Part shown: in pieces, positions 1 through 64,000 of the stretch
Position numbering within the stretch: the stretch's first letter is position 1
Layout: the number at the start of each line of letters is the position of its first letter
From: Candidatus Uhrbacteria bacterium
Lineage (GTDB): Bacteria > Patescibacteriota > Patescibacteriia > JACQRZ01
Length of the DNA: 64,000 nucleotides
Direction: 5' to 3'
NCBI GenBank assembly: GCA_016206155.1
Contig: JACQSC010000002.1
Span: 143,473 to 207,472 of the forward strand
Program-made: the position numbers and the translations under genes
Notes under the pieces: generated by a model
The model's input: only the letters and a program-made list of their open reading frames with translations
What the model was told of the DNA's origin: nothing
Databases searched by the model: none

Positions 1-194
1 TGCGGATAAAGAGCGTTCCAATTGGAAAAAGTTTTGATACTCTATGGAACAGCCGTGGCGTATTTTGGAGCGTGCTGAATATGTCGAAATCATATGAATA
101 GCGATGCCCCATTTGAAGCGAAAGGGCAGTACCCCCGACGAGGTAGCGATGTGGGGCAATCTGAAAAAGTGAAGAAAATATTTTTTTCTGCGCT

Positions 195-527
195 TCATCG
201 AGCAATTCGAGATGCAGGGCCAATTGTTTTGACATAGAGTGATTCTTGTGCTGATGGAGCATTGAGAAAAAATTTCGCAAAACTAAATGCGGGCGCTGAA
301 TAGAACCCACGGTAGGGTTTCAGAAATGAGGCTCTCATTGACCGTTTTCCATACACAGCCTCGAGTTGGCGTATATCTGCAATCGATCCATAGGCGAGGA
401 GCGTATGGATGACGATATAACGATCCTGAGTGAGGTCAATTTTTTCAGGATCACAAAACCAAAAAAAGGGACGCCAATTTTTAGGTATGTTCTTCATAAG
501 GGTAGTATAGCATATTTCTTCAGGCAT
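195..527 (-). CDS. hypothetical protein (110 aa)
   Basis: Intact minus-strand ORF sitting between the window edge and the divergent giant gene. No recognisable motif. Alternative start at MKNIP (497). Confidence 0.35.
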   Translation of the reverse strand: MPEEICYTTLMKNIPKNWRPFFWFCDPEKIDLTQDRYIVIHTLLAYGSIADIRQLEAVYGKRSMRASFLKPYRGFYSAPAFSFAKFFLNAPSAQESLYVKTIGPASRIAR

Positions 528-573
528 GTAAATCCTTGTTCTACGTTATCCCCTCCTATTTCCTTTCATGTCG

Positions 574-582
574 TGGTATACT
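574..582 (+). promoter_or_regulatory. extended -10 element (TGgTATACT) upstream of the giant repeat-protein gene
   Basis: Sequence tcgTGgTATACTaac lies about 25 nt upstream of the ATG at 608. The -35 is weak (tcctat). Confidence 0.3.
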
Positions 583-607
583 AACAGCAAGAGATATATT
601 TCTCCCC

Positions 608-3600
608 ATGAGTATGCTACATGAACCATATTCCTCATCACGAGGGAAGAGCGCGTATCTGTTGAGCGCGCTGTTTGTCGTCCTTGTCGGGACGGCTTTT
701 TTGATTGTGCCAAATGGCGCGTATGCCATAAGTGCGGCTCCAACCCTTCCCGCACCTGTTTCCGGCGCCCCCAAAGCCCTTCCAGCAGATCACCTTCTTG
801 ATGTATTGAATAAGCAGACGTCAACACGAGCCGCATCAGACGCCTCCGCGTTTTCCGGCACCGTCAAGATTGGCGGGGCGACACAAGCCGCTAAAGGCAT
901 ACTTGAAATTGGCGACGTTGGAGTTACGCACGATGCGTTTCTCCTCAGTGTCGCAAGTGGCATTGCATCTACGGGCGTGGGCGCTAACAATCGCAAGGCA
1001 TTGGTGCTCCAAGGTGGTCCGACGCCAAAAATATCGGCGTACGATTATGTCGCTCGAGCTGGAATGAAACTGACCATAAACCCCGACAACAGTGATGTTG
1101 TCATTGTTCCCGGTGGCGGCAGAGTAGGCATTGGGACCATACCAACCGCAAGCAGTGTCGGACTGCTTCAAATTGCGAAAACGAACGATCGTTATTCAGG
1201 CATTACATTTAATGATTCACGTTTGCGTTTGGGATCGGATCCGAATGGAAACGGTGCGATATTTGCTCAAGGTGGTGGTGCAATACTTGAAGTTGGCGCT
1301 CAAGGGTATATTTCGTTTACCACGGGAGCTATCGCTGGACACGCTACCGAAAAAATGCGTATTAATGAAGCCGGCAACGTCGGGATTGGGACGACAGAGC
1401 CAGGCGCCGCGTTAGAGGTTAAGCGCACCGTCGGCAATGGCAATGCTGAAATCTTTGCTAATTACAATGGAACAAATATTGGCAGGTTAAATGCAGCCTC
1501 AAATGGAAATGTTTATATGGGTGTATCTAGTGGGACTGGCGATTTAGCAATTGGCGTCAATGATAATGTTACCGCTTTGAATATTTTAGGCAAAGTCATC
1601 AAACGCGAAGATAACGTTGAAGTTGGCAGCATCGGCAACGTAGGCATCGGGATAGCGAAACCACTGGCAAAGCTTCATATTGAGGGACAGAGTACTTGGG
1701 GTGGGCTTACGATAAAAAATAAAAATAATTGGTACACCCATTTTAATTATCCTGACGACAAAAATTATATTCGCGGCACTACTATCATCGCCGATAACGA
1801 CGCCAACGTCAAAGTCGGCATCGGGACGTCAAGCCCTGGTTATAAACTGGAAGTAAATGGTGATATTCGTACTGGCGCTGGAGGTGACATTCGTTTAGGT
1901 CCCGCTAACTCTGGAACTGATGCGATATTATACTCCGACAACGGGGAATTAAGCTTTTACACCAATAAGGACAGGAGAATGGTCCTTGATACTTCAGGGA
2001 GACTTGGCATTGGGACGCCAGAACCAGAAAATAAGCTTGAAATTAGTGGAAATAATCAAGCCATTGCACTAACAACCGGTGGTGGAGAAAAGAATAATCT
2101 ATACGGAGGGAGATGGCGCGTACATGATACAGGTAATGGCGTGTATACAAGTTTTGATACAAAAAATGTCAATAGCTGGACAAATGATAGGCTTACCATT
2201 TTATCGAGCAATGGCAACGTCGGCATCGGGACTACCGCGCCCGTTGTCGCTGGAGGAGGTTTTACTGGAATAGATATACGTGGGACTAATGGTTCCAGTG
2301 TAGTACTCGGAAAATCAGGAGGATCACCCACTTTTCTTTACAGTGATAGTTCATATTTGAATTTTGAGACCCCGGGCGTTATTGCATTTCGTCCTGGAGG
2401 CTCAGAAAAGATGATAATAACAAGCGATGGCAAAGTCGGGATTGGGACGACAACGCCAGAATCAAAATTGCATATTCAAAATGTTCTTGAGGGAAATCCG
2501 GCAGACAAATCGCTCTTCTCAATCTATGATCTCCACAACCAGGGTAGAAACGGTCAATATTTCAGAATACTTGGAGGGACAAGGGGGATTAATCTTATAT
2601 CGAACTGGACTAGTTTGAGTTTCGGTGCGAGATATGATGCGGGAGGTGAATTTAAGCAGGATCTTACGATCGACACGAATGGCAAAGTCGGGATTGGGAC
2701 AACGAGTCCGAGAGTAAAACTTGAGGTTGCTGGCAGTGTTTCGACAGGACTGCTGGCTCCTAGAAATACGTACCTTGCGGATACATATCCGACATTTAGT
2801 GGATGGTCAAACACTCAAACTTCAACATGTGGGACATGGGAGATGCTTGGAGGATTTGAAATTCTTGGAGGAAGAGACTATGTAAGAAAAACAATACCAA
2901 ATTTGCCTGCCGGAGATTATATTGTTGAGTTTGATTTTTATAAAATTGATAGCTGGGATGGTGAACTGGCGATTTTTATGTGGAATGATGATCGTAAATG
3001 GAGCAGGAAGTATTATTCATCAGAGGGAACACAAATCTGTGGCCAGCAACATAACAATTGGAATGAGGATAAAGCTCATGTAGCAGTGGAAGTAAATCAA
3101 ACAGAGACTGGAAATGCTACATTACACTTTGGCGCAACGCTTGACAGTCATGCTGGGGATGAGTCATGGGGAGTGAATAATATAGTGGTGTATAAGAAAG
3201 GAAGCACGACAACTCTAGCCGCGATAGGAGATTTGAAAGTCAACGGCAACGTCGGGATTGGGACGAGTGATCCTTGGGCAAAGCTCCACATCGAGGGACG
3301 GGATAAGTGGGGTGGGCTTGCGATTGTGAATGCGAATACTCATGTCACCCATTTTAATTATCCTGACGGCAAAAATTATATTCGCGGCACTACTATCATC
3401 GCCGATGACGGCGGCAACGTCGGGATCGGCACTACGAGCCCGCATTCCGAACGAAAACTCCATGTCATGGGAACTGAAAGGATAGAAACGGCAGCCGATG
3501 CATGGAATTGGCTCGAAATTGCGCGAGGTGACGACACGATCTATTTTGGAAGCGACGTTACTAATCGCGGAATTTGGTCAAACGGTAGACGTGGCGTTGG

Positions 3601-5323
3601 TATTTATACTAATAGCTACAATAGACTTTATGTAAGGGGTGATACTGGCAACGTCGGCATCGGGACGACAGTTCCGAACCAAAAATTGGAAGTAAAAGCC
3701 GGCGATGGTACGAACAGTTTGATTTATGGTCTGAAATTGGAAAATGTTGGTGCCCAAGATGACGGTAATGGAGTTGCAACCGGCATACTGTTTGGAGTAA
3801 GTAGTAGCGCTGACTCTAACCGCGGGAAAGGCGGTTTGGTCTATGCTTATCCACCTAGCGGAGGGACATGGAATAGGGGCGACTTTTATTTCTTACAGAA
3901 CACTGATGAAACTTCTGCTGTTGCAGGCTTGTCAGACGCAGTCATGACCATAAAAAACAACGGCAACGTCGGGATTGGGACAGACCCATCAAGTCCTTTC
4001 CATATACTGAACTCATCTGGTGACATGATGAGGATTCAGAATTCTGGAGGGGGTGAAGCCGACATTCGATATCTTACGGGCAGTAGTAGTTGGGAGGTGG
4101 GCACGAACAATGTTGGCAACGGGACAGACAAAAATCAATTTTATATCTATGATGCAAGCGGCGTTCCTAATCCCTATGCATTTACCGTGCAGCGTGGAAC
4201 TGGCAACGTCGGCATTGGGATGACCCCCCTAACAGAAAAATTGGAGGTCGCAGGTTCGATCAAAGCAAACGATCACATTGAATCGCGCTGGACTAGTGTT
4301 GTAGATACCGCCTATAACGCAAACCCACGTACCTATTATACAAGCAGAAATATGACAATGCGGACGGGCCTTAATGAGCAATACGAACTTGGTGAAATTG
4401 CTGTAACGTCACAACATCCTCTTGCATTTTATGCCAATGGTTATGAGCATATGCGCATCACCGTGGATGGCAAAGTCGGGATTGGGACGGCAGATCCGAA
4501 AGAAGGTCTTGATGTTTATGGTAAACGCACTGTCCTTCGAGGAGGATTATATGTCGGCGGAAATGACAATTTTAATTGGATTTCTGGATTTTTTAGTAAG
4601 CCGCTTGCATTCTTTGTCCGCGATAATAGTGGAGCATTTTCAGAAAAAATGAGAATTTTGCAGAACGGTTACGTCGGGATTGGAACGGATGAACCAAAAA
4701 CAAAACTTGATGTTCAGGGTGGGGATATCAACGTTGGGTATCTCGGAGAAAAAAAGAAATTCGCTGATTTGTCAAAACATGAAAAATTGGCGTTTGAAAC
4801 CGATCGTGTCGGGCTCGATGTTGCAGAGCTTTTTGAATCAGAAGAAACCGTTGAGGTCGGAGATTTGTTAGTGGTATCAGCGACAAACGAACGTAAACTC
4901 AAAAAATCATCCCATTCCTACCAAGACACGATTGTCGGCGTTGTGTCCGGTTCGCCCGCGCTTCTTTTTGAGGGCAGTGAGTTAAAGCTTGGGGCAAAAC
5001 CGAATAGATTTGAAAAAGGCGAAAAGCCCCCTGTTGCGCTTGCCGGCCGCATTCCGGTAAAAGTGTCTCTTGAAAACGGTACGATCAAGCCCGGTGATTA
5101 TCTTACCACGTCCAGCAAACCGGGCGTTGCCATGAAGGCAACCGAACCCGGCATGACAATAGGCGTTGCGCTTGAGAGTTATGACGGCGAGGGCGATGGG
5201 AAAATTTTGGTTTTTCTCAATCTTGGTGAAAAGAACACAAGCAGTGTTATCAAAGAGCTTCAAGGGCTTCTCAAATCCCTTGAACGCCGCATCCGGATGA
5301 TGGAATACAAACCCCGATGGTAA
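608..5323 (+). CDS. giant secreted repeat protein, tail-fibre-like (about 1570 aa), with 13 or more G-N-V-G-I-G-T-x-x-P-x-x-K-L-x-V repeats
   Basis: The track ORF 536..5323 is used, with the start moved to M25 (608, MSMLHEPY...). The next 40 aa look like a signal peptide (SAYLLSALFVVLVGTAFLIVPNGAYA). The repeated 'NGNVGIGTTSPxxKLEV' motif is the one I recognise from proteins annotated tail-fibre-domain-containing in phages and bacteria. The C-terminal ~150 aa form a separate beta-rich domain (IVGVVSGSPALL...IKPGDYLTTSSKPGVAMKA...GVALE). A jelly-roll or lectin-like insert sits at about aa 730-900. Confidence 0.8.
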   Translation: MSMLHEPYSSSRGKSAYLLSALFVVLVGTAFLIVPNGAYAISAAPTLPAPVSGAPKALPADHLLDVLNKQTSTRAASDASAFSGTVKIGGATQAAKGILEIGDVGVTHDAFLLSVASGIASTGVGANNRKALVLQGGPTPKISAYDYVARAGMKLTINPDNSDVVIVPGGGRVGIGTIPTASSVGLLQIAKTNDRYSGITFNDSRLRLGSDPNGNGAIFAQGGGAILEVGAQGYISFTTGAIAGHATEKMRINEAGNVGIGTTEPGAALEVKRTVGNGNAEIFANYNGTNIGRLNAASNGNVYMGVSSGTGDLAIGVNDNVTALNILGKVIKREDNVEVGSIGNVGIGIAKPLAKLHIEGQSTWGGLTIKNKNNWYTHFNYPDDKNYIRGTTIIADNDANVKVGIGTSSPGYKLEVNGDIRTGAGGDIRLGPANSGTDAILYSDNGELSFYTNKDRRMVLDTSGRLGIGTPEPENKLEISGNNQAIALTTGGGEKNNLYGGRWRVHDTGNGVYTSFDTKNVNSWTNDRLTILSSNGNVGIGTTAPVVAGGGFTGIDIRGTNGSSVVLGKSGGSPTFLYSDSSYLNFETPGVIAFRPGGSEKMIITSDGKVGIGTTTPESKLHIQNVLEGNPADKSLFSIYDLHNQGRNGQYFRILGGTRGINLISNWTSLSFGARYDAGGEFKQDLTIDTNGKVGIGTTSPRVKLEVAGSVSTGLLAPRNTYLADTYPTFSGWSNTQTSTCGTWEMLGGFEILGGRDYVRKTIPNLPAGDYIVEFDFYKIDSWDGELAIFMWNDDRKWSRKYYSSEGTQICGQQHNNWNEDKAHVAVEVNQTETGNATLHFGATLDSHAGDESWGVNNIVVYKKGSTTTLAAIGDLKVNGNVGIGTSDPWAKLHIEGRDKWGGLAIVNANTHVTHFNYPDGKNYIRGTTIIADDGGNVGIGTTSPHSERKLHVMGTERIETAADAWNWLEIARGDDTIYFGSDVTNRGIWSNGRRGVGIYTNSYNRLYVRGDTGNVGIGTTVPNQKLEVKAGDGTNSLIYGLKLENVGAQDDGNGVATGILFGVSSSADSNRGKGGLVYAYPPSGGTWNRGDFYFLQNTDETSAVAGLSDAVMTIKNNGNVGIGTDPSSPFHILNSSGDMMRIQNSGGGEADIRYLTGSSSWEVGTNNVGNGTDKNQFYIYDASGVPNPYAFTVQRGTGNVGIGMTPLTEKLEVAGSIKANDHIESRWTSVVDTAYNANPRTYYTSRNMTMRTGLNEQYELGEIAVTSQHPLAFYANGYEHMRITVDGKVGIGTADPKEGLDVYGKRTVLRGGLYVGGNDNFNWISGFFSKPLAFFVRDNSGAFSEKMRILQNGYVGIGTDEPKTKLDVQGGDINVGYLGEKKKFADLSKHEKLAFETDRVGLDVAELFESEETVEVGDLLVVSATNERKLKKSSHSYQDTIVGVVSGSPALLFEGSELKLGAKPNRFEKGEKPPVALAGRIPVKVSLENGTIKPGDYLTTSSKPGVAMKATEPGMTIGVALESYDGEGDGKILVFLNLGEKNTSSVIKELQGLLKSLERRIRMMEYKPRW

Positions 5324-5343
5324 TGAGTATATGAATTTGGCGT

Positions 5344-7362
5344 ATGAATATAAAGGTAAAATCAGGGGCTGTTTTTTTGGTTGCGGTTATTTTTGGACTG
5401 TTTGCATTTGGAACTCACGATGCAAATGCGGCATCCTATTGCATTTCGAATGACTGCAGACCCATTCCGCCGCCAAGTCAAAAAAAATATGTTGCACCAT
5501 ATAATGTTTTTGATACAGAAAACAAATACTGCGCTAATAAGGGAAAAAACTGCACCCCTGTTTGGCCGATTAGTTCATATAGGAAGTCGATTGATAGTGT
5601 AGGATATTGTACGAAATATAAATGTGTTTCTCCATGGCTGACAACTATAGAATTAGCGAACATTCAGAAGCAGACAGACGGATACAGCGCATGGCTTGAA
5701 GCAGTTTTTTTTACGCAAGGGGAAGTAACGAACATATCATGGGGTGTGGAGAAGGCGGGAGAGTCCGAAAAAAAGTGCGAGGAACGTCGCGTAAGTTTTA
5801 TCCGATCAAAAGATGTGCCATGCGGCTGGAGAAATTCTTCTACGAGTGTAGAAAGATTGGATAAAGATTCTCAAATGTATAGCGCCAAATTCAGAAATTA
5901 TTATTCGAAAGATCCCAAAAAATGTGATTTCCGCGTAACCGGACCACAAGGATTTCCATCTGAATTTGGCTTTTGTCTAACACAAACACTTCCGCCGCCG
6001 CCCGTAATAAATTATTTTACGATCAACGGTTTGCCGGATATTGCATTTGTGCCAAGAGGGAAACGATTTACAGTAGCATGGAATATTTTTGGGGCAACAT
6101 CAATATCTATCGAACCATTAACACTGGAGGGTTTAGCACAACAAGTTGATAATGCTGGAAATTTAGATGCAGGACATTGGATGAACAAGGCGCTACGCCA
6201 AAATTGGTTAGTTTCAACGAGCTGGAAAAATGATATTGCAAAACTTACAGGAGGAGGCGAATTCGGCTTATCGGCCCAAGCTCATACGAGGTATCGTTTG
6301 ACAGCCTCTAATCCTGGCGGTAAAACAGTAAAAGACGTTATTATTAATGTGCCAAGAAATAGTTATGGTAAATGGTTTCGAGCACTACCTCCGCAGGGGA
6401 TAAAATATGTACTTCCTGACGGCACAATTGACTATGCAGTTAAGTATCTGGAGGAGTATTACGTAACGGACACTAAGCGTTCGTATGGTGTTACAAATTA
6501 TGTTCCCCCTAATGCAAAGGATATTGGCCGCTTTGATTTTATGGATTCAAAAGAGTACGTTAAGGCACGTGACTCTGTCATACGCGGCGATAAAATCAAT
6601 GCTAGCGGCACTCGTATTAGTTCACAAGAAGAATTTGAAAAAATATTCGGACCACCACCATGTCTTGGCGGAAAAACATATGATATATCAGATACTGAAA
6701 CCAGCGGTTTGTTCGGTCCTCGTTATTTAACACCCACGTTCTGGTGTTCAAATGAAAATGATGGTATGTGTGTAGACTATGGACCCGATTGCGATGGAGT
6801 TGACTTACAAGCAGAATGGGATAAAGCTCCAAACGGTATAACTTTCAGGTGCACGTTGGCTGGATTAAAAGCACGGATAGCTACGTGTGTCGGTGAGCAT
6901 GAACGTAAGATTACCTATCTTACACAAGGAAGATATCATAGTAAAGCAGGAATATCGGTAATACAACAATTCTTTACTACACTTTTATTGGCACAATTAT
7001 TTGGAAGTAATGCCAGTAACGCTAGCGTACAGTCATCAAACCTTCCAGCTTCAATGTTAAATTTGCGGTGCCCAACCTGTGATATTGTTAAAAAAGAAGG
7101 TTTTAGTCCTCAGGGAAGCCTTATTCTTGGGCAGGGTGGCGTGCACCAAGATGCAAACGAATTAATGAAACGTATTGGAGAAAAGGAGGCGCGAGATGTA
7201 GGAGTACATTCAGTGAGAGGTTTAAATTTCAACGCAGTTGCTCTTAATAAGGAACCTTTGTCATATAATACGTCTGATTGGATTATGAGTGCGTGCGGAG
7301 CTGATACAGCATGCCAAGATTTTGCAGCGGCAAATGCATATAGGCCAAGGACTTCATGGTGA
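5344..7362 (+). CDS. secreted cysteine-rich protein (672 aa)
   Basis: N-terminal signal peptide MNIKVKSGAVFLVAVIFGLFAFGTHDANA followed by CISNDC. About 30 Cys in total, a poly-Pro linker, and an Ig-like middle section. Lies 21 nt after the preceding gene. Confidence 0.75.
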   Translation: MNIKVKSGAVFLVAVIFGLFAFGTHDANAASYCISNDCRPIPPPSQKKYVAPYNVFDTENKYCANKGKNCTPVWPISSYRKSIDSVGYCTKYKCVSPWLTTIELANIQKQTDGYSAWLEAVFFTQGEVTNISWGVEKAGESEKKCEERRVSFIRSKDVPCGWRNSSTSVERLDKDSQMYSAKFRNYYSKDPKKCDFRVTGPQGFPSEFGFCLTQTLPPPPVINYFTINGLPDIAFVPRGKRFTVAWNIFGATSISIEPLTLEGLAQQVDNAGNLDAGHWMNKALRQNWLVSTSWKNDIAKLTGGGEFGLSAQAHTRYRLTASNPGGKTVKDVIINVPRNSYGKWFRALPPQGIKYVLPDGTIDYAVKYLEEYYVTDTKRSYGVTNYVPPNAKDIGRFDFMDSKEYVKARDSVIRGDKINASGTRISSQEEFEKIFGPPPCLGGKTYDISDTETSGLFGPRYLTPTFWCSNENDGMCVDYGPDCDGVDLQAEWDKAPNGITFRCTLAGLKARIATCVGEHERKITYLTQGRYHSKAGISVIQQFFTTLLLAQLFGSNASNASVQSSNLPASMLNLRCPTCDIVKKEGFSPQGSLILGQGGVHQDANELMKRIGEKEARDVGVHSVRGLNFNAVALNKEPLSYNTSDWIMSACGADTACQDFAAANAYRPRTSW

Positions 7363-7392
7363 TAGTACAATAATATATTTATTTATTCATGT

Positions 7393-7890
7393 ATGATTCT
7401 ATCAGCTAGCGGTTTTATAAAAAAATTATTTAGAATACTCGTTTTACTTGGAATTTTTTGTATCGGATTTATTGGCGGGTATTATTATAATGCTAATGAT
7501 ACGAAGCGGATCGTTTCGGATATGCAAGAAAGAATTATAGACGGATCAGAGATCGCGAAAGTTCAAGGATATCAAGTGGAAGATTTTTATGGAAAAATAA
7601 AAGAATTAAATGGCAGTATTTTATGGGTAAGAAAGATCGTTGGACCAGACGCAGAAACGCAAGATATTATTGAAGTTGGCATTTCCCCTCGCACAGAGCT
7701 TATTGCAATGAAGTATCAAAATGTAAAAGATATTTCTAAACAATTCCTCAAAAGCGATGGGAACATTGGTGAACTAAAAGAGAACATATACGTACGGGTT
7801 TATTACCGCGTAACGGATGCGAATAGTACTGAAAAAGTCGAAGCCCAAACGATATATTATTCAGATAAAAATCCCTTTCTTTTCCAGTAA
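7393..7890 (+). CDS. small membrane-anchored protein (165 aa)
   Basis: N-terminal TM helix (ILVLLGIFCIGFIGGYYY). Tightly packed between neighbouring genes. Confidence 0.55.
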   Translation: MILSASGFIKKLFRILVLLGIFCIGFIGGYYYNANDTKRIVSDMQERIIDGSEIAKVQGYQVEDFYGKIKELNGSILWVRKIVGPDAETQDIIEVGISPRTELIAMKYQNVKDISKQFLKSDGNIGELKENIYVRVYYRVTDANSTEKVEAQTIYYSDKNPFLFQ

Positions 7891-7910
7891 AGCATTGTTT
7901 GCCGTTGTAT

Positions 7911-9683
7911 ATGACACGAGAACAAGAGGACGCGCGTGAAAAATATGCAAATCGTGGAGAATATAATACAGGGTATGTGCGTCAGAGACTGCGCGCGTAC
8001 ATAGCCTCACTTATTGTTTTTTTTTCTCAAGCGCAAGAAGTATCAGCTAAAATAGAATATCAGTTTGATAAACAACAAGGTTCATACGAACTTATTTATC
8101 AAGAAAATGAATCTGAGCGGCCTGTTCATTTTTTGCCAGTTCCAATTGCAGCGATCGGCGAACATGAAAACGGAGAGCGCATACGCCTTCCGTTTTTTGA
8201 TCGATTAAGAAAAATAGACATTACAGAAGGAGGGGTAAATTACTCAATAAAAGATCCGATTGCATTTCGTAATTTTATTGAAAATGAGCTTGACCGCTAT
8301 GTGCGAGCGCTTAACATACATGGAGATATTAAGCCGCAAGATCTTATACAGATAACGGCATTGATAACTAAAAATAATATGCTTCCAACGTCTGATGAGC
8401 GTCTTTTAGATAGCATTAATCATACTCCGTTGGATGAATTACTGATGGGCGTAAAACGCGGTGTTTGCCGTCATTACGCCGCCGCTTTTGAAACGGTGGC
8501 AGAAACTATCATTGAAATCACTCAATCAAAATATCTGCAGAACATTATTGTTGATGAAGTAGGTATGGCCGATGTAAATCATGCATGGAACGTTGTTTAC
8601 CATTTGACTCAAAATAACGGGGCGCATTTTATCAATATGGGATTTATTGATACGACAATCAAGCCACACGGGACATTTTCCGATCTGGGCGAAATCGAAA
8701 AAAGACAAGGCGATGTAAAAAATTTTAGAACCATCTATCTTAATCAATTATATTATGCAGTAAACCCTGAAGATAGAATTGCTGTTGTTCGAGATTCAGT
8801 GCTCTTGGCGGAAAACGAAAAAGAAAAGCTGCAGTACGTGACAGAGCTTGCCTTTACTTTTTTATCGCAAGTTAAAGAACTGTATCAACGGAAAGAAAAT
8901 GGCAAAGCGAGACAAGTATTTGAGGAGGCGGATAAGTATTTTAACAAATGGTACGAACAGTATTCAAAAGACGACACAGCGCTTCAGCATGTGCAGTTTA
9001 TTCGGACAATAATGATATCCATCTATTCTGTTGTGGCAGATAATACGCCTGATGCAGAAGGCAAGGTATCTGTTTACAAACGCGCATTGTTATGGAGCGA
9101 TATATTTAATTATGCTTTGGCGGATGCATATCTAAAAAGCGGCAATCAAGATGAGGCGCGGGCTATTTACGTTGGGATGCTTGAAAACATAAACGACAGC
9201 AGAGTGTTTGAAAAGGTATTTGGATTTTTCAATAAACTCAATGAAAGTGAAAATGTTGAAAAAACATTGAGCGCATACAAAAAATATCTTGAAAAAAGAC
9301 CAGTATCAGAGCAAGCATTCGGTTTTACTATACTTGCCGACGCATATGAGGTATTGGGAAATATTGAACAAAAACTATTATATTTAAAAAAAGCATTTTT
9401 CTGCGACGATGAACGAGCCGAAAGGAGGATGGAGAGAGGGGAACGATACGCTGATTCTGTTCTCGCGCAGGGAGATGCGATAACTGCCAGGAAAATATAT
9501 GATGAAATGTTTAAAATCTATAAAAAAGCAAAAAAGGACGGAAAGATAACCATTCCTTTCAAGCGTCAGATGCCCGGTAAAGGTTTTGTGGAAGTTTTTG
9601 CCGAGGAAGATGTATATAAAGAATATCTAAAGGAGAAACTGGGACAGCCACCGTTTTTACACATTAACGAAGCGGAGAACTAA
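7911..9683 (+). CDS. transglutaminase-like cysteine peptidase superfamily protein with alpha-helical (TPR-like) C-terminal region (paralog A)
   Basis: The track ORF starts at TTG 7899, and the first ATG is at 7911. The motif G-V-C-R-H-Y-A-A-A-F...H-A-W-N-V-V fits the transglutaminase-like core Cys...His arrangement. A signal-like segment (LRAYIASLIVFFSQAQEVSA) follows the start. The last 11 codons lie inside the 190-bp direct repeat described below. Confidence 0.65.
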   Translation: MTREQEDAREKYANRGEYNTGYVRQRLRAYIASLIVFFSQAQEVSAKIEYQFDKQQGSYELIYQENESERPVHFLPVPIAAIGEHENGERIRLPFFDRLRKIDITEGGVNYSIKDPIAFRNFIENELDRYVRALNIHGDIKPQDLIQITALITKNNMLPTSDERLLDSINHTPLDELLMGVKRGVCRHYAAAFETVAETIIEITQSKYLQNIIVDEVGMADVNHAWNVVYHLTQNNGAHFINMGFIDTTIKPHGTFSDLGEIEKRQGDVKNFRTIYLNQLYYAVNPEDRIAVVRDSVLLAENEKEKLQYVTELAFTFLSQVKELYQRKENGKARQVFEEADKYFNKWYEQYSKDDTALQHVQFIRTIMISIYSVVADNTPDAEGKVSVYKRALLWSDIFNYALADAYLKSGNQDEARAIYVGMLENINDSRVFEKVFGFFNKLNESENVEKTLSAYKKYLEKRPVSEQAFGFTILADAYEVLGNIEQKLLYLKKAFFCDDERAERRMERGERYADSVLAQGDAITARKIYDEMFKIYKKAKKDGKITIPFKRQMPGKGFVEVFAEEDVYKEYLKEKLGQPPFLHINEAEN

Positions 9684-9838
9684 TTCATATTATACACAGA
9701 GTTTTTGGGACATAACCGCATATTTTATTTTATCGCGCAAGAGATCTTATGAAGATCCGTATTTATATTTTCATTCCCATTTTTTTCCTGATTATAGTAA
9801 ATAGTGTAGAGGCAACAATCTGTATTAACGGTGATTGT
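9649..9838 (+). repeat. 190-bp direct repeat, copy 1 (about 99% identical to 17797..17986)
   Basis: Compared directly: caccgtttttacacattaacgaagcggagaactaattcat...atctgtattaacggtgattgt. Only 2 mismatches. Confidence 0.9.
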
Positions 9839-9868
9839 ATTAACGGTGTCAGGAATAGTTTTTATTGA
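9749..9868 (+). pseudogene. truncated 5' fragment (39 codons) of the PA14 secreted-protein gene
   Basis: MKIRIYIFIPIFFLIIVNSVEATICINGDC is identical to the N-terminus of the gene at 17897. It is then broken at an attaacggtg microhomology and stops at 9868. Confidence 0.75.
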
Positions 9869-9891
9869 ACGCAGATTGAGGTGGTAATTTT

Positions 9892-12800
9892 ATGTCATTC
9901 CGCTCAAAGCGAGGAATCCCTCGTTTCACCATATTACGAATAACGCCAAAGACCACGTTTGGTTTCCTGGCGTTGTTTTTTATTGGTATTGTCATCCTAT
10001 CTTTTTTTGTTATCGGCACGGCTGCGTCCGCGGCATCGTTTTGTTTTAATAGCAAAACTCCACAAGAGCAATGTTACCCCAACCTTAAATTCATTGGTAC
10101 GGTCGGGACACGACCGGTAAAGAACACGTATCTCAAAAAGCTAGAGCCGCCAAAAAGTGATTATTGGGGGGACACACAAAGGCATTGGCCAACCTCAAAC
10201 CTTGGGGACGCAACTAAAGATCGTTACTGCAATAACAGTAAATGGGGCGGGGGAACTACAAATCAAACGTGCATTTCCCGCGCCGGCTTGGAAACTGCAA
10301 TGCCGCGACTCGAGATTGTCAATCGTGGGGCAGATAGCTCCTTGGAAAATTTTCCGATGACCCTGCGCGTCCGAGGCCAGACGAAGAAGTACTGGTATTT
10401 TCCCGCCTATTACAGTATTCTTCCTTTTAAAAACCCATATACAGGTGAAGATAAGATATACCAGTATGATGTTCGCCCCGATCTCAGCTATAATTTTAAA
10501 GACCTGAAAGGACGCAAATGTCCCTGCGCTCCAGCGACACCACCAATACTTGATGATCAATGGGGACAAGGAGATGGTTATTATACTTACCACGGCGCTC
10601 CCTTTTTTAAAGAGGAAAAAAACGGTTTCCGGAAGTGCAATTTTTTGTCAGACAAACGCGACTACTATCCTGTAGATGTGTCCGGATGGAGTCACCGCAC
10701 ATGGGAGGAGACAGAAGATCCAAACGATTGTTATTTTGAAATTGCGAGTTCATCAAACGTACCCGGTGCAAATAAAAAATTTTATTATCGTGTCAAAAAA
10801 ATTCCCGTTATTCATCTTGAAGAAATTTTCCATAATGATACGAACGCTTTTCGTAATTATGAATATTCGGTAAAACAAGAGTCAGTGGCACGAAACGAGT
10901 ATGAAAGAGTAAAGACCGAAGAAATTGAAACGCCAAAACTGATAAACAAATGGCGTATTTATTATCGATATGACTATGGAAAGGAACGGATAGATTTAGA
11001 AACAGATAATTTTGGGAAGATCGTCGCGGCACGTTATGGCAATCAAACACCTGCTGAATGCCCTTGTTCTAAAAACGGAAAAATATGTATTGTTGGAGAT
11101 GTAGTTCCATGGGATGTCTATTCTTGTTATGAAAAATATAAAGATTGGAATAAACCATGGTCACAGTTAGCGGAAGAAGATAAAAGAAAAGATCGTAGAG
11201 TGCAATCAGCAAGGAAGAGCTACTTTAAAGCCTTCGGAGAATTGCAGAAAGATTCTGGAGAATTGTTAGAACAAAATAGAGTCGCAAATATCGCGAGAGA
11301 GAAGGGGGAATACTATCCATACAAAGTATATGAACCAGGGGTCGATCCGCCAGTAAATTCCTTTGATTTTATATCCACGTATGATGGTCAATTGCTACCA
11401 ACGGCAAAACAAGCATATAAGGTAAAAAATGAACAGGAGATCTGGAATAGAAATGCGTTGAACTTTGGCTACGGTGCCATAGTAGACTTAAGGTATACGC
11501 CTACGAATTGCAATATTAACGGCCATTTCGATAACATCGAAATTGGTTGGGACAATAAAGGCAGATATACGGATTATACGCTCACGATGCACGGAAATCC
11601 CAGAAATAAGATTAGTGATATAAAGAAGAGTGCAGAAGCTAGACGTATTCAGGCAGTCGCGGTCCCGACGCAGTTAAGTCTTAGTGGCGCAGAATGTAGA
11701 CTGCAAATGACCCCTCATCTTTTTGACTTTCCTGTGACATACTATTTTTCAACAGGGGACGTGGACATGCCACCGATAAGGATTCAATCATTTAAGGTTT
11801 CCGTCGAAGGAAAAACATCCAATCCGTTAGGGGAATGCAGCGCAGACAATTACACAAAATGTCTCCCGAAAGAAAAACTGCCAAGCGGCATGGAAAGTAG
11901 TGAGGCGTTTTTTACCGATGGTCGTACTCCTTTACGTTCGAAAAGAAGCGCACCAGCCAATACAACACTTGAGATTGAAACAAAAGAGAAAGAAACATTT
12001 GCCAATGTAAACTGGAATGTCACCGGAATGGATGATGTAAATGGAATTGTGGTTACGGTGGTGAAACATACACAAGACATAAATCATAGAGTTTACGATA
12101 TCGCCAACGTTGTTCAGGGGGGGACAGGAAGTTATACATCTCAACTTAAACCTGGAGACTGTAAAACAGAAAATAATAAACAAACATGTTCATGGAATAC
12201 CTATTCATTTTTTCTTACTGCGGTCAACGACCGCGCAGTAACAGATTCCGATAGATTAAAATATAATGAAGATAACATACAATACGTTTGGGCCGCTTCG
12301 CAAAAGATTGATGTAAAAGTAAAAAAAGAGGAATTGGCTATTCCTAAGTTTAGCGTTAAGAAATCCACTGGGAAGAAAGATTCCGCGGACTTAGAATGGA
12401 AAACAACAGGCGCGGAATTTATTAGGATAGAGATGCAGTATTCGTGGGGCAGGAAGAAGTCATATCCTCAGGGTGATAAGTGGGAAGACGGAACATGGAG
12501 CAAAGATACGAACGGCTCTGTGACGATTAATGGCATCGATACAAGAGATACGGTGTTTACCCTGTTCGCCCAAGACAACGAGGGCAATACCATCACATCA
12601 AACACAGAAAAGCTTGGTGATCCAAAGGAAGTGAACATCATCGATGTTGTTATTAATGGTCTGGGACTTCGAAATAGGCTTCTGAATAGATCACTCTATG
12701 AAATTATTACTGATTCTGATTGTCCCGACATTCCCATTGTCGGAGATATTTGTAGAGCGTTATCATTCAACAATATTTGGAGAACAGTTGGAGGTCTTGT

Positions 12801-14223
12801 AACAAAGGTTATCCCAGGTCTTGGTGATTTAGTGGGAATGTTCCTTAATTTCTTGAAGGAACCGGTGGTCGCAATTTTTGGGGTTATTATGGAGATTGTT
12901 GACAATTTTGTGATTCAAAAGAATACCGTGAAGGGTGCGGCAGAAAGCATCAATGAATTCATTGGCGGCTTCTTGAGAGAGTTTATTCCAAATTTTATCG
13001 CTGGCGCCGCCGAAGGGGTATTTAATAAGTTGATGGGTGATTGTGTTGGTTCAAAAATGGGTGGATGGATCAACATTGGAGTGCAAGCGCTGTATTCAGG
13101 AGTTGGGGGATTATTGCAGTTGATTGGAAAAATTCCGCTTCTTGGTGGTGTGGGTAAGATTGGTGAAAGTATGACGTCAGCATGTCCTGTCGAAAACTCC
13201 GGATGTACGATTGGGATTTGCGCGGGACAAGACACAGGTAAAGAAATAGGAAAAACCGTGCTTGAGGATGTTATCTCCGGGCTCCTTCCGTTTGTGCCTG
13301 TTACAGGAGCGCTTGATAGCGCCAAGAAGTTTATCGAACCTATGGCGACAACAATTTTCCCTGAGTGTAAAAATACCGTTCCCAAAGAACGTCAAGATAC
13401 AGATGCGTACGCCTGTATAAGTGGTTCTTGTCAGAAAGCTGAGAGAAAAGTTGAAATTTGCGGACTTGAAGGTGGAGGTGGTGGAGCGTATCCAAACAAG
13501 GCAGCCTGTCTAGCGTCGTGTGGCATACCACCGGTTACGACAGAAGTGAAGTATTATTATAAATGCAACGATCCAAGCACGCTTACATGTGATAAACAGG
13601 AAGAGAAAACAGAGTATGAGGGAGACGCTGGACTGTATGCATGTAATTTGACATGTAAGGAAAAGAAATTTGATGAGCCGACTAAAGACTATTTTAAATG
13701 CATAAATAAGAACGAAGGTCAATGTAGAAAAGTGGAAGAAAGTACCACTTATGTGGGTCTTATAGGAAAAGCAGCGTGTGACATTACGTGTAAGAAAACA
13801 GGAGTTGGTTGTGGATGTCCTAAACATCCCGAGTATCTTACCACATCTGAAATTGGCAAGAATCCTTTAAATAGAAAGAGAGCGATTGCAAATGTTTTGA
13901 TGACAACCGTCTACGTTTCGACCGGTGGTGTATTTTGTGTACGACGGGATGCCGCATATAATTGCGCGGAAATACTAGATAAGGCAGGCAAAGCTGACGA
14001 CCTTATAAAACTGGGGCGAGACAATAATTGGGATGTGTCCCAGAAGAAAGAAAGCATTGATCGTAGTGTATTTACCGGACTGTACGAAAAAGCAAAGCTA
14101 GTTCCTGGATGCGCTGCCTTTATAGCTATTGATAGCATTAAAAATTTTAAATTGCCTCTTTGCGAACAGGAAATAACTAATGCACGGTGCGAGGCAATTA
14201 CCTCTGAAGATGACTGCAGATAG
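9892..14223 (+). CDS. giant secreted or membrane-anchored cysteine-rich protein (1443 aa) with a glycine-zipper hydrophobic segment and three tandem about 40-aa Cys-rich repeats
   Basis: N-terminal TM/signal segment (FGFLALFFIGIVILSFFVIGTAASAASF). About 70 Cys in total. Residues around 930-1110 are Gly/Ala/Ile-rich with GxxxG runs (GVGGLLQLIGKIPLLGGVGKIG). Three 'K-Y-[YF]-K-C...C...E-x-T-x-Y-x-G...A-C...C' repeats sit near the C-terminus. Confidence 0.8.
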   Translation: MSFRSKRGIPRFTILRITPKTTFGFLALFFIGIVILSFFVIGTAASAASFCFNSKTPQEQCYPNLKFIGTVGTRPVKNTYLKKLEPPKSDYWGDTQRHWPTSNLGDATKDRYCNNSKWGGGTTNQTCISRAGLETAMPRLEIVNRGADSSLENFPMTLRVRGQTKKYWYFPAYYSILPFKNPYTGEDKIYQYDVRPDLSYNFKDLKGRKCPCAPATPPILDDQWGQGDGYYTYHGAPFFKEEKNGFRKCNFLSDKRDYYPVDVSGWSHRTWEETEDPNDCYFEIASSSNVPGANKKFYYRVKKIPVIHLEEIFHNDTNAFRNYEYSVKQESVARNEYERVKTEEIETPKLINKWRIYYRYDYGKERIDLETDNFGKIVAARYGNQTPAECPCSKNGKICIVGDVVPWDVYSCYEKYKDWNKPWSQLAEEDKRKDRRVQSARKSYFKAFGELQKDSGELLEQNRVANIAREKGEYYPYKVYEPGVDPPVNSFDFISTYDGQLLPTAKQAYKVKNEQEIWNRNALNFGYGAIVDLRYTPTNCNINGHFDNIEIGWDNKGRYTDYTLTMHGNPRNKISDIKKSAEARRIQAVAVPTQLSLSGAECRLQMTPHLFDFPVTYYFSTGDVDMPPIRIQSFKVSVEGKTSNPLGECSADNYTKCLPKEKLPSGMESSEAFFTDGRTPLRSKRSAPANTTLEIETKEKETFANVNWNVTGMDDVNGIVVTVVKHTQDINHRVYDIANVVQGGTGSYTSQLKPGDCKTENNKQTCSWNTYSFFLTAVNDRAVTDSDRLKYNEDNIQYVWAASQKIDVKVKKEELAIPKFSVKKSTGKKDSADLEWKTTGAEFIRIEMQYSWGRKKSYPQGDKWEDGTWSKDTNGSVTINGIDTRDTVFTLFAQDNEGNTITSNTEKLGDPKEVNIIDVVINGLGLRNRLLNRSLYEIITDSDCPDIPIVGDICRALSFNNIWRTVGGLVTKVIPGLGDLVGMFLNFLKEPVVAIFGVIMEIVDNFVIQKNTVKGAAESINEFIGGFLREFIPNFIAGAAEGVFNKLMGDCVGSKMGGWINIGVQALYSGVGGLLQLIGKIPLLGGVGKIGESMTSACPVENSGCTIGICAGQDTGKEIGKTVLEDVISGLLPFVPVTGALDSAKKFIEPMATTIFPECKNTVPKERQDTDAYACISGSCQKAERKVEICGLEGGGGGAYPNKAACLASCGIPPVTTEVKYYYKCNDPSTLTCDKQEEKTEYEGDAGLYACNLTCKEKKFDEPTKDYFKCINKNEGQCRKVEESTTYVGLIGKAACDITCKKTGVGCGCPKHPEYLTTSEIGKNPLNRKRAIANVLMTTVYVSTGGVFCVRRDAAYNCAEILDKAGKADDLIKLGRDNNWDVSQKKESIDRSVFTGLYEKAKLVPGCAAFIAIDSIKNFKLPLCEQEITNARCEAITSEDDCR

Positions 14224-14240
14224 ACAGAAAGGTTTTTATT

Positions 14241-15392
14241 ATGTTAAACGAACGCGCACATAAAGAGTTGCTACCGGCAGAGCGGTATGAAAAATTTATC
14301 CTCCCCCTTGCGTTTGTATGCGGTATGTCTCTGCCTCCTGAAGCTCGCGCTGCAGAGCCGCACGCACGCGAATCGTTGCAGCCGCTTACCGCAGAACAGC
14401 TTAAAGAAGTCCGTGAATTAGAAAAAACATCTCCGCTTGCAAAAGCAATTGATGCTGTGCCCGATTCCTTAATGAGAGAAGAAGGATATGATGGGGATAT
14501 TTTGTCACGCAAAGAGCGGGCGAAGTCCCAAATCCCGATCTTGTACGATGTAAGATGGAAGGTTGGTCCGGGTGAAAAGCCGTTGTCACAACGATATCCG
14601 CTTATTAATGTAGAGATATTTACTAACGGCGCTTTTATCTATTTCAATATTCCTGATGATGCGCGATTGCACAAGTTGGGCATCACGCGAGAGGAGATGG
14701 AAGTTGTTGCATCAGAAATTAAAGAGTCAACAACGATCCTGACCGATATGCCCGCGCACCGAGTTAGTCAGCCGAAAGATTCTAACCTTATTGTTTTTTT
14801 TAGTGACAATCCTCAAGAATCCTCAAGCATTAGAGACGGAAGGGCTGTTGGTCATACTCTGTATACAGTAGGTGTGCCAATCTCGTTTTTTCCATTGGGA
14901 ACTGTATACCCAATAGAATTTATTGAGCCTGGCAGTAATGGAGGTGTTTATATTCCACTGGAATCTTATAATGATAAAATTGAAAAAATGTTATCAGGTA
15001 AGAATCTTCATGAAAAAACTCGTGAATTAATATATGATATTACGCGGCACGCATACTTCAAGGAGTTGATTTATACAGCAGAGCATGAAATATGCCATTT
15101 TCTCGGTTACGGTCATAGCAACAATAAGAAGCATATTACTTATGGCGGGCCGGGCGTGGTGAGCTCGGGTACCGTCGTATCTCTCGGAAAAAGATCTGGA
15201 AAAAAACCAGTAATTCCCGAAGGCGCTTCTCTATATACTGATAAAATGGGAAATGATTATTATTTTTTATCTGCATGGGGTGACATTCGAAAATCTCCAG
15301 TCGTTGATCTGAATTTTTTTCTACGGATATTTGCGAAACAGAATAAGGAGCGAAAACTTATGGAAGAGCGCAATCAGCAGCATATGGAGTAA
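14241..15392 (+). CDS. putative zinc metallopeptidase with metzincin-type HEICHFLGYGH motif (383 aa)
   Basis: Matches the HExxHxxGxxH consensus exactly. RBS gaaagg lies 8 nt upstream. The gene starts 18 nt after the giant gene. The N-terminal region is hydrophobic. Confidence 0.6.
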   Translation: MLNERAHKELLPAERYEKFILPLAFVCGMSLPPEARAAEPHARESLQPLTAEQLKEVRELEKTSPLAKAIDAVPDSLMREEGYDGDILSRKERAKSQIPILYDVRWKVGPGEKPLSQRYPLINVEIFTNGAFIYFNIPDDARLHKLGITREEMEVVASEIKESTTILTDMPAHRVSQPKDSNLIVFFSDNPQESSSIRDGRAVGHTLYTVGVPISFFPLGTVYPIEFIEPGSNGGVYIPLESYNDKIEKMLSGKNLHEKTRELIYDITRHAYFKELIYTAEHEICHFLGYGHSNNKKHITYGGPGVVSSGTVVSLGKRSGKKPVIPEGASLYTDKMGNDYYFLSAWGDIRKSPVVDLNFFLRIFAKQNKERKLMEERNQQHME

Positions 15393-15697
15393 TAACGCAC
15401 GAGAAAAAGGATGCGGGAAAGCTGTGCAAAAAACGGTGTCAGGAATGGTTTATTGCAAAAACTCCTACTTATAGGCATAGATAGGAGCATGGGTAGGGGG
15501 ATAGGAATCATTTTATGTGTGGTATGATTTTCGTATGCTTCGACCACACAGAACAGATGTCGGAGATGTCGTGTATCACTTATCAATCTTGCGAACGCTC
15601 GATTGGGCAAAAACGTGACCATGGGCCGTTTTTGAAATCAAATGTCTTGACAACGATACCGTATACCTGTATTGTATAGTTACATACAATTATCACT

Positions 15698-16021
15698 ATG
15701 AAGCTTGGATTTAGCGCTATATCAATTGAGGGGTTTGATTGGGATACGGGGAACAGTGAAAAGAATTGGATAAAGCATCACGTCAGAAAGAATGAATGCG
15801 AGGAGGTTTTTTTCAATAAGCCGTTAAGAATTTTTGATGATCAGGTATATTCCAAGACTGAGAAACGTTTTGGGGCCCTCGGAAGAACGGATAGAGGAAG
15901 ACGGCTCACTATTATATTCACTATACGAAAAAAAATGATTCGGGTCATTTCTGCACGAGAACAAGGTCGGCACGATCGAAAAATTTATGAAGCAGTCGAG
16001 CAAAACTATTACCAATCATAA
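15698..16021 (+). CDS. brnT: BrnT-family (DUF497) toxin
   Basis: FDWDTGNSEKNWIKHHV...EVFF...RTDRGRRLTIIFTIRKKMIRVISAREQGRHDRKIY matches the BrnT pattern (FEWD..K...N..KHGV, R.ISAR). It lies immediately upstream of a small RHH gene. Confidence 0.7.
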   Translation: MKLGFSAISIEGFDWDTGNSEKNWIKHHVRKNECEEVFFNKPLRIFDDQVYSKTEKRFGALGRTDRGRRLTIIFTIRKKMIRVISAREQGRHDRKIYEAVEQNYYQS

Positions 16022-16036
16022 TCAGGACGCACCTTT

Positions 16037-16327
16037 ATGAAAGAAGGGACAAGGAGAAAAATCAAAATGCTTCCATCGTTCCGCAGTGAGGATGAGGAGC
16101 GGGAGTATTGGGATAGCCATGAATTGAGCGATGTGTTCGACGTAACACATGGCACTGATATGACATTTCCCAACCTCAGGCCATCAACGAAAAACATTAC
16201 GATCCGCGTGCCCGAATCCATGCTTTTTGCCCTGAAGGGTATTGCACGAAAAAAAGATGTGCCATATCAGTCACTTGCAAAAGTGTATCTTGACGAAAAA
16301 ATTCATGAGGAGTATTTCGTGAAATGA
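16037..16327 (+). CDS. brnA: BrnA-family antitoxin (ribbon-helix-helix)
   Basis: PNLRPSTKNITIRVPESMLFALKGIARKKDVPYQSLAKVYLDEKI matches the BrnA consensus (FPNLKPSTK.ISIRLP...DVPYQSLIK). Alternative start at M11 (16067). Confidence 0.65.
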   Translation: MKEGTRRKIKMLPSFRSEDEEREYWDSHELSDVFDVTHGTDMTFPNLRPSTKNITIRVPESMLFALKGIARKKDVPYQSLAKVYLDEKIHEEYFVK

Positions 16328-16513
16328 AATAACTTCGCTTAGTGTCACGGAAAATTGGGGAAAATTGGTGTCAGAAAATTGGTGTCAAGTCCGCATTTTC
16401 GCATTTGGAAAATGGATTCACTACGACAAGTTAAACCATATACTTTCCAGCCGCTTTTTACCGCGTCGAAGTAACGTTTTCTGCCCGCCACTTTTATCAT
16501 GAGGCAAAAAAGG

Positions 16514-16541
16514 TTGACACAATTTTTAACCATGGTAGAAT
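16514..16541 (+). promoter_or_regulatory. sigma70-like promoter (TTGACA-16 nt-TAGAAT) for the ATPase gene
   Basis: Sequence ttgacacaatttttaaccatggtagaat. The same element is present in the decayed copy at about 22266. Confidence 0.5.
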
Positions 16542-16569
16542 ATTGTAGTAATACATTTTTTGTCAACTT

Positions 16570-17751
16570 ATGCGTATTGACCGCTATATTCATGACGTCA
16601 TCCTTGCGGATCTTCATGAGCCAACCATGGTGTTTCTTGCAGGTCCCCGACAAGTCGGCAAGACGACACTCGCGCACATTCTCGGAGAGAAAGACTTCAC
16701 TGCTTATCAGTATTTGAACTGGGATGACAGCGACGACCAGAAGCGTATTCTCGCCCGTGATTTTGAAGCTGATGCGCGCTTACTTGTCTTTGATGAACTG
16801 CATAAATACCGCAACTGGAAAAATTATCTTAAGGGACTATACGATAAACAAAAAACTCGATTCGCCATCATCGCAACAGGCAGTGCGCGTCTTGATATGT
16901 ATCGTCGCGGCGGCGATTCGTTGATGGGGCGTTATCATCATCTTCGGCTTCATCCGTTTTCACTTGCGGAACTTGTTGGGCAGAGGTTTTCCAGCAGTCC
17001 ATTTTCAGAGCTGATGTTTCCCGTTGAAACGAGTACCATTGCCCAAGCGGCGCGCGACCTGCTCCGCTTTGGAGGTTTCCCAAAGCCATTTTTGCAAAAG
17101 AGCGATACTGCGTTGAGACGTTTTCACAACGAGCGCTTTGATCGCTTAATCAAAGAAGATATTCGTGATACCGAACGGGTGCACGACCTTTCGTTACTCC
17201 AAGAGCTCGCTGCGCTTCTTCCGGAACGGGCAAGCTGCCGCCTCTCATTAAACAATCTGCGAGAGGATCTTGGAGTTGCGCATAAGACCGTGAGCCATTG
17301 GATGGATGTGTTTGAGAGATTTTACTATCATTTTCGTATTACGCCATTCGCGATCAAAACAGCCGCCTCGCTTCGCAAGGAACCAAAACTCTATTTATGG
17401 GACTGGTCGGTGGTGGAGGATGCTGGAAATCGTTTTGAGAATATGATCGCGTCACATCTTCTTAAGTTTGTTCATTTTTTATGCGACACGCAAGGATACA
17501 AAGCGATGGTGCACTATATGCGGGATCGTGATGGACGCGAAGTTGATTTTTTGATAACGATTAATCAGAAGCCATGGTTTGCTGTTGAGGTAAAATATTC
17601 AGACACCACTATCTCGCCACATCTTTCCTATTATATGCAACGCGCTCGGATTCCATTCGGATATCAGGTTGTCGCAACGCCAGGGATTCATCGAATAAGA
17701 GATTCAATTCATGTGATAAGCGCCAGTCGTTTTCTTGCGGGGCTTGTGTAA
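16570..17751 (+). CDS. COG1373-type ATPase (AAA domain plus DUF4143-like C-terminal domain)
   Basis: Walker A GPRQVGKTT and Walker B LLVFDELH. Overall architecture of the widespread 'ATPase, AAA_14/DUF4143' family. Has its own promoter and terminator. Confidence 0.8.
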   Translation: MRIDRYIHDVILADLHEPTMVFLAGPRQVGKTTLAHILGEKDFTAYQYLNWDDSDDQKRILARDFEADARLLVFDELHKYRNWKNYLKGLYDKQKTRFAIIATGSARLDMYRRGGDSLMGRYHHLRLHPFSLAELVGQRFSSSPFSELMFPVETSTIAQAARDLLRFGGFPKPFLQKSDTALRRFHNERFDRLIKEDIRDTERVHDLSLLQELAALLPERASCRLSLNNLREDLGVAHKTVSHWMDVFERFYYHFRITPFAIKTAASLRKEPKLYLWDWSVVEDAGNRFENMIASHLLKFVHFLCDTQGYKAMVHYMRDRDGREVDFLITINQKPWFAVEVKYSDTTISPHLSYYMQRARIPFGYQVVATPGIHRIRDSIHVISASRFLAGLV

Positions 17752-17772
17752 GGAGGGAAAACGGTGAAGGAG

Positions 17773-17796
17773 AAACGGTGACTGTCACCGTTTTTA
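17773..17796 (+). terminator. rho-independent terminator (aaacggtgactgtcaccgttttt)
   Basis: Perfect 8-bp stem with loop ctgt followed by a T-run. Lies 22 nt after the ATPase stop. Confidence 0.65.
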
Positions 17797-17986
17797 CACC
17801 GTTTTTACACATTAACGAAGCGGAGAACTAATTCATATCATACACAGAGTTTCTGGGACATAACCGCATATTTTATTTTATCGCGCAAGAGATCTTATGA
17901 AGATCCGTATTTATATTTTCATTCCCATTTTTTTCCTGATTATAGTAAATAGTGTAGAGGCAACAATCTGTATTAACGGTGATTGT
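17797..17986 (+). repeat. 190-bp direct repeat, copy 2
   Basis: See 9649..9838. Here it spans the terminator-proximal spacer, the RBS and the first 30 codons of the PA14 gene. Confidence 0.9.
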
Positions 17987-20599
17987 CTTGATCAGCAACA
18001 ACTTCATGAGTTTGACAAGATTCAGAATTATTTAGATTCTTCCGCTATCAATCGTTATAGCCAAAATGGAGAACGATTTATAAGGTGGCCGAAGGGAAGT
18101 TACAGAGAGACCGGAAAGAGCGCTCTTTGCATAAATGGGAATTGTATTACCGAGTGGCCACCTCGTTTGAAAAATTTCGAATTAACTCTCGAAGGCGAGG
18201 ATTCAATGCAACGATATGTGGGCAGGTATTTTGTATTCGGACGAGTAGCAGCTCAGGATTATTATCGAGCTGGAGTTGTTTTGAAATACAATAACCAGTA
18301 CAAGCGATGGCTTGATCCTTCAACCGCTTCCCCGCCAGAAATTATTTATACAACGCCAGCATTTTCAGATACGGGGTATTCATTTGAGACATATTTAGGG
18401 CAATCCGTGGTTGGAAAAAGAAACTTTAATTATTTAAAATCGTCAAGGTATACCGATTTGAGCAATTTTGCTTGTAACAAGGTATCTACAAAGACAGAAT
18501 ATATTTACAATGATAAAGCACGATATATAAAATTTGAGGGCGGCAGAGACGAAGCAAGCTATCGCGGTTCGCTCACCTGTAAAATTCGTCACAAAAGTCC
18601 TATTGGCCTAGAGGCTGTTTATCCATTTGCTGTTGGAAAATTTGAATTGCCAGCTCCGAAAATACTTCAATTCAACGGAATACAGACTTCAGATGGAAAA
18701 CTTCAATTTTTTATCTTTGGTGACGGATACCAATTGACCGCTAAATATGTTGCAGAACTTGATTCGTCGGGACAGGAAAAGAAAGTCATTTTTGATTTGT
18801 TGAATGATCCGTTTGATTTGATGCATATCATTCCTTATCCCGCCGTAGAAACATCATATCGTTTTGTTATAAAAAATTCAGCTGGTGTCGTAACAGCGGA
18901 ATTTTCAAAGAGGCCAAATTATTACGGTCCATGGAGACCGGGCCCTCGATGGGCGACCGACACGCTTGATGATGGGCTAAGGGAGTGGTATAGTTCAGTT
19001 CGCTCATATCAAAGCGTTATAGATGAATTGGCTAATCCACCAAAAGAGAGGAAAGCAAGGGAGGATTCTTCGGAGCGCAACACAAGACAAAAAACAAAAA
19101 TTCAAAGCATTATCAGCAATGTAGGCAGTGGAATCACGTATTACGGACAAAATATTCAAGACATGTCGTATATTCATGATCCAGAGGTTGCTTTCGAGGA
19201 TACGTACACAGATCACCTTGTAGACTCCCTTCCTCCTTGCAGTCCAAAACCAAACCCGCTCTTAATTCAAGAGGCCTACCCAGATCTTTCAGAATTTTAT
19301 CCGGCATATCGCTGTTTTGGTAAAGCAAAACATTGTCTTGACGTGCTGCCGGATTGTCATATATCAGCTGTTAATATAACTGATATATTTAATTTAGATC
19401 AAATACATGCGAAAGATCTTCAAAATGAAGCGTTCATAGTAGAGTCTTGTGGTTTTTGGAGCTCCAATGAAAACAAATTAAAGCATCCTGATCTTGGACG
19501 ACGATGGTTATGGGACCCGAAGCGAAAATATCTTGTAAAAGATAATCCAGTTCAGACGAAAGTACGAGAAGTGCGTTGTGAAGATGGCGTGGTAGATACA
19601 CAGTATACGTATTCAAGCGTTCGCGGACCTAAAGTTAAATACGAATGCGGCCTTATGGATTCACGGTGCAGGGAGGGCGGGGTACGATCGCGCATGGAAA
19701 TCGCGAGAGAGTTAAAATCGCGTTCCATAGAAATTCCGACAGAATCGCCGACTTCGATTAAACAACAAGGAAAGCCAATCAATGCTGAGTCAACAGGCAG
19801 TGAGTGGGTTGATTGCTCGAAAACCCCTGAAGGGTGTAATAAATTTGTTCCAGATGATATAAATGACAATGCTGGCCATCTTTATCATTCTGAAGGGCAT
19901 TCAAATGATGGCATTCGTGATTTTCAGCGTCGCCTGAATGAGGCGCGCAGGGATGGTTCTGGAACCCATCCGATTGATCTTTATAATCCCCAAACACAAA
20001 AACAATATGTTGAATCAAATACAGGAGTTGTCACAAAGGAAGAGGCGGAATCTATCTATGGTAGTACAACTTCTGAGCAGCGTGAAGAAATCATTGACAA
20101 GGCAAAAGAGAAAAGAACCGATAGCGCGTTTAGTGTTGCGTCAATTATAGGCCAGAAGAAATGCAAGACTGACTTTCCATACGGCATCTTCCATGTGTGT
20201 TATTTTTCCGGGATAAACGCACCGATGACTGACGCGTCGGTCATTTTACAACAGCCTGAATGGAACGTGCCAGGTCCCATAAAAACAGGAGTGTTGATGG
20301 ATAATAGCTGGGGGACGGGGGTTATCAGTGCGACCAAGAGAACAGATGACATATCTGGCGTCTGGCGCGGACAATTTTTGTTTGAAAAGGGAACTTATTC
20401 ATTTTTCACGGTTGCAGATGATGGTGTTGAGGTTTGGTTTGACGATACCATGATTATTCAAAATTGGGCTGATCACGGAGAGACAGAAAACCGATCATCC
20501 CCTATTTTTCTTGATGGAGGATTTCATACCATTATGGTTCGATGGTACGAAAAAAACGGAGGGACTCGCTTGTTACTGCGAACCGAATTTATTCAGTAA
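17897..20599 (+). CDS. secreted protein with C-terminal PA14-like domain (900 aa)
   Basis: Signal peptide MKIRIYIFIPIFFLIIVNSVEA followed by a CINGDC / CINGNC motif. The C-terminal segment GVWRGQFLFEKGTYSFFTVADDGVEVWFDDTMIIQNWADHGETENRSSPIFLDGGFHTIMVRWYEKNGGTRLLL matches the PA14 pattern (Y.F...DDG..L.ID......NW.DHG.......L.AG.H.I.V.Y.E.GG.A.L.L). Confidence 0.8.
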   Translation: MKIRIYIFIPIFFLIIVNSVEATICINGDCLDQQQLHEFDKIQNYLDSSAINRYSQNGERFIRWPKGSYRETGKSALCINGNCITEWPPRLKNFELTLEGEDSMQRYVGRYFVFGRVAAQDYYRAGVVLKYNNQYKRWLDPSTASPPEIIYTTPAFSDTGYSFETYLGQSVVGKRNFNYLKSSRYTDLSNFACNKVSTKTEYIYNDKARYIKFEGGRDEASYRGSLTCKIRHKSPIGLEAVYPFAVGKFELPAPKILQFNGIQTSDGKLQFFIFGDGYQLTAKYVAELDSSGQEKKVIFDLLNDPFDLMHIIPYPAVETSYRFVIKNSAGVVTAEFSKRPNYYGPWRPGPRWATDTLDDGLREWYSSVRSYQSVIDELANPPKERKAREDSSERNTRQKTKIQSIISNVGSGITYYGQNIQDMSYIHDPEVAFEDTYTDHLVDSLPPCSPKPNPLLIQEAYPDLSEFYPAYRCFGKAKHCLDVLPDCHISAVNITDIFNLDQIHAKDLQNEAFIVESCGFWSSNENKLKHPDLGRRWLWDPKRKYLVKDNPVQTKVREVRCEDGVVDTQYTYSSVRGPKVKYECGLMDSRCREGGVRSRMEIARELKSRSIEIPTESPTSIKQQGKPINAESTGSEWVDCSKTPEGCNKFVPDDINDNAGHLYHSEGHSNDGIRDFQRRLNEARRDGSGTHPIDLYNPQTQKQYVESNTGVVTKEEAESIYGSTTSEQREEIIDKAKEKRTDSAFSVASIIGQKKCKTDFPYGIFHVCYFSGINAPMTDASVILQQPEWNVPGPIKTGVLMDNSWGTGVISATKRTDDISGVWRGQFLFEKGTYSFFTVADDGVEVWFDDTMIIQNWADHGETENRSSPIFLDGGFHTIMVRWYEKNGGTRLLLRTEFIQ

Positions 20600-20606
20600 G
20601 TCGTCT

Positions 20607-22163
20607 ATGAGCGAAAAAACCAGAAAGTTTGAAAAAGCTGTGGTAGCTCTTGGTGCGGTAGGAGCGCTTCAATTTATCCAGCAGGATGCTCGCGCGGAAA
20701 GCGTTCGCCATCCAGTATCACAACAATTTGAATTAACCTACCAAGAGCGCGAAGGCGGAGAGCCGATCATTATTCGATTCCAATCTCCGAAAAATTTCGG
20801 ACATGAACAAGCTGACGAAACAGTAGACGATCATCCACTAATAAGAAAAATGAAAGAGACTGATGTATTTATTCATCATGTGAACGGATCTATCCTAGAC
20901 AGGAAACAATTTAGAGCATCAATCATTGAACGCATTCCCTCGATAAAGCAGCGATTGCGCATACCGGAACAAAATATTTCCCCACGAGAAAGTATTAAGC
21001 TCGGGGAATATATCATAAAGCAAGACCTTAGGTATGATTATTCTAGTGTTTATCCGTCCGACAGTGACGCGAGGAAGCGATCGGAAATTATTGACATCAC
21101 GCCAGTAGATCAGCTTCGCGGGAAGGGAGTTGTATGTCGCCATGCCGCGGTATATTTTTCGAAAACGCTTGAAGAGATTATTCAATCTGAAGCTCAACAC
21201 TCTCCCCAGGTACGCGGAATGTCAGTTGATGAACTTAGTGGTGATGTTAGACACGCGCTGAATAGTGTTCATAGAATATATCGGAAGGATGGTAAAACAA
21301 TTTTTGAGATAACGCCAATAGATATAACTCCTTCTGAGCGTAAAGAATTTCGGGTTGATACAGAACAGACAGTAACGAAACCCGCGGAAAGGATTTTATC
21401 GTTTCTTCGTCTCCATATTTTTCCTTTCGTGTCGTCAGAGTATATCTTCGCTAGTTTACGTTCTTTTTTTTCCGAAGTCATGCCACATGATGAAAAACTG
21501 TATGCCGTCAATGAGGCATATGAAATCTACCGCGATTCAGTGGAAGCGTTGAAAAAAAACGCACATCATGAGATACCATCACTTTTTTCTTCGGCAGTTC
21601 TATTTTTTGATGATATTCACGCTGGAGCTGTTCAAAAAAAGGACTGGGGTATAGTGTTGGCGGTTCAGGACGTTCTATATCAAATATTTCGTTCGCATGC
21701 AAATGATTTTTCAGATGTCAATAAAGCTCTTGCAATATACAAGGATAGGATTGCGCAAACAGCATCATCGGAGAATATGCGACAGATTCACGCATACTCT
21801 TGCTATGGAGACGCGCTACGAAGGTATGGACGGCCTGGCGAAAGTCTTGATGCTATGGAACGCGCATATATAATTAGCAGAATGGTGGAGTATTGGAAAT
21901 ATCATGTTGAAATAGGTATGGCATACGCTGATTTTTTAGGTGATGCCGGAATGAGAAAAGAAGCCCTTGCAATTTTGCGTGAGCTTTTTGAGTATTTTCA
22001 AAAGCTCCCGAAAAATGGAGCACTTGCAATCGGTTATCATAATGAGATCTATGAGAACGGTGAATATAAGAAGATTGAACCATTTGCGTCGCGCGAGAAT
22101 TTTGAACGATATGTTGAGCACAAAAAGAGGGGGTGGGAATCCAAAGCAAAATCACGAGATTAA
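20607..22163 (+). CDS. transglutaminase-like cysteine peptidase superfamily protein (paralog B), secreted
   Basis: The track ORF 20511 overlaps the upstream gene by 89 nt. The start was moved to M33 (atg 20607), 8 nt after the upstream stop. Signal-like N-terminus KTRKFEKAVVALGAVGALQFIQQDARA. Core G-K-G-V-V-C-R-H-A-A-V-Y-F is a paralog of CRHYAAAF in 7911..9683. Helical C-terminal half. Confidence 0.65.
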   Translation: MSEKTRKFEKAVVALGAVGALQFIQQDARAESVRHPVSQQFELTYQEREGGEPIIIRFQSPKNFGHEQADETVDDHPLIRKMKETDVFIHHVNGSILDRKQFRASIIERIPSIKQRLRIPEQNISPRESIKLGEYIIKQDLRYDYSSVYPSDSDARKRSEIIDITPVDQLRGKGVVCRHAAVYFSKTLEEIIQSEAQHSPQVRGMSVDELSGDVRHALNSVHRIYRKDGKTIFEITPIDITPSERKEFRVDTEQTVTKPAERILSFLRLHIFPFVSSEYIFASLRSFFSEVMPHDEKLYAVNEAYEIYRDSVEALKKNAHHEIPSLFSSAVLFFDDIHAGAVQKKDWGIVLAVQDVLYQIFRSHANDFSDVNKALAIYKDRIAQTASSENMRQIHAYSCYGDALRRYGRPGESLDAMERAYIISRMVEYWKYHVEIGMAYADFLGDAGMRKEALAILRELFEYFQKLPKNGALAIGYHNEIYENGEYKKIEPFASRENFERYVEHKKRGWESKAKSRD

Positions 22164-22188
22164 TTGATTTGGAAAAAAATACGAACAA

Positions 22189-22494
22189 AACCATATACTT
22201 TCCAGCCGCTCTTGTTGCGTTGAAGTAACGTTTTCTGCCCGCCATTTTATAATGAGGCAAAAAAGGTTGACACAATTTTAAACTAAGGTCGAATATTGTA
22301 GTAATACATTCTGATCGCTTAATCAAAGAAGATATTAGTGATACCGAACGGGTGCACGACCTTTCGTTACTCCAAGAGCTCGCTGCGCTTCTTCCGGAAC
22401 GGGCAAGCTGCCGCCTCTCATTAAACAATCTGCGAGAGGATCTTGGAGTTGCGCATAAGTGTAAGGAGGGAAAACGGTGACTGTCACCGTTTTT
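22189..22494 (+). pseudogene. decayed copy of the ATPase gene: promoter/5'UTR + 137-bp internal fragment + stop/terminator
   Basis: Compared directly. 22189..22310 matches 16434..16560, 22312..22459 matches 17149..17289, and 22460..22494 matches 17747..17795 (with one internal repeat unit missing). Confidence 0.85.
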
Positions 22495-22588
22495 TTCCTG
22501 TCACCGTTTTTTTGCCGTTTTTTTGTGAACTAGCGTTGAAAATTCCGATGTGGTATAGTAATAATTGAATCAGGTTGATGCAATTATT

Positions 22589-24280
22589 ATGACACCTATT
22601 GAAAAGAAGGAGAGTGATCTTCTGGTCGAGCATGACATCGTTTCAAAGGACGATATAGCCGCAGCTAAGGAAGAGGGGGAAAAGCAAAACAAGCCCTTCT
22701 TCGACGCACTGCTTGCGCGCACAAAACTCACAGAGGAAAAAATCGGCACAGCGTTGTCCAAAGCGCTTGGAAGTTCGTTCTGCAATCTCAAAGCAGAACA
22801 TGTTGATGAGGGCGTATTCCATCTCATCCCGCAGGTTGTTGCCGCATCGCGCGGTATCATTGCGTTTGGACGTGAAAAAGAGGGAATCTCGGTGGGTATG
22901 ATCGATCCGCGCGATCTTGAAATGCGCCATTTTCTTGAGAAGCGTCTTAGCGAGCCAATCATCCCATGCGTGATTACTCTCGGCGGATTATCAAAAGCGC
23001 TCAAGGAGTACAAGGGCAGTTTAGCCGAGGCATTTAAGAACATCTATCAGCGCATCAAGGATACGACGCTCTCGCGCGAGCAGCGCGACAGCGCGACAGT
23101 GGAGCTTGTTGACGTGATTGTACGCCATGGGTATATAAATCGCGTATCAGATATCCACATTGAGCCATTTTCGCGAAAAATTCTTGTGCGTTTCCGCATC
23201 GATGGCGTCATGCACGATGTGCTTGAGATGCCAAAGGAGCTTTCCGACCTCATTGTCACGCGCATTAAAATTCTCTCGCGCATGCGCACTGACGAGCATC
23301 GCGCGGCGCAGGATGGCAAGTTTCGCTTTACCGCCGATGGCGAGCAAATAGATGTGCGCGTGTCGGTTGTTCCGGTAACATACGGAGAAAATATCGTCAT
23401 GCGTCTTCTTTCGACAAAGGCGCAGCAATTTAACTTGAGCGATCTTGGATTTGCGGAGCAAGATTTGAAAAAAGTTCAACGCGCGATCAAAAAACCCTAC
23501 GGCATGGTGCTTGTCACCGGACCGACCGGAAGCGGCAAAACTACAACCGTCTATGCGTTTCTTAAAATTTTGAACAAGCGTGATGTTCACATCATCACGA
23601 TTGAGGATCCCGTCGAGTACGACATAGAAGGCGTGACACAGATACAGGTTGATCCAAAGACAAATCTGACCTTTGCCAAGGGGCTGCGCGCGATTGTGCG
23701 CCAAGACCCCGACACGATCATGGTGGGCGAGATTCGCGATGCGGAGACGGCTGGTATTGCGGTAAATTCCGCCATGACCGGACACTTGGTCCTCTCAACT
23801 CTGCACGCAAATGATTCCGCAACGACATTGCCGCGCATGCTTGATATGGGTATAGAGCCTTTTCTTTTGGCGACAACAGTCAACATCGTTGTCGCCCAGA
23901 GGCTGGTCAGAAAAATTTGCGAGAAGTGCCGCGAGTCGTATACGATTACAACCGAGGAGAAGCGGCTGCTTGAGGAGGAGCCGATGTTAAAGGAAAAGAT
24001 CATCGCCCGCGGGACAAAAGCAATTGCGCAGGTGCGGTGGTATCACGGGAAGGGCTGTGGAGCGTGCAGCCACACGGGCTACCGAGGACGTCTTGGCATC
24101 TACGAAGTCATGGAGCTGTCTGAAAAAACGCGAGAGGCCATATTGCGCAGGGCTCCAAGCGAGGAGCTGATGGAACTAGCGGTTAAGGAAGGGATGACGA
24201 CGATGCTTGATGATGGGCTTGAGAAGATATTCCTTGGCACAACAACGCTGCACGAAGTAATCCGCGTAACGAGAACGTAA
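22589..24280 (+). CDS. pilB: type IV pilus assembly ATPase PilB (GspE family)
   Basis: Walker A GPTGSGKTT and Asp/His boxes (MVGEIRD). GspE N-terminal domain present. C4 zinc cluster CEKC...CGAC. The track ORF starts at TTG 22565, and the first ATG is at 22589. Confidence 0.9.
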   Translation: MTPIEKKESDLLVEHDIVSKDDIAAAKEEGEKQNKPFFDALLARTKLTEEKIGTALSKALGSSFCNLKAEHVDEGVFHLIPQVVAASRGIIAFGREKEGISVGMIDPRDLEMRHFLEKRLSEPIIPCVITLGGLSKALKEYKGSLAEAFKNIYQRIKDTTLSREQRDSATVELVDVIVRHGYINRVSDIHIEPFSRKILVRFRIDGVMHDVLEMPKELSDLIVTRIKILSRMRTDEHRAAQDGKFRFTADGEQIDVRVSVVPVTYGENIVMRLLSTKAQQFNLSDLGFAEQDLKKVQRAIKKPYGMVLVTGPTGSGKTTTVYAFLKILNKRDVHIITIEDPVEYDIEGVTQIQVDPKTNLTFAKGLRAIVRQDPDTIMVGEIRDAETAGIAVNSAMTGHLVLSTLHANDSATTLPRMLDMGIEPFLLATTVNIVVAQRLVRKICEKCRESYTITTEEKRLLEEEPMLKEKIIARGTKAIAQVRWYHGKGCGACSHTGYRGRLGIYEVMELSEKTREAILRRAPSEELMELAVKEGMTTMLDDGLEKIFLGTTTLHEVIRVTRT

Positions 24281-24339
24281 GACTTTAAACTTTCAATTTT
24301 ATACTTTCGAAAAGAACAAGAACAAAGAAGGAACAGGGA

Positions 24340-25398
24340 ATGCTTACCATGTCGATAGGGGGGGTTTCCTTGGGTCAGCGCGCGCTTCTTGCGCGCCACC
24401 TGGCAATTATGCTGAAAGCGGGGCTTTCTCTCACTGAGTCGCTTGCAATCGCAAAGGATTCGGTCAAGGGGATGCTCAAAAACATTCTTGAAGACGTGTC
24501 GCGTTCAGTGACATCGGGTCGTTCGTTTGCCGACTCGCTTCTTGATCATCAGAGGCATTTTTCAGGGATATTTATCAGTGCGGTCAGAGCCGGAGAGGTG
24601 TCTGGCACACTTGAGATCAATCTGGAGCACTTGGCGGTTCAGCTGGAAAAAGATCGCGCAATTGCCTCAAAAGTAAAGGGCGCCATGCTGTATCCCATTA
24701 TAGTGCTGGTTGCAACATTTGGACTCGGTCTTGTGATTGCGTTCTTTGTACTTCCTCAAATTGTACCGCTGTTTATTGGGATGAAGGCGGAGCTCCCGAT
24801 TACCACGCGCATGCTTATCGCGTTTTCCGCGCTTATTCAAAACCACGGCAAGGCGCTGCTTCTCGGCATTGTGCTGGCAATTATTTTTCTATTCTGGCTT
24901 TCTCGCCAGCCGTTTGTAAAACCACTGACGCACGGGCTCTTGCTGCGCCTTCCAATCATCAGGCCAATTACGCAGGCGACCAATCTCGCGCGCTTCTCAC
25001 GGACGCTTGGTATGCTCCTTAAAAGCGGTCTGCGCATTGATGAGGCTATCGAGATTATGAAGACGACCCTTGGCAATGTGTATTACAAGCGCGCAATGAA
25101 CGAACTGGGCATGCGCGTGACAAAAGGCAGCACGTTGCATGAGATCCTCGAGCATCATCCAAACATTTTCCCGATGGTGCTCGTGCATATGGTTCGAGTT
25201 GGCGAGGAGTCCGGTAAACTCGACGAAACGCTTCTCTATCTTGGCGATTACTATGAATCAGAAGTCGATAACGCGACAAAAGCGCTTTCAACAATCATTG
25301 AGCCGCTGCTCCTTATCTTTATTGGCCTTGCGGTAGGTTTTCTCGCGCTCTCCATCATTACGCCGATCTATAATATCACCGGGGGAGTGAGGAGATAA
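24340..25398 (+). CDS. pilC: type IV pilus inner-membrane platform protein PilC (GspF family)
   Basis: GspF-type repeats and 3 TM segments. Lies directly downstream of pilB. Confidence 0.85.
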   Translation: MLTMSIGGVSLGQRALLARHLAIMLKAGLSLTESLAIAKDSVKGMLKNILEDVSRSVTSGRSFADSLLDHQRHFSGIFISAVRAGEVSGTLEINLEHLAVQLEKDRAIASKVKGAMLYPIIVLVATFGLGLVIAFFVLPQIVPLFIGMKAELPITTRMLIAFSALIQNHGKALLLGIVLAIIFLFWLSRQPFVKPLTHGLLLRLPIIRPITQATNLARFSRTLGMLLKSGLRIDEAIEIMKTTLGNVYYKRAMNELGMRVTKGSTLHEILEHHPNIFPMVLVHMVRVGEESGKLDETLLYLGDYYESEVDNATKALSTIIEPLLLIFIGLAVGFLALSIITPIYNITGGVRR

Positions 25399-25432
25399 CG
25401 TAATCCGTAATCCGTAACTTGTAACTTGTTCT

Positions 25433-25993
25433 ATGGGAAGATTGCGAGGCGTTATAAGACAAGGATTGTTACATATGGTCACATTGCTTGGAGGTCCTTG
25501 TACTAGTTACAGATTACGAGTTACGAGTTACGGTCTCGGGTTTACGCTCATCGAACTCCTCATTGCAATGGCATTGATGATTGTGCTTATCGGCGCGGCG
25601 GCGCCACTCTACAGCAACCTCCAGACAAGCAGCCAGCTCAATGAAAGCGCTGTTACTGTTGCAAGTACGCTTCGACTTGCGCGCACCCGGAGTGTTGCGC
25701 GGCAGAATAATAGCAGCTATGGAGTATATATTGAGGCGAATGCTGGCGGCGCTGATCGTCTCATTCTCTTTGCCGGTATATCCTATGCCGCGAGGAATCC
25801 CGCCTATGACCGGATCACAACATTTGACAGCGCGCTTTCTGTGACGCCCATGCTTTCGGGCGGTGTGACGGAAATCGTATTTTCACGAGCAACAGGCGTC
25901 CCGTCGGCGACAGGAACGATCGGCATTTCGCATGCCACAACGGGAAGCCGTTCTGTTTCAATAAATGCGCTTGGCGCAGTTGATTATGATTGA
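25433..25993 (+). CDS. prepilin-type N-terminal cleavage/methylation domain protein (pseudopilin-like, 186 aa)
   Basis: G|FTLIELLIAMALMIVL class III signal motif. The leader is unusually long; an alternative ATG lies at 25475. The leader-coding region contains 7-mer tandem repeats and one arm of an inverted repeat. Confidence 0.7.
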   Translation: MGRLRGVIRQGLLHMVTLLGGPCTSYRLRVTSYGLGFTLIELLIAMALMIVLIGAAAPLYSNLQTSSQLNESAVTVASTLRLARTRSVARQNNSSYGVYIEANAGGADRLILFAGISYAARNPAYDRITTFDSALSVTPMLSGGVTEIVFSRATGVPSATGTIGISHATTGSRSVSINALGAVDYD

Positions 25994-27746
25994 ACAGCAG
26001 AGGGGACAGACCATTCTAGAAATTGTCATCGCGCTTGCGATTTTTATTTTTATATCAAGCGCGCTTGCTTCACTGATACTCGGCGGGTTGCATGGCGTCG
26101 CGCAGGGGTCACAGCATCTTGAGGCAGACGCGCTTGCGCAGGAGGGAATGGAAGCGCTCCGGTCGATTAAAAACGGCGCGTGGAATGAGTTGTCTCAATC
26201 ACCGGCGGGGGTGCGCGTATCCGGAGGTGAGTGGATTCTCTCCGGAGCAAGCGACAGCATGCCGCCATTTACCCGTACGATTACCCTTGACGCGGTATGC
26301 CGATCACAGGCCGGCGACATTGTTTCGTGTCCCGGTTCATATACAGATCCGCATACGCTGTACGGCGCAAGCGCGGTTACATGGACAACGCTTGAAGGAA
26401 CCCGGAATCAGGTGACTCGCAGCTCCTATCTCACTTCTTGGAATGAGTCGGCGTGGACGCAAACTGATTGGAGCGGTGGTACGGGACAGAGCATATGGTC
26501 GGTAGAGAATCGCTATGATGCGGACGATGGAAATATCGATTCGGCGGTTGCAGGGCAGGTTCAACTCGCGGCATCCGCAATAACTGGAACATGGTCTCTG
26601 CACTCGCAGATACCGGAGGGGGATGATCTTCACGATCTCTGGACCGTGGGCGGAAGCGATATATGGGCTGTCGGAGACGATGGGCTCATCATTCATTGGG
26701 ATGGAACAACGTGGACAACTGTTACATCTCCGCATGGCAGTCGGATCAATGGCATTTTTATGCTCTCTGCCAGTAGTGGGTGGGCTGTTGGCGATGGAGG
26801 AAAGATTATACGGTACGACGGTACATCCTGGACACAGGTAAGCTCGCCCGTTACCGATCACCTTAACAGTATATGGATGGTATCTGAAAGCGATGGCTGG
26901 GCAGTTGGTGAAGCGGGCAAGATTCTCCGCTTTGACGGTACTTCCTGGACGCAATTTACCGATACCGGAGGAAATACCTGGCATGATATTCAAATGATCT
27001 CGGCAGCCGATGGATGGGTTGTTGGAAACCAGGGCCTTATCTACCGCTGGAACGGATCTGCGTGGTCATTGCATACCGATAGCGGCGGTACGGTATGGCG
27101 ATCGCTCTATCTTCTGAGCGCAACGGATGGTTGGGTTGCAGGCGATCAAGGACTTATCTACCGCTGGAATGGTTCTGAGTGGTTGCTTTCAGCCGATACC
27201 GGCGGAACGAACTGGCGCTCTGTGTATCATGCATCATCATCAGACGGCTGGGTGACAGGAACAGGCGGTGAAATCTACCACTGGAATGGCGTTATGTGGA
27301 GCGCATACTCGTCGCCCACAACGGCAGATATTAATGAGGTGCGCATGCTCTCGTCAAGCCTCGGGTGGGCTGTTGCTGATGGCGGGCGACTCTTTCGCTA
27401 CCAAGCAAGCGCCTTTGAGACAAGCGGTGTCGTGACGTCATCCGCCTTCTCGCTTGGCGATGCCTCGCCGGTTACTGTTATCGAGTGGGATGAGGTGGTT
27501 CCCGCATGTACACCGGCGTGTGATGTCCGCCTTCAGATACGCACCGCTCCTGATAGTGGAGGTACACCCGGAGTCTTTGGTCCATGGTACGGAGCGACGG
27601 GTATCGATACGTTTTTTTTAACGCCTACCGGATCGTTGATTCCACAAGAAGCAAACGGCGGATCGTGGGTGCAGTATCGTGCCGTGCTTGACGGCGACGG
27701 CACAGCGACCCCGACGCTAAACGAGGCGCGCGTGTATTATAAATAA
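25986..27746 (+). CDS. prepilin-like protein fused to a multi-bladed beta-propeller domain (about 586 aa)
   Basis: N-terminus MIEQQRGQTILEIVIALAIFIF is a pilin-like hydrophobic helix. It is followed by 8 or more about 40-aa repeats of 'S..DGWAVGd.G.I..wdGt.W' (Ycf48/BNR-like propeller blades). Confidence 0.7.
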   Translation: MIEQQRGQTILEIVIALAIFIFISSALASLILGGLHGVAQGSQHLEADALAQEGMEALRSIKNGAWNELSQSPAGVRVSGGEWILSGASDSMPPFTRTITLDAVCRSQAGDIVSCPGSYTDPHTLYGASAVTWTTLEGTRNQVTRSSYLTSWNESAWTQTDWSGGTGQSIWSVENRYDADDGNIDSAVAGQVQLAASAITGTWSLHSQIPEGDDLHDLWTVGGSDIWAVGDDGLIIHWDGTTWTTVTSPHGSRINGIFMLSASSGWAVGDGGKIIRYDGTSWTQVSSPVTDHLNSIWMVSESDGWAVGEAGKILRFDGTSWTQFTDTGGNTWHDIQMISAADGWVVGNQGLIYRWNGSAWSLHTDSGGTVWRSLYLLSATDGWVAGDQGLIYRWNGSEWLLSADTGGTNWRSVYHASSSDGWVTGTGGEIYHWNGVMWSAYSSPTTADINEVRMLSSSLGWAVADGGRLFRYQASAFETSGVVTSSAFSLGDASPVTVIEWDEVVPACTPACDVRLQIRTAPDSGGTPGVFGPWYGATGIDTFFLTPTGSLIPQEANGGSWVQYRAVLDGDGTATPTLNEARVYYK

Positions 27747-27756
27747 TTTCAAATTT

Positions 27757-28320
27757 ATGATTTTAAATTTCAAATTGAAGAAAAATTTGCAATTTGAAAT
27801 TTGCAATTTGAAATTATGTATTGGGTTTACGTTGGTTGAAATTGTTATTTCTGTCGGAATTATGCTCATCATCGTTGGCAGTCTCGGCGGTTTTGTCGTA
27901 TCTCTGCAGTCGGCGCGACAACATATGGCAAGCGCGCAGGAAGTTGACGGTAATTTTCGCATAGCGCTCGATCTTCTTGGTTCGCGTATCCGCGGCGCGC
28001 GCGGGGTTAATGCCGGCGCATCGATATTTGATACGGATCCGGGGGTATTGTCGCTTGAGATGGCTAATCCCGCGCTCAATCCGACGGTATTTCGTCTTGA
28101 TCAGGATAATGGTATTCTGCAAATGCAAGAGGGAGCGGGAAGCCCCGTGTCAGTGACATCAAACGAAGTACGCGTGTCAGATCTCGTCTTTTCACTGCGC
28201 TCTCCTGCGGGAGAGCCCGAGAATGTTGGTATTGCGCTGACGATTGATTATTATTCGCAAACTGATTCCTATGCCGGCTTTTCCCATTCGCTCACAACCG
28301 CGGTTACCGCTCGAGAGTAG
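27757..28320 (+). CDS. prepilin-type protein (187 aa)
   Basis: G|FTLVEIVISVGIMLII follows a 23-aa leader whose coding sequence contains a perfect 14-nt tandem duplication. Confidence 0.7.
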   Translation: MILNFKLKKNLQFEICNLKLCIGFTLVEIVISVGIMLIIVGSLGGFVVSLQSARQHMASAQEVDGNFRIALDLLGSRIRGARGVNAGASIFDTDPGVLSLEMANPALNPTVFRLDQDNGILQMQEGAGSPVSVTSNEVRVSDLVFSLRSPAGEPENVGIALTIDYYSQTDSYAGFSHSLTTAVTARE

Positions 28321-28324
28321 CGGT

Positions 28325-28693
28325 GTGTCGCTCCTGATTGTTATTGTTATTCTGGGATCGGCTTTGCTTATAATATCCGCCGGCGCGCTTCTGGTTGGGC
28401 TTTCGGAGCGAGAGAGCGGCTTTGTCGCCGGTCTCGGAGGTGAGGCGCGCGCGTTGGCCGACGGATGCATGGATGAAGCATACTTGCGCATGGAGCGTGA
28501 TGCGTCCTGGGGACTCACGAGCGTGGTCCTCTTCACAGCGCCGAATGGTTCATGTAGTATTGAGGTCAGCGATCTTGGCGGGAATACCAGACGTATTGAT
28601 ATTGTCGCAACTCGCGATGCATATACATCACATATCCGTTCAACCTACGTGATTGGCGGCGGGATATCCGAGTGGGAAGAACGCACCGACTAA
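28325..28693 (+). CDS. putative pseudopilin-like protein (about 123 aa, GTG start)
   Basis: The track ORF 28244 overlaps the previous gene. An in-frame GTG at 28325 gives VSLLIVIVILGSALLIISAGALLVG, a pilin-like N-terminal helix. Confidence 0.4.
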   Translation: MSLLIVIVILGSALLIISAGALLVGLSERESGFVAGLGGEARALADGCMDEAYLRMERDASWGLTSVVLFTAPNGSCSIEVSDLGGNTRRIDIVATRDAYTSHIRSTYVIGGGISEWEERTD

Positions 28694-28695
28694 TT

Positions 28696-29757
28696 ATGAT
28701 TTTTACTCGTCGAGCCATTGGTCTAGACATTGCCGACCACAGCATTCAGATTGTCGAGATTGAACAACCCCTTTTTTCGCATACGCCAAAGGTCGTTTCA
28801 AAGGCGCGCCGCTCCCTTGAACGGGGGATTGTTGAAAAAGGCAAGGTTGTTTTAAAAAAGCAGCTTATCGAGGCGTTGTCTGAACTTGCGCGCCAAGCAC
28901 AGCCGAGAGAAATTGCGCCGGGTGACGTTATCTTTGGTGTGCCGGAGCCCCTGGTCTATACCCAAATTCTTATGCTTGAGACGGATCGCGCCACATCGCT
29001 TGATGAACAGATCGAGCGCATCGCCCATGAATCCATTCCGCTTGAATCTGCCGATCTTGTGTATGCGTACGGACTCATATCGCAGATTGAGGGAAAGCGA
29101 GAAGCGCTGCTCTATGGAACAAGCAAGGAAGCGCTTGCCGACTGGGATGATGTGCTTGCGGCGGCGGGCTTTGGCGTTCGCGCGTTTGATCATGAATTGC
29201 TTGCGATTGCGCGCGGCATGTTTGGCAGCACCATTCCATCGCCCGTCTGCATTGTTGATAGCGGAGCGGAACGTACCAAAATTGCCGTTTATTCGCGCCG
29301 CGGACTGCACTATGTGCATTCGATTGATAGGGCCGGTGATTATTTTACAGACGAAATTGCAAAGTCGCTCGATGTGCCAAAGGAAGTTGCCGAGCAGATG
29401 AAGAGAGATGAGGGAATCGTCAACCTGACGCTCCACGCGCTGTTTATAAAACTTTTGGATCCGATTATTGCAGAGATTGTGACGGCATGCGATTTTTTTG
29501 AAAAAACGCATCATCATCCGGTTGCAGAAATTGTGCTTGTCGGCGGATCGGCACAGCTAAAAGGTCTGACCACATATGTTCGGGATGGGGTTGGGCGGCC
29601 GTGCAGGCTTGGCGCTTCATTGCTTCCTTCGCTTCGCACAGAGTCAGACCATGACGCCCTTCACTACATCGAAGCCTTGGGACTCGCGCTCAAGGGTCTT
29701 CGCAAAACAGCGTGGGAGCGGGAACATCCCTCGTTCAAAATGCCGCGCGCGGCATAA
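28696..29757 (+). CDS. pilM: type IV pilus assembly protein PilM (actin-like ATPase fold)
   Basis: IGLDIADHSIQIVE...CIVDSGAERTKIAV...EIVLVGGSAQLKGL matches the PilM/FtsA-like pattern. ATG at 28696 is M9 of the track ORF. Confidence 0.75.
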   Translation: MIFTRRAIGLDIADHSIQIVEIEQPLFSHTPKVVSKARRSLERGIVEKGKVVLKKQLIEALSELARQAQPREIAPGDVIFGVPEPLVYTQILMLETDRATSLDEQIERIAHESIPLESADLVYAYGLISQIEGKREALLYGTSKEALADWDDVLAAAGFGVRAFDHELLAIARGMFGSTIPSPVCIVDSGAERTKIAVYSRRGLHYVHSIDRAGDYFTDEIAKSLDVPKEVAEQMKRDEGIVNLTLHALFIKLLDPIIAEIVTACDFFEKTHHHPVAEIVLVGGSAQLKGLTTYVRDGVGRPCRLGASLLPSLRTESDHDALHYIEALGLALKGLRKTAWEREHPSFKMPRAA

Positions 29758-29771
29758 TTATGGTTATCCAC

Positions 29772-29805
29772 TGCACAAGAAATCAAATATGTGCTATACT
29801 ATAAT
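29772..29805 (+). promoter_or_regulatory. promoter for major pilin gene (TGcTATACT/TATAAT)
   Basis: Sequence gtgctatactataat lies 36 nt upstream of the ATG at 29841. Confidence 0.4.
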
Positions 29806-29840
29806 AAAGTCTTCAGATGAGAAGACATAAGTTTATTATT

Positions 29841-30341
29841 ATGAGACACAATTCCCGACGAGGGTTTACGCTCATTGAACTGCTTATTGTGATTGCTGTG
29901 ATCGCGATTTTGGCGGCTGTTGCATTTGTCGCCCTTGATCCTTTGACACGATTCCGCGATACGCGAGATGCGCGGCGCTGGTCTGATATCTCCGCAATCA
30001 TGACTGCCATCAAGGCAGATCAGGTTGACAGCAGAGGAAACTATTTGACGGCGATTCAGAACATGACCGACGGTCAGGTATATATGGTTGGAACCGGCGC
30101 GGCCGGATGTGACGATCTCAACGCGAGTTGCGCTACGGCAGTTAGCTCAGATGCAAACTGTGTCAATCTTGCAGGATTGGTTACAGCCGGTAAATTGGGC
30201 GCCGTACCAACCAGTCCAAACGGAGCGGCGACATGGACCGCCGCGCGTGGCGGGTATACGTTGCAGCGCGACACGACTGGCATCATCACGGTGCGGGCGT
30301 GCGAACATGAGAATACGACCGAAATTTTCCTCTCACGATAA
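29841..30341 (+). CDS. type IV pilin (major pilin candidate, 166 aa)
   Basis: 8-aa leader MRHNSRRG|FTLIELLIVIAVIAILAAVAF is a canonical prepilin. Its own promoter and a strong terminator suggest high expression. The track ORF begins at the upstream ATG 29817. Confidence 0.8.
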   Translation: MRHNSRRGFTLIELLIVIAVIAILAAVAFVALDPLTRFRDTRDARRWSDISAIMTAIKADQVDSRGNYLTAIQNMTDGQVYMVGTGAAGCDDLNASCATAVSSDANCVNLAGLVTAGKLGAVPTSPNGAATWTAARGGYTLQRDTTGIITVRACEHENTTEIFLSR

Positions 30342-30352
30342 AGAGGTCACTT

Positions 30353-30380
30353 AAAAGCCCCCTCGCGGGGGCTTTTTTTA
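30353..30380 (+). terminator. rho-independent terminator (aaaagcccccTCGCgggggcttttttt)
   Basis: 9-bp GC stem followed by T7. Lies 12 nt after the pilin stop. Confidence 0.85.
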
Positions 30381-30444
30381 TTGCCCTATTTTTACATTTG
30401 TGATACTATATAGATGACAATATTAACTTATAAGCATCCTAACT

Positions 30445-30840
30445 ATGCCGTATTTTGATTTATCGATCTATGGTTCAGAGTGGGCATTGCTCATTATGAG
30501 GATTGCGCTTGCGGCTGTATTTTTGACCCATGGACTCTCAAAGCGCGGGATGTGGAAAGCTGCGCCAAGCGATTCGATGCCGCCATCACAGCTTTGGTTG
30601 ATGCGCATTCTCTCGGTCATTGAGCCTATTGCGGGTATTGGCGTGTTGTTTGGCATCTTTACCGCGTTGTCTGCATATGCGATTGCCATTGTGATGATTG
30701 GAGCAATGTATTACAAGATTGCGGTCTGGAAGAAAAAATTTAGCGAAACAGGCGGATGGGAATTTGACCTCGTGCTTTTTGCCGCCGCGCTTATCATCGC
30801 CGCGTTTGGTCCCGGTGTCTTTTCTCTCGCAATGTACTAA
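30445..30840 (+). CDS. DoxX-family membrane protein
   Basis: 131 aa with 4 TM segments. RIALAAVFLTHGLSK is DoxX-like. Confidence 0.55.
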   Translation: MPYFDLSIYGSEWALLIMRIALAAVFLTHGLSKRGMWKAAPSDSMPPSQLWLMRILSVIEPIAGIGVLFGIFTALSAYAIAIVMIGAMYYKIAVWKKKFSETGGWEFDLVLFAAALIIAAFGPGVFSLAMY

Positions 30841-30848
30841 CGATCAGC

Positions 30849-31715
30849 ATGAAACCCATTATTTTTTACCACGGGCAGTGCCTTGACGGGTTTGCCGGGG
30901 CATGGGCAGCATGGAAAAAATTCGGAAATGCCGCTGAGTATCGGGGGGTTTCTCATGATCTCAACCGCATTCCCACCGGCATCACCGGACGGACAGTTTA
31001 TTTTATCGATTATTGTCTATCGGAGGCGCTGATGCGACGAGCGCTTGCGCGGACGCGACGCTGTATTGTTATTGATCATCACGCAACTCATAGGACCATT
31101 GCGGGCATGGCGGACGAGTCAGTATTTTCGCTGTCGAAATCGGGCTGTGTGCTTGCGTGGAATTATTTTCATCCTAAAAAAAACCCCCCGCAATTGTTGC
31201 TTGCGATCCAGGACTATGATCTTTTTACCCTCAAGCGTAAACATACACTGGAAATCGCGACTGCGCTGACACTTGCGGAGCGAGAATTCGATGCATGGTC
31301 GAACCTTGTTCGCGACTTTGCAGATCCGCTGCTGAGGAAAACATTCGTGTTGCTCGGTTCGCTTCTCATGCGGTATAAGGATGAATGTATTGATCGCATT
31401 CTTGAGAGTGCGCAGCGCGTCGTCTTTCATGGGCATCGCGCCTATGCGGTAAATACGTCCGCGTTCTATTCGGAAGTCGGTACGCGAATGTATCAAACTC
31501 GTCCTGTGCACCTTGGCATTGTTTGGTATTACAGGAATGGGCGCATGAAGGTCTCTCTTCGCTCTGATGGGCGAATTGATTGTGGGGCGCTTGCCATCAG
31601 GTACGGTGGCGGCGGACATGTTGGCGCGGCGGCATTTTGGCTGCCGTTTAAGGGCGAGTTCCCATGGAGGACAATAGGAAATGGTGTCCCCATTTCCCTG
31701 CAAAGTAAATCATAA
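30849..31715 (+). CDS. DHH-family phosphoesterase (NrnA-like)
   Basis: N-terminal HGQCLDGFAGAWAAW and the IDHH motif. Confidence 0.65.
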   Translation: MKPIIFYHGQCLDGFAGAWAAWKKFGNAAEYRGVSHDLNRIPTGITGRTVYFIDYCLSEALMRRALARTRRCIVIDHHATHRTIAGMADESVFSLSKSGCVLAWNYFHPKKNPPQLLLAIQDYDLFTLKRKHTLEIATALTLAEREFDAWSNLVRDFADPLLRKTFVLLGSLLMRYKDECIDRILESAQRVVFHGHRAYAVNTSAFYSEVGTRMYQTRPVHLGIVWYYRNGRMKVSLRSDGRIDCGALAIRYGGGGHVGAAAFWLPFKGEFPWRTIGNGVPISLQSKS

Positions 31716-31729
31716 ATTTGAAATTCTCT

Positions 31730-32017
31730 ATGGGTATCTTCGACAAACTCAAGGATATCAACGAGCTTCGCAAGAACGCAAGCGAATTAAAAGCCCTGCA
31801 AGCGCAACTGGCAAAAGAGGAAATTGTCAGTACGTCAAAGGATGGACTGGTGACGATCGTTCTTGACGGAAACCAGAACGTCGTACGCGTGCAGGTTCAT
31901 GATTCTATTCTTGGAAACAAGAATCAGTTAGAGGCATCGATCAAAGATGCGCTTTTTCGCGCGCTTGACGGCCTGAAGAAAATGATGGCTTCAAAGTTCT
32001 CCTCATTTCTCAAATAG
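31730..32017 (+). CDS. YbaB/EbfC-family nucleoid-associated protein
   Basis: GIFDKLKDINELRKNASELKALQAQLAKEEIVSTSKDGLVTIVLDGNQNVVRVQVHDSIL matches the YbaB pattern. The track ORF starts at TTG 31718. Confidence 0.75.
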   Translation: MGIFDKLKDINELRKNASELKALQAQLAKEEIVSTSKDGLVTIVLDGNQNVVRVQVHDSILGNKNQLEASIKDALFRALDGLKKMMASKFSSFLK

Positions 32018-32037
32018 AATTGCGAAAGGTCAAGAGC

Positions 32038-32526
32038 ATGACGGTTATTCTTTTTATCGCGGTACTGTTTGCGCTTTGCGTGTTATGGATTGCAAGCCCG
32101 TTGCCGGGCGCTCCCTTATTCATGATCGCGCTTTTTTCTTTGTACGTTCTTCCATATCGCCAATCGCTTGCCGTCGTACTTGTGGCAGGCGTTCTCGCCG
32201 ATCTTTTTTCTCCGATAAAGGGACTCTCGACAGTGACTTATTTATTTGGATTTATTGCCGCGCGTTTTTTGTCCCGACATGTCGTTGACTACCGCACGTG
32301 TTTTGGCAGCATGATTCTTTTTGTCGGAATGAGCGCCGTTGTTGGATACGTTTCCATTTTCATCAGTTTCGGTCTTGATGTCATTCGCCTGGATGATCGA
32401 GCTGCTGCGGGAGCCTATGCACTTACCGCAAGCCTGCTCTTTATTCCGTGGCTTCTTATCAGCATTCCGGTCGCTTTGCTCCTCTATGGCCTTTCTCGCC
32501 TTATTGGTAATCGGACATCGGTATGA
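32038..32526 (+). CDS. rod-shape protein MreD-like membrane protein
   Basis: Polytopic, about 160 aa. Immediately upstream of PBP2 and overlapping it, which is the typical mreD-mrdA arrangement. No direct motif evidence. Confidence 0.45.
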   Translation: MTVILFIAVLFALCVLWIASPLPGAPLFMIALFSLYVLPYRQSLAVVLVAGVLADLFSPIKGLSTVTYLFGFIAARFLSRHVVDYRTCFGSMILFVGMSAVVGYVSIFISFGLDVIRLDDRAAAGAYALTASLLFIPWLLISIPVALLLYGLSRLIGNRTSV

Positions 32527-34475
32527 GTCGCGCGTCAGTTCCTTTTGTTCCCGACTTTGGCTCAACAATAGAACTGCACCGCACAGTGAGACATGAATGG
32601 GTGGAGTCTGTTGTTCCGGGGCAGGAAAGCGATCAGTCACGCCAATTCTTGGGGACAAGCATTTCGCGCCGAACAATTTCGCTCACCTATGGATTGATCA
32701 TATGCACGCTCGCGGTGTTTGCATTTCGCAGCGCTTATCTTCAACTTTTTGAGGGGCGCGGATTTGCCATGATTGCAGAATCGCAAAAGGACAAAGTTGA
32801 GATTAAGCCGGCACGAAGAGGGATTATATTTGATAGAAATGGCGCTGTGCTGGTAAACAACACTCCGCGATTTGTCCTTGAGGTATTGCCTGCGCAGATG
32901 GCGCGAAATCACGATGAGCGCGAGAAAAGCATCAAACAAGCAAGTGCGCTTGTCGGCATGAGCGCTGAGGAGCTTGGCGGTCTTATTGCGAATCACCATT
33001 TTCTCGAACCACTTGTCGTTGCTGACAATCTTGCATATCCGGATGCGTTGCGTGTCATGGTTGAGGCGGAGAATATTCCAGGTGTCGCCGTTGTGCCGAC
33101 GTTTTCCCGCGGTTATCAGTTCGGGGGAGCGTCGAGCCTTGCGCATGTCGTCGGTACGATGGGGCGCATTTCAGAGCAAGAATATACAAAAGCCGCCGGG
33201 ATCTATCGATTGTCAGACATCATCGGAAAGTCGGGGCTCGAATTTTACTATGAGTCCCAACTTCGCGGGCGCGATGGAAGGCGGGTGATCGAGGTTGATG
33301 CGCTTGGCCGCGAAAAGCGTATTCTTTCAGAGGATCGGCCGCAGGATGGTACGTCGCTGACGTTGAGCATCGATCGCGAGCTGCAAGCGAAGAGCGAAGA
33401 AGCGCTGCGCGCATGGATGGAAACGATTGGATCGTCCGGTGGGGTAGTCATTATATCTGATCCCAAAACCGGAGCAGTGCGCACACTTGTAAGTTTACCC
33501 GCATTTGACAGCGCCATCCTTGCAAAGGGCATTTCCGCAACTGCGTATGCCGATCTCATTCGCGACCCCTCGCGGCCACTGTTTAATCGTGCGCTACAAG
33601 GGGAATATCCATCCGGCTCAACAATCAAGCCGCTGGTTGCTGCGGCCGCGCTACAGGGGGGTATCATTACTCCACTGACGTCGTTCATGAGCACCGGAGG
33701 CATTCGCATATCGCAGTGGTTCTTTCCTGACTGGAAATCGGGCGGGCACGGGAGGACGAACGTAACGAAGGCGTTGGCAGAATCGGTAAATACATTTTTT
33801 TATATTGTAGGAGGTGGGTACGAGTCTGTTCCTGGGCTTGGTATAGCCCGAATGGCTGACACCTTTCGTAGTTTTGGCCTTGGGGACAGAGTGGGAATTG
33901 ATATTCCGGGAGAGGCTTTTGGATTTATCCCAAGTCCCGAATGGAAGCAAGAAAAAAAAGGAGAGCGATGGTATATCGGCGATACCTATCATGCGGCAAT
34001 CGGGCAAGGCGATATTCTTGTAACACCACTGCAGGTTCATGCATTCACCTCTTATTTTGCAAACAACGGTACATCGTACGCACCTTTTGTCGTGGAATCA
34101 ACAATGAATGCAGTAACCGGTTTGCGCCAAACAGAGCCGCGCGTGGCGCATCAAAATCTCATCGATGCGGCGCATGTTAAGACTATTCGCGAGGGGATGC
34201 GGCGCGCGGTGACGGATGGAAGCGCGCGCAAGTTGAGCTATTTGCCGGTGACTTCTGCGGGAAAGACTGGAACCGCGCAGTGGAGCAGTACAAAAAAACC
34301 GCATGCGTGGTATACGGGTTGGGCGCCGTTCGAGAATCCCGAGCTTGCTATTACGGTCCTCGTTGAGGAAGGGGAGGAGGGAAGTAGGACCGCGCTCGGT
34401 GTCACTAACGATATTTTGAAGTGGTATTTTTCGCCCCGTGCAGAGCCGACCAAACAACCATCAGTACAACCTTGA
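32523..34475 (+). CDS. mrdA: penicillin-binding protein 2 (transpeptidase)
   Basis: N-terminal TM segment, then SxxK (STIKP), SxN and KTG (KTGTA) motifs, and the PBP dimerisation domain. Confidence 0.9.
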   Translation: MSRASVPFVPDFGSTIELHRTVRHEWVESVVPGQESDQSRQFLGTSISRRTISLTYGLIICTLAVFAFRSAYLQLFEGRGFAMIAESQKDKVEIKPARRGIIFDRNGAVLVNNTPRFVLEVLPAQMARNHDEREKSIKQASALVGMSAEELGGLIANHHFLEPLVVADNLAYPDALRVMVEAENIPGVAVVPTFSRGYQFGGASSLAHVVGTMGRISEQEYTKAAGIYRLSDIIGKSGLEFYYESQLRGRDGRRVIEVDALGREKRILSEDRPQDGTSLTLSIDRELQAKSEEALRAWMETIGSSGGVVIISDPKTGAVRTLVSLPAFDSAILAKGISATAYADLIRDPSRPLFNRALQGEYPSGSTIKPLVAAAALQGGIITPLTSFMSTGGIRISQWFFPDWKSGGHGRTNVTKALAESVNTFFYIVGGGYESVPGLGIARMADTFRSFGLGDRVGIDIPGEAFGFIPSPEWKQEKKGERWYIGDTYHAAIGQGDILVTPLQVHAFTSYFANNGTSYAPFVVESTMNAVTGLRQTEPRVAHQNLIDAAHVKTIREGMRRAVTDGSARKLSYLPVTSAGKTGTAQWSSTKKPHAWYTGWAPFENPELAITVLVEEGEEGSRTALGVTNDILKWYFSPRAEPTKQPSVQP

Positions 34476-34529
34476 CAATAATTCGGGAGCGGTGTATTCT
34501 TCGCACCATCATTCGTGTCACAAAGCGCT

Positions 34530-34994
34530 ATGCAGCATTATCTCACTCAAGATGGATATTTGAAGCTAAAGAGTGAACTTGAACATCTCAAAACTTTTGG
34601 CCGCAAAGAAGTAAGTGAACGCATCGCTACCGCAAAGGAGCTTGGCGATCTCAAGGAAAATGCAGAATATGCAGAGGCAAAAGATGATCAAGGACTCATG
34701 GAGGCTAAAATTTCTGAACTTGAGGAAGTTATTAAAAATGCTGTCATTGTCGATGAGGAGAAAAAGCGCGGCAACACACAGACGGTTTCAATCGGTTCCG
34801 TAGTTTCTGTAAGCTGCAACGGGAATACCTGCGAATACATGATAGTGGGCAGCGAGGAGGCGGATCCATCTCATGCGAAGATATCCTATGAATCTCCTCT
34901 CGGACGAGCTTTCTTAAATCGGCGCATCGGAGATCGAGTTGCTGTAACGGCGCCTAAGGGTGAGTATACCTACGTAATACTCGAGATTAAGTAA
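34530..34994 (+). CDS. greA: transcription elongation factor GreA
   Basis: YLTQDGYLKLKSELEHLK...LKENAEYAEAKDDQ coiled coil plus an FKBP-like C-terminal domain. The track ORF starts at GTG 34515. Confidence 0.85.
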   Translation: MQHYLTQDGYLKLKSELEHLKTFGRKEVSERIATAKELGDLKENAEYAEAKDDQGLMEAKISELEEVIKNAVIVDEEKKRGNTQTVSIGSVVSVSCNGNTCEYMIVGSEEADPSHAKISYESPLGRAFLNRRIGDRVAVTAPKGEYTYVILEIK

Positions 34995-35023
34995 TACCCT
35001 TGAGCGGTGTTGGCAAACAGGGT

Positions 35024-35051
35024 GAACCGTTGACTGTAAACGGTTTTTTTT
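35024..35051 (+). terminator. rho-independent terminator (aaccgttgactgtaaacggttttttttt)
   Basis: 7-bp stem followed by T9, downstream of greA. Confidence 0.65.
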
Positions 35052-35066
35052 GTATATTGAGAACAT

Positions 35067-36542
35067 ATGGATCGTCCAGAAGAATACAACATCCGCATAA
35101 AGAAAGCGGAAGCGCTTGAAAAGACCGGAGTTTCGCTATACCCATCGGGATGTGGCCGCACGCATATGTGTGCCGCCGCACGCACCATTATTGAGCAGGA
35201 GGGCAGGTCAGTGCCAGTGACGGTTGCAGGCCGCATTCGACAGATTCGTAAGCACGGTGGATCGACATTTGCGCGCCTTGAAGATGAGAGCGGGGATATC
35301 CAACTCTATCTCAAGAAGGATGCCATTGGCGACGAGCGCTACGCGCGTTTCCTCGATGATGTTGACCTTGGCGATATTCTCGAAGCTGCTGGCGAGTTGT
35401 TTGTTACAAAGACCGGCGAGTCTAGCGTGCTTGTTTATTCCTATGCGATACTTGCAAAGGCGCTCCTTCCACTGCCGGATCAGTGGCATGGGCTCTGTGA
35501 TGTCGAACAGCGCTATCGTCACCGTGAACTTGACCTCATTGCAAATGAGGATGTGCGCAGACGCTTTGTCGTGCGATCAAAGCTTGTTTCCGCGTTGCGC
35601 CGCTTTCTTGATGATCGCGATTTTCTCGAGGTGGAAACGCCCATTCTCCAATCCATACCGGGAGGCGCAAGCGCGCGGCCCTTTATGACGCATCACAACG
35701 CGCTTGATGTTGACATGTATCTTCGCATCGCGCCCGAGCTATACCTTAAGCGTTTGATCATCGGTGGATTTGAACGACTGTATGAAATTGGCCGCACCTT
35801 TCGAAATGAGGGCATCGATTTCGCGCATAGTCCCGAATTCAGCATGATAGAACTCTATTGGGCATATGTGCCGGACAGAGACCTTTATATTCGATTTCTT
35901 GAGGAGCTGCTTCGCTACGGAATACGCGAAGCAATTGGTACACTCGTGGTTGTGGGTGAGGAACACACGATTGATTTTGGTTCACAGTGGCCGCAGATAA
36001 CCTTTCGTGATGCCGTTCATCAGGAGACCGGTATCGATATTGACGTGCTTAAAAACGCGCAGGATGTGCTTGATATCGTCAAAAAAGTTAAGCTTTCAAT
36101 AGATTTTTCCAATTGTGTCGGACTCGGGGAGCACATAGATCAGTTATTTAAAAAAACGGCGCGGCAGAGGATTGTACAACCAACGTGGATCCTTGATTAC
36201 CCGATTGAACTCAAGCCTCTCACGCGCGCATGCGATGACGATCCAACCAAGAGCGCATCCGCACAACTTATCGTAGAGGGGGTTGAAATTGTTAATGCCT
36301 ACTATCATGAATTGAATGATCCGCGCGAGCAGCGCACACGTTTTATGCAGCAGGAGGTGTTGCGCGCTCAAGGGAGCGAGAGCGCCCAATTCGTTGATGA
36401 GGATTTTCTCTTTGCGCTCGAGCATGGCATGCCGCCTACCAGTGGCATGGGCTTTGGGATCGATCGGCTGGTACTGTTTTTGACCGGGCAGAAGAATATT
36501 AAAGAAGTAATTTTATTTCCAACACTTCGTCCAAAAGAGTAG
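35067..36542 (+). CDS. lysS: lysine--tRNA ligase (class II)
   Basis: OB-fold anticodon-binding N-terminal domain and class II motifs (FRNEG, GGGIGIDRL-like GFGIDRL). Confidence 0.9.
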   Translation: MDRPEEYNIRIKKAEALEKTGVSLYPSGCGRTHMCAAARTIIEQEGRSVPVTVAGRIRQIRKHGGSTFARLEDESGDIQLYLKKDAIGDERYARFLDDVDLGDILEAAGELFVTKTGESSVLVYSYAILAKALLPLPDQWHGLCDVEQRYRHRELDLIANEDVRRRFVVRSKLVSALRRFLDDRDFLEVETPILQSIPGGASARPFMTHHNALDVDMYLRIAPELYLKRLIIGGFERLYEIGRTFRNEGIDFAHSPEFSMIELYWAYVPDRDLYIRFLEELLRYGIREAIGTLVVVGEEHTIDFGSQWPQITFRDAVHQETGIDIDVLKNAQDVLDIVKKVKLSIDFSNCVGLGEHIDQLFKKTARQRIVQPTWILDYPIELKPLTRACDDDPTKSASAQLIVEGVEIVNAYYHELNDPREQRTRFMQQEVLRAQGSESAQFVDEDFLFALEHGMPPTSGMGFGIDRLVLFLTGQKNIKEVILFPTLRPKE

Positions 36543-36565
36543 TCTGCTGTTTTGGCACGTTTGAC

Positions 36566-36952
36566 GTGATACATCCCGGGCATCTCGCGTATCTCAAGGC
36601 AGCAAAGCGATTGGGAGATGAACTGGTTGTTGTTGTGACACGCGATGAAACCGCCAAACGCCGAAAGGGCCGCAGGACAGCGTGTCACGAGAAAGATCGG
36701 ATGGCGCTTGTCAGAGGATTCCGCATTGTTGATAAAGTAGTGCTTGGGGATCGCGATGACTCATGGCGCATCATCATGAAGCTGCGTCCCAGGACAATAT
36801 GCTTTGGATACGATCAGCAAGCAGCGATCGATTCGCTAAAGCGAACGTTGCCCGCGATATTTCATAAAAACGTTTGCATTGTCATGGCAAAGCCGTTTCA
36901 CCCAAAAACATATCATTCCAGCTTTTTCAAACTCCTAACCCCTAAATCCTAA
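36566..36952 (+). CDS. cytidylyltransferase-like nucleotidyltransferase (HxGH family). True start is probably upstream, around 36503-36540.
   Basis: The in-frame upstream codons encode VVCCFGTFDVIHPGH, the canonical nucleotide-binding start of this family. No ATG, GTG or TTG lies between the stop at 36500 and GTG 36566. Confidence 0.55.
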   Translation: MIHPGHLAYLKAAKRLGDELVVVVTRDETAKRRKGRRTACHEKDRMALVRGFRIVDKVVLGDRDDSWRIIMKLRPRTICFGYDQQAAIDSLKRTLPAIFHKNVCIVMAKPFHPKTYHSSFFKLLTPKS

Positions 36953-37040
36953 ACTCTAAACTCTAACGCACAATTCAATGTATAAGCCGGTTTATACATT
37001 GAGTTTTACAAACCCTAACCCCTAACCCCTAACCCCTATT
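36931..37040. repeat. CCCTAA-type short tandem repeats flanking a 9-bp-stem hairpin
   Basis: ctcctaacccctaaatcctaaactctaaactctaac ... caatgtataAGCCGGTTtatacattg ... aaaccctaacccctaacccctaacccctatt. Confidence 0.8.
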
Positions 37041-37042
37041 AT

Positions 37043-38314
37043 ATGCTTGATATACATTTTGTTCGGGATAACACTGAACGAGTTCAGCAAGAGCTTGATA
37101 AACGGGGAATGCTATTTGATCTTGCGGCATTTATGGCGCTTGACCAGAAGCGACGAGCCGCTATTGCGCGGCTCGATGACCATCGCGCTGAGTTGAATGC
37201 TGCAAGCGAGGGATTTTCACAACTTGCAGATGAGGTAAAAGATGGTGAGAGAAAACGCCTCAAAGAACTCAAGGCAAAAATTGCGACGGGCGAGTATGAG
37301 TTGAAAGATATAGAAGAAGAGTGGACTCGCGGCCTATTGCAGCTCCCCAATATGAGTCATGAATCCGTGCCGGTTGGCCCTGATTCATCGGGAAATGTCG
37401 TGGTCAAAAAGGTTGGGAACGCGCCTGTTTTCTCATTTGCGCCGCTTGGGCATCAGGACGTTCCTGCCATAAAGCAGTGTATTGACTTGGATCGCGGCGC
37501 TAAGATTTCGGGGAGCCGCTTTTGGTACCTTAAGGGTCCGCTTGCGCGTCTCGCACTCGCATTGATGCACTACGCACTTGATTTTTATGCCTCAAAAGGG
37601 TTTGAGCCAATGATGGTACCAATGCTCGTGAAGGAGTCGGCAATGATTGGAACGGGTTTTTTTCCTGCCGACAAGAACGAAATATATACCGTCAATCCCG
37701 ATGAGGACAATCTTTTTCTGGTTGGTACGGCAGAGGTTGCGCTTGCGTCGTATCATATGGATGAATGCGTCGATTTGTCTCATGGGCCTATCCGTTATGC
37801 GGGTTTTTCGTCGTGCTTTCGGCGCGAAGCGGGAACATACGGTAAAGACTTGCACGGCATCATTCGCGGGCATCAGTTTAACAAAGTAGAGATGTTTATT
37901 TTTTGCCGTCCCGAGGATTCGTGGCGCGAGCATGAATTTCTATTACAGTGTTCTGAGGAGTTTCTTCAATCATTGGGGCTTCACTATCAGGTATTGAATA
38001 TGTGTACCGGAGATATTGGTGCGCCAAATGCTAAGAAGTATGATATCGAAACATGGATGCCCGGCTCACAAATGTATCGCGAGACGAATTCGTGCAGCAA
38101 TGATACTGATTTTCAGGCGCGGCGACTCCACTGCACCTATCGGGATGCTATCGGAAAGCAACAACACGCGCATACATTGAATAACACCGGTTGTGCGGAC
38201 TTGCGCACCATGATTGCGCTTATTGAAACCTACCAGCAAGAAGATGGAAGTGTCCTTATCCCGCCGGCGCTTCAGCCCTACTGCGGCTTTGATATGATCT
38301 CAGTGCAACGATGA
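37043..38314 (+). CDS. serS: serine--tRNA ligase
   Basis: N-terminal coiled coil followed by a class II core (motif 2 FRREAG..., motif 3). Confidence 0.9.
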   Translation: MLDIHFVRDNTERVQQELDKRGMLFDLAAFMALDQKRRAAIARLDDHRAELNAASEGFSQLADEVKDGERKRLKELKAKIATGEYELKDIEEEWTRGLLQLPNMSHESVPVGPDSSGNVVVKKVGNAPVFSFAPLGHQDVPAIKQCIDLDRGAKISGSRFWYLKGPLARLALALMHYALDFYASKGFEPMMVPMLVKESAMIGTGFFPADKNEIYTVNPDEDNLFLVGTAEVALASYHMDECVDLSHGPIRYAGFSSCFRREAGTYGKDLHGIIRGHQFNKVEMFIFCRPEDSWREHEFLLQCSEEFLQSLGLHYQVLNMCTGDIGAPNAKKYDIETWMPGSQMYRETNSCSNDTDFQARRLHCTYRDAIGKQQHAHTLNNTGCADLRTMIALIETYQQEDGSVLIPPALQPYCGFDMISVQR

Positions 38315-39168
38315 TGCGCAACAGACGGTATGCCAAAGATCGGGAACGCCACCGAACATTATTCCCCGGTACGCGCAAGTTGCTGAGTATCGGTTGCGGC
38401 GTCATTGCGGCAGTTGCGTTTGTGGGTGTGGTATTTTTTTCTCCCTTTTTTACAATTGAATTTGTCGATATCGAGGCGCAGGGGGGGATTGAAGAGGGCG
38501 CCGTGCGCGCTCACATGTTTGCCCAGATGGAGCAAAAGCGCTTTTGGCTTTTTTCCCAAAAGAATATTTTTTTCTTTTCATCAAAGCAGGCGCAAGAGGC
38601 ATTATCTCAGCGATTCGTGCTTGAGCGTTCAGCGATCTCTAAGCGCTATCCCCACACACTTCGCGTAAGCGCAACAGGCAAGCAATTCCGACTCCTCTTG
38701 ATCGGAAAAGGAACAGTGCTTGATCTTGCGTCTGATGGTACGCCAAGCGCGGATTTGTCGCAGGATCGCTCAGACACCAATCCCTCAGCGGTGTATGCGC
38801 GCACGCTTGCTATGTCTTATGGCGGCGGCACCCCGCCGATCCCGAAAGAGGAAATAGATGCGCCTCTTGTGCTGTCAGACAGCTTAGCGCTCGACCGGGA
38901 GACGGTTATGTTCATTCGTGCGGTATTTGCCCAAAGCAGAGATCGCGGATATCGGCCGTTGTTGTTTTATCATAAGCAGAACACCCCATCGATTCGACTG
39001 AAGACGAGCCAAGGCTGGGATATTCTGTTTTCTCTGATTGAGGATCCGGAAAGTCAGATTAAAAATGTCGGGACTATTCTCGATACATACTTCCAGAAAA
39101 AAGATAGGCGGTCTCTTGACTATATTGATGTTCGTTTTGACCGCAGAGTTTTTTATAAAGAGGATTAG
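38311..39168 (+). CDS. FtsQ-like cell-division membrane protein (POTRA)
   Basis: Single TM segment, then FVLERSAISKRYPHTLRVSATGKQFRLLL resembles the FtsQ POTRA pattern. ATGA overlap with serS. Confidence 0.45.
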   Translation: MMRNRRYAKDRERHRTLFPGTRKLLSIGCGVIAAVAFVGVVFFSPFFTIEFVDIEAQGGIEEGAVRAHMFAQMEQKRFWLFSQKNIFFFSSKQAQEALSQRFVLERSAISKRYPHTLRVSATGKQFRLLLIGKGTVLDLASDGTPSADLSQDRSDTNPSAVYARTLAMSYGGGTPPIPKEEIDAPLVLSDSLALDRETVMFIRAVFAQSRDRGYRPLLFYHKQNTPSIRLKTSQGWDILFSLIEDPESQIKNVGTILDTYFQKKDRRSLDYIDVRFDRRVFYKED

Positions 39169-39178
39169 TGGTGTCGGT

Positions 39179-40297
39179 ATGAGAATTGGTATTGATGTTC
39201 GCGCATTGCAATGGCAAGCCGGCGGCGTACAAGAGTATACGCGCCATGTTGTTCGTGCGCTTCTTGCGTCAGAGAAGCGTCATCAGTATGTACTCTTTGG
39301 CAATGCATGGCGCGGCACTCCTCCACTTGATTTCCCCGCGAAGGGACCGTTCCACAAGACATGTTATCTGCGCAATCCAAACAAGCTTCTGCACGCCTCA
39401 CTTGTGATGTTTGACAGGCCGCGCATCGACAATCTTATTCATCACCACACGGGGGTGCGGGTAGATTTGATGTTTTATCCGAACATTCATTTTATTGCCA
39501 ATTCCCCCAATTGCGCCAGCGTCGTGACAATGCATGACCTTTCCTATCATCATTGTCCTGATCTGTATTCACGAAAAAGCCGATTTTGGCACCGCATCGT
39601 GCGGCCGCGAACGATCACTGCGCGAGCCACTCACATCATCGCCGTATCCAACGCCACGCGCAATGATCTGATTGCAAGCTATGGAATAGACGGATCAACT
39701 ATAACGGTAACACCTCTTGACTGCGCCGAGGAATTTAAAGATCGCCGGCATGGAGGACCGCACCGTGTACGTGATGTTATTCTGCTTTTTGGAGCCGACC
39801 ACTTGAGGAAAAATGCAGAAGGGTTGCGCGAGGCCTTTCTGACTGCGCGCGCGCGATCCACTACGCTGCAAAAATATACGCTCGTACTTATAGGGCGAGG
39901 AATGACACGTGCGCGTTCGCACGCCGCTCTGCGCCATGAGGGTATTGTTCATAGGGAGCTGGTTTCTCGCCATGAACGCATCGACCTGTATCAACGAGCC
40001 GCCCTTATCGCGTTTCCGAGCTTTATGGAGGGTTTTGGTATTCCGCTTCTTGAGGCGGCACACATGCGTGTACCGATTGTATGCGCGAATCATTCAAGCA
40101 TCGGCGAGGTTATCGGAATGGGCGCCTATTATGTTAATCCCTATAACACGAGGGAGCTTGCAAAGGCGCTCATTGACATTCTCACCGATACGGCGCTTGC
40201 CACTTCTCTTACGAATGATGCATACGCCGCTGCGAGTTCGTATTCTTGGGATCGGACCGCATCGATTACACGTTCAGTCTTTGAAAAAGTCTTATGA
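39179..40297 (+). CDS. glycosyltransferase family 4 (GT-B, retaining)
   Basis: MRIGIDVRAL... with the EGFGIPLLEAAHMRVPIVCANHSSIGEV motif. ATG at 39179. The track ORF extends further upstream. Confidence 0.8.
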   Translation: MRIGIDVRALQWQAGGVQEYTRHVVRALLASEKRHQYVLFGNAWRGTPPLDFPAKGPFHKTCYLRNPNKLLHASLVMFDRPRIDNLIHHHTGVRVDLMFYPNIHFIANSPNCASVVTMHDLSYHHCPDLYSRKSRFWHRIVRPRTITARATHIIAVSNATRNDLIASYGIDGSTITVTPLDCAEEFKDRRHGGPHRVRDVILLFGADHLRKNAEGLREAFLTARARSTTLQKYTLVLIGRGMTRARSHAALRHEGIVHRELVSRHERIDLYQRAALIAFPSFMEGFGIPLLEAAHMRVPIVCANHSSIGEVIGMGAYYVNPYNTRELAKALIDILTDTALATSLTNDAYAAASSYSWDRTASITRSVFEKVL

Positions 40298-41436
40298 AGA
40301 TTGGTATTGACGCACGGCTCTATGGCCAAGGACTTGGGTTGGGGCGCTATGTCTCAAAGCTTATTGAGCACCTCGAGCTCCATGATGATACCAACACCTA
40401 TACTATTTTTTTGCGAAAGGCAAACTATGATCTCTATACGCCGCGCAATACTCGATTTAAAAAAGTTTGCGCCGATGTTCCGTGGTATTCACTGAAGGAG
40501 CAGTGGCTCTTGCCCTGGATTTTTTTCAAGGAGCGATGCGATCTCTTGCACGTGCCGCACTTCAATGTTCCGGTTCTCTATCCGGGGGCGCTGATCATTA
40601 CTATTCACGATGTCATTCTTCTCAAACATAGGTTGTCCGCTACTTCTGCCGCCTCGACGCGTCATCCAGTCAGTCATTGGTTAAAATATATGGGCTTTCG
40701 AGTGGTCGTGCGCATTGCCATTGCCCGAGCAAGTCGGATTATAGTAGTATCGCAATCGGTTGCTCACGATCTCTCCGCATTTTTTCCTTCATGCAAACGC
40801 AAGCTTCGTATTGTTCGTGAGGCTGCCGATGCAATTTCCCACTCCCAGCCGCTTGTCGATCCATCGTTCGATCCCGGAAAGCAATTTTTTTTCACGGCAG
40901 GAAACGCCTATCCGCATAAAAATATATCAACGCTTCTCGAGGCTGTACGGCTAGCTTCTAGGCAGATACCAGAAATCCGGCTTATTCTGTGCGGACAGGA
41001 GGATTTTTTCCAAAAGCGGCTGATACAGGAAATAAACGACCGTGGATATGCATCGATTGCGCATCATGTCGGATGTGTTTCTGATGCAGTGCTGCGATGG
41101 CTCTATGAGCACGCTGTTGCGATCGTACTTCCATCGCTTGAAGAAGGTTTTGGATTACAGATTGTTGAAGCGTTTGTCCACTCATGTCCAGTCATCGCTT
41201 CTCGGATTCCTCCCTATGAAGAAATAGGCGGCGATGCTGTTTGTTTTGTAGATGCAAGAAAGGCATTTGAGATTGCCGGCGCCATGCAGGAGCTTCTGCG
41301 TGACAATGAGCGTCGCTGTGCTATGATACAGCGCGGTACCGTACGAGCGGGCATGTTTTCCTGGAATGCCGCAGCACACGCAACGGTTCTTGTTTATGCG
41401 GAATCTATATATGAGGCCAAAGAAACTATTGTATAA
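40294..41436 (+). CDS. glycosyltransferase family 4 (second copy)
   Basis: MKIGIDARLYGQ... with EEGFGLQIVEAFVHSCPVIASRIPPYEEIGGDA. ATGA overlap with the previous GT. Confidence 0.8.
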   Translation: MKIGIDARLYGQGLGLGRYVSKLIEHLELHDDTNTYTIFLRKANYDLYTPRNTRFKKVCADVPWYSLKEQWLLPWIFFKERCDLLHVPHFNVPVLYPGALIITIHDVILLKHRLSATSAASTRHPVSHWLKYMGFRVVVRIAIARASRIIVVSQSVAHDLSAFFPSCKRKLRIVREAADAISHSQPLVDPSFDPGKQFFFTAGNAYPHKNISTLLEAVRLASRQIPEIRLILCGQEDFFQKRLIQEINDRGYASIAHHVGCVSDAVLRWLYEHAVAIVLPSLEEGFGLQIVEAFVHSCPVIASRIPPYEEIGGDAVCFVDARKAFEIAGAMQELLRDNERRCAMIQRGTVRAGMFSWNAAAHATVLVYAESIYEAKETIV

Positions 41437-42187
41437 TCACGGATGGTGGGCGACTGGCGTGATCGTTGGCGCTCTCTTTGCCCTCACAAACACGTGGGTC
41501 GTATGGTTTGCGCTCGCTTTGTTGATTGCGCTTATCATTGAGTCGGGAATTGTTTTTCTTTATCTTCGGGGCCGCGAACCGGGTGCAGTATGGGCTGCCA
41601 CGGGCATGATCATGATCACAATTTCAAGCGCAGGCGCTCTATTGCTCTTTCTGGAGCGTACCTTGTTTAAAATACCGCTTATAGGAGTCATTGTTTTTCT
41701 TTTGTTATTTGCGCACTACACACTCCGTTCCGCGTGGCTGCATCGCGATGTTGATGTCCGCATTATGGCCCGAGACAGTATGCGCCTGCTCGCATTCGGA
41801 TCAGTTTTTTTCTATGGAGCAGTATTTTTTGCAACCCTCTTTTATTTCGGTGTGGGCATTGCGCATCTTCTTCTGCCATTGCTTCTCGTTCCTTTTGGCG
41901 TGAGTATGATTCACGGATGGTTTGATCATCCCGCGATTCGGACGCGTATTGTGCATTCGGTCGGCGCCGAAATTCTTATGCTCGAGTCGCTCGTTGTTCT
42001 TCTCTTTCTTCCGGTATCATACGGATTTTCCGCGCTCGTGATTCTCCTGACCTATTTCCTCTACGACGAGTATGTTTCGCGTCCCAGCCAAGAGCATGGG
42101 GGTGCACATCAGAACGATCGAGCGATTTCTTTCGTTATCGCCGGAATTGTGATATCCTTGTTGTTAGCAGTTGCGCGTTGGCGGTAA
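41411..42187 (+). CDS. polytopic membrane protein (hypothetical)
   Basis: Seven or more hydrophobic segments. Start chosen at M16 of the track ORF. Confidence 0.5.
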   Translation: MRPKKLLYNHGWWATGVIVGALFALTNTWVVWFALALLIALIIESGIVFLYLRGREPGAVWAATGMIMITISSAGALLLFLERTLFKIPLIGVIVFLLLFAHYTLRSAWLHRDVDVRIMARDSMRLLAFGSVFFYGAVFFATLFYFGVGIAHLLLPLLLVPFGVSMIHGWFDHPAIRTRIVHSVGAEILMLESLVVLLFLPVSYGFSALVILLTYFLYDEYVSRPSQEHGGAHQNDRAISFVIAGIVISLLLAVARWR

Positions 42188-42198
42188 GGCTATAATGT

Positions 42199-43299
42199 AT
42201 GAACTATCTGCGGATCGAAAAGTCACCTATTTTTGATATGCTCCTGTTTTGGGTTTGTGTCGCGCTCGTCGCCGGCGGCGCAGGCTTTATTGGGGGCGGC
42301 ATGCGCATCAATGAACAGATTACGCTTGAGCCTGCCGCGCAGACTCAAACGGTCGTACTGGAGGATCGAACCAGGGGAGCCGACGAACAGAGCGGTACTA
42401 TTGACGGTATTCTCTCATCGATAGGAAGGAGCATGGTTTCACTGTATCGATGGCAGCTTCCGCAGGGAGGCGCGTTATCGTTATCATTTCCAGAAGAGTC
42501 GCAGTTCTTGGGTTTTGCGCTTGCTGTCACCAGCGATGGATGGCTGGTCACAACTGCGCCACTCAATGATCGACCAGACTCATTTACTGTGCTTACCGAT
42601 CAGAATACCTATTTCCCCATAACGCAGATTGTGCAGGACGCTGTTGCCGGCTACACGTTTTTTAAGATTGAAAATTCGGACCTACGGCCCATTGAATTTT
42701 CTTCATTTACAGACCCCTTCCGTTTCGAGGATGGCTATCTTATTCGTAATCGATCGGCGATTGAACGAATGATTGTCACGCCGCCACGAATACCTGACAG
42801 TGAAACAGGACCCGATGGTATGTTAAAAACATCACGTTTGAGCAAGGTGCTCAATCCATCCGCATCATTTAAAACAGCTTGCATGCCGGTTATACGTGAT
42901 GAACGTTATGTGTTTGGCTGTACGGCTGAGACCGGCGTGCGATCGTTCCGTTACTTGCAGCGATCCCTCTCTGCAATTTTAAAAAAGGGAGACCATGGAC
43001 GGTCCACGCTTGATATTCCCTATAGGAATCTTGCGTCAGTACCAGCTTCGGCGTCCGCACCACAACGAACAGGTGCATTGATCGTGCTTGATTCCAAAAA
43101 AACAATTCGCATTGCCGTTGCCGGCGGTGGAATTCTCGAGCTTCGCAACGGTGATAGTATCATGAGCGTTGGAGGGGAGGCGGTTGATCAGAACAGGGAT
43201 CTTGGCGAGTTGCTCGGCCAGTATGCCGTTGGGGAAACCGTTGCAATTCGCGTAATTTCCGGCGGTTTAGAAAAAGAGCATCGCATTATTCTTAACTAA
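42199..43299 (+). CDS. membrane-anchored PDZ-domain protein (HtrA-like, catalytic triad not evident)
   Basis: N-terminal TM segment. C-terminal PDZ-like segment ILELRNGDSIMSVGGEAVDQNRDLGELLGQYAVGETVAIRV. No GNSGG motif seen. Confidence 0.55.
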   Translation: MNYLRIEKSPIFDMLLFWVCVALVAGGAGFIGGGMRINEQITLEPAAQTQTVVLEDRTRGADEQSGTIDGILSSIGRSMVSLYRWQLPQGGALSLSFPEESQFLGFALAVTSDGWLVTTAPLNDRPDSFTVLTDQNTYFPITQIVQDAVAGYTFFKIENSDLRPIEFSSFTDPFRFEDGYLIRNRSAIERMIVTPPRIPDSETGPDGMLKTSRLSKVLNPSASFKTACMPVIRDERYVFGCTAETGVRSFRYLQRSLSAILKKGDHGRSTLDIPYRNLASVPASASAPQRTGALIVLDSKKTIRIAVAGGGILELRNGDSIMSVGGEAVDQNRDLGELLGQYAVGETVAIRVISGGLEKEHRIILN

Positions 43300-43306
43300 T
43301 ATCGCT

Positions 43307-43612
43307 ATGTCCAGCTACGATCTATTCCTTCTCGTCGCAACACTAGCGCTTGTTTTTATCGCCGCTTTTCTCTGTTGCGCGCTCTATTGGCTCATCAGAG
43401 TGCTGCGTATTTGGACGGCTCTGAGCGCGGAGTTCGAACGAAATGTCCATCAAGGTATTGACCGCTTTTATCAAGCGCTGCACGCGTTGTCATCATTTAA
43501 AGCCGTTGCCGATATCGGCATGCAAACTCTTCAGGCAGCGCTGTCGGTATACCAGCGAAAGAAGACATCCGCGCGCAGCAAACGCGCTCTGTCAAAGGAG
43601 TCCGATTCATAA
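43307..43612 (+). CDS. small membrane protein (hypothetical, 101 aa)
   Basis: N-terminal TM segment. Tightly packed upstream of dnaE. Confidence 0.4.
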   Translation: MSSYDLFLLVATLALVFIAAFLCCALYWLIRVLRIWTALSAEFERNVHQGIDRFYQALHALSSFKAVADIGMQTLQAALSVYQRKKTSARSKRALSKESDS

Positions 43613-43621
43613 TGGTTTGTG

Positions 43622-46600
43622 ATGGAGAAGGCTTTTGTTAATCTACACACCCATAGCCACTATAGCCTCCTTGATGGTCTTGCACGCATTGAGGGTCTTG
43701 TGCAACGCGCGTGCTCATTTCATATGCCAGCCGTAGCCCTGACCGATCATGGCGCGCTGTATGGCGCCATTGATTTTTATAAATCGTGTACCCGCTGTGG
43801 AATAAAGCCTATTATCGGCATTGAAACATATCTTACCCAAAAAAGCAGATTCGATCGAGGATCGCGGGAGGATGATCAGCGCAACCATCTGATTCTCCTT
43901 GCAAAAAACGAGCAGGGGTATCGGAATCTTATGAAGCTTGCGACGGCCGCTCATCTTGAGGGTTTTTACTATCGTCCGCGAATTGACTTTGATCTTCTCG
44001 GGCGCCATCACGAGGGGCTGATCGCAACATCGGCGTGTATCAATGGACCCTTGGGCGCAGCAATTCTGGAAGGAAGAGATGCGCGACCGCTGCTTCAGAG
44101 GTTCCTTGATGTATTCGAAGATGATTTTTATCTCGAATTACAGCACCACCCAAACATTCCTGAACAGGAGACGGTGAATCGGGGTTTGATTGCGCTTGCG
44201 CGTGGCGTCGGGGTTCCTCTTGTCGCAACGCTTGATTCGCATTATCTCACGCCAGATGACGCGGATGCGCATGATGTGTTGCTCTGCCTGCAGACAAAGA
44301 AAGAAAAGAGCGACAAGAATCGTATGTGCATGCTCGGCGAAGACTTTTCCTTTTCTGACGGTACGCGCTTGCGTGAAGCATTTGCCGATATTCCCGAATG
44401 CCTTGACAATACCCTTGCCATTGCTGACAAGTGCGATCTCATGATTAGCTTTGGAAAGACGATTTTGCCCCACTACGAACTTCCATGCGATGTGAGTCCC
44501 GAGTCTGCGCTGCACGGGCTTTGCGAGCGAGGATTGAAGAAGCGGTATGGCGATCATGTCACCGAACACATTCGTGAGCGCCTCGCCTACGAGCTTGAGA
44601 CCATCATTGCTGCGGGCTTTTCTTCATATATGCTTATTGTTCAGGATTTTGTAAACTGGGCAAAGGGGCGTGGCATTGTTGTCGGTCCAGGACGCGGGAG
44701 CGCGGCAGGCAGTATCGTTGCTTATGTACTTGGCATCACGAACGTTGATCCGCTCGTGTATAACCTCTATTTTGAGCGATTTTTAAATCCGGAGCGTGTA
44801 TCCATGCCGGATATTGATCTGGATTTTGCCGATTCCCGTCGCGACGAGGTGCTTGCGTATGCTGAAGAGAAGTACGGCAAGGATCATGTGGCGCAGATTA
44901 TTACCTTTGGAACAATGGCTGCGCGCGTTTCACTGCGCGATGTTGGCAGAGTGCTTGGCAAGCCCTATTCATTCTGTGACGCTCTTGCAAAAATGATTCC
45001 CCCGCATATGACGCTTGCCGAGAGCCAGGCTGCGGTTGCGGAATTGCGAAATTATGTTTCACAAAACAGTGACGCGCGGGAAGTGATGACCATCGCGCAA
45101 AAGTTGGAGGGTGTCGCACGCCACACATCAACGCATGCGTGCGCGGTAGTGATTACCCCCAAGCCCCTGACTGATTACATTCCATGCCAACACGCTTCCC
45201 CGGACGACAAACGGGTGGTGACACAGTACGAAATGCACGCCATCGATGAGTTGGGCCTTTTAAAAATCGATTTTCTCGGGCTTTCAAACCTTACCATCTT
45301 GGAGCACGCCAAAAAAATTGTTCATCGGACACGGAAAATTGACATTGATTATGATACACTTCCCCTTGATAACGATGCAACGTTTCGCCTGCTCCAGCAG
45401 GGAAGGACGACCGGTGTTTTTCAGCTTGAGAGCAGCGGCATGAAGCGTTACTTGAAGGCATTGCAGCCAACGGAGGTGGAGGATATCATTGCTATGGTTT
45501 CGCTGTACCGGCCCGGTCCCATGGATTTGATTCCTGAATACATTGCCGGAAAAAAAGGCATAAAGAAGCCAAAATATCTTCACCCGATACTTGAACCGAT
45601 TTTAGCAAAAACATATGGAATCGCGGTGTATCAGGAGCAAGTCATGCAGATGGCCCGAGACTGTGCCGGTTTTTCCTTGGGTGAAGCAGATGTATTGCGC
45701 AAAGCGGTCGCAAAAAAAATACCAAAATTACTCGCAGAACAAAAGGAGAAATTTATCGCAGGATGCATGCAGCGCGGCATGGCAAGGGAGCTCGGCCAGA
45801 AAATTTTTGAATTTATCGAACCATTTGCGGGGTATGGCTTCAATCGAAGCCATGGCACGTGTTACGCGCTCATTGCCTATCAGACGGCATACATGAAGGC
45901 GAATTTCCCCGCAGAATTTATGGCTGCCCTGCTTACGGCTGATCAGAACAATATGGATCGCATTGCCATTGAGATTGAGGAGTGCCGTCAAATGGGCATA
46001 ACAGTGTTACCGCCCGATATCAACGAGAGTTTCAAATCGTTTACGGTTGTCTATGATCCTTCCGGGAAGTCGGCTACAATTCGATTTGGCCTGTTGGCGA
46101 TTAAGAATGTCGGTGAGCATTGTGTGGACTCGCTTGGTGCGCAGCGGAAAGAAGGGGGGGGCTTTGCTTCGCTTCAGGATTTTCTCGAGCGTATGCCGTC
46201 AGGAGATATAAATCGCAAATCCCTGGAGAGTCTTATCCGGAGCGGTGCATTGGATCGATTTGGCGATCGCAATAGTATGATGTATAATATAGAGAGGTTG
46301 TTATCGTTTCATCGGGATGTGGTTGGCGCGCGAGTGAATCGTCAGGCGACGTTATTTGGGTTGCAGCCTCTTGCGGTTTCATTGACGCTTGAGGAAACTG
46401 AACCGCTTGACATGCACGTCAAGCTGACATGGGAGAAGGAACTGCTTGGACTCTATCTCAGCGCCCATCCGCTTCACGATATTCAACCGTTTTTTGCGAA
46501 TCATGTACGCACATGCGCAGATGTGAGAGCGCTTGCCGATGGAGAGGTTGTGAGGATCTGCGGCATTGTGTCGCAGACGAAAAAAATAGTTACGAAGAAG

Positions 46601-46837
46601 AATGAATCTATGCTTTTTGCCAGGCTGGAAGATCTCTCGGATTCGCTTGAGATTATTGTTTTTCCTTCTATCTGGAGAGAGAGTATGGCGGCATGGCAGA
46701 ATGAATCAATTCTTATCGTTGAGGGTCGTGTTTCATTGAAGGATGCGGAGACCAAGGTGATCTGTTCGCGCGCGCGCATTGTTGATTCGGCATTACTTGA
46801 TACGATGCGATCCCGCGAAGAGGTTGCAATAGTGTGA
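43622..46837 (+). CDS. dnaE: DNA polymerase III alpha subunit
   Basis: PHP domain (FVNLHTHSHYSLLDG), polymerase core (GRGSAAGS), and OB fold. The track ORF begins at GTG 43619. Confidence 0.9.
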   Translation: MEKAFVNLHTHSHYSLLDGLARIEGLVQRACSFHMPAVALTDHGALYGAIDFYKSCTRCGIKPIIGIETYLTQKSRFDRGSREDDQRNHLILLAKNEQGYRNLMKLATAAHLEGFYYRPRIDFDLLGRHHEGLIATSACINGPLGAAILEGRDARPLLQRFLDVFEDDFYLELQHHPNIPEQETVNRGLIALARGVGVPLVATLDSHYLTPDDADAHDVLLCLQTKKEKSDKNRMCMLGEDFSFSDGTRLREAFADIPECLDNTLAIADKCDLMISFGKTILPHYELPCDVSPESALHGLCERGLKKRYGDHVTEHIRERLAYELETIIAAGFSSYMLIVQDFVNWAKGRGIVVGPGRGSAAGSIVAYVLGITNVDPLVYNLYFERFLNPERVSMPDIDLDFADSRRDEVLAYAEEKYGKDHVAQIITFGTMAARVSLRDVGRVLGKPYSFCDALAKMIPPHMTLAESQAAVAELRNYVSQNSDAREVMTIAQKLEGVARHTSTHACAVVITPKPLTDYIPCQHASPDDKRVVTQYEMHAIDELGLLKIDFLGLSNLTILEHAKKIVHRTRKIDIDYDTLPLDNDATFRLLQQGRTTGVFQLESSGMKRYLKALQPTEVEDIIAMVSLYRPGPMDLIPEYIAGKKGIKKPKYLHPILEPILAKTYGIAVYQEQVMQMARDCAGFSLGEADVLRKAVAKKIPKLLAEQKEKFIAGCMQRGMARELGQKIFEFIEPFAGYGFNRSHGTCYALIAYQTAYMKANFPAEFMAALLTADQNNMDRIAIEIEECRQMGITVLPPDINESFKSFTVVYDPSGKSATIRFGLLAIKNVGEHCVDSLGAQRKEGGGFASLQDFLERMPSGDINRKSLESLIRSGALDRFGDRNSMMYNIERLLSFHRDVVGARVNRQATLFGLQPLAVSLTLEETEPLDMHVKLTWEKELLGLYLSAHPLHDIQPFFANHVRTCADVRALADGEVVRICGIVSQTKKIVTKKNESMLFARLEDLSDSLEIIVFPSIWRESMAAWQNESILIVEGRVSLKDAETKVICSRARIVDSALLDTMRSREEVAIV

Positions 46838-46939
46838 TATATACGACAGTCGTTCTATTTAGTCTGCGTAATTGTTAATCGGCAATATATGTTTTTTAAA
46901 CAATTTGTTCACAGGCGCCAGGCGGAAGGTCATCCGCGT

Positions 46940-48052
46940 ATGTACCGTTCGCTCGCGCTTTCTTTTTTTGGCGTTTCGGTCATTATTGCTATTATTGTTT
47001 TTTATGTTTCATTTTCATGGGCGACAATTCGGATATCGCCTCGAGTGAAGGCGTATCCCTACTCTGCCGTGCTTGTCGTGCAGGATGGAGCTGCGTCTGA
47101 GTCGGCGCTTTTTGGAAAAGTGCTCGAGCGGGAGCTCGAAGGATCGGGAACATTCACGCCCACCACAGCAGAGACGCGCGTAGGCCGCGCATCAGGCGTG
47201 ATCACTGTTGTCAATAAGACAAGCAGGACACAACCGCTTCGTGCCACGACACGGTTTTTGACCCCAGATCAAATACTCTTTCGCTCTGAGTCCGCGGTAA
47301 CGGTACCGGCCGGAGGTCAGATTGAGGTGCCTGTACAAGCTGACAAGGAAGGTGAACTTGGAAAGATTGACACATCGCGCTTTACGATACCTGGGCTTTG
47401 GGAGCAGACACAGTCGCTTATATACGGTGTCTCGTTTCGTGAAACAATCGGTGGCGCAACCGATGTTAAAAAAGTAACGAGTGCGGATCTTGAGCGCGCA
47501 GAGAAGGAGGTGCTCCGGAAGCTTGAAGAAAAATTTGCTCTCATGCTTGATGCTGAGAAGCCATCTTTTGTGGCGCCGAGTGTCGGATCAGTGTACCGCG
47601 CTGACGTTCTTACGCGAACCGCGAGTCATTCCGTTGGACAGGAAGCAGACGAGCTTTCTCTGCGCCTGAAGGTGCGATTTACCGCGGTACTCTTTGACGA
47701 GCAACAGATACTGCAGCGCCTCGCACAGCGCATGCGGGCGGAACTTTCGGCAGGATATGAGTTAATGCCAATTGGCGCCGATCGATATACAGGGACAATG
47801 AGCTCAGTCAATAAAGAGCAAAAAAGTGTTACGCTTCAGATGGACGTACAGGGATCAAAGCTGCGGACTGATGATATTCAACCCTATCATACGCGCGATC
47901 TTGCGGGCCTGAAAAAAGACGCCATCATTGAGTATTTTCGCGGATATGACGACATTAAGGATGTATCGGTTTCATTCTATCCCTTTTGGGTTACGCGCGC
48001 ACCCTTGCTGGTTGATCATATAAAGATCGTCGTCGATAAATCAGCGCAATAA
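46940..48052 (+). CDS. hypothetical membrane-anchored protein
   Basis: N-terminal TM segment (LALSFFGVSVIIAIIVFYVSF), then a soluble domain. M18 of the track ORF. Confidence 0.5.
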   Translation: MYRSLALSFFGVSVIIAIIVFYVSFSWATIRISPRVKAYPYSAVLVVQDGAASESALFGKVLERELEGSGTFTPTTAETRVGRASGVITVVNKTSRTQPLRATTRFLTPDQILFRSESAVTVPAGGQIEVPVQADKEGELGKIDTSRFTIPGLWEQTQSLIYGVSFRETIGGATDVKKVTSADLERAEKEVLRKLEEKFALMLDAEKPSFVAPSVGSVYRADVLTRTASHSVGQEADELSLRLKVRFTAVLFDEQQILQRLAQRMRAELSAGYELMPIGADRYTGTMSSVNKEQKSVTLQMDVQGSKLRTDDIQPYHTRDLAGLKKDAIIEYFRGYDDIKDVSVSFYPFWVTRAPLLVDHIKIVVDKSAQ

Positions 48053-48266
48053 ATCGACGCACGCAGTTGGCGCATTTCTTCGTTACCGCCTCCGTCTACT
48101 GGCCACCGTACCATCAAAGTACGCCTTACTCCGTTCCTCGGCGGTGCCTTGAACTGCATCCAACTGCCTGCGCCGTATGTTAATAACTGTACTATCATAG
48201 ATAGATGGGCCGTTGTTTTTTTTTATTGCCGCGCTATACTATGGCAATACTCTTAGAATATGTTTT

Positions 48267-50015
48267 ATGGAAGAATCTCTTGAAGGCATACGACATTCTC
48301 TTGCGCACTTGCTCGCCGCAGCCGTTCTCAAGCGCTACCCGGACGCAAAGCCGACTATCGGTCCCGCGATTGAAAACGGGTTTTATTATGATTTTGATTT
48401 CACAGAGAGTCCATCGGTCGATGATTTGCCAACTATTGAGGCGGAAATGAAAAAAATACTAAAGGGATGGCGGACGGTTGAATCGAGGAAGGTCTCTTCG
48501 GATGAGGCGCGGACGATATTTGCGGATAATAGGTACAAGCTTGAGTTGATCGATGACATTGTCAGCAGGGGCGAAGATATCACGCTCTATACATGGGGAG
48601 ACTTTCAGGATTTGTGTCGAGGGGGTCACGTTGTTGATGCGCAGAAGATTGATCCTGAATCGTTCAAGCTTGTGAAAGTGGCTGGCGCCTACTGGCGCGG
48701 TGATGAAAAGAATCCAATGCTCACGCGCATCTATGGTCTTGCATTTGCCACAAAGGAGGAGCTTGACGCGCATCTTATTATGCTTGAGGAGGCAGAAAAG
48801 CGCGATCACAGGAAGCTTGGTAAGGAGCTGGATTTGTTCACGTTTTCCGATCTTGTGGGACCGGGCCTACCGCTCTGGACTGCTCGAGGCACATTGCTCC
48901 GCAATCTTCTGGATGACTATATCTGGCAATTGCGAAAAAAGCGTGGATATGAGCAAGTCACGATTCCGCATATTACCAAGCGGGCACTCTATGAAACGAG
49001 CGGCCATTGGGAGAAGTTTCAAAACGATTTGTTCAAAGTAAGCACGCGCGAGGAGCACGAGTTTGCGATGAAGCCGATGAACTGTCCGCACCATACGCAG
49101 ATTTTTGCCAGAAAACCGCATAGTTATCGCGACATGCCCCAGCGGTATGCCGAGACAACCATGGTGTATCGTGATGAGCAGAGCGGGGAACTTCATGGTC
49201 TTTCTCGCGTGCTGTGCATTACCCAGGACGATGCCCACGTTTTTTGCCGTGGATCGCAGATAAAGGAAGAGGCGCTGAAAATTTGGGATATTATTGACAC
49301 ATTCTACACGACAGTAGGCTTTGGCGCGCTCCGTGCTCGGCTTTCACTCCACAACCCTGCCGAGATGGAAAAGTATCTTGGCTCCGAGGATATGTGGCTA
49401 ACAATTGAGGAGGAGTTACGCGCGCTTACTCGTGAGCGGGGCGCAACAGTAGTCGAAGCAATCGGTGAGGCGGCATTTTATGGACCAAAAATTGACTTTA
49501 TCGCAAAAGATTCCATTGGCCGTGAATGGCAAGTCGCCACGATCCAGCTTGACTTCAATATGCCGGAGCGCTTTGATCTTTGCTGCACCAATGAACAGGG
49601 TGAGCGCGAACGAATTTTTATGATTCATGCCGCGATCATGGGATCTATTGAACGCTTTCTTTCGATCTATATTGAACACTGCGCGGGCGTATTTCCACTG
49701 TGGCTTTCCCCGGTGCAGGTCGCAATTCTTTCCGTTGGGGAAGCCCACCATGAGGCGTCTGCAAAACTTGCCGGACAACTGAAAGAACAAGGAATTCGAG
49801 CAGAAGTTGACGAGTCAAGCGAGACTGTCGGTAAAAAAATCCGAAATGCCGAGAAGATGAAAATACCTTATATGCTCGTCATTGGCGACAAGGAGAATGA
49901 TCTCACGGTGCTTTCTGTAAGAAAACGGGGATCCAAAGATACGGTGGAGCACGCCACCAACGAATTTATTACAACAGTCAGGAACCTTATTCAAGAGCGT
50001 TCGCATGAGCTTTAG
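48267..50015 (+). CDS. thrS: threonine--tRNA ligase (N-terminally short form, about 582 aa)
   Basis: Starts directly in the N2/editing-like region (RHSLAHLLAAAV). Class II core and anticodon-binding domain present. No N-terminal TGS-like domain. Confidence 0.9.
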   Translation: MEESLEGIRHSLAHLLAAAVLKRYPDAKPTIGPAIENGFYYDFDFTESPSVDDLPTIEAEMKKILKGWRTVESRKVSSDEARTIFADNRYKLELIDDIVSRGEDITLYTWGDFQDLCRGGHVVDAQKIDPESFKLVKVAGAYWRGDEKNPMLTRIYGLAFATKEELDAHLIMLEEAEKRDHRKLGKELDLFTFSDLVGPGLPLWTARGTLLRNLLDDYIWQLRKKRGYEQVTIPHITKRALYETSGHWEKFQNDLFKVSTREEHEFAMKPMNCPHHTQIFARKPHSYRDMPQRYAETTMVYRDEQSGELHGLSRVLCITQDDAHVFCRGSQIKEEALKIWDIIDTFYTTVGFGALRARLSLHNPAEMEKYLGSEDMWLTIEEELRALTRERGATVVEAIGEAAFYGPKIDFIAKDSIGREWQVATIQLDFNMPERFDLCCTNEQGERERIFMIHAAIMGSIERFLSIYIEHCAGVFPLWLSPVQVAILSVGEAHHEASAKLAGQLKEQGIRAEVDESSETVGKKIRNAEKMKIPYMLVIGDKENDLTVLSVRKRGSKDTVEHATNEFITTVRNLIQERSHEL

Positions 50016-50017
50016 GC

Positions 50018-51361
50018 ATGGCTGGCTATTTTAAAATCACCACCTTTGGATGCCAAATGAACAAGTCGGATTCCGAGCGATTGAGTTCAATTTTGACACG
50101 AAGCGGTCTTGTATGCACGGATGATGATGAACGGGCAGATGTGTTGATCTATAACACCTGCGCCGTGCGCCAAAAAGCAGAGGATCGCGTATACGGTATT
50201 CATCGCACGTTACAGACACTAAAAGAAAATAATCCCAATCTCATCGTCGCAATCACCGGCTGTATGGCGGGACGCGACCACGATGGTAAGATTAGACAGC
50301 GTCTATCGGCAGTTGATCTGTTTTTTCCAACCGAGGAGATGATCCATCTTCCGCGAGCTTTGAGCGGTCTGAATCCATCACTGATTGATCCGTCCGGGGT
50401 GGGAGATGAGTATGATCATTATCTGAAAATTGCACCATCGTATTTGAATACATTTCAGGCGTATCTTGCGATTAGCAATGGGTGCAATAAATTTTGTACA
50501 TACTGTGTGGTGCCGTATGCCCGCGGTCGTCAAAAAGATCGGCCGCTTGTTGATGTGCTTGCAGAGGCGCGCAATCTTGCCAGTTCTGGTGTCTTTGAGA
50601 TAACGCTTCTCGGGCAGTGCGTTAATTTGTATAATCCGCCCGACAAGGAACATTTTTCAAAAGATAATTCCTTTGATAATTCAAAAAATGGCTTCGCGGC
50701 GCTCATGTGGGAGATAAATCAGATTGCAGGAATAGAGAGGATTCATTTTACCGCTCCGCACCCGCAGTATATGGATGAGCAGACCGTCGCGGCCCTTACC
50801 ATGCCAAAAAATATCAATTATCTTCATCTGCCCGTGCAGGCAGGAAGTAATGTGGTATTGAAGCGCATGAATCGTCATTATACGCGAGAGTATTACATTG
50901 ATAAAATTCAAGAGATCAGAGCGTCAAAGCCTGGCATCGCAATCGGCACCGATATTATTGTCGGTTTCTGTGGTGAAACTGAGGGAGATTTTGAACAGAC
51001 AATGGATTTGTATCGGGAGTGCGATTTTGACATCGCATACACCGCGCAATATTCAGTTCGTTCCGGTACCGCCGGTGCGCGAATGTATAAAGACGATGTT
51101 CCACGTCAGGAGAAGAAGCGGCGATGGAATGTGTTGCAGAAGTTGATGGAGGAAACTGCGCTTCGCAAGAATCAAGCATATGTCGGCCGTACAGTATCGG
51201 TTTTGGTTGAGTCGTGCGAAAAAGATCTCTGCAGTGGCAACTCACGTGAGATGAAACGCGTGCTCTTTCGAGGCGATGAATCGCTTGTCGGTACAATACA
51301 AAACGTCACCATTGACCGCGCTGTTGAATGGATATTATATGGAAGCAGAATCAAGAATTAA
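50018..51361 (+). CDS. miaB: tRNA methylthiotransferase (MiaB/RimO radical-SAM family)
   Basis: MTTase N-terminal domain (GCQMN), radical SAM CNKFCTYCVVP, and a TRAM domain. Confidence 0.85.
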   Translation: MAGYFKITTFGCQMNKSDSERLSSILTRSGLVCTDDDERADVLIYNTCAVRQKAEDRVYGIHRTLQTLKENNPNLIVAITGCMAGRDHDGKIRQRLSAVDLFFPTEEMIHLPRALSGLNPSLIDPSGVGDEYDHYLKIAPSYLNTFQAYLAISNGCNKFCTYCVVPYARGRQKDRPLVDVLAEARNLASSGVFEITLLGQCVNLYNPPDKEHFSKDNSFDNSKNGFAALMWEINQIAGIERIHFTAPHPQYMDEQTVAALTMPKNINYLHLPVQAGSNVVLKRMNRHYTREYYIDKIQEIRASKPGIAIGTDIIVGFCGETEGDFEQTMDLYRECDFDIAYTAQYSVRSGTAGARMYKDDVPRQEKKRRWNVLQKLMEETALRKNQAYVGRTVSVLVESCEKDLCSGNSREMKRVLFRGDESLVGTIQNVTIDRAVEWILYGSRIKN

Positions 51362-52361
51362 GAATCAAGAATTAAGAATTGAGACACCTGTGATAGCGAT
51401 CATTGGGCCGACGTCATCGGGGAAGTCGGATCTCGCTATTAAACTTGCAAAAAAGTTTAACGGCGTGATTATTTCTGCTGACTCACGCCAGATATACAGG
51501 GGGCTCGATATATGTACTGGAAAAATCACAAAGAAGGAGCAGAAAATGGTTAAACACCATTGCCTTGATATTGTCGCGCCGCCAAAGCGGTGGAGGGGCG
51601 GTGTACAGCCCTTTACGCTTGCAGATTATAGAACATGCGCTGATCGCGCGATTCAGGACATTCGCAGCAGGGGGCATGTGCCATTTATTGTCGGCGGCAC
51701 CCATCTGTATGTTCGGGCGGTTCTCTACGATTATGATATTCCGAGTGTACCACCCAACCATGAATACAGAATGAGGCTGGAGAAAAAGTCACTTGCCGCG
51801 CTCCAGCGACAATTATACAAAATTGATCCTGCGATGCGGGTATGGAAAGATCGCGATAATAAACGGCGTGTTTTGCGTGCGCTGGAAATTTATCGTGCAA
51901 CAAAGAGGAAGCCGTCGTTGGTGTATTCAAACCCTACGCTTCGTCCACGATACAACGCGCTTCAACTTTGCGTTGACGTTCCGCGAGAGACGCTTTATAA
52001 ACGAATTGACAAGCGGGTTGATGATCGGATAAAAGGGGGGATGATTCGTGAGGTGGAGCGACTGCGAGAAAGGGGTGTGTCCAAACAATGGCTCAGGAGC
52101 TTAGGTCTTGAGTGTCGATTTATTTCAAACTATCTTGATGGAAAAAAAACAAAAAAACGGAAGGATGATATGATCGAGCGGCTCAAATTTGCCATTCATC
52201 ACTATGCGCGTCGCCAACTCACCTGGTATCGAAAGCAAAATGACATTACATACGTAACGTCATATTCGTCTGCTCAAAACAATATTAAGCTGTTTCTCAC
52301 ATCAATAGGGACTGGATCCCCCAGGCCTAAAGGCCGGGCAAGCTACCCTTCGGCGGGATGA
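51339..52361 (+). CDS. miaA: tRNA dimethylallyltransferase
   Basis: P-loop IAIIGPTSSGKSDLAIKLA...ISADSRQIYRGLDICTGKI. Overlaps miaB by 23 nt. The overlap contains a 14-nt tandem repeat. Confidence 0.85.
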   Translation: MEAESRIKNQELRIETPVIAIIGPTSSGKSDLAIKLAKKFNGVIISADSRQIYRGLDICTGKITKKEQKMVKHHCLDIVAPPKRWRGGVQPFTLADYRTCADRAIQDIRSRGHVPFIVGGTHLYVRAVLYDYDIPSVPPNHEYRMRLEKKSLAALQRQLYKIDPAMRVWKDRDNKRRVLRALEIYRATKRKPSLVYSNPTLRPRYNALQLCVDVPRETLYKRIDKRVDDRIKGGMIREVERLRERGVSKQWLRSLGLECRFISNYLDGKKTKKRKDDMIERLKFAIHHYARRQLTWYRKQNDITYVTSYSSAQNNIKLFLTSIGTGSPRPKGRASYPSAG

Positions 52362-52368
52362 CAGCTGA

Positions 52369-54033
52369 TCAAATGACTTCCGCTTGATAGCACTCAACGC
52401 AATACACGATCTCCGGGCGGTTGGGTGCGAATGTCGTACGAATATCCTTAGAACACTTTACACACGAACGCTCAAAGAGCTTCATCGGTCCACGTCGCTT
52501 AATCCTATCAACATGTCGGCAGCTAAAGCATTGCCGAGGAATTGGAAGCGACATATTTTGATAAAATGCCAATTCTTTCGGTGTAATCTTATAATTTCGC
52601 TTGCAGTCAAGGCATGCAAGGACATCCTTCGTGATTGTACTGGTAACCTGCACGATGTGGTCGGGGATAGATTCGGGAGCAAGCGTTTCTGCACCCACTG
52701 TCATCGGTAGCTTATCCTGCCATCGATACCCTTGAGCAAGCGCTTCCTCCTTGGTCAGGGGCATGTAGTCCTGCGCCACGGCTTCATTGTAGGAAAAAGG
52801 TGCAATAACGGGCGGAAAAAACAATCCATACTCACCGTCACGTTTCAACTCATCAATGATTTTCTCGCGAAGTGCGTGATACTCTTTTTCACTGTACTCT
52901 CTGTTAAGAATACAGTATTTTCCCTTCTTTAGTCCGTCACAGCCAAAGCAGTATTCAGACGCATGGGTAAAAAAACAATACTCGCAATCATGGCCATTCT
53001 CTACCCAATACGATCCGATGACACGATTGGCATATCCGGTAGCTGCGCAGTCAAGAAGCAGTTCGCTTCCATATCCATAGCCAAGCGTATCGTAGGAATC
53101 CTTGATATTCTTGGACGCGAACATGTACTTGCAGTTCTCTCCTTCGGTAATCTCATAACAATCGCGCAGGGCCGTTGATGAGAAGAGGTAATCGCCGGTG
53201 CAGTCCTCTGACTTCATGTTGTTATTTTCTCGATGAGGAAATTGAAGGGCAAATTCCTCAAATTTTTTCCGCATTTCATTCAACTTCTGACAGCTTCCCT
53301 TAACTTCAGCAAGGCGCTTCTCATATTCATTCTTTGTCAGCTCCTCATTAAACCAGTGATAGCTCTTGTGGCGGAGGTTGACACAGCCAAAGCAGTTGAT
53401 GCAGTCAGTACAGCTTAACAAGAACCACGAATCAACGCAGTTGGTCACATTATGTCCAAATATAACGCCCGATGACTGATGAACATTCACTGCTTCATAG
53501 CAGCGCTCCATATCAATGCCAAAATATGCGTCAACCGTATCGCGACAGCGCATCAAGCCGCGAGAGTACATCGTATCCTCACAATAACTCGTATTGAAGA
53601 GGAGGTAACAATTTTTGTTATTCGCGGCGGTATTGGTGTAGTCGCTATTTATATTATTGCTGCCGCCGGTAATGCCCAACGCTTTTTTGGGGACACGTTT
53701 TAAGAGTTCGTCCATCTGTTCAAAGAATGGCCGATGAGAGTCATACGGGGTCCCATATTGAAAAGCATCCCAGTCGTCGGCATCAAAGCAGTCAAGACAG
53801 TAGACTGTATAGGGCGACTCCTCGTGGTAGACAGAGATAATGCTCTTCTTGCACTTATCGCATGGGCGGCTATAGAGAATCCGCTCATTACGAAACTGCG
53901 CCCTGCGCTTAAAGCGGCAGTCAGGACACAACCGCGGTACGGGAACGCTCATTTTTTCGTAAAACTCAAGGTCCTCCGGTTCAATTGAGTATAACCTGTT
54001 ACAATTTTTGCATGTCATTTGCTGAGCTGTCAT
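52369..54033 (-). CDS. cysteine-rich protein with paired zinc-ribbon modules at both termini and Cys-repeat core (554 aa)
   Basis: N-terminus CKNC-x23-CPDC and CDKC-x17-CLDC. C-terminus CLDC-x23-CFSC and CVKC-x17-CVEC. The core has repeated C..C..C..C blocks (SCTDCINCFGC, DCEYCFF...YCFGCDG). Roughly 55 Cys in total. Confidence 0.7.
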   Translation of the reverse strand: MTAQQMTCKNCNRLYSIEPEDLEFYEKMSVPVPRLCPDCRFKRRAQFRNERILYSRPCDKCKKSIISVYHEESPYTVYCLDCFDADDWDAFQYGTPYDSHRPFFEQMDELLKRVPKKALGITGGSNNINSDYTNTAANNKNCYLLFNTSYCEDTMYSRGLMRCRDTVDAYFGIDMERCYEAVNVHQSSGVIFGHNVTNCVDSWFLLSCTDCINCFGCVNLRHKSYHWFNEELTKNEYEKRLAEVKGSCQKLNEMRKKFEEFALQFPHRENNNMKSEDCTGDYLFSSTALRDCYEITEGENCKYMFASKNIKDSYDTLGYGYGSELLLDCAATGYANRVIGSYWVENGHDCEYCFFTHASEYCFGCDGLKKGKYCILNREYSEKEYHALREKIIDELKRDGEYGLFFPPVIAPFSYNEAVAQDYMPLTKEEALAQGYRWQDKLPMTVGAETLAPESIPDHIVQVTSTITKDVLACLDCKRNYKITPKELAFYQNMSLPIPRQCFSCRHVDRIKRRGPMKLFERSCVKCSKDIRTTFAPNRPEIVYCVECYQAEVI

Positions 54034-54107
54034 AGAGACTGGATCCCGTCCGGAGTTTACCCCGAGTACTCCCGAGGGGCCGGGATGACAAATAAGGGCG
54101 TTGAAAA

Positions 54108-55628
54108 CTAGCTAAGGATTTTTTTGAGCTCGTCCCTAATAAGCTCCGGCTGGCCCTTGCCTTTTAGCTCTTTCATCACCTGGCCGACGAGGAACATGAT
54201 TGCGTTTTCTTTGCCCGCTTTGTAGTTTGCGACAGCGTCGGGGTTGGCGTCTACAATCTTCTGCGCCGTCTGTCCAATCAGTCCGGAGTCAGAAACCTGC
54301 TCGAGGCCCTGCTCCTTAATCATCTGCGCAGGATCAATGGCAGTCTTTAGCGAGTGCTCAAGTATCTCCTGTGCAGTTGTACTATTGATTTTGTCCTCTG
54401 CAATATACGCAATCAGCTGAGCCATATTTTCTGGCGTGAGCTTAGACTGGTCAATATACTGACCGGTTGATGCGAGAAGGCCCTGCAGCTTATTCACGGT
54501 CCACGCGGAAAGAAGCTTGTATGATTTTTCCTTAAACGCGTCATCGCAGCCAGAGAGGGCACAGAGCCATGCATCAAGTTCCGAACAGGCATTTTCAAAA
54601 AAAGATGCGAGCGCTCGATCATCGACAAGAATGCGCGCGTCATCCAACGATATGCCATATGTGCTAATCAGCCGCTGGCGCTTCTGTTGCGGCAATTCCG
54701 GCAACTCCGCGCGAATTTCATCAATTGCCTCATGCGAAAAGCGTAGGGGCGGAAGATCGGGTTCCGGGAAATAGCGATAATCATGCGCCTCCTCCTTCCA
54801 TCGCTGAACAATGGTTTTTTGATTTTGCTCATCCCAGCCCACGGTAATCTTGTAATTTCGCGTACGCACCTCGCCTCCCGCAGTCCACTCCTCCCTCAAG
54901 CGATTCCTTTCATACTCCAGCGCCCGCTCGACCGCGCGGAATGAGTTGAGGTTCTTTATTTCCGAAATTGCGCTTGATACCTCGGCGCCATCTTCTGTAG
55001 TTTGGATAGAAATATTCGCATCACAGCGAAGATGACCCTTTTCCATGTCAGCAGACGATATATCAAGATAACGCGCAAGAAGGCGCAGTTCTTGCAAAAA
55101 TATTTTCGCCTCAAGCGGTGTTTTAAAGTCCGGTTCAGTGACAATCTCTGCAAGGGGGGTTCCCGCACGATTAAAATCAACAAGGCTTACATCCGAGCCC
55201 GGCGCGTGCAGAAGCTTTGCCGCATCTTCCTCAAGATGAAGACGCCGAATGCGAATACGCGCGGTCGAGCGGGGGACATCACCCGGAATAGCAATGTCAA
55301 CATACCCGTGAATGCCCAAGGGCTGATCATATTGTGAAATTTGATATCCCTTTGGGAGATCTGGATAAAAGTAATTTTTGCGGTCAAACTTGCTTTCCTC
55401 GTTGATGGTACAGTTGAGGGCTAGTGACGCCTTTGCGCCCATGCGTACTGCCGCAGCATTCATAACCGGGAGGGTACCCGGATGGCCCATGCAAACAGGA
55501 CAGACGGTTGTGTTTGGCGATTCATTTTCACCCGCATTGGAGCAGCGACAAAACATTTTGCTTGCCGTCTTCAGCTGAACATGAATTTCAAGTCCAATGG
55601 TATATTCAAATGGCAGATTGGATGCCAT
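54108..55628 (-). CDS. gatB: Asp-tRNA(Asn)/Glu-tRNA(Gln) amidotransferase subunit B
   Basis: MASNLPFEYTIGLEIHVQL...CRCSN matches the GatB N-terminus. GatB/YqeY C-terminal domain present. Start at M19 of the track ORF. Confidence 0.9.
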   Translation of the reverse strand: MASNLPFEYTIGLEIHVQLKTASKMFCRCSNAGENESPNTTVCPVCMGHPGTLPVMNAAAVRMGAKASLALNCTINEESKFDRKNYFYPDLPKGYQISQYDQPLGIHGYVDIAIPGDVPRSTARIRIRRLHLEEDAAKLLHAPGSDVSLVDFNRAGTPLAEIVTEPDFKTPLEAKIFLQELRLLARYLDISSADMEKGHLRCDANISIQTTEDGAEVSSAISEIKNLNSFRAVERALEYERNRLREEWTAGGEVRTRNYKITVGWDEQNQKTIVQRWKEEAHDYRYFPEPDLPPLRFSHEAIDEIRAELPELPQQKRQRLISTYGISLDDARILVDDRALASFFENACSELDAWLCALSGCDDAFKEKSYKLLSAWTVNKLQGLLASTGQYIDQSKLTPENMAQLIAYIAEDKINSTTAQEILEHSLKTAIDPAQMIKEQGLEQVSDSGLIGQTAQKIVDANPDAVANYKAGKENAIMFLVGQVMKELKGKGQPELIRDELKKILS

Positions 55629-55641
55629 AAAAAGCATGCGG

Positions 55642-56328
55642 TTAGACAGTAATGCGGATGCCGGGGCCCATGGTCGTAGCAATGGTGATACCCCTTATAT
55701 AGCTTCCTTTCACGGCTGCGGGCCTGCTCTTTCGAAGAGTCTCAATAAACGCAGTATAGTTTTCTAGCAATTTTTCGATATCGAACGAGCGTCTGCCAAT
55801 CACCTGGTGGACAATACCGGAATCATCGTTTTTGAATGTTACTTTTCCGGCTTTGACTGCCGCAATTGCATCCTTTATGTTTTGCGTGACAGTATCATTT
55901 TTCGGGGAGGGCATTAGTCCTTTTGGTCCAAGCACTTTTGCAACACCGGCAAGATTTTTCATAATGTCGGGGGTCGCAATTGCGATATCAAAATCACATC
56001 GACCAGTTGTTTTAATCTCCGCAATCAATTCCGGTCCGCCGACAATATCCGCACCCGCTTCACTGGCCTCGGTTGCCTTCTCTCCTTCGGCAAAAACAGC
56101 GACCCTCTTGGTTTTTCCGGTACCATGAGGAAGTGTCACGCTCGCACGAATAATTTGATCGCCCTTCTTGGGGTCAATACCCGTGCGAACATGAACCTCG
56201 ATCGACGCATCAAAATTTTCATACGAGAGCTTTTGGGCGAGTTCTAATGCCTCGCGAGGCTGGTACGCGGTGTTTTTTAAATCAAGCGATGCAAGCTTTG
56301 ATTGAAATGGTGCTGACTGCTTTCTCAT
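55642..56328 (-). CDS. rplA: 50S ribosomal protein L1
   Basis: GTGKTKRVAVFAEGEKA...GRCDFDIAIATPD...KAGKVTFKND matches L1. Start at M13 of the track ORF. Confidence 0.9.
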   Translation of the reverse strand: MRKQSAPFQSKLASLDLKNTAYQPREALELAQKLSYENFDASIEVHVRTGIDPKKGDQIIRASVTLPHGTGKTKRVAVFAEGEKATEASEAGADIVGGPELIAEIKTTGRCDFDIAIATPDIMKNLAGVAKVLGPKGLMPSPKNDTVTQNIKDAIAAVKAGKVTFKNDDSGIVHQVIGRRSFDIEKLLENYTAFIETLRKSRPAAVKGSYIRGITIATTMGPGIRITV

Positions 56329-56425
56329 AGTAGTGTGGTTTTTGCGAGAAATGCTCTCTCCCACATAATTTATGACTTACGATTTGTGATTTATACGTTA
56401 TTTGATAATCTGAAATTTGCAATCA

Positions 56426-56851
56426 TCAATCTGAAATCTCAACTCCCATTTGGCGGGCCGTGCCCGCAATGGTCCTCATCGCCGCCTCAATGCTGTTTGC
56501 TGAAAGGTCGGCGGCCTTTTTTTCTGCAATTTCTACAAGTTGCGCCTTTGTCAGCTTGCCGATTTTCTCCGTGAGCGCCTTACCCGAACCCTTTGGGATG
56601 CCCGCCGCCTTCTTGATCAGCGCTGAAGCGGGGGGCGTCTTGAGAATAAAGTCATAGGTTCTGTCCTCATAGACAGTAATGACAACCGGTGTAATATCAT
56701 CGCCCAATTTCTGTGTAGCCGCGTTAAACTTTTGACAAAATTCAGCAATGTTGAGTCCATGCTGTCCCAGCGCAGGTCCGACCGGCGGTGCGGGATTTGC
56801 TTTTCCTGCAGGAATCTGGAGTTTTATGAGTGCTTTTACTTTTTTTGCCAT
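56426..56851 (-). CDS. rplK: 50S ribosomal protein L11
   Basis: [35 protein letters not shown] matches L11. Confidence 0.92.
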
Positions 56852-56857
56852 ACGAAT

Positions 56858-56900
56858 AGGTTAGAAGGTTAGAAGGTTAGAAGGTTAGAAGGTGATCCTT
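56858..56900. repeat. 4 x tandem 8-mer (aggttaga) followed by a gaagg/ccttc hairpin, in the nusG-rplK spacer
   Basis: Read directly. Lies immediately 5' of the rplK start codon on the coding strand. Confidence 0.8.
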
Positions 56901-56918
56901 CGACTTGATGACGAACAT

Positions 56919-57464
56919 TTAGATTTTTTTAACCTGGAGAAAGTCAAGTTCAACCGGCGTTTCCCGTCCGAACATTGTCACCGACACCTTAACCTTTCCA
57001 CGATCGCTGTCAACGTCCGTAACCTTTCCTTCAAAGTTCTTAAAGGGTCCGTCGATGATTTGGACTGTGGTCTGGAGAGGGAGGTCGACATCATACTTTG
57101 GCTCCTCAACGCCCATGCGTTTCAGCAGATGCTCAACCTCGTCGTCGGTTACCGGAGATGGTGTTGTGCCGCTGCCGATGAAGCCGGTAACGTGAGGGGT
57201 GTTTCGTACGACATACCATGACTCATCGGTTACAATCATTTGAACAAGCACATAGCCCGGGAAAATTTTTTCCTTTACTGTTCGACGTTTTCCGTTTTTA
57301 ATTTTAATCTTCGTCTCGGTTGGAATGAGGACATTAAAGATTTTCTCTTCCATGTCCATTGATTCAATGCGTTGTTTGAGGTTGCGCACCACCGTCTCCT
57401 CATAGCCGGAATTTGTGTGAATTGCGTACCAACGAACGCCGTGATGTTCTATTTGTTTTGGCAT
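56919..57464 (-). CDS. nusG: transcription antiterminator NusG
   Basis: NGN domain (WYAIHTNSGYEETV) and a KOW motif. Conserved secE-nusG-rplK-rplA order. Confidence 0.9.
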   Translation of the reverse strand: MPKQIEHHGVRWYAIHTNSGYEETVVRNLKQRIESMDMEEKIFNVLIPTETKIKIKNGKRRTVKEKIFPGYVLVQMIVTDESWYVVRNTPHVTGFIGSGTTPSPVTDDEVEHLLKRMGVEEPKYDVDLPLQTTVQIIDGPFKNFEGKVTDVDSDRGKVKVSVTMFGRETPVELDFLQVKKI

Positions 57465-57492
57465 GGCCTACGAATTATCCGGCGGCGCCGGA

Positions 57493-57699
57493 CTAACGAA
57501 TAAGTACCTTTTCAAGAATAAAGGCAAAAATCATGTCAAGAACTCCAAGGAATAATGCAATCAGCACTGAAAAAACAATAACAAGGATTGTGTGCATGAT
57601 CACCTGGCGGCGATTTGGCCAGACTACATTTCGCATCTCGTTGTAGGAGTCTCTCAGGTACTTTGTTGCCGCCTGGGCGCCAGCTTTAACTGCAGACAT
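57493..57699 (-). CDS. secE: preprotein translocase subunit SecE
   Basis: 68 aa with a single C-terminal TM segment. Immediately upstream of nusG. Confidence 0.8.
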   Translation of the reverse strand: MSAVKAGAQAATKYLRDSYNEMRNVVWPNRRQVIMHTILVIVFSVLIALFLGVLDMIFAFILEKVLIR

Positions 57700-57893
57700 A
57701 GACGAAAGGGCGATGAATAGATGGAATTCCAGTAATTAAAAAAGACCCCGTGGCCTTTATATAGTAGTAAGATAGCACGCCCTTTATGGTTGTCAAGACA
57801 TCTATGAGACTGGTGAAAAATATCACGTATTAGTTTCTTCCGGCTCATTTCCAGCCAATTTCGCCCCAAAAATGCGCTGAACTCGTCTGAATA

Positions 57894-59918
<2,025 letters not shown>

Positions 59919-60066
59919 TCATTGAATTGCTAAAATAAAACAAGCACCTGTACACAGGCGAACCATTATATCAGTATAGCACAAATTTGTTTATTTGAAC
60001 AGGGGAAAAAGGCAAAAGGAAAGAACTGCGTACCGCATGGGCAAACGAACGTGAATATGTTATTTC

Positions 60067-60945
60067 ATGACAGCGACTAATCTGCTATACTGTTCCTGTA
60101 TGAACATAAACGATCAACACGCGCTCAGCGATAAAGAGCTAAAAAAAAGCTATTGGCTTGTAGTCCATGCGGGCGATATTCGCATGTGGTCAACGCGGGT
60201 TGGTGCCGGCGCAGTTATTATAATTGTGCTGATCGCCATAATATCGCTTGCCTCTGCGGTCATTGGCCAGTTTACTCGAGCCGAATATGTCGTTTCCCCA
60301 CTTCTCGCAAACGCGAATAGAGCGCTTCCGATGGTTGTGCTTGATGTGCCACGCATTGTCAGCAGCGGCGCGATTGATAGGGGCAGCGGCATATATGATT
60401 TGTATGCGGTTGTTGAGAATAGCCATGCGAGGTGGCGAGCAGACATTGAAGTAATTTTTACTGTCGGTGGAAGCGACCAGCTTCCGGTGCGAACGTTCGT
60501 CTTTCCTGGCGACAAGAAGTATGTGCTGCTCTATGGCATTGCAAGCGTTCCATCACAACTCACCGAAGCGCGTGTTGAGCACACGGCGTGGAAGCGCCTT
60601 ACGGATGATGAGCGCGCTCGAGCGAATGAACGCAAGAGCATACGCATATCGGGCTTTAATTATGAATCGGGGAGAACAGCAGGCGGAGAGATTCTTACGG
60701 GTTCGCGAGCGCGCTTTGTGCTTGAGAACACAGGCGTCTATGATTTTTTTGATTTTCCTCTTCAGGTTATTCTGATGCACGGATCATCACCAGTTGCCGC
60801 CGGGACGATTCCCGTATTTTCCCTCCGCAGAAATCAAAAACTTCCGCTCGAAGCGCGATGGGACTATATTTTTGCCGCAAACGAGTATGATATTATCCCT
60901 GACATAGATTTGTTTGAGGGTCGATCGATGCGCCCGGCGTTATAA
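60067..60945 (+). CDS. hypothetical membrane-anchored protein (292 aa)
   Basis: Single TM segment (GAVIIIVLIAIISLASAVIG). Confidence 0.5.
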   Translation: MTATNLLYCSCMNINDQHALSDKELKKSYWLVVHAGDIRMWSTRVGAGAVIIIVLIAIISLASAVIGQFTRAEYVVSPLLANANRALPMVVLDVPRIVSSGAIDRGSGIYDLYAVVENSHARWRADIEVIFTVGGSDQLPVRTFVFPGDKKYVLLYGIASVPSQLTEARVEHTAWKRLTDDERARANERKSIRISGFNYESGRTAGGEILTGSRARFVLENTGVYDFFDFPLQVILMHGSSPVAAGTIPVFSLRRNQKLPLEARWDYIFAANEYDIIPDIDLFEGRSMRPAL

Positions 60946-60950
60946 TAGCT

Positions 60951-62030
60951 ATGCTAGCCAAATTAAAATCGTTTGACTGGATGCTCGTTGTCGCGCTTGG
61001 CGGTATTGTTCTGTTCGGCCTTACGGCGCTATATAGTATCGGACTTGGACGGCCGGATGCAGGCTATCTTGAACGACAGGCGACAGCACTGTCCATAGGT
61101 CTCGTGTTGATGGTCATTGTTTCCCTTGTCAACTATCGTACGGTAAAAAATTTCACGATACCCTTGTATATCGCAACGGTCATTGTGTTGGCGGCGGTAC
61201 TTTTTTTTGGCGAAAAGGTTCGCGGAACTCGGGGTTGGTTTTTTGTTGGATCATTCGGCTTCCAGCCCGTTGAGCTTGCTAAACCCGTGTTGATTCTTGC
61301 GCTTGCGCGCTATTTTTCCGTGTGGACGCGCCAGGTTGGACGCATACGGACGTTTTTGGTGAGCGCAGCAATAATCGCGCTCCCCGTTGGTTTGATTTTG
61401 CTGCAGCCCGATTTTGGAAGCGCGGTCATTGTTTTTGCTATTTGGTTTTCCATGGTTATCGCGCGCGGGATTCCTAAACGGCTTCTTCTTTCGCTTGCGG
61501 TACTCTGTGCAGTCGGCATGATGGGGGCATGGCTTTTCCTTTTTCAAGATTATCAAAAGGAGCGAATTCAATCATTTCTATTTCCTCGAAGCGATACATC
61601 CGGCGCGGGATATAATGTTCGACAGGCGCTTATCGCAATTGGCGGGGGGCAGGTACTCGGCGCAGGGATAGGCGCAGGCTCTGGAAGTCAGCTTCGCTTT
61701 TTGCCGGAGGCCCAGACAGACTTTATCTTCGCTGTCATAGCCGAGGAGCTTGGTTTCGTTGGCGTGCTATCACTTCTTCTTTTGTGGACGCTTCTGTTTT
61801 ATCGGCTGGTGAGTATCCTTCGCAAAACAACGGACGACTTTGCCGCCTTTATTGTATTTGGATCTCTTATTATTTTTTTTATGCAATTCGTTATTACCGT
61901 TGGTGGAAACCTCGGCCTCATACCCATCACAGGATTGGTGCTGCCTTTTATCAGTTATGGGGGGAGCGCGCTTGTGGCTTCATTCACATTGGTTGGTCTC
62001 ATCCAAAGCATTCGCATCCATTCCGCATGA
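60951..62030 (+). CDS. SEDS-family peptidoglycan glycosyltransferase (RodA/FtsW)
   Basis: 10 TM segments. GWFFVGSFGFQPVELAKPVLILALARY and the IPITGLVLPFISYGGSA motif. Confidence 0.85.
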   Translation: MLAKLKSFDWMLVVALGGIVLFGLTALYSIGLGRPDAGYLERQATALSIGLVLMVIVSLVNYRTVKNFTIPLYIATVIVLAAVLFFGEKVRGTRGWFFVGSFGFQPVELAKPVLILALARYFSVWTRQVGRIRTFLVSAAIIALPVGLILLQPDFGSAVIVFAIWFSMVIARGIPKRLLLSLAVLCAVGMMGAWLFLFQDYQKERIQSFLFPRSDTSGAGYNVRQALIAIGGGQVLGAGIGAGSGSQLRFLPEAQTDFIFAVIAEELGFVGVLSLLLLWTLLFYRLVSILRKTTDDFAAFIVFGSLIIFFMQFVITVGGNLGLIPITGLVLPFISYGGSALVASFTLVGLIQSIRIHSA

Positions 62031-62100
62031 ACCCGCTGGCGCAGAGTTGACAAGAACGGAAACGTAAATTAGTATTGCTTCATATCTTATATCATAGTCT

Positions 62101-62766
62101 ATGCAAGAACACAGCTATATACTTCAAGCACAGGTGCGAGACCTCCTTGGAAAGAAGGCGCAATCACTACGTAGCAATGCGCAGATACCCGCTGTCGTAT
62201 ACGGACCCGGTGTCGACAATCAAAACCTGACACTTGATGCGCGTTCATTTGAAAAGGTTTACCGCGCTGCGGGAGAGAGCAGCCTTGTTCAGCTGGTCAT
62301 CGGAGCCGTGGATGCGACCACTGTTCTCATCCATGATGTCGCGCGCGAGCCGCTGACAGGTCGAGTCATTCATGTCGATCTGTATCGCGTTAATATGGCT
62401 GAAAAGCTGACGACACATATTCCGTTACATTTCACCAATGAATCGCGCGCCGTAAAGGAACTGGGAGGTATTCTGATTAAAAATATGTCAGAAATCGAAG
62501 TGCGCTGTCTTCCAAAAAATCTCGTTCCGGAAATCGATGTGAGTCTGGAGCCGCTGACGGAACTCGAATCGAGCATTAAAATTAAAGATGTTGTGTTGCC
62601 GGTTGGCATCGAAGCAAGCAGTCACCACGCTCCGGACGATATTATTGTGATTGTGACCCCGCCAGTCTCTGAGGATGAACTCCGCAAAATGGATGAACAG
62701 GGTGCGGTGAGCGCACCGGCAGAAATAGCAAAATCAGAGGAAAAAGGAAAAAAGACCGAGGAATAA
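62101..62766 (+). CDS. rplY: 50S ribosomal protein L25 / general stress protein Ctc
   Basis: L25 N-terminal beta-barrel (IPAVVYGPG...VIHVDLYRV) plus a Ctc-type C-terminal extension. Confidence 0.85.
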   Translation: MQEHSYILQAQVRDLLGKKAQSLRSNAQIPAVVYGPGVDNQNLTLDARSFEKVYRAAGESSLVQLVIGAVDATTVLIHDVAREPLTGRVIHVDLYRVNMAEKLTTHIPLHFTNESRAVKELGGILIKNMSEIEVRCLPKNLVPEIDVSLEPLTELESSIKIKDVVLPVGIEASSHHAPDDIIVIVTPPVSEDELRKMDEQGAVSAPAEIAKSEEKGKKTEE

Positions 62767-62780
62767 CGCGTAGCGCTAAT

Positions 62781-63356
62781 ATGTCAAAGAAGATCGTTGT
62801 TGGAATCGCGGGAAAACTTGCATCGGGAAAGGGAACGGTGACGGGATACATTCTGCGGCAGTACGCCGCCGAAAAGACACGATCCTCCGATTCGCTGCGC
62901 GCAGCGCTTGATATTTTTGATATTCCTCAATCGAGGGAGAACCTTGATTCACTATCGACATTTTTGCGCTCCACCTATGGTGAAGACACCATTGCGCGTG
63001 CGGTTGCCCGCGTGTTGAGACAGTCGGACGCATCCGTCGCCATCTTTGATGGTATGCGCCGGTTGGTTGACATTGAGACTATTCGCACATTTGAACACGC
63101 TCTGTTCATATACGTTGAAGCGGATCAAAAAATCCGCTATGAGCGGTGTCGCCAGCGCAATGAAAATGTTGGTGATGACACAATGTCATTCGAGGTATTC
63201 CAGCAAAAAGACAACGAAGAACCACAACAGCAAATCGAAGCGCTTCGCGAATATGCTGATATTGTGATAGACAACAATGGAACATGGGATGAACTCATGG
63301 CGAAGATCGTTGAGCGTGTCGATGCGGTTATTCAAAAAATGATCGCGCCTCAATAA
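62781..63356 (+). CDS. P-loop NTPase, putative nucleotide/nucleoside kinase (191 aa)
   Basis: Walker A GIAGKLASGKGT. Size and layout resemble CoaE or AAA_17-type kinases. Confidence 0.55.
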   Translation: MSKKIVVGIAGKLASGKGTVTGYILRQYAAEKTRSSDSLRAALDIFDIPQSRENLDSLSTFLRSTYGEDTIARAVARVLRQSDASVAIFDGMRRLVDIETIRTFEHALFIYVEADQKIRYERCRQRNENVGDDTMSFEVFQQKDNEEPQQQIEALREYADIVIDNNGTWDELMAKIVERVDAVIQKMIAPQ

Positions 63357-63381
63357 GCCGCTATGCTGCTGACATTCGCTT

Positions 63382-63948
63382 ATGTCAATTGAAATCATTG
63401 CGCTTGCCGGTCGCATTGCATCGGGCAAATCAAAGGCAGCGGAACTTCTTGCGGCGGAGTTTGATGCGGAGCATATTGAATACTCCTCATTTATCTATCG
63501 CGCAATGGATCTGTTTGACATTGAGCACACCCGACAAAATATCGAAAAAATGTCTTATCTCTTGCGCCACGCGCTCGCACCCGATATCTTGTGCCGCGCA
63601 GTCCTCAAGCGGCTGCGCGAAACACGCAAGCGGTGGGTTGTGTTGAGTACGATTCGCCGCGCGGCGGATCTTGACGGCATCAAGGAACGATATCCGGTCC
63701 ATCTTTGGTATGTTGATGCGGACCAGCATACTCGATACCGGCGCCATGTATCATCAGCCCGAAAGGTGGGGGATGTTGATATGACATTTACGGAGTTTCA
63801 AGAGATTGAAAACAATGAAGTTCAGCGCACCATCCCTTTGCTGAAAGGCAACGCTGAGGTGATTATTGAAAACAACAGCGATTACGAGATGTTTCTCAAT
63901 CTCATTCGATCTCACGCATCAAATCTCATCAAGGCATCTGAATCATGA
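63382..63948 (+). CDS. P-loop NTPase, tandem paralog of the previous gene (188 aa)
   Basis: Walker A ALAGRIASGKSKA. Collinear similarity to 62781..63356 (TIRTFEH/YVEADQKIRYER versus ERYPVHLWYVDADQHTRYRR). Confidence 0.55.
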   Translation: MSIEIIALAGRIASGKSKAAELLAAEFDAEHIEYSSFIYRAMDLFDIEHTRQNIEKMSYLLRHALAPDILCRAVLKRLRETRKRWVVLSTIRRAADLDGIKERYPVHLWYVDADQHTRYRRHVSSARKVGDVDMTFTEFQEIENNEVQRTIPLLKGNAEVIIENNSDYEMFLNLIRSHASNLIKASES

Positions 63949-64000
63949 TCACGCGGTCACGCGCGCAATCATCTTTCATAATGGTCACCTCCCCGGTTGG

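Follow-up and report, generated by a model that had tools for sequence, protein, structure and literature searches.

Locus and gene features

The window, by which we mean the whole 64-kb stretch of DNA analysed here, comes from an ultra-small, groundwater-type Patescibacterium, Candidatus Uhrbacteria, as suits the reduced bacterium that a prior sequence-only reading of this DNA had assumed. It encodes a repeat-bearing fibre protein in an uninterrupted open reading frame that runs on the + strand from 536 (TTG) to 5323. Initiation at the ATG at 608 gives a product of 1571 aa plus stop and initiation at TTG 536 one of 1595 aa, while the NCBI call (HY623_01350) begins at ATG 614 and comprises 1569 aa. 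The sequence-only reading had joined a start at 608 to a length of 1595 aa; the coordinate is sound for the 1571-aa ATG product, and the length fits TTG 536 only. All residues are numbered here from ATG 608. In a promoter and terminator scan, sites were no commoner than expected by chance. The features are as follows.

608..5323, + strand: fibre gene (ORF call)
608..727, + strand: putative signal peptide or signal anchor, aa 1-40 (hydropathy)
728..1084, + strand: N-terminal region before the first repeat, aa 41-159 (comparison of relatives)
1085..2749, + strand: shaft part 1 with 8 repeat cores, aa 160-714
2750..3208, + strand: inserted beta-sandwich module, aa 715-867
3209..4816, + strand: shaft part 2 with 7 repeat cores, aa 868-1403
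4817..5221, + strand: gp12-like beta-rich domain, aa 1404-1538 (profile and model)
5234..5320, + strand: C-terminal amphipathic helix, aa 1543-1571

N-terminus and repeat shaft

Strong hydrophobicity is confined to aa 16-34, where the mean Kyte-Doolittle value is 2.53; the second-ranking 19-mer of the protein reaches 1.23. This core lies behind the basic residues R12 and K14 and is followed by A-Y-A and then I41. The signal peptide that had been claimed is thus recovered by hydropathy as a single N-terminal signal-like segment with a basic n-region and a 19-aa core, which fits a putative Sec signal peptide or signal anchor. Close relatives have an N-terminus of the same signal-like kind. Neither a lipobox nor LPxTG was found anywhere in the protein. 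The following region, aa 41-159, contains an HLL(D/E)VL motif, is weakly conserved (29%-35% identity among the closest relatives), and presumably forms the cell-proximal end of the fibre; when the N-terminal region was used as query in a word-index homologue search, one further protein was matched.

There are 15 matches to [VL]G[IVL]G[TIM] in the protein, where 13 or more copies of a repeat module had been proposed, compared with a mean of 0.145 and a maximum of 2 in 2000 shuffles of the same sequence. The consensus of the repeats is GNVGIGT..P..KL...G, with the core form GxVGIGT..P..KL.V, and their spacing is irregular at 56-105 aa, or 188 aa across the insert. The core is conserved at the DNA level as well and is absent from the rest of the window in all frames. 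In addition, a duplication links the opening of shaft part 2, about 80 aa long (aa 880-959, nt 3245-3484), to aa 343-423 (nt 1634-1876), with 81% identity over 155 nt.

The earlier assignment of these repeats to a tail-fibre type is borne out by PHROGs tail-fibre families 9942 and 18345 (E-values of 4.6e-57 and 2.5e-42) and by tblastn matches to genes annotated as tail fibres in isolated Synechococcus and Pelagibacter phages, which show 23%-30% identity over at most 72% of the query; on the side of Pfam and NCBIfam it found no backing, as the whole protein had no match in either, even at E<=1. When the PDB was searched with phmmer, the trimeric beta-helix region of Bd2133 (8OND) was matched at E=1.9e-9 and 8OJN at E=1e-3, with both alignments falling on shared VGI(G/N)T..P..KLxV loops. 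From these sequence matches, we infer that the shaft repeats are probably triple-beta-helix modules with capping loops.

Mid-shaft insert

The shaft is interrupted by an insert of 153 aa with the motifs GWS, C..MLGG, IDSWDGE, CG, and DESWGV. The insert that had been placed at about aa 730-900 is real, and in the TTG 536 numbering used at that time it spans aa 739-891. It contains C741 and C811, the only cysteines of the fibre protein, which are likely to form a disulphide. The jelly-roll or lectin-like nature ascribed to it agrees with the structure model, a beta-sandwich predicted with a pLDDT of 94.2, which in the PDB comes closest to carbohydrate-binding modules of the CBM6, CBM35, CBM4, and CBM22 families (galactose-binding-like jelly-rolls; TM 0.44-0.58). 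The insert sequence belongs to none of these families, nor to any other Pfam or CAZy-type CBM family, and searches of PDB sequences with the single sequence and with a profile gave nothing meaningful. The predicted likeness to carbohydrate-binding modules is one of fold alone, from which a ligand cannot be inferred.

The word-index search proved blind to the insert, missing even the fibre protein itself, and an exhaustive phmmer search was used in its place. This search recovered a module family of 847 representative clusters from bacteria and other sources. Proteins of Emiliania huxleyi virus carry homologues of the insert (TM 0.79-0.87, 23%-35% identity), and the IDSWDGE/DESWG module in the 'putative membrane proteins' of Emiliania huxleyi virus 86 is a true homologue. 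Elsewhere, the module adjoins LamG, C-type lectin, SUEL lectin, fibrinogen-C, and PAN domains.

C-terminal domain

After the repeats lies the distinct C-terminal beta-rich domain that had been described earlier, followed by a helix. The domain opens with D1404-V-A-E1407, and the D, A, and E of this DxAE motif are invariant in 14 relatives. A profile built from these relatives matches 3GQH, a C-terminal fragment of phi29 gp12 (E=1.5e-3), and the alignment takes in the fragment from its chain residue 1 onwards, the residue that directly follows the cleavage site. DxAE aligns with D692-F-A-E695 of gp12, and mature gp12* ends at residue 691. With the C-terminal 200 aa alone, Pfam Peptidase_G2 (PF11962) is matched at E=1.6e-5 and 24.9 bits against a cut-off of 25; the family also matches 9 of the 14 relatives, while the whole-protein scan of the fibre gave no such match. 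An AlphaFold model of the domain (pLDDT 78.6) was compared with the PDB by Foldseek, which ranked 3gqh_A first (E=2.7e-4) and 3suc third (4.4e-4), with a moderate TM of 0.44-0.53 and 16%-19% identity to the gp12 structures. We conclude that the domain is a homologue of the phi29 gp12/Peptidase_G2-type autochaperone. The S74 chaperone that had been suggested is absent, and a gp12/Peptidase_G2-type domain stands in its place: no Pfam match to PF13884 (Peptidase_S74) was obtained for the fibre protein at E<=1, and its sole SDxxxK (aa 887) sits in a shaft loop, whereas the relatives P0012 and P0017 do match PF13884. The residues D692 and E695 of gp12, to which D1404 and E1407 of the fibre correspond, are what we take to be catalytic residues; no paper on the catalytic residues of gp12 was found among the open-access papers searched.

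Whether the domain is released is a separate matter. It may instead stay uncut, as a permanent trimeric distal knob akin to phage decoration or cement proteins, and we give this alternative appreciable weight while holding it to be the lesser possibility. Phage cement and decoration proteins (Pam3, Sf11, XM1, T1, and the base of phi29 gp8.5) score little lower than gp12 in Foldseek against the model, and weak matches to Pfam cement families were obtained. The residue ahead of the D1404 position varies among relatives (L, F, M, P, I, S, or Y). Moreover, the domain takes an internal position in many cellular relatives at a greater distance, where a further 100-600 aa extend beyond it; P0012 has additional repeats and an S74 domain at this place. 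The G2-like domain thus need not be a released chaperone. Against a permanent knob stand the invariance of D-x-A-E and the coincidence of the domain boundary with the gp12 cleavage site. The domain is also strictly terminal in phages and in the closest relatives, as would be expected of a disposable chaperone. It opens with DxAE at the extreme C-terminus in 79 of 80 viral contigs, and in the closest cellular relatives it likewise opens with DxAE and is C-terminal. A point against release is that the phi29 chaperone is reportedly freed in an ATP-dependent step, and ATP is unavailable outside the cell.

The helix beyond this domain ends in basic residues and a terminal Trp (..YKPRW). It is kept in most of the closest relatives and missing from the phage versions, and it could possibly form a trimeric coiled coil.

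Genomic context and relatives

The window, which is part of a 244,926-bp contig, is chromosomal, with genes for tRNA synthetases, DnaE, GyrB, PBP2, and type IV pili. Pfam and PHROGs were applied to the neighbours and to most of the other large open reading frames, and those scanned were annotated as pilus, cell-wall, replication, and translation genes. Neither tRNA genes nor Rfam features were found in the 64 kb. The closest relatives of the fibre are chromosomal genes of Uhrbacteria and other Patescibacteria. Among species representatives, relatives of the G2-like domain occupy 534 loci, and a further 99 loci are viral; Patescibacteria lineage names are attached to 49 of the best 80 genomic loci, and several genomes carry two copies.

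We consider it very improbable that the gene is a prophage tail-fibre gene or the remnant of a decayed prophage. Viral relatives do exist for every module, the GC content of 44%-47% at the fibre gene lies below the value of about 50% for the window's housekeeping part, and two neighbours have faint PHROG matches to a virion structural protein (2.7e-5) and a tape measure (8e-4). However, no capsid, portal, terminase, tube, sheath, or integrase gene was found among the open reading frames scanned in the 64 kb, nor was any tRNA gene, so that the reported lack of phage structural genes nearby is upheld, as it is around three relatives that were examined. A signal-like N-terminus would be unneeded by virion fibres, which are assembled in the cytoplasm. 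Orthologues with 49%-73% identical C-termini occupy different chromosomal neighbourhoods in related genomes, while viral copies of the G2-like domain are just 30%-41% identical, and at least three repeat cores are present in only 1 of 80. Chromosomal context without phage structural genes thus supports the view, already taken in the sequence-only reading, that this is a cellular fibre and not a prophage remnant.

Five genes on the same strand follow the fibre gene at short gaps (5344-15392); N-termini that resemble signal or TM segments occur in at least some of the proteins they encode, and a PA14 protein is encoded farther downstream. For the 672-aa protein encoded immediately downstream, considered as a possible conserved partner, BLASTP was negative, and hhalign against three positional counterparts gave a probability of only 34% (E=4e-4). 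In the three relatives examined, the fibre genes adjoin dnaK/grpE, priA, and def, and the association with type IV pilus genes has not been preserved.

This neighbourhood bears on a further alternative, in which the fibre would serve the envelope or matrix and take no part in host attachment, acting as a spacer, an S-layer-associated spike, a biofilm- or particle-binding fibre, or a phage decoy. The signal- and TM-like downstream genes, together with the PA14 protein, suggest a general surface-protein island; proximity to type IV pili is not conserved, and the sequence points to no ligand. We nevertheless regard such a role as unlikely, since lectin-like lateral domains on a scaffold of the phage receptor-binding type would suit cell recognition and since the only characterised cellular homologues, the mosaic adhesive trimer (MAT) fibres of Bdellovibrio, are surface-displayed, with one that binds glycans and two others whose deletion slows predation on E. 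coli.

Proposed function and significance

We propose that the gene encodes a secreted, cell-attached, homotrimeric fibre adhesin of cellular use and phage derivation, the three kinds of module of which are also found in viruses, and we place the probability of this reading at roughly 60%. From the sequence anatomy, homologies, and chromosomal context described above, a working order can be outlined in which export, trimerisation, cleavage, glycan binding, and a biological target are all conditional. The N-terminal signal segment would send the protein through Sec, and what would stay behind at the envelope is the N-terminal region (about 120 aa) or a signal anchor left uncleaved. After emergence of the C-terminus, the helix and the G2-type beta domain of three chains may associate and act as an intramolecular chaperone that sets chain register and templates the folding of the triple-beta-helix shaft. 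The shaft would run to about 15 modules, with a GxVGIGT..P..KL 'capping loop' as the boundary of each, and would be about 40-55 nm long when scaled from the Bd2133 crystal structure. The chaperone may then cut itself off ahead of D1404, as in phi29 gp12. At mid-shaft, each chain would carry one CBM-like beta-sandwich, probably disulphide-stabilised and pointing sideways, which amounts to three lectin-like knobs per fibre. These knobs may bind a glycan on another cell, presumably the host of the Patescibacterium, or on a surface. As such, the fibre is a reasonable candidate for a means of gripping other cells or surfaces.

Little is known about how Patescibacteria attach to their partners beyond type IV pili and a few Saccharibacteria adhesins (PMC11665869), and no paper linking tail-fibre-like proteins to Patescibacteria was found among the open-access papers searched. 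The fibre gene, with its phage-style fibre and lectin-like module, offers a concrete and testable attachment candidate, and the relatives of its G2-like domain are spread over hundreds of genomes, the best matches being mostly from Patescibacteria. The insert also draws notice to a large, unnamed family of extracellular modules common to bacteria and coccolithoviruses.

As a tentative extension, on the doubtful side in our judgement, Patescibacteria (CPR) may have domesticated a phage receptor-binding-fibre toolkit made up of triple-beta-helix shafts with capping loops, C-terminal chaperones of the G2 or S74 type that cleave themselves, and lectin-like modules that can be swapped, such that small paralogous families of secreted fibres would set which hosts are recognised. 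If this were true, the host range of CPR would be encoded much like that of phages and could be read from fibre genes.

Comparison with known systems

The idea of a cellular fibre of this sort is not new in kind, as such fibres are already known from Bdellovibrio bacteriovorus, whose MAT fibres include Bd2133 and Bd3182 (Caulton et al. 2024, PMC10769870). These are surface-displayed trimers in which VG(I)(G/N)xxxPxxxL loops form capping loops; one of them binds cell-wall glycans, and loss of two others slows predation on E. coli (PMC10769870). The MAT fibres and the Uhrbacteria fibre are both chromosomally encoded and chimeric, with swappable binding domains, and both occur in more than one copy in some related genomes. 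The MAT-type shaft with its capping-loop motif has a direct sequence match in the Uhrbacteria fibre. [quoted passage not shown] However, Bdellovibrio differs in phylum and in the type of its envelope. At the C-terminus, an S74 chaperone or a permanent tip domain closes the MAT fibres, whereas the Uhrbacteria fibre ends in a G2-type domain and a helix, and its putative binding module lies at mid-shaft instead of at the tip. With the Uhrbacteria fibre, the MAT concept would come to cover two unrelated lifestyles and, besides S74, a chaperone class of the G2 type.

The pre-neck appendage protein gp12 of Bacillus phage phi29 (3GQH, 3SUC) shares with the Uhrbacteria fibre the terminal beta-rich domain that starts from D-(F/V)-A-E. 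It is a virion tailspike, assembled in the cytoplasm around a right-handed beta-helix enzyme body, whereas the present protein is a repeat fibre with a signal-like N-terminus and with an extra C-terminal helix that gp12 does not have. The same repeat shaft is found in the tail fibres of cyanophages and pelagiphages (such as S-CRES2, S-SM2, S-TIM5, and HTVC168P), although these are virion genes, while the Uhrbacteria fibre has its signal-like N-terminus and lies among housekeeping genes. Finally, the 'tail fiber domain-containing' proteins that end in S74 (PF13884) have the repeat shaft in common with the Uhrbacteria fibre, which carries the shaft without the S74 domain.

Gene and protein organization

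The fibre gene occupies an ORF that runs unbroken on the + strand from TTG 536 to 5323, and the antisense ORFs within it reach at most 111 aa, with none that stands out. The sequence-only reading had given a start at 608 and a product of 1595 aa; the ORF stands, while that length belongs to the TTG-536 version, and a start at ATG 608 encodes 1571 aa. NCBI calls the protein from ATG 614, as HY623_01350, a hypothetical protein of 1569 aa (its own entry, P0001, 100% identity, on a contig of 244,926 bp), and the source organism is placed in Candidatus Uhrbacteria (Patescibacteria, Parcubacteria group). Residues are numbered throughout from ATG 608, and the protein comprises the following regions:

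aa 1-40: signal-like N-terminus (R12/K14, hydrophobic aa 16-34, A-Y-A ahead of I41)
aa 41-159: pre-repeat region with an HLL(D/E)VL motif, weakly conserved in the nearest relatives
aa 160-714 and 868-1403: repeat shaft, containing an internal duplication
aa 715-867 (window 2750-3208, + strand): insert, with C741 and C811, the sole cysteines of the protein
aa 1404-1538: G2-like domain, beta-rich
aa 1543-1566: C-terminal helix; the protein ends in ..YKPRW

Residues 16-34 form the sole strongly hydrophobic stretch (Kyte-Doolittle 2.53), and neither a lipobox nor LPxTG is present in the protein.

The repeat shaft

The core motif [VL]G[IVL]G[TIM] occurs 15 times (consensus GNVGIGT..P..KL...G), in agreement with the 13 or more modules first noticed by eye, compared with a mean of 0.145 and a maximum of 2 in shuffled versions of the protein. 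Spacing is uneven (56-105 aa, and 188 aa over the insert), conservation of the core is also visible in the DNA, and the motif was found in no other frame of the window. The duplication pairs aa 343-423 with aa 880-959 (155 nt, 81% identity).

The whole protein gave no match in Pfam or NCBIfam. It matches PHROGs tail-fibre families 9942 (4.6e-57) and 18345 (2.5e-42) and, by tblastn, annotated tail-fibre genes of 22 isolated phages of Synechococcus, Pelagibacter and Thermus hosts (23-30% identity). Its solved-structure matches are Bdellovibrio Bd2133 (8OND, E=1.9e-9) and 8OJN (1e-3), with both alignments anchored on VGI(G/N)T..P..KLxV loops. The modules of the mosaic adhesive trimer (MAT) fibres of Bdellovibrio are delimited by capping loops bearing the same motif (PMC10769870), and together these likenesses at the sequence level identify the repeat as the capping-loop module found in triple beta-helix fibres. 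By homology, the protein would trimerise. Scaling from Bd2133, which extends 150 Å per 370 aa (PMC10769870), the approximately 1090 shaft residues would span about 40-55 nm.

The C-terminal domain

The separate beta-rich C-terminal domain noticed earlier is present at aa 1404-1538. The S74 chaperone, the candidate then put forward for checking, was not found in the protein by Pfam, and the sole SDxxxK sits in a shaft loop; the domain is instead a homologue of the phi29-gp12/G2-type autochaperone. A 14-copy profile of the domain matches the phi29 gp12 C-terminal fragment 3GQH (E=1.5e-3) in an alignment that begins at residue 1 of the 3GQH chain and pairs DFAEYFE (3GQH) with DVAELFE; D, A and E of this DxAE motif are invariant. 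Scanned alone, the domain scores 24.9 bits against Pfam Peptidase_G2 (cut-off 25, E=1.6e-5), which is matched by 9 of the 14 aligned members. In a Foldseek search of the PDB, its AlphaFold model (pLDDT 78.6) retrieves 3gqh_A first and 3suc third, with trimeric phage cement/decoration proteins at rank 2 and the ranks beneath.

Identity within the domain is 49-73% in eight of the top matches and 31-46% in five remoter aligned proteins. GTDB species genomes hold 534 loci that encode it; among the best 80, 49 carry the names of Patescibacteria lineages and 22 are labelled Gammaproteobacteria or Pseudomonadales MAGs, the rest being labelled Omnitrophota, Elusimicrobia, Acetothermia, Planctomycetales, Thermotogae, Pseudobdellovibrionaceae, Woesearchaeota or without a phylum name. 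Close relatives of the domain, with up to 72% identity, occur in "uncultured Gammaproteobacteria" MAGs (L004, L012, L015, L031, L050 and L062). The labels of these Gammaproteobacteria and Pseudomonadales MAGs are doubtful, since some of their chromosomes measure only 0.9-1.6 Mb (some complete). Viral contigs yielded 99 copies of the domain, with identities of 30-41%. Of the 80 matches read, most start at Y(A/S)D(L/M)AE, 79 have the domain no more than 60 aa from the C-terminus, and just one belongs to a protein with at least three GxVGIGT cores.

At loci with at least 49% identity, the domain is terminal with 4-12 cores upstream in 8 of 9, and most remoter loci have 100-600 aa downstream of it. 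In the relative P0012, it is followed by further repeats and then an S74 domain, an arrangement which suggests that, released or not, the domain serves in trimerisation. Self-cleavage probably frees it from the present fibre protein, though this is not certain. The phi29 chaperone requires ATP for its release, and an exported protein would be without it.

In the tail beyond the domain (aa 1543-1571, window 5234-5320), the helix gives way to basic residues, with Trp as the last residue (KPRW, RFRW, YYW, PLW, TYW). Six of the nine closest aligned relatives keep this tail, and phage versions of the domain lack it. It could nucleate a coiled coil or serve as a sorting signal.

The insert

No Pfam or PDB sequence matched the insert, and a word-index homologue search returned nothing. 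An exhaustive search recovered 847 representative clusters at E<=1e-3 (202 at E<=1e-10), in which copies are commonly tandem; a single protein can hold as many as 11, and the proteins reach 7122 aa in length. Conserved positions include GWS, C-G, M/L-GG, IDSWD-E, a second C-G and DESWG. The insert had been read as jelly-roll or lectin-like, and the fold was borne out by a confident beta-sandwich model (pLDDT 94.2). Of solved structures, those it resembles best are carbohydrate-binding modules, namely a porphyran-binding CBM (1.4e-5) and CBM6, 35, 4 and 22, at TM 0.44-0.58. Among viral models, the Emiliania huxleyi virus 86 "putative membrane protein" Q4A2U1 is one of the best matches, together with unnamed entries; with TM 0.79-0.87 and 23-35% identity, the model comparison indicates true homology. 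Other proteins combine the module with LamG, DUF2341, fibrinogen-C, C-type lectin, SUEL lectin and PAN domains. Given these partners and the CBM-like predicted fold, a lateral lectin-like knob is a reasonable reading. The family has no Pfam model and merits a name and a structure.

Genomic neighbourhood

The 64-kb window contains no tRNA or Rfam features. The genes around the fibre gene are:

195-527, - strand: small DUF6922-family gene, divergent, 80 nt upstream of the fibre start
5344-15392, + strand: five same-strand genes, gaps 8-208 nt, including the next three
5344-7362, + strand: 672-aa product, directly after the fibre gene
7899-9683, + strand: TPR-repeat ORF, paralogue of 20511-22163 (+ strand; 29% identity over 207 aa)
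9892-14223, + strand: 1443-aa protein with an N-terminal hydrophobic segment, without a Pfam family
16570-17751, + strand: AAA_14/DUF4143 ATPase, downstream of the fibre operon
17897-20599, + strand: 900-aa protein with C-terminal PA14, just upstream of the pilus cluster
22565-30341: type IV pilus cluster (PilB-like ATPase, PilC, N-methyl pilins, PilM)

The five-gene run includes products of 672 aa and 1443 aa whose N-termini resemble signal or TM segments. In all four loci compared, a secreted protein of 670-910 aa follows the fibre gene after 8-37 nt and has cysteines soon after its hydrophobic N-terminus; the positional counterparts of the 672-aa gene in three relatives lie at L001 4635-7358, L002 16512-18626 and L003 10559-12880. 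BLASTP found no similarity between the 672-aa protein and these counterparts, and hhalign gave a weak match (34% probability, E=4e-4). The downstream protein might be a partner or anchor that evolves fast.

By eye, the 7899-9683 product shows a Cys...His...Asp pattern (GVCRHYAA ... NHAWNVV ... FIDTT) that recalls transglutaminase-like proteases and is uncalled by Pfam; in L002 and L003, homologues occur only a few genes away from the fibre gene. The 1443-aa protein has a Gly-rich hydrophobic stretch (about aa 900-1080) with a faint PHROG tape-measure match (8e-4); towards its C-terminus, a Cys-rich unit of about 40 aa is repeated. A homologue of the ATPase (L003 16826-18058, 24% identity) sits at a similar distance, between RelB/YafQ-type toxin-antitoxin genes.

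Together, the fibre operon, PA14 gene and pilus cluster make up an island of surface-structure genes about 30 kb long. Further downstream lie PBP2, class II aminoacyl-tRNA synthetases (including SerRS and ThrRS), two GT4 glycosyltransferases, DnaE, a radical-SAM enzyme and GyrB. The three relatives neighbour dnaK/grpE/dnaJ, priA/def or toxin-antitoxin genes, and the pilus linkage is not kept in them. GC is 38-44% over the unknown secreted-protein genes (6001-22000) versus 48-53% over housekeeping genes (24001-50000), with the fibre gene intermediate (44-47%); this contrast may reflect foreign origin or a differing composition of surface-protein genes. PHROGs gave only two faint matches on the fibre neighbours, which, with the housekeeping context, supports the original view of a cellular fibre over a prophage gene.

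Comparison with known cellular fibres

Phage-like fibre adhesins of cells are an established kind. In Bdellovibrio, 21 MAT fibres have been described; besides a signal peptide, they share a conserved N-domain of about 130 aa and a body of trimeric beta-helix modules whose chains intertwine, and they end in an S74 chaperone in 13 cases and in other tip domains in 8 (PMC10769870). They are displayed on the surface, one binds cell-wall glycans, and two MAT deletions slowed predation on E. coli (PMC10769870). For the present fibre, a role in attachment is a good hypothesis. What is new here is the identity of three modules, chiefly the G2-type C-terminal domain, and the link to the experimentally characterised MAT fibres. 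The fibre differs from these in its phylum, its chaperone class and the mid-shaft position of its putative binding module.

Follow-up and report, generated by a model that had tools for sequence, protein, structure and literature searches.

A putative cell-surface attachment module encoding transglutaminase-fold enzymes and Cys-rich secreted proteins in Candidatus Uhrbacteria

A stretch of 64,000 nucleotides from Candidatus Uhrbacteria (the window) encodes two exported enzymes with a transglutaminase/papain-type Cys-His-Asp core, each paired with a Cys-rich secreted protein. Since this pairing, usually accompanied by a phage-tail-fibre-like surface protein, is shared by related uncultivated bacteria, the module is probably devoted to cell-surface attachment, its proteins being processed or cross-linked outside the cell. 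The best reading of the region is that it belongs to the cell-surface equipment of this CPR (Patescibacteria) cell and not to a metabolic or phage function. With moderate confidence, we favour a host-attachment fibre module having a dedicated extracytoplasmic protease or cross-linker, with a logic similar to that of LapG and LapA.

The genes considered are listed below. Within the modules they are co-directional, with gaps of 20, 30, 20 and 7 nt, enzyme B starting 7 nt past the end of the type B gene. The Cys-rich secreted proteins of types A and B are called cargo hereafter.

536..5323, + strand: giant tail-fibre-like surface protein (1595 aa from TTG 536; the likelier start is ATG 608)
5344..7362, + strand: Cys-rich secreted protein, type A (672 aa, 20 Cys, classical signal peptide)
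7393..7890, + strand: small single-pass membrane protein (165 aa), between type-A cargo and enzyme A
7911..9683, + strand: transglutaminase-fold enzyme A (590 aa; ATG inside ORF 7899..9683)
9892..14223, + strand: third large Cys-rich secreted protein (1443 aa, 46 Cys, signal peptide)
14241..15392, + strand: 383-aa protein with a metzincin-type zinc motif (HEICHFLGYGH, aa 282-292, nt 15084-15116)
16570..17751, + strand: AAA_14/DUF4143 ATPase (Pfam E 1e-26)
17897..20599, + strand: Cys-rich secreted protein, type B (900 aa, 18 Cys, classical signal peptide)
20607..22163, + strand: transglutaminase-fold enzyme B (518 aa; ATG inside ORF 20511..22163), paralog of A

The two cargo and two enzyme ORFs of the preliminary description are all present on the + strand, as are the motifs quoted from them (CISNDC, CINGDC, CINGNC, GVCRHYAAAF and GVVCRHAAVYF).

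The two enzymes and their family

Enzyme A is identical to NCBI HY623_01365 of Candidatus Uhrbacteria, named «hypothetical protein». It comprises, in this order, a signal-peptide-like N-terminus, a small beta subdomain, the core (aa ~100-262) and a TPR-like helical solenoid (aa ~286-577). The N-termini of both enzymes (RQRLR-AYIASLIVFFS-QAQEVSA/K for A, KFEK-AVVALGAVGALQFI-QQDARA/E for B) are signal-peptide-like, although shorter than the classical signal peptides of the two cargo proteins. The signal-like N-termini and helical C-terminal halves reported previously are thus seen in both enzymes, and these halves are TPR-like (model pLDDT 80-95; TPR matches in domain searches). As also proposed, the two enzymes are paralogs (BLASTP E 3e-13 over 207 aa; the C-terminal part also gives E 1e-6).

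The triad is formed by Cys186 (nt 8466-8468), His224 (8580-8582) and Asp247 (8649-8651) in enzyme A, and by Cys177 (nt 21135-21137), His216 (21252-21254) and Asp239 (21321-21323) in enzyme B. These residues are invariant in a four-sequence enzyme alignment. In the whole family, Cys is found in 78/78 members, His in 77/78 and Asp in 69/78 (8 others have Glu). Whether the Cys and His correspond to transglutaminase-like catalytic residues had been set in advance as a test, and its outcome does not refute the proposal: Cys186, His224 and Asp247 are conserved family-wide, in agreement with both the core model and DUF553.

In the AlphaFold model of the core (pLDDT 92.1, pTM 0.88), a helix begins with Cys, and the two strands that come after it carry His and Asp. 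When this model is compared with the PDB (Foldseek), a LapG complex ranks first (4u65_E, prob 0.99) and 4xz7, annotated «TGase», second (prob 0.98). The top five also include the putative protease 3kd4 and the PNGase 2f4o, rank 4 being an unrelated COMMD-like protein (prob 0.10). The profile search suggested in the preliminary description gave a divided answer: (i) no curated transglutaminase model was matched by enzymes A and B in the Pfam search, and DUF553 at E 0.01 was reached neither by them nor by 75 of the 78 scanned members; (ii) P0067 and P0078, two members from the tail of the family search, exceed the cutoff of Pfam DUF553 («Transglutaminase-like domain») and provide a bridge to it. 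Both match the family profile (Prob 98%, E 1e-13), with GVCRHYAA/GVCHDYAA, NHAWN/NHAWN and IDTT/IDLTW in register. The conserved triad, the core model, the LapG, TGase and PNGase fold matches and the DUF553 bridge thus place enzymes A and B in the transglutaminase-like superfamily.

The family (signature GVNY...PxDxLL...GVCRHYA...NHAWN...F(I/V)DxT) is small, amounting to 77 clusters among 1.84 billion representatives. All taxon-labelled members are Patescibacteria, all named members are «hypothetical protein», and distant members have a clear transmembrane helix ahead of the core.

The cargo proteins and neighbouring genes

The N-terminal disulfide module contains CISNDC (aa 33-38), WPISSYR (aa 74-80) and CTKYKC (aa 89-94) in type A, and CINGDC (aa 25-30), WPKGSYR (aa 64-70) and CINGNC (aa 78-83) in type B. 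Further on, type A has an Ig-like region (~aa 215-336), CVDYGPDC (aa 476) and a C-terminal CPTC...GQGG region. Type B has CLDVLPDC (aa 480) and, as previously recognized, a C-terminal PA14 domain (aa 796-892; Pfam 45.4 bits for a cutoff of 24, E 9e-12). Type A has no match in Pfam or NCBIfam and a weak match, at aa 215-336, to a PHROG «virion structural protein» (E 2.7e-5); type B is an orphan in a word-indexed search. Type A homologues are encoded upstream of the enzyme in L001 (731 aa, 45% identity), L008 and L013, a type B homologue (956 aa, 35% identity) in L007 and a PA14 C-terminus in L009.

Pairwise alignment, which shows the enzymes to be paralogs (see above), finds types A and B barely similar (E 0.01). 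When homologues are added, their N-terminal ~96 aa are matched by hhalign (Prob 96%, E 2.4e-9), and HMMs free of the signal peptide recover the opposite type reciprocally (E 3e-8 to 1e-4), with no further match among 904 ORFs. Beyond this module, the collinear alignment has a P of 0.005 and homology is not demonstrable. Comparison of the sequences thus supports the view that types A and B have in common only the ~80-residue N-terminal disulfide module. The «duplicated module» first described is therefore limited to the enzyme and this Cys module and does not extend to the whole cargo protein.

In the giant protein, a signal peptide and a hydrophobic N-terminus (aa 37-67) are accompanied by numerous GNVGIGT beta-helix repeats. 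Its C-terminal domain (~250 aa), which is conserved and resembles an intramolecular-chaperone/autocleavage domain, also precedes the Cys-rich gene in L001, L007, L012 and L013. The giant protein matches tail fiber PHROGs (phrog_9942, E 5e-57; phrog_18345, E 3e-42), and its C-terminal profile matches, through the repeat, the Bdellovibrio MAT fibre Bd2133 (8ond, E 2.9e-6). The match to the Pfam Peptidase_G2 IMC domain is borderline (24.0 bits, cutoff 25), and the S74 SDxxxK chaperone domain was not detected in this protein. The small membrane protein, with a hydrophobic helix at its N-terminus, has no significant family match (Pfam, NCBIfam, PHROGs). Its position is kept in L001 (160 aa), L002 (160 aa) and L013 (180 aa).

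It is uncertain whether the 1443-aa protein is a member of the module. It has an internal Gly-rich hydrophobic region (~aa 909-1085), a weak tape-measure PHROG match (E 8e-4) and a look-alike N-terminus (FCFNSKTPQEQC...HWPTS), which was recovered neither by the leave-one-out HMM nor by hhalign for the Cys module. The 383-aa gene follows after 17 nt; its product matches Pfam Peptidase_M10 with an E of only 0.018, and an 88-aa remnant of its C-terminus lies directly after the enzyme gene in L001 (6061-6327). They may represent a third case of a large secreted protein paired with a protease-like one. A gene similar to that of the AAA_14/DUF4143 ATPase is also found after the module in L001 and L007; this ATPase is probably a recurrent neighbour and not part of the module.

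Conservation of gene order and possible functions

The cargo/enzyme pairing, whose conservation in related genomes had been raised as a check, was found in seven other metagenomic loci, and is maintained despite enzyme divergence to 20-38% identity. The gene orders are: (i) fibre, type-A cargo, small membrane protein, enzyme (L001 and L013); (ii) fibre, PA14 cargo, enzyme (L007); (iii) fibre, 26-Cys protein, enzyme (L012); (iv) type-A cargo and enzyme (L008); (v) PA14 C-terminus and enzyme (L009); (vi) small membrane protein and enzyme (L002). The pair of genes first described is thus conserved, but the unit is larger, i.e., the tail-fibre-like giant protein (a usual, not constant, companion), the Cys-rich secreted protein with or without PA14, the small membrane protein in type-A modules, and the enzyme. 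Most of these loci come from one sequencing-run series (SRR22387xxx-SRR22388xxx) and may thus represent one habitat and one lineage. The pilus locus mentioned in the preliminary description (T2SSE, T2SSF, N_methyl pilins, PilM) does adjoin the modules in the window, but this adjacency is not conserved: in L007, the one cargo locus with enough downstream sequence for this comparison, ribosomal and housekeeping genes follow the module.

Cargo pairing is confined to a part of the enzyme family. Members in L003, L004, L005, L011 and L017 have other neighbours and no cargo gene, those of L003 and L004 being beside housekeeping genes. Since such members exist, a general envelope function may be the ancestral role. 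The NJ tree of the enzymes agrees with cargo type only in part, unpaired members being nested among paired ones.

The recurrent operon combines the Sec-exported giant protein, the disulfide-rich protein (common ~80-aa Cys module first, variable domain last, the latter being a lectin-type PA14 in type B), the small membrane protein in type-A modules, and the exported enzyme with its Cys-His-Asp core and TPR-like solenoid. In the mechanism proposed for host attachment, the TPR-like part would, after export, bind the co-encoded surface protein, the presumed substrate, linked to the enzyme by synteny, and the catalytic Cys would then make a thioester intermediate on it. Most likely, water would resolve this thioester, leading to site-specific proteolytic maturation or release, as for LapG on LapA; less likely, an amine would resolve it, leading to an isopeptide cross-link. 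Hydrolysis is thus the presumed chemistry, though the data fit transamidation equally. This would yield an attachment fibre or adhesin, with which this episymbiont-type bacterium could plausibly bind other cells. An attachment role has been proposed for large Cys-rich extracellular proteins of CPR (PMC4736985). The extracellular processing or cross-linking proposed in the preliminary description is partly supported.

The enzyme could instead, though this seems rather unlikely, be a general cell-envelope enzyme (peptidoglycan-peptide hydrolase, endoisopeptidase or HvyA-like surface-polysaccharide regulator), the Cys-rich proteins not being its substrates and the fibre/adhesin genes being adjacent only because large surface structures require local wall remodelling. 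Cargo-less members are indeed located directly after MreB within glycosyltransferase/Wzy_C/DUF4012 clusters (L005, L006, L011) or, in L017, flanked by an ABC ATPase on one side and two MacB_PCD/FtsX permeases on the other. The latter arrangement resembles FtsEX-type control of extracytoplasmic hydrolases. The nesting of unpaired members in the tree points in the same direction, as does the location of the gene for HvyA, likewise a transglutaminase-like C-H-D protein, within a capsule locus (PMC4241560). On the other hand, no LysM, SH3 or PG_binding wall-binding domain was found in any scanned member, the attached domain is TPR-like, i.e., typically protein-binding, and the 7-20 nt coupling to the cargo gene is kept at seven loci in spite of the low enzyme identity.

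Less probable still is a true cross-linker (transglutaminase or sortase-like transpeptidase) that would attach the lectin-type Cys-rich protein covalently to the fibre or wall, without cleaving it. The chemistry common to the fold, in which an amine resolves the thioester of the catalytic Cys, would allow this, the second-best fold match is annotated TGase, DUF553 is described as transferring peptidyl glutamine to amines (PMC10318531), and the fibre and a separate «tip» protein are usually co-encoded. However, the top structural match, LapG, is a protease, and no conserved Gln/Lys acceptor motif was found in the cargo module. Moreover, most prokaryotic transglutaminase-like proteins are considered proteases, a view that Makarova et al. 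reportedly put forward in 1999 (summarized in PMC10318531).

Finally, it is very improbable that the region is a degraded prophage or phage-derived tail module with a virion- or tail-associated enzyme and Cys-rich proteins: the PHROG matches given above, a GC of 0.38-0.44 at 5-22 kb (~0.50 elsewhere), a BrnT/BrnA toxin-antitoxin pair and the DUF4143 ATPase nearby and a Y1 transposase nearby in L010 would fit, but all large proteins have Sec signal peptides, scanning the 8-10 proteins of 536..22163 (Pfam, NCBIfam, PHROGs) gave no match to a capsid, portal, terminase, baseplate or sheath family, relatives of the enzyme are absent from 50,697 phage genomes and, by motif scan, from IMG/VR contigs, the BFVD fold search gave one unnamed match (E 0.015), and the L007 module sits among housekeeping genes.

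Comparison with known systems

CPR-C4 (PDB 7OB6), a vasohibin-like cysteine protease of CPR, differs from enzymes A and B: it is small, its published description contains neither TPR domain nor export signal, its triad is Cys-His-Leu(carbonyl) instead of Cys-His-Asp, and it is reported as unrelated to its own gene neighbours. It is absent from the top 50 fold matches of the core model. The nearest curated sequence family is DUF553 (PF04473), i.e., family 3 of the 1999 Makarova-Koonin transglutaminase-like superfamily, with Cys, His and Asp motifs in register; the present family differs in signature, architecture and phyletic range (Patescibacteria).

HvyA, a Caulobacter BTLCP, is a Sec-exported C-H-D protein whose catalytic residues are required for its envelope phenotype (PMC4241560). 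The triad residues C192/H226/D241 are spaced much as C186/H224/D247 of enzyme A, and unpaired members of the present family likewise occur in polysaccharide clusters. Nevertheless, HvyA belongs to another sequence family and has neither TPR tail nor adhesin/fibre partner.

The giant protein resembles phage tail fibres and the MAT (mosaic adhesive trimer) fibres of Bdellovibrio, cell-surface adhesins of a bacterium attacking other bacteria (PMC10769870), by its signal peptide, GxxGIGT beta-helix repeat type and chaperone-like C-terminal domain. It differs from MAT fibres by the undetected S74 domain and the borderline Peptidase_G2 IMC match, and no transglutaminase-fold enzyme or Cys-rich partner has been reported in MAT loci.

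LapG/BTLCP (Peptidase_C93, DUF920) of Pseudomonas fluorescens and Legionella is likewise exported, with a transglutaminase-like fold and a Cys-His-Asp triad; its gene stands beside that of a very large surface adhesin, as here, and it ranks first among the structures matched by the core model. The differences are that: (i) the present enzyme family has no sequence-level match to Peptidase_C93, and its enzymes are extended by an additional beta subdomain at the N-terminus and a long TPR-like tail; (ii) the cargo, unlike LapA, is Sec-exported and disulfide-rich; (iii) the host is a CPR bacterium, and the locus has no type I secretion system, LapD receptor, c-di-GMP link or LapE-type outer-membrane pore. 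LapG cuts the N-terminus of the neighbouring adhesin (PMC3032545). Since LapG and LapA already illustrate the principle of a transglutaminase-like protease that is exported and acts on the adhesin of a neighbouring gene, the statement that the arrangement was undescribed is fair for the enzyme family and the operon, but too strong for the logic that they follow.

Gene organization of the block

All the genes of 536..22163 in this metagenome-assembled genome of Candidatus Uhrbacteria (CPR/Patescibacteria) are localized on the + strand, with intergenic gaps of 7-30 nt within the modules. Every motif quoted in the preliminary description, which proposed a duplicated pair made of a Cys-rich secreted protein and a transglutaminase-like enzyme, is found at its position.

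Genes of the block and of the adjoining pilus locus (window positions, strand, description)
536..5323, +, giant protein (fibre), tail-fibre-like surface protein, 1595 aa
5344..7362, +, CysA, Cys-rich secreted protein of type A, 672 aa
7393..7890, +, membrane protein, 165 aa
7911..9683, +, enzyme A, 590 aa
9892..14223, +, Cys-rich protein, 1443 aa, 46 Cys
14241..15392, +, HExxHxxGxxH protein, 383 aa
15698..16327, +, BrnT/BrnA toxin-antitoxin pair, between the two modules
16570..17751, +, AAA_14/DUF4143 ATPase
17897..20599, +, CysB, Cys-rich secreted protein of type B, 900 aa
20607..22163, +, enzyme B, 518 aa
from 22565, type IV pilus locus (T2SSE, T2SSF, N_methyl pilins, PilM)

Enzyme A and CysB are identical to the NCBI entries HY623_01365 and HY623_01395, respectively, both labelled «hypothetical protein». 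The GC content is 0.38-0.44 over ~5000..22500 vs. about 0.50 in the remaining 40 kb of the window. No tRNA gene is found anywhere in the window as an island border, and promoter and terminator scans give no excess over the shuffled expectation. The BrnT/BrnA pair is intact (BrnT toxin, Pfam E 1e-20; CopG/BrnA antitoxin, E 5e-24). The pilus locus contains a 593-aa protein (25965..27746) in which about seven GW(A/V)VGxxGxIxxWxGxxW repeats come after a hydrophobic, pilin-like N-terminus; it has no Pfam match, resembles a pseudopilin joined to a beta-propeller and is a candidate pilus-tip protein.

The genes of the 1443-aa and 383-aa proteins (9892..15392) are possibly a third pair, i.e., a large secreted protein plus a protease-like one: the second gene starts 17 nt after the first one, and its product has a metzincin-type motif (HEICHFLGYGH, nt 15084-15116). 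In the related locus L001, the enzyme gene is directly followed by a remnant (88 aa; 6061-6327) of the C-terminus of the 383-aa protein. In the 1443-aa protein, a Gly-rich hydrophobic stretch (aa ~909-1085; 12616..13146) contains the only internal transmembrane-like segment and weakly matches a tape-measure PHROG (E 8e-4). Two homologies were rejected as unsupported: that of the 1443-aa protein with the N-terminal module of CysA and CysB (sequence tests), and that of a fragment upstream in locus L010 with the 1443-aa protein.

The enzyme family and its fold

Enzymes A and B are paralogs, as proposed, with E 3e-13 across the N-terminal half and E 1e-6 in the C-terminal part (BLASTP). Scans of both with Pfam, NCBIfam and PHROG models detect only TPR, in the C-terminal half, and no transglutaminase model. 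The curated models Transglut_core (PF01841) and DUF553 (PF04473) give no direct match with either enzyme at E <= 0.1, and PDB sequence-profile searches with the full-length or the core alignment return only TPR proteins or noise.

A search for related loci with an 8-sequence alignment yields 2 genome and 3 metagenome loci, two of which are the same contigs. In an exhaustive HMM search of 1.84 billion representatives, the N-terminal profile reaches 77 clusters, of which 44 have E <= 1e-10. In the resulting 78-sequence alignment, the catalytic triad is conserved as Cys186 (78/78), His224 (77/78) and Asp247 (69/78, plus 8 Glu), with C177, H216 and D239 as counterparts in enzyme B. The order Cys-His-Asp(Asn/Glu), a feature of transglutaminase-like and papain-like (clan CA) enzymes, is thus kept across the homologues, and the expected alignment of Cys and His to transglutaminase-like catalytic residues is borne out. 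The family signature is GVNY...PxDxLL...GVCRHYA...NHAWN...F(I/V)DxT. All the members with a taxon label belong to Patescibacteria, and all the named ones are «hypothetical».

With a 4-sequence alignment, AlphaFold does not fold the N-terminal half of the enzyme (pLDDT about 30); with a 45-sequence core alignment, the core model has a pLDDT of 92.1 and a pTM of 0.88. In this model, the Cys (model residue 87) opens a long helix (87-105), and the strands 125-136 and 139-147 start with the His and end beside the Asp (model residue 148). This predicted layout corresponds to the papain/transglutaminase arrangement. When the model is compared with the PDB (Foldseek), a LapG-containing complex is matched (4u65_E, prob 0.99, E 0.015, TM 0.44), and the top five also include 4xz7 «TGase» (prob 0.98), the putative protease 3kd4, the PNGase 2f4o and, at rank 4, an unrelated COMMD-like protein (prob 0.10).

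Although no curated transglutaminase-core model matches directly, a sequence bridge exists through P0067 and P0078, two members of the weak tail of the family. They exceed the Pfam DUF553 cutoff of 20.5 (28.8 and 32.4 bits, respectively) and align to the family profile with Prob 98% and E 1e-13, all three catalytic motifs being in register. DUF553 counts as family 3 in the transglutaminase-like superfamily as first defined (PMC10318531). Taken together, these results support the fold assignment well, and the family is probably a divergent lineage of this superfamily that curated libraries do not cover. It is absent from Pfam and NCBIfam, and its definition can now rest on a sequence signature together with a domain architecture and a core model of high confidence.

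Secreted partners and gene neighbourhood

Strong hydrophobic signal sequences stand at the N-terminus of CysA and CysB (i.e., the cargo), of the giant protein and of the 1443-aa protein; in the two cargo proteins, they are Sec signal peptides. The signal-like N-termini that had been attributed to the enzymes are found too, in a shorter, signal-peptide-like form with AxA-type sites.

The cargo proteins are almost unrelated in pairwise comparison (E 0.01), and word-indexed searches for their homologues find almost nothing. However, when both types are aligned with the homologues of other loci, the first ~96 residues match (hhalign, Prob 96%, E 2.4e-9). The HMMs of the mature N-termini of each type reciprocally detect the other one (E 3e-8 to 1e-4), and match nothing else in a set of 904 ORFs from the window and the loci retrieved. 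In this disulfide module of the cargo, about 80 residues long, short hairpin-like C-x4-6-C units surround a WP-x-(S/G)-S-(Y/F)-R motif. Some motifs are collinear further on (NxYGxW near aa 340, PPC near aa 440, C-x-D-x-x-P-x-C at aa 476 and 480), but the alignment of the middle regions is judged not significant (P 0.005). The C-termini differ by type: a CPxC...GQGG region in CysA vs. PA14 in CysB (PF07691, aa 796-892), where the domain already noted gets 45.4 bits for a gathering cutoff of 24. PA14 is also present in the partner proteins of L007 and L009. The duplication of the module thus holds for the enzymes and for the cargo N-termini, but neither for the middle regions nor for the C-termini.

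The giant protein is part of the module story. It combines its signal peptide with beta-helix fibre repeats, and matches tail-fibre PHROGs with E 5e-57. Its C-terminal ~250 aa are kept in every locus with a visible upstream gene (window 4577..5320; L001 790-1503; L007 1370-2017; L012 430-1017; L013 380-1024). Via a GxxGIGT repeat, the profile of this domain matches Bdellovibrio MAT fibres, whose tips and stalks have solved structures (8ond, E 2.9e-6). The S74 chaperone/protease domain (SDxxxK) is not detected in the giant protein. The intramolecular-chaperone autocleavage domain Peptidase_G2 (Pfam) reaches 24.0 bits at its C-terminus, just under the cutoff of 25; this near-cutoff score suggests that the fibre may remove a chaperone domain by self-cleavage, in the manner of phage tailspikes.

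Enzyme and secreted protein are paired in related genomes too, so that the second objection foreseen in the preliminary description (no conservation of the pairing in any related genome) does not hold; the supporting loci come mostly from one series of sequencing runs (SRR22387xxx-SRR22388xxx, Hainich groundwater) and may represent one lineage and one habitat.

Gene order in the related loci supporting the pairing
L001: fibre C-terminus, 731-aa type-A cargo, 160-aa membrane protein, 600-aa enzyme
L002: membrane protein, enzyme
L007: fibre, 956-aa PA14 cargo, 583-aa enzyme, DUF4143 ATPase, then ribosomal genes
L008: type-A cargo C-terminus, enzyme
L009: PA14 C-terminus, enzyme
L012: fibre, 322-aa protein (26 Cys, same N-terminal module), two small opposite-strand genes, enzyme
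L013: fibre, 637-aa type-A cargo, 180-aa membrane protein, enzyme

The enzyme cores of the cargo-paired loci have a mutual identity of only 20-38%; the linkage between enzyme and cargo has therefore outlasted much divergence. On the contrary, the vicinity of the pilus locus, true in the window, is not conserved: L007, the only cargo locus with several kilobases downstream, runs into ribosomal and housekeeping genes. It must be noted that a gene for an AAA_14/DUF4143 ATPase adjoins the module three times: it precedes the second module of the window (16570..17751), and lies downstream in L001 (6441-7364) and L007 (6807-7982).

The pairing is not universal across the family. In L003 (Doudnabacteria) and L004 (another Patescibacteria genome), members with a cytoplasmic N-terminus of ~230 aa and a transmembrane helix ahead of the core sit among housekeeping genes. 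P0006 and P0010 directly follow MreB in glycosyltransferase/Wzy_C/DUF4012 clusters (L005 1..10784; L011 1..8382), and P0028 (1199 aa) has an ABC ATPase on one side and two MacB_PCD/FtsX permeases on the other (cluster at L017 7085..14257). The neighbours in L005, L011 and L017 are hints of a broader envelope role for the family.

Proposed function and comparison with known systems

A life attached to other cells is assumed for CPR/Patescibacteria and, to our knowledge, their attachment molecules are largely unknown, type IV pili excepted. The locus is a concrete and recurring attachment candidate, i.e., a tail-fibre-like fibre, disulfide-rich lectin-ended proteins and an exported Cys-His-Asp enzyme. 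The best-supported reading is that the window operon would be a surface attachment module with a dedicated extracytoplasmic enzyme. The transglutaminase-fold enzyme would handle the secreted components outside the membrane, its TPR-like solenoid supplying protein recognition. Hydrolysis and transamidation are equally compatible with the data; hydrolysis is favoured, since a protease ranks first among the fold matches and proteolysis is the activity generally assumed for most prokaryotic proteins of this superfamily. The preliminary description, which had suggested extracellular protein processing or cross-linking, is confirmed in its observation and partly supported in its interpretation.

The strongest alternative is an enzyme with a general role in the envelope, to which the MreB/glycosyltransferase and MacB/FtsX gene contexts and the HvyA precedent (PMC4241560) point. 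Within the attachment module, a more specific variant is improbable in our estimation: the cargo module would be a sorting or recognition tag, read after Sec export by a «sortase-like» enzyme that would covalently attach PA14 or other C-terminal domains, thus fixing exchangeable lectin-type tips to the stalk or the cell wall. If true, it would represent a modular, Patescibacteria-specific host-recognition organ and a protein-anchoring system of a new enzymatic class. A prophage or phage tail module is unlikely: (i) all the large proteins of the block carry signal peptides; (ii) the scanned block proteins (Pfam, NCBIfam, PHROGs) include no capsid, portal, terminase or baseplate, only fibre-type matches; (iii) neither phage genomes nor IMG/VR viral contigs (motif scan with the 8-sequence alignment) yield relatives of the enzyme; (iv) a BFVD fold search gives only one unnamed match.

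For the attachment module with its dedicated enzyme, the closest working analogy is LapG, as an exported transglutaminase-fold enzyme beside an adhesin. This transglutaminase-like protease, with a C-H-D triad, cuts the N-terminal retention module off LapA, a giant adhesin encoded next to it (PMC3032545). The Peptidase_C93/DUF920 model (BTLCP, LapG-type) matches neither the window proteins nor the 78 family members; the family does not belong to Peptidase_C93. The scanned neighbours include no Lap partners, i.e., neither a T1SS-secreted RTX adhesin with a di-alanine cleavage module nor a LapD c-di-GMP receptor. Identity with the vasohibin-like protease CPR-C4 is ruled out: CPR-C4 is absent from the top 50 fold matches and has a Cys-His-Leu triad, in contrast to the Cys-His-Asp of the window enzyme family, and is reported as unrelated to its gene neighbours (PMC9108980).

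The phage-fibre-like MAT fibres serve a predatory bacterium as adhesins on its own surface (PMC10769870), and large Cys-rich extracellular proteins were earlier noted in CPR genomes, with a proposed attachment role (PMC4736985). The claim of a new arrangement is valid for the enzyme family and the operon, which are undescribed as far as the libraries and literature searched can show, but not for the underlying principles: exported transglutaminase-fold enzymes beside adhesins (LapG), phage-fibre-like adhesins and Cys-rich CPR surface proteins are already known. If the enzyme processes or anchors its neighbours, adhesin control of the LapG type would reach a very different envelope and secretion route.

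Follow-up and report, generated by a model that had tools for sequence, protein, structure and literature searches.

Gene content of the locus

The window (the whole stretch of DNA analysed, 64 kb) contains a pair of near-identical direct repeats flanking a block of 8.1 kb (Table 1). Inside the block lie the genes of a giant protein, a protease-like protein, a BrnT/BrnA toxin-antitoxin pair and an ATPase. The TGase-A gene precedes the block, and the PA14 gene follows it. The genes were as described in the initial annotation, in line with the Pfam matches obtained. The locus sits just upstream of a type IV pilus operon in this groundwater Candidatus Uhrbacteria genome.

Table 1. Features of the locus, with positions in the window.
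Feature	Position	Strand	Remark
TGase-A gene, 594-aa ORF	7899..9683	+	NCBI HY623_01365 starts at 7911 (590 aa)
Left extension of the repeat, imperfect	9630..9648	+	Native TGase-A tail, 15/19 to 17767-17785
11-codon extension PPFLHINEAEN and stop	9648..9683	+	From repeat copy 1, absent in homologs
Repeat copy 1, derived	9649..9841	+	Right arm of ATPase terminator, spacer, first 31 codons of PA14 gene
Dead start, 39 codons	9749..9868	+	30 codons of PA14 N-terminus, then 9 new codons and stop
15-nt tandem duplication (TGTATTAACGGTGAT / TGTATTAACGGTGTC)	9821..9850	+	Junction of copy 1 and block
Giant protein, 1443-aa ORF	9892..14223	+	NCBI annotation 1307 aa from an internal Met; no Pfam match
383-aa protein, zinc-protease motif HExxHxxGxxH	14241..15392	+	'Metzincin' at motif level only
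BrnT toxin gene	15698..16021	+	Pfam PF04365, 1.3e-20; NCBI BrnT family toxin
BrnA (CopG-type) antitoxin gene	16037..16327	+	Pfam PF12441, 5.1e-24; NCBI BrnA antitoxin
AAA_14/DUF4143 ATPase	16570..17751	+	Pfam ~1e-26; PADLOC candidate defence family PDC-S01
Nested double hairpin, terminator of ATPase gene	17745..17811	+	-27.2 kcal/mol, z -5.3
Repeat copy 2, original	17797..17989	+	Right arm of terminator, spacer, 5' end of intact PA14 gene
PA14 gene, 900-aa secreted protein	17897..20599	+	C-terminal PA14 domain, 9e-12
TGase-B	20511..22163	+	Paralog, 29% identical to TGase-A
Degenerate second ATPase copy	22188..22500	+	Pseudogene, three pieces

The names 'TGase' and 'metzincin' from the initial annotation are tentative, being based on conserved residues (TGase) or a motif (metzincin) together with sub-threshold Pfam matches. 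TGase-A has conserved Cys, His and Asp residues in its N-terminal part (C190, H228 and D225/D251 in the alignment), and its C-terminal half consists of TPR. The match to Transglut_core (PF01841) had an E-value of 0.066, the AF2 model had a pLDDT of 70, and a Foldseek search against the PDB returned TPR proteins only. TGase-A is a putative transglutaminase-like protein at sub-threshold level. The protease-like protein carries the motif HEICHFLGYGH, with a sub-threshold match to Peptidase_M10 (E 0.018) and PDB matches at E 0.3-0.4.

The giant protein begins with a membrane or signal segment and is rich in Cys in its C-terminal part; a single distant homolog (38% identity) was found. The BrnT/BrnA type II toxin-antitoxin system was described in Brucella abortus. 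Here, as in that system, the toxin gene comes first; the antitoxin gene follows after a gap of 15 nt, and both adjacent genes scored above the Pfam gathering thresholds (BrnT 73.9 bits with a cut-off of 34.5, BrnA 85.3 bits with a cut-off of 28). The ATPase matched the PDC-S01 profile over its full length (residues 3-350, E 1.1e-50), which makes it a candidate for a defence function only. Its closest full-length relatives (50-57% identity) were scattered over unrelated phyla, with no block genes alongside.

The PA14 protein had no homolog other than itself, and the TGase-A alignment gave no relatives in GTDB representative genomes or JGI metagenomes. Exact look-ups of TGase-A, the giant protein, the ATPase and the 39-aa ORF returned nothing on record. 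For TGase-A, where a reason could be seen, it was that its Logan contig (L006) breaks off within the repeat, five bases short of the stop codon.

The degenerate ATPase copy consists of an upstream region (90.4% identical to 16433-16557), an internal piece (99.3% identical to 17139-17286) and a terminator with reiterated right arms. It should be annotated as a pseudogene.

The repeat pair

The two copies form a direct repeat of 193 nt with three mismatches (98.4% identity) and a spacing of 8148 nt (self-blastn). The mismatches (copy 1/copy 2) are at 9691 (T/C), 9705 (T/C) and 9839 (A/C), and the longest run without a mismatch is 133 nt. The pair of 190-bp repeats reported earlier as 99% identical was thus confirmed: the 190-nt stretch has two mismatches (98.9%), and the full repeat is slightly longer. 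This pair is the strongest repeat of the window and cannot be a product of chance. No inverted repeat pairs were found in 8000-20000, and the exact 33-nt core of the repeat had no match in JGI metagenomes.

To the left, homology extends imperfectly over a further 19 nt (9630-9648 against 17767-17785), offset by an 11-nt tandem duplication (CACCGTTTTTA) present in copy 2 only. At the right edge of copy 1, a 15-nt stretch is tandemly duplicated (9821-9835 and 9836-9850). Farther out on either side, identity was at background level (20/60 and 15/60). The mismatches are unevenly spread, with 4/19 in the left extension and 2/190 in the core (Fisher p 7e-4). Three of the four differences in the extension affect stem positions of the copy-2 hairpin, and the fourth its loop.

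Original and derived copies

Copy 2 is the original and copy 1 is derived. Copy 2 is native on both sides, as its left side joins the terminator hairpin of the ATPase gene and its right side joins the intact PA14 ORF. The initial annotation had described it accordingly as the natural terminator-proximal spacer plus the 5' end of the PA14 gene. Copy 1 makes novel junctions and is identified as derived by the TGase-A homologs, which stop exactly where the repeat begins. A second copy of the junction (~200 nt: terminator tail, spacer and first 31 PA14 codons) therefore lies between TGase-A and the giant gene.

The outer right arm of the terminator is formed by the first 11 nt of repeat copy 2. 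The strong fold was seen in the copy-2 context only; the copy-1 context forms no hairpin (-5.6 kcal/mol, z -0.16), and there is no terminator hairpin between TGase-A and the block. A promoter and terminator consensus scan gave nothing above chance and missed the obvious hairpin that folding revealed. The hairpin AAACGGTGAC/GTCACCGTTT was found directly 3' of the ATPase stop codon in three contexts: at the ATPase gene between the repeats, in the remnant (22463-22500) and in another Uhrbacteria MAG (L008, 96.5% identical to 17168-17767).

All three rearrangement junctions within 9.6-22.5 kb fall at copies of this one palindromic terminator, each with reiterated arms; template switching associated with the hairpin is a suggested cause. 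To the left of copy 2 there is a 14-nt insert resembling the TGase-A tail (AAGGAGAAAC…). Among the terminator versions, the one at copy 2 is matched by the tail (p 0.0075), unlike the others (p 0.48 and 0.07). By its sequence, the flank looks like a mosaic of native terminator and TGase-A tail. The history is thus more complex than one clean event. Chance microhomology was rejected as the whole explanation of the left extension, as the similarity is specific to the copy-2 version. A derivation of the TGase-A tail from the terminator was ruled out, as the tail aligns with homolog C-termini.

Effects on TGase-A and the giant gene

The native TGase-A coding sequence ends at 9647 (…KEKLGQ). Homologs end in ...KRKYGQ* or ...KRKYGR*, and the protein of the window reads ...KEKLGQ followed by PPFLHINEAEN (alignment with P0002/P0003). 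In the DNA of a relative (contig L002), TAA directly follows GGA CGA at the end of the TGase-A homolog. Copy 1 replaced the stop codon of TGase-A and added 11 unstructured residues; the extension is predicted to be disordered (residues 583-594, AF2 pLDDT below 50). The homolog alignment, with its 11 extra codons, bore out the proposed in-frame fusion of copy 1 to the 3' end of TGase-A.

Copy 1 was also said to run into a 39-codon dead copy of the PA14 start, and the ORF found there does begin with the first 30 codons of the PA14 gene. It has no called gene on record. The dead start and the PA14 upstream region now precede the giant gene. If the PA14 promoter lies within the spacer, it would have been duplicated as well. 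For annotation, the C-terminus of HY623_01365 should be read as an evolutionary fusion artefact and not a native tail, and the 39-codon ORF as a dead start.

Position of the block in a relative

Contig L002, from a relative ~50% identical, carries homologs of the 1595-aa, 672-aa, 165-aa and TGase-A genes. Immediately behind them come a remnant of the C-terminal end of the protease (66% identical to the last 78 aa) and then DUF4143/AAA_14 ATPase genes. The site in L002 thus holds block-type remnants and is no empty site; the ancestral synteny is that of this single relative.

The composition of the block does not differ from that of its flanks (GC 40-44% and 37-44%, respectively). Pfam gave no integrase, recombinase or transposase families in the block, and PADLOC matched PDC-S01 only. 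No tRNA or tmRNA was found in 1-30000, the Rfam scan was empty, and searches of viral contigs with the giant protein and the ATPase gave no relatives. The block is probably not a foreign insertion and would already have been at this position. Where the initial annotation had left open a duplication or an insertion scar, duplication of the junction is favoured, and the remnants in L002, the GC content and the lack of a tRNA speak against insertion of the block.

Two kinds of mobile element were rejected: a transposon or IS with target-site duplication (no inverted repeats, no transposase, 193 nt duplicated as opposed to 2-15 bp) and a tRNA-targeting island (no tRNA, no integrase).

Independent assemblies

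The largest default k of MEGAHIT is 141, above the 133 identical nucleotides, so each copy can be tied to the sequence on its right by a single k-mer or read. The source study assembled short reads into this MAG with MEGAHIT v1.2.9 and default parameters (PMC7906910). Assembly of the repeat-block-repeat order is plausible.

The junction of TGase-A and repeat was found independently in L006. This contig, from another run, reproduces 7152-9678 at 100% and ends exactly at a k=31 fork. It crosses 9647/9648 without a fork, so no variant with a normal TGase-A end was detectable in that run. The fork logic was validated by two contigs (L009 and L010) ending at 17194, which is 17164+30. The junction of copy 1 and block (9841|9842) and that of ATPase and copy 2 were seen in the MAG only, as no independent contig covering them was found.

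In another Logan contig (L001), the copy-1 alleles (T,T) are continuous with the PA14 gene, with no fork at the right edge. It forks at the left edge of the repeat, and k=31 contigs cannot phase 133 identical bases. L001 could come from a block-less genome, or it could reflect a TGase-A to PA14 arrangement that was there before. Moreover, block genes were not on record in runs SRR12113422 and SRR12113425, in which backbone genes were on record. The runs with block genes and those with flank genes overlap only partly. The independent k-mer assemblies give a hint of genomes without the repeat-to-block junction. The predicted loss of the block and its possible strain variability are mechanistically sound, and the support from L001 and the run records is suggestive only.

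Origin of the repeats

The repeats are probably the scar of a recent local rearrangement in a rearrangement-prone surface-protein region, with the block not newly inserted. The second copy would have arisen by illegitimate, replication-type recombination. It may have formed by template switching at the palindromic terminator. Alternatively, a unit of block plus junction may have been tandemly duplicated, followed by deletion of the first block copy. As only ~200 nt are duplicated, one has to assume either a deletion as the second step or a double template switch. Against this reading count the uneven spread of mismatches, the mosaic left flank of copy 2, contig L001, the two junctions seen in the MAG only and the single relative (L002) behind the ancestral synteny.

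Join points of segmental duplications, and direct repeats mediating RecA-dependent deletion or amplification, are known from bacterial chromosomes (Roth, Lovett and others). Here, too, near-identical direct repeats well above the minimal recombination length flank a segment, with one native and one novel junction. The novel junction truncates or extends neighbouring genes, and short tandem duplications and microhomology occur at the junctions. In contrast to such join points, no whole unit is duplicated here, and the products of recombination were not directly observed. Template-switch mutagenesis at palindromes and quasipalindromes (Ripley; Dutra and Lovett) classically changes a few bases within one hairpin. 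It resembles this locus in that three junctions lie at copies of one 10-bp-stem hairpin with reiterated arms, and clustered multi-base differences are confined to stem positions. Unlike in the classical cases, the putative event here would require a jump of ~8 kb.

An unlikely alternative is that the block was inserted, or inserted again, at a locus already arranged as TGase-A–repeat–PA14. A DNA molecule, circular or linear, would have brought in block and repeat and recombined with the repeat in the chromosome, either in Campbell fashion or by homology-facilitated illegitimate recombination. This would make the block a gained cassette, with the block-less form being older. The tail-like insert specific to the copy-2 flank, the unforked L001, the two runs with backbone genes only and the patchy, hence horizontally mobile, ATPase family all agree with this. 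It has to contend, however, with the remnants of protease and ATPase that immediately follow the distant relative's TGase-A homolog, with a GC content equal to the flanks and with the lack of integrase, transposase, tRNA, inverted repeat and viral relatives. In addition, the repeat starts with bases of the ATPase terminator, so a TGase-A–repeat junction presupposes an ATPase gene upstream of the repeat.

The graph of an integrated block equals that of an empty site plus a circle, and the contig might thread co-existing variants (for instance a block-less genome and a block-bearing genome or circle) into an order found in no single molecule. A short-read MAG, the forks of Logan contigs at the left edge with L001 unforked at the right, and the partly overlapping run sets would be expected from such an artefact. 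We consider it very unlikely: the copies differ in alleles in the MAG, their identical run is shorter than the MEGAHIT k, and L006 passes into the repeat unforked. The 9841|9842 junction cannot be a product of de Bruijn assembly and must therefore be real in some molecules.

Least plausible, and by our estimate highly improbable, is a programmed element in which the repeat serves as a recombination or expression cassette (promoter plus signal-peptide start) switching surface proteins, or in which the two copies are att-like sites of a site-specific system. The repeat does carry the upstream region and signal-peptide start of a secreted protein, secreted-protein modules lie beside pilus genes, and several near-identical fragments occur within 13 kb. 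But the dead start is out of register with the giant gene (stop at 9866-9868, next ATG at 9892), no recombinase gene lies in or beside the block, and there are two copies only. Nor was the promoter-like match above chance or the repeat found elsewhere.

Consequences of the repeats

A rearrangement scar of this kind is real and ordinary, of a known type, and leaves the current understanding of bacterial genome rearrangement unchanged. The two copies have the same orientation, a length far above a few tens of bp and near-identity. They probably form a substrate for RecA-type homologous recombination by which the block could be deleted or amplified. Deletion would leave an intact TGase-A to PA14 junction. 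The BrnT/BrnA pair inside the block might penalise block loss and so help to hold the block in place.

Salmonella Genomic Island 1 is described (PMC5006074) as an integrative island with attL/attR direct repeats that is stabilised by a toxin-antitoxin system. Both cases show a multi-kb block between direct repeats and a type II toxin-antitoxin pair possibly penalising loss. Unlike the island, the block has no integrase, excisionase, tRNA or conserved target gene, and its composition is that of the flanks. Part of its content lies beside the same gene in a distant relative, and the repeat is a terminator tail plus gene start with no short att core. The candidate defence ATPase is an island-like feature of the cargo.

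Tentatively, and with considerable doubt, natural populations of an episymbiotic CPR bacterium might, through the repeats, be polymorphic for the presence of an 8-kb cassette, with the ATPase-borne terminator as a recurrent recombination hot spot reshuffling surface-protein modules. Gain and loss of the block via the repeats, if real, would offer a concrete and testable instance of microdiversity among the host-contact genes of a CPR symbiont, and would place a toxin-antitoxin pair within a deletion-prone segment. The cassette in question comprises the giant surface protein, the protease, BrnT/BrnA and the candidate defence ATPase, beside the pilus operon.

Repeat pair and gene context

The repeat search and self-blastn over the whole window showed the two copies in direct orientation over 193 nt with 3 mismatches (copy 1/copy 2: 9691 T/C, 9705 T/C and 9839 A/C), the strongest repeat within the 64-kb window. 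The near-identical direct repeats of the initial annotation, starting at 9649 and 17797, were thus confirmed as 193 nt long, with 2 differences in the 190-nt core. Homology extended leftward for 19 nt more (9630-9648 vs 17767-17785, 15/19 identical), offset by an 11-nt tandem duplication (CACCGTTTTTA) present only in copy 2. Copy 1 also had a tandem duplication of 15 nt at its right edge (9821-9850, TGTATTAACGGTGAT/TGTATTAACGGTGTC). Beyond these limits, identity was at background level. Differences were denser in the 19-nt left extension (4) than in the 190-nt core (2; Fisher p 7e-4), and all 4 in the extension fell on stem or loop positions of the ATPase terminator hairpin described below.

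Features in and around the block (window positions) and runs (SRR12113…) on record with identical genes
Feature	Position	Location	Description	Runs
1595-aa ORF	536-5323		no Pfam match	
165-aa gene				422, 425
TGase-A	7899-9683 (+)	left of copy 1		
Copy 1	9649-9841			
Giant protein	9892-14223 (+)	block	1443 aa, N-terminal membrane segment, no Pfam match	
Protease-like protein		block	383 aa, HExxHxxGxxH motif; family matches sub-threshold only	385, 390, 433
BrnT		block	Pfam match	
BrnA		block	Pfam match	390, 401; shorter call in 385
AAA_14/DUF4143 ATPase		block	Pfam match; PADLOC candidate defence family PDC-S01 match, 1e-50	
Copy 2	17797-17989			
PA14 gene	17897-20599 (+)	downstream of block	900-aa PA14-domain protein	425
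TGase-B	20511-22163 (+)	downstream of block, with PA14 gene	TGase-A paralog, 29% identity	
Degenerate second ATPase copy	22188-22500	between TGase-B and pilB		
Type IV pilus/type II secretion gene set	22565-31715	after PA14 gene and TGase-B	PilB-type ATPase (T2SSE, 6e-128), PilC-type T2SSF protein, prepilin-type protein	
PilC-type gene				390, 422, 425, 428, 433
593-aa ORF	25965-27746			

NCBI HY623_01365 of the Candidatus Uhrbacteria MAG, encoded on a 244,926-bp contig, has the same sequence as the TGase-A protein, and the genes around it match the consecutive NCBI proteins MBI4252809-817. In the NCBI annotation, the giant protein begins at an internal Met and has 1307 aa; the start at 9892 (window 9892-10299) is probably the true one and adds the N-terminal membrane/signal segment. 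PilB-type and PilC-type genes and prepilins follow the PA14 gene and TGase-B.

Copy 2 as the original

Both sides of copy 2 are native. To the right, it runs on into the intact PA14 ORF; on the left, a hairpin (AAACGGTGAC/GTCACCGTTT) lies immediately 3' of the ATPase stop codon. The stop codon and the same hairpin recur in the degenerate ATPase copy and in L008, a contig of a second Uhrbacteria MAG (JACPHV010000045; 96.5% identical to window 17168-17767). This bears out the initial reading of copy 2 as the natural terminator-proximal spacer plus the PA14 5' end. Since the repeat opens with one right arm of the ATPase hairpin (11 nt, CACCGTTTTTA), copy 1 is a partial copy starting inside the ATPase terminator. 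The predicted RNA fold was a nested double hairpin in the copy-2 context (-27.2 kcal/mol, z -5.3) vs no hairpin in the copy-1 context (-5.6 kcal/mol, z -0.16).

The terminator of the full-length ATPase copy (17745-17811) is a nested double hairpin with both arms symmetrically duplicated: compared with the single hairpin (22466-22495; L008), there are 14 nt inserted on the left side and 11 nt on the right side. In the PA14 protein, a CING(D/N)C motif occurs twice (residues 25-30 and 78-83; window 17897-18150), and the first occurrence, at the right edge of the repeat, is the unit tandemly duplicated in copy 1.

TGase-A tail and dead start

TGase-A gained an unstructured 11-residue tail. Its homologs P0002 and P0003 (52% and 48% identity) end in …KRKYGR* and …KRKYGQ*, while the window protein reads …KEKLGQ followed by PPFLHINEAEN*. 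In the DNA of L002, a Logan contig (SRR22388342) and the only relative with context, TAA stands immediately 3' of GGA CGA. In the AlphaFold model of TGase-A, the last helix spans residues 570-581, and residues 583-594 have pLDDT <50. Because the homologs stop earlier and the L002 stop codon and the model agree, the tail is a fusion product, as already proposed for the last ~11 codons, read in frame into copy 1. The 39-codon dead PA14 start described after copy 1 was also found: it ends at a stop codon at 9866-9868, before the giant gene, and the next ATG is at 9892.

Reality of the assembled structure

The longest stretch identical between the copies is 133 nt, and the alleles differ between the copies in the MAG. 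As the largest default k of MEGAHIT is 141, the right flank of each copy can be linked to it by single k-mers. For the MAG assembly, MEGAHIT v1.2.9 was run with default parameters (PMC7906910).

Independent k=31 Logan contigs behaved as expected of a real repeat. L006 (SRR12113422) matched 7152-9678 at 100% and ended 30 nt past 9648, the last copy-specific base. L009 and L010 ended at 17194, i.e. 17164+30, at the fork of a second, ATPase-internal repeat; ends at the expected k=31 distance validate the fork reading. As L006 crosses 9647/9648 without a fork, no normal-ended TGase-A is detectable in SRR12113422. Among the junctions, TGase-A/copy 1 was recovered in L006, and copy 1/block and ATPase/copy 2 were found in no independent contig.

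Duplication, insertion and mechanism

The initial annotation left open a duplication or an insertion scar. Duplication is favoured; an insertion of the block is disfavoured by the L002 context, the lack of an integrase and the lack of a GC contrast. L002 carries homologs of the 1595-aa, 672-aa and 165-aa proteins and of TGase-A in the same order. Ten nt past the stop codon of its TGase-A homolog is an 88-aa ORF (6061-6327) that shares 66% identity with the 78 C-terminal residues of the protease-like protein; a broken DUF4143/AAA_14 ATPase gene and then an intact one come after it. From this gene order, block-type genes already adjoined TGase-A at a time well before any repeat of 98-99% identity could have arisen, and the block is probably not an insertion here. 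On this reading, deletion in the L002 lineage removed the giant gene and the greater part of the protease gene; the 88-aa ORF is either a deletion remnant or a small domain retained independently. It begins just past the zinc-binding motif of the protease-like protein. Pfam, tRNA, Rfam and repeat searches found no integrase, transposase, tRNA, Rfam family or inverted repeat, and neither the giant protein nor the ATPase had relatives in viral contigs. GC was 0.37-0.44 across the secreted-protein region (~5 to 22.5 kb) vs about 0.50-0.54 in the pilus operon, with no contrast between the block and its flanks. The ATPase itself looks mobile: its nearest full-length relatives (L016-L027; 50-57% identity) lie in MAGs of Omnitrophota, Patescibacteria, Nitrospinota, Bdellovibrionales, Gammaproteobacteria, Goldiibacteriota and Clostridia, a patchy spread typical of horizontally moving defence genes, and the block genes are absent beside the relatives in other phyla.

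Three rearrangement junctions lie in 9.6-22.5 kb (TGase-A/copy 1, ATPase/copy 2 and ATPase remnant/pilB upstream region), each at a copy of the same hairpin with reiterated arms. The 15-nt duplication at the copy 1/block junction looks templated. Because hairpin copies and reiterated arms mark the junctions, we favour an origin of copy 1 by illegitimate recombination of the replication type, with the palindrome as its probable trigger. In one version, a double template switch would have placed a copy of ~200 nt lying 3' of the ATPase in the TGase-A/giant spacer; in the other, the block-plus-junction unit would have been duplicated in tandem, and the first block copy would then have been lost from between the TGase-A tail and the first terminator. 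The TGase-A tail resembles the copy-2 terminator version with the 14-nt insert (p 0.0075) and matches neither of the others (p 0.48 and 0.07). The left flank of copy 2 seems pieced together from terminator and TGase-A tail. This mosaic look leaves some room for a TGase-A–repeat–PA14 arrangement having come first.

The structure fits neither an integrative island nor a transposon. In the degenerate ATPase copy, an upstream region (90.4% to 16433-16557) and an internal 148-nt piece (99.3% to 17139-17286) are joined straight to the stop-codon/terminator region; as these adjacent pieces differ greatly in identity, the sequence suggests a recent gene conversion. L008 (= L028, JACPHV010000045.1) holds at 4707-5304 only the 3' half of the ATPase (96.5% nucleotide identity), directly 3' of an MNT/HepT toxin-antitoxin pair in a neighbourhood that differs from the window. 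Its truncation point corresponds to window 17168, 29 nt from that of the window remnant (17139).

Strain variability and consequences

The first base of L001 (SRR12113425) coincides with the left edge of the repeat; the contig carries the copy-1 alleles T,T, crosses the right edge into PA14 and continues unbroken to 22021. A balanced fork to the giant gene would end L001, so the copy 1/block junction is absent or rare in this run. The left fork at the repeat is present in both 422 and 425. These runs have the longest flank contigs and, in exact look-ups that count only complete, identical genes, no block gene on record; runs 390 and 433 have both backbone and block genes. The runs with identical genes (SRR121133xx-SRR121134xx) are presumably part of PRJNA640378, the groundwater study PMC7906910. 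With k=31 contigs unable to phase the repeat, L001 and the look-ups are suggestive, not proof, of block-less genomes. A tentative and rather unlikely reading is that the block is a surface/defence cassette, guarded by its toxin-antitoxin pair, whose presence or absence varies in nature and that a hairpin hot spot drives this polymorphism.

The interval from TGase-A to the block is without a terminator hairpin, and the 39-codon dead start precedes the giant gene. Given the strong terminator that precedes copy 2, the spacer probably holds the PA14 promoter, which would have been duplicated with it; a promoter consensus scan gave a weak match only, not above chance. If the copies recombined homologously, the block would be lost while both flanking genes stayed intact, and loss of BrnA with it would expose cells to BrnT. 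The structure resembles a duplication join point, with two copies able to support RecA-type deletion or amplification. It is another instance of a well-known genome scar; the lineage is little studied, and the locus adjoins pilus genes.

Two further repeats lie within ORFs of the window: the 1595-aa ORF has an internal repeat (1630-1810 vs 3241-3421, 79% identical), and the 593-aa ORF has a ~110-nt tandem repeat (27003-27111 vs 27120-27228, 75% identity).
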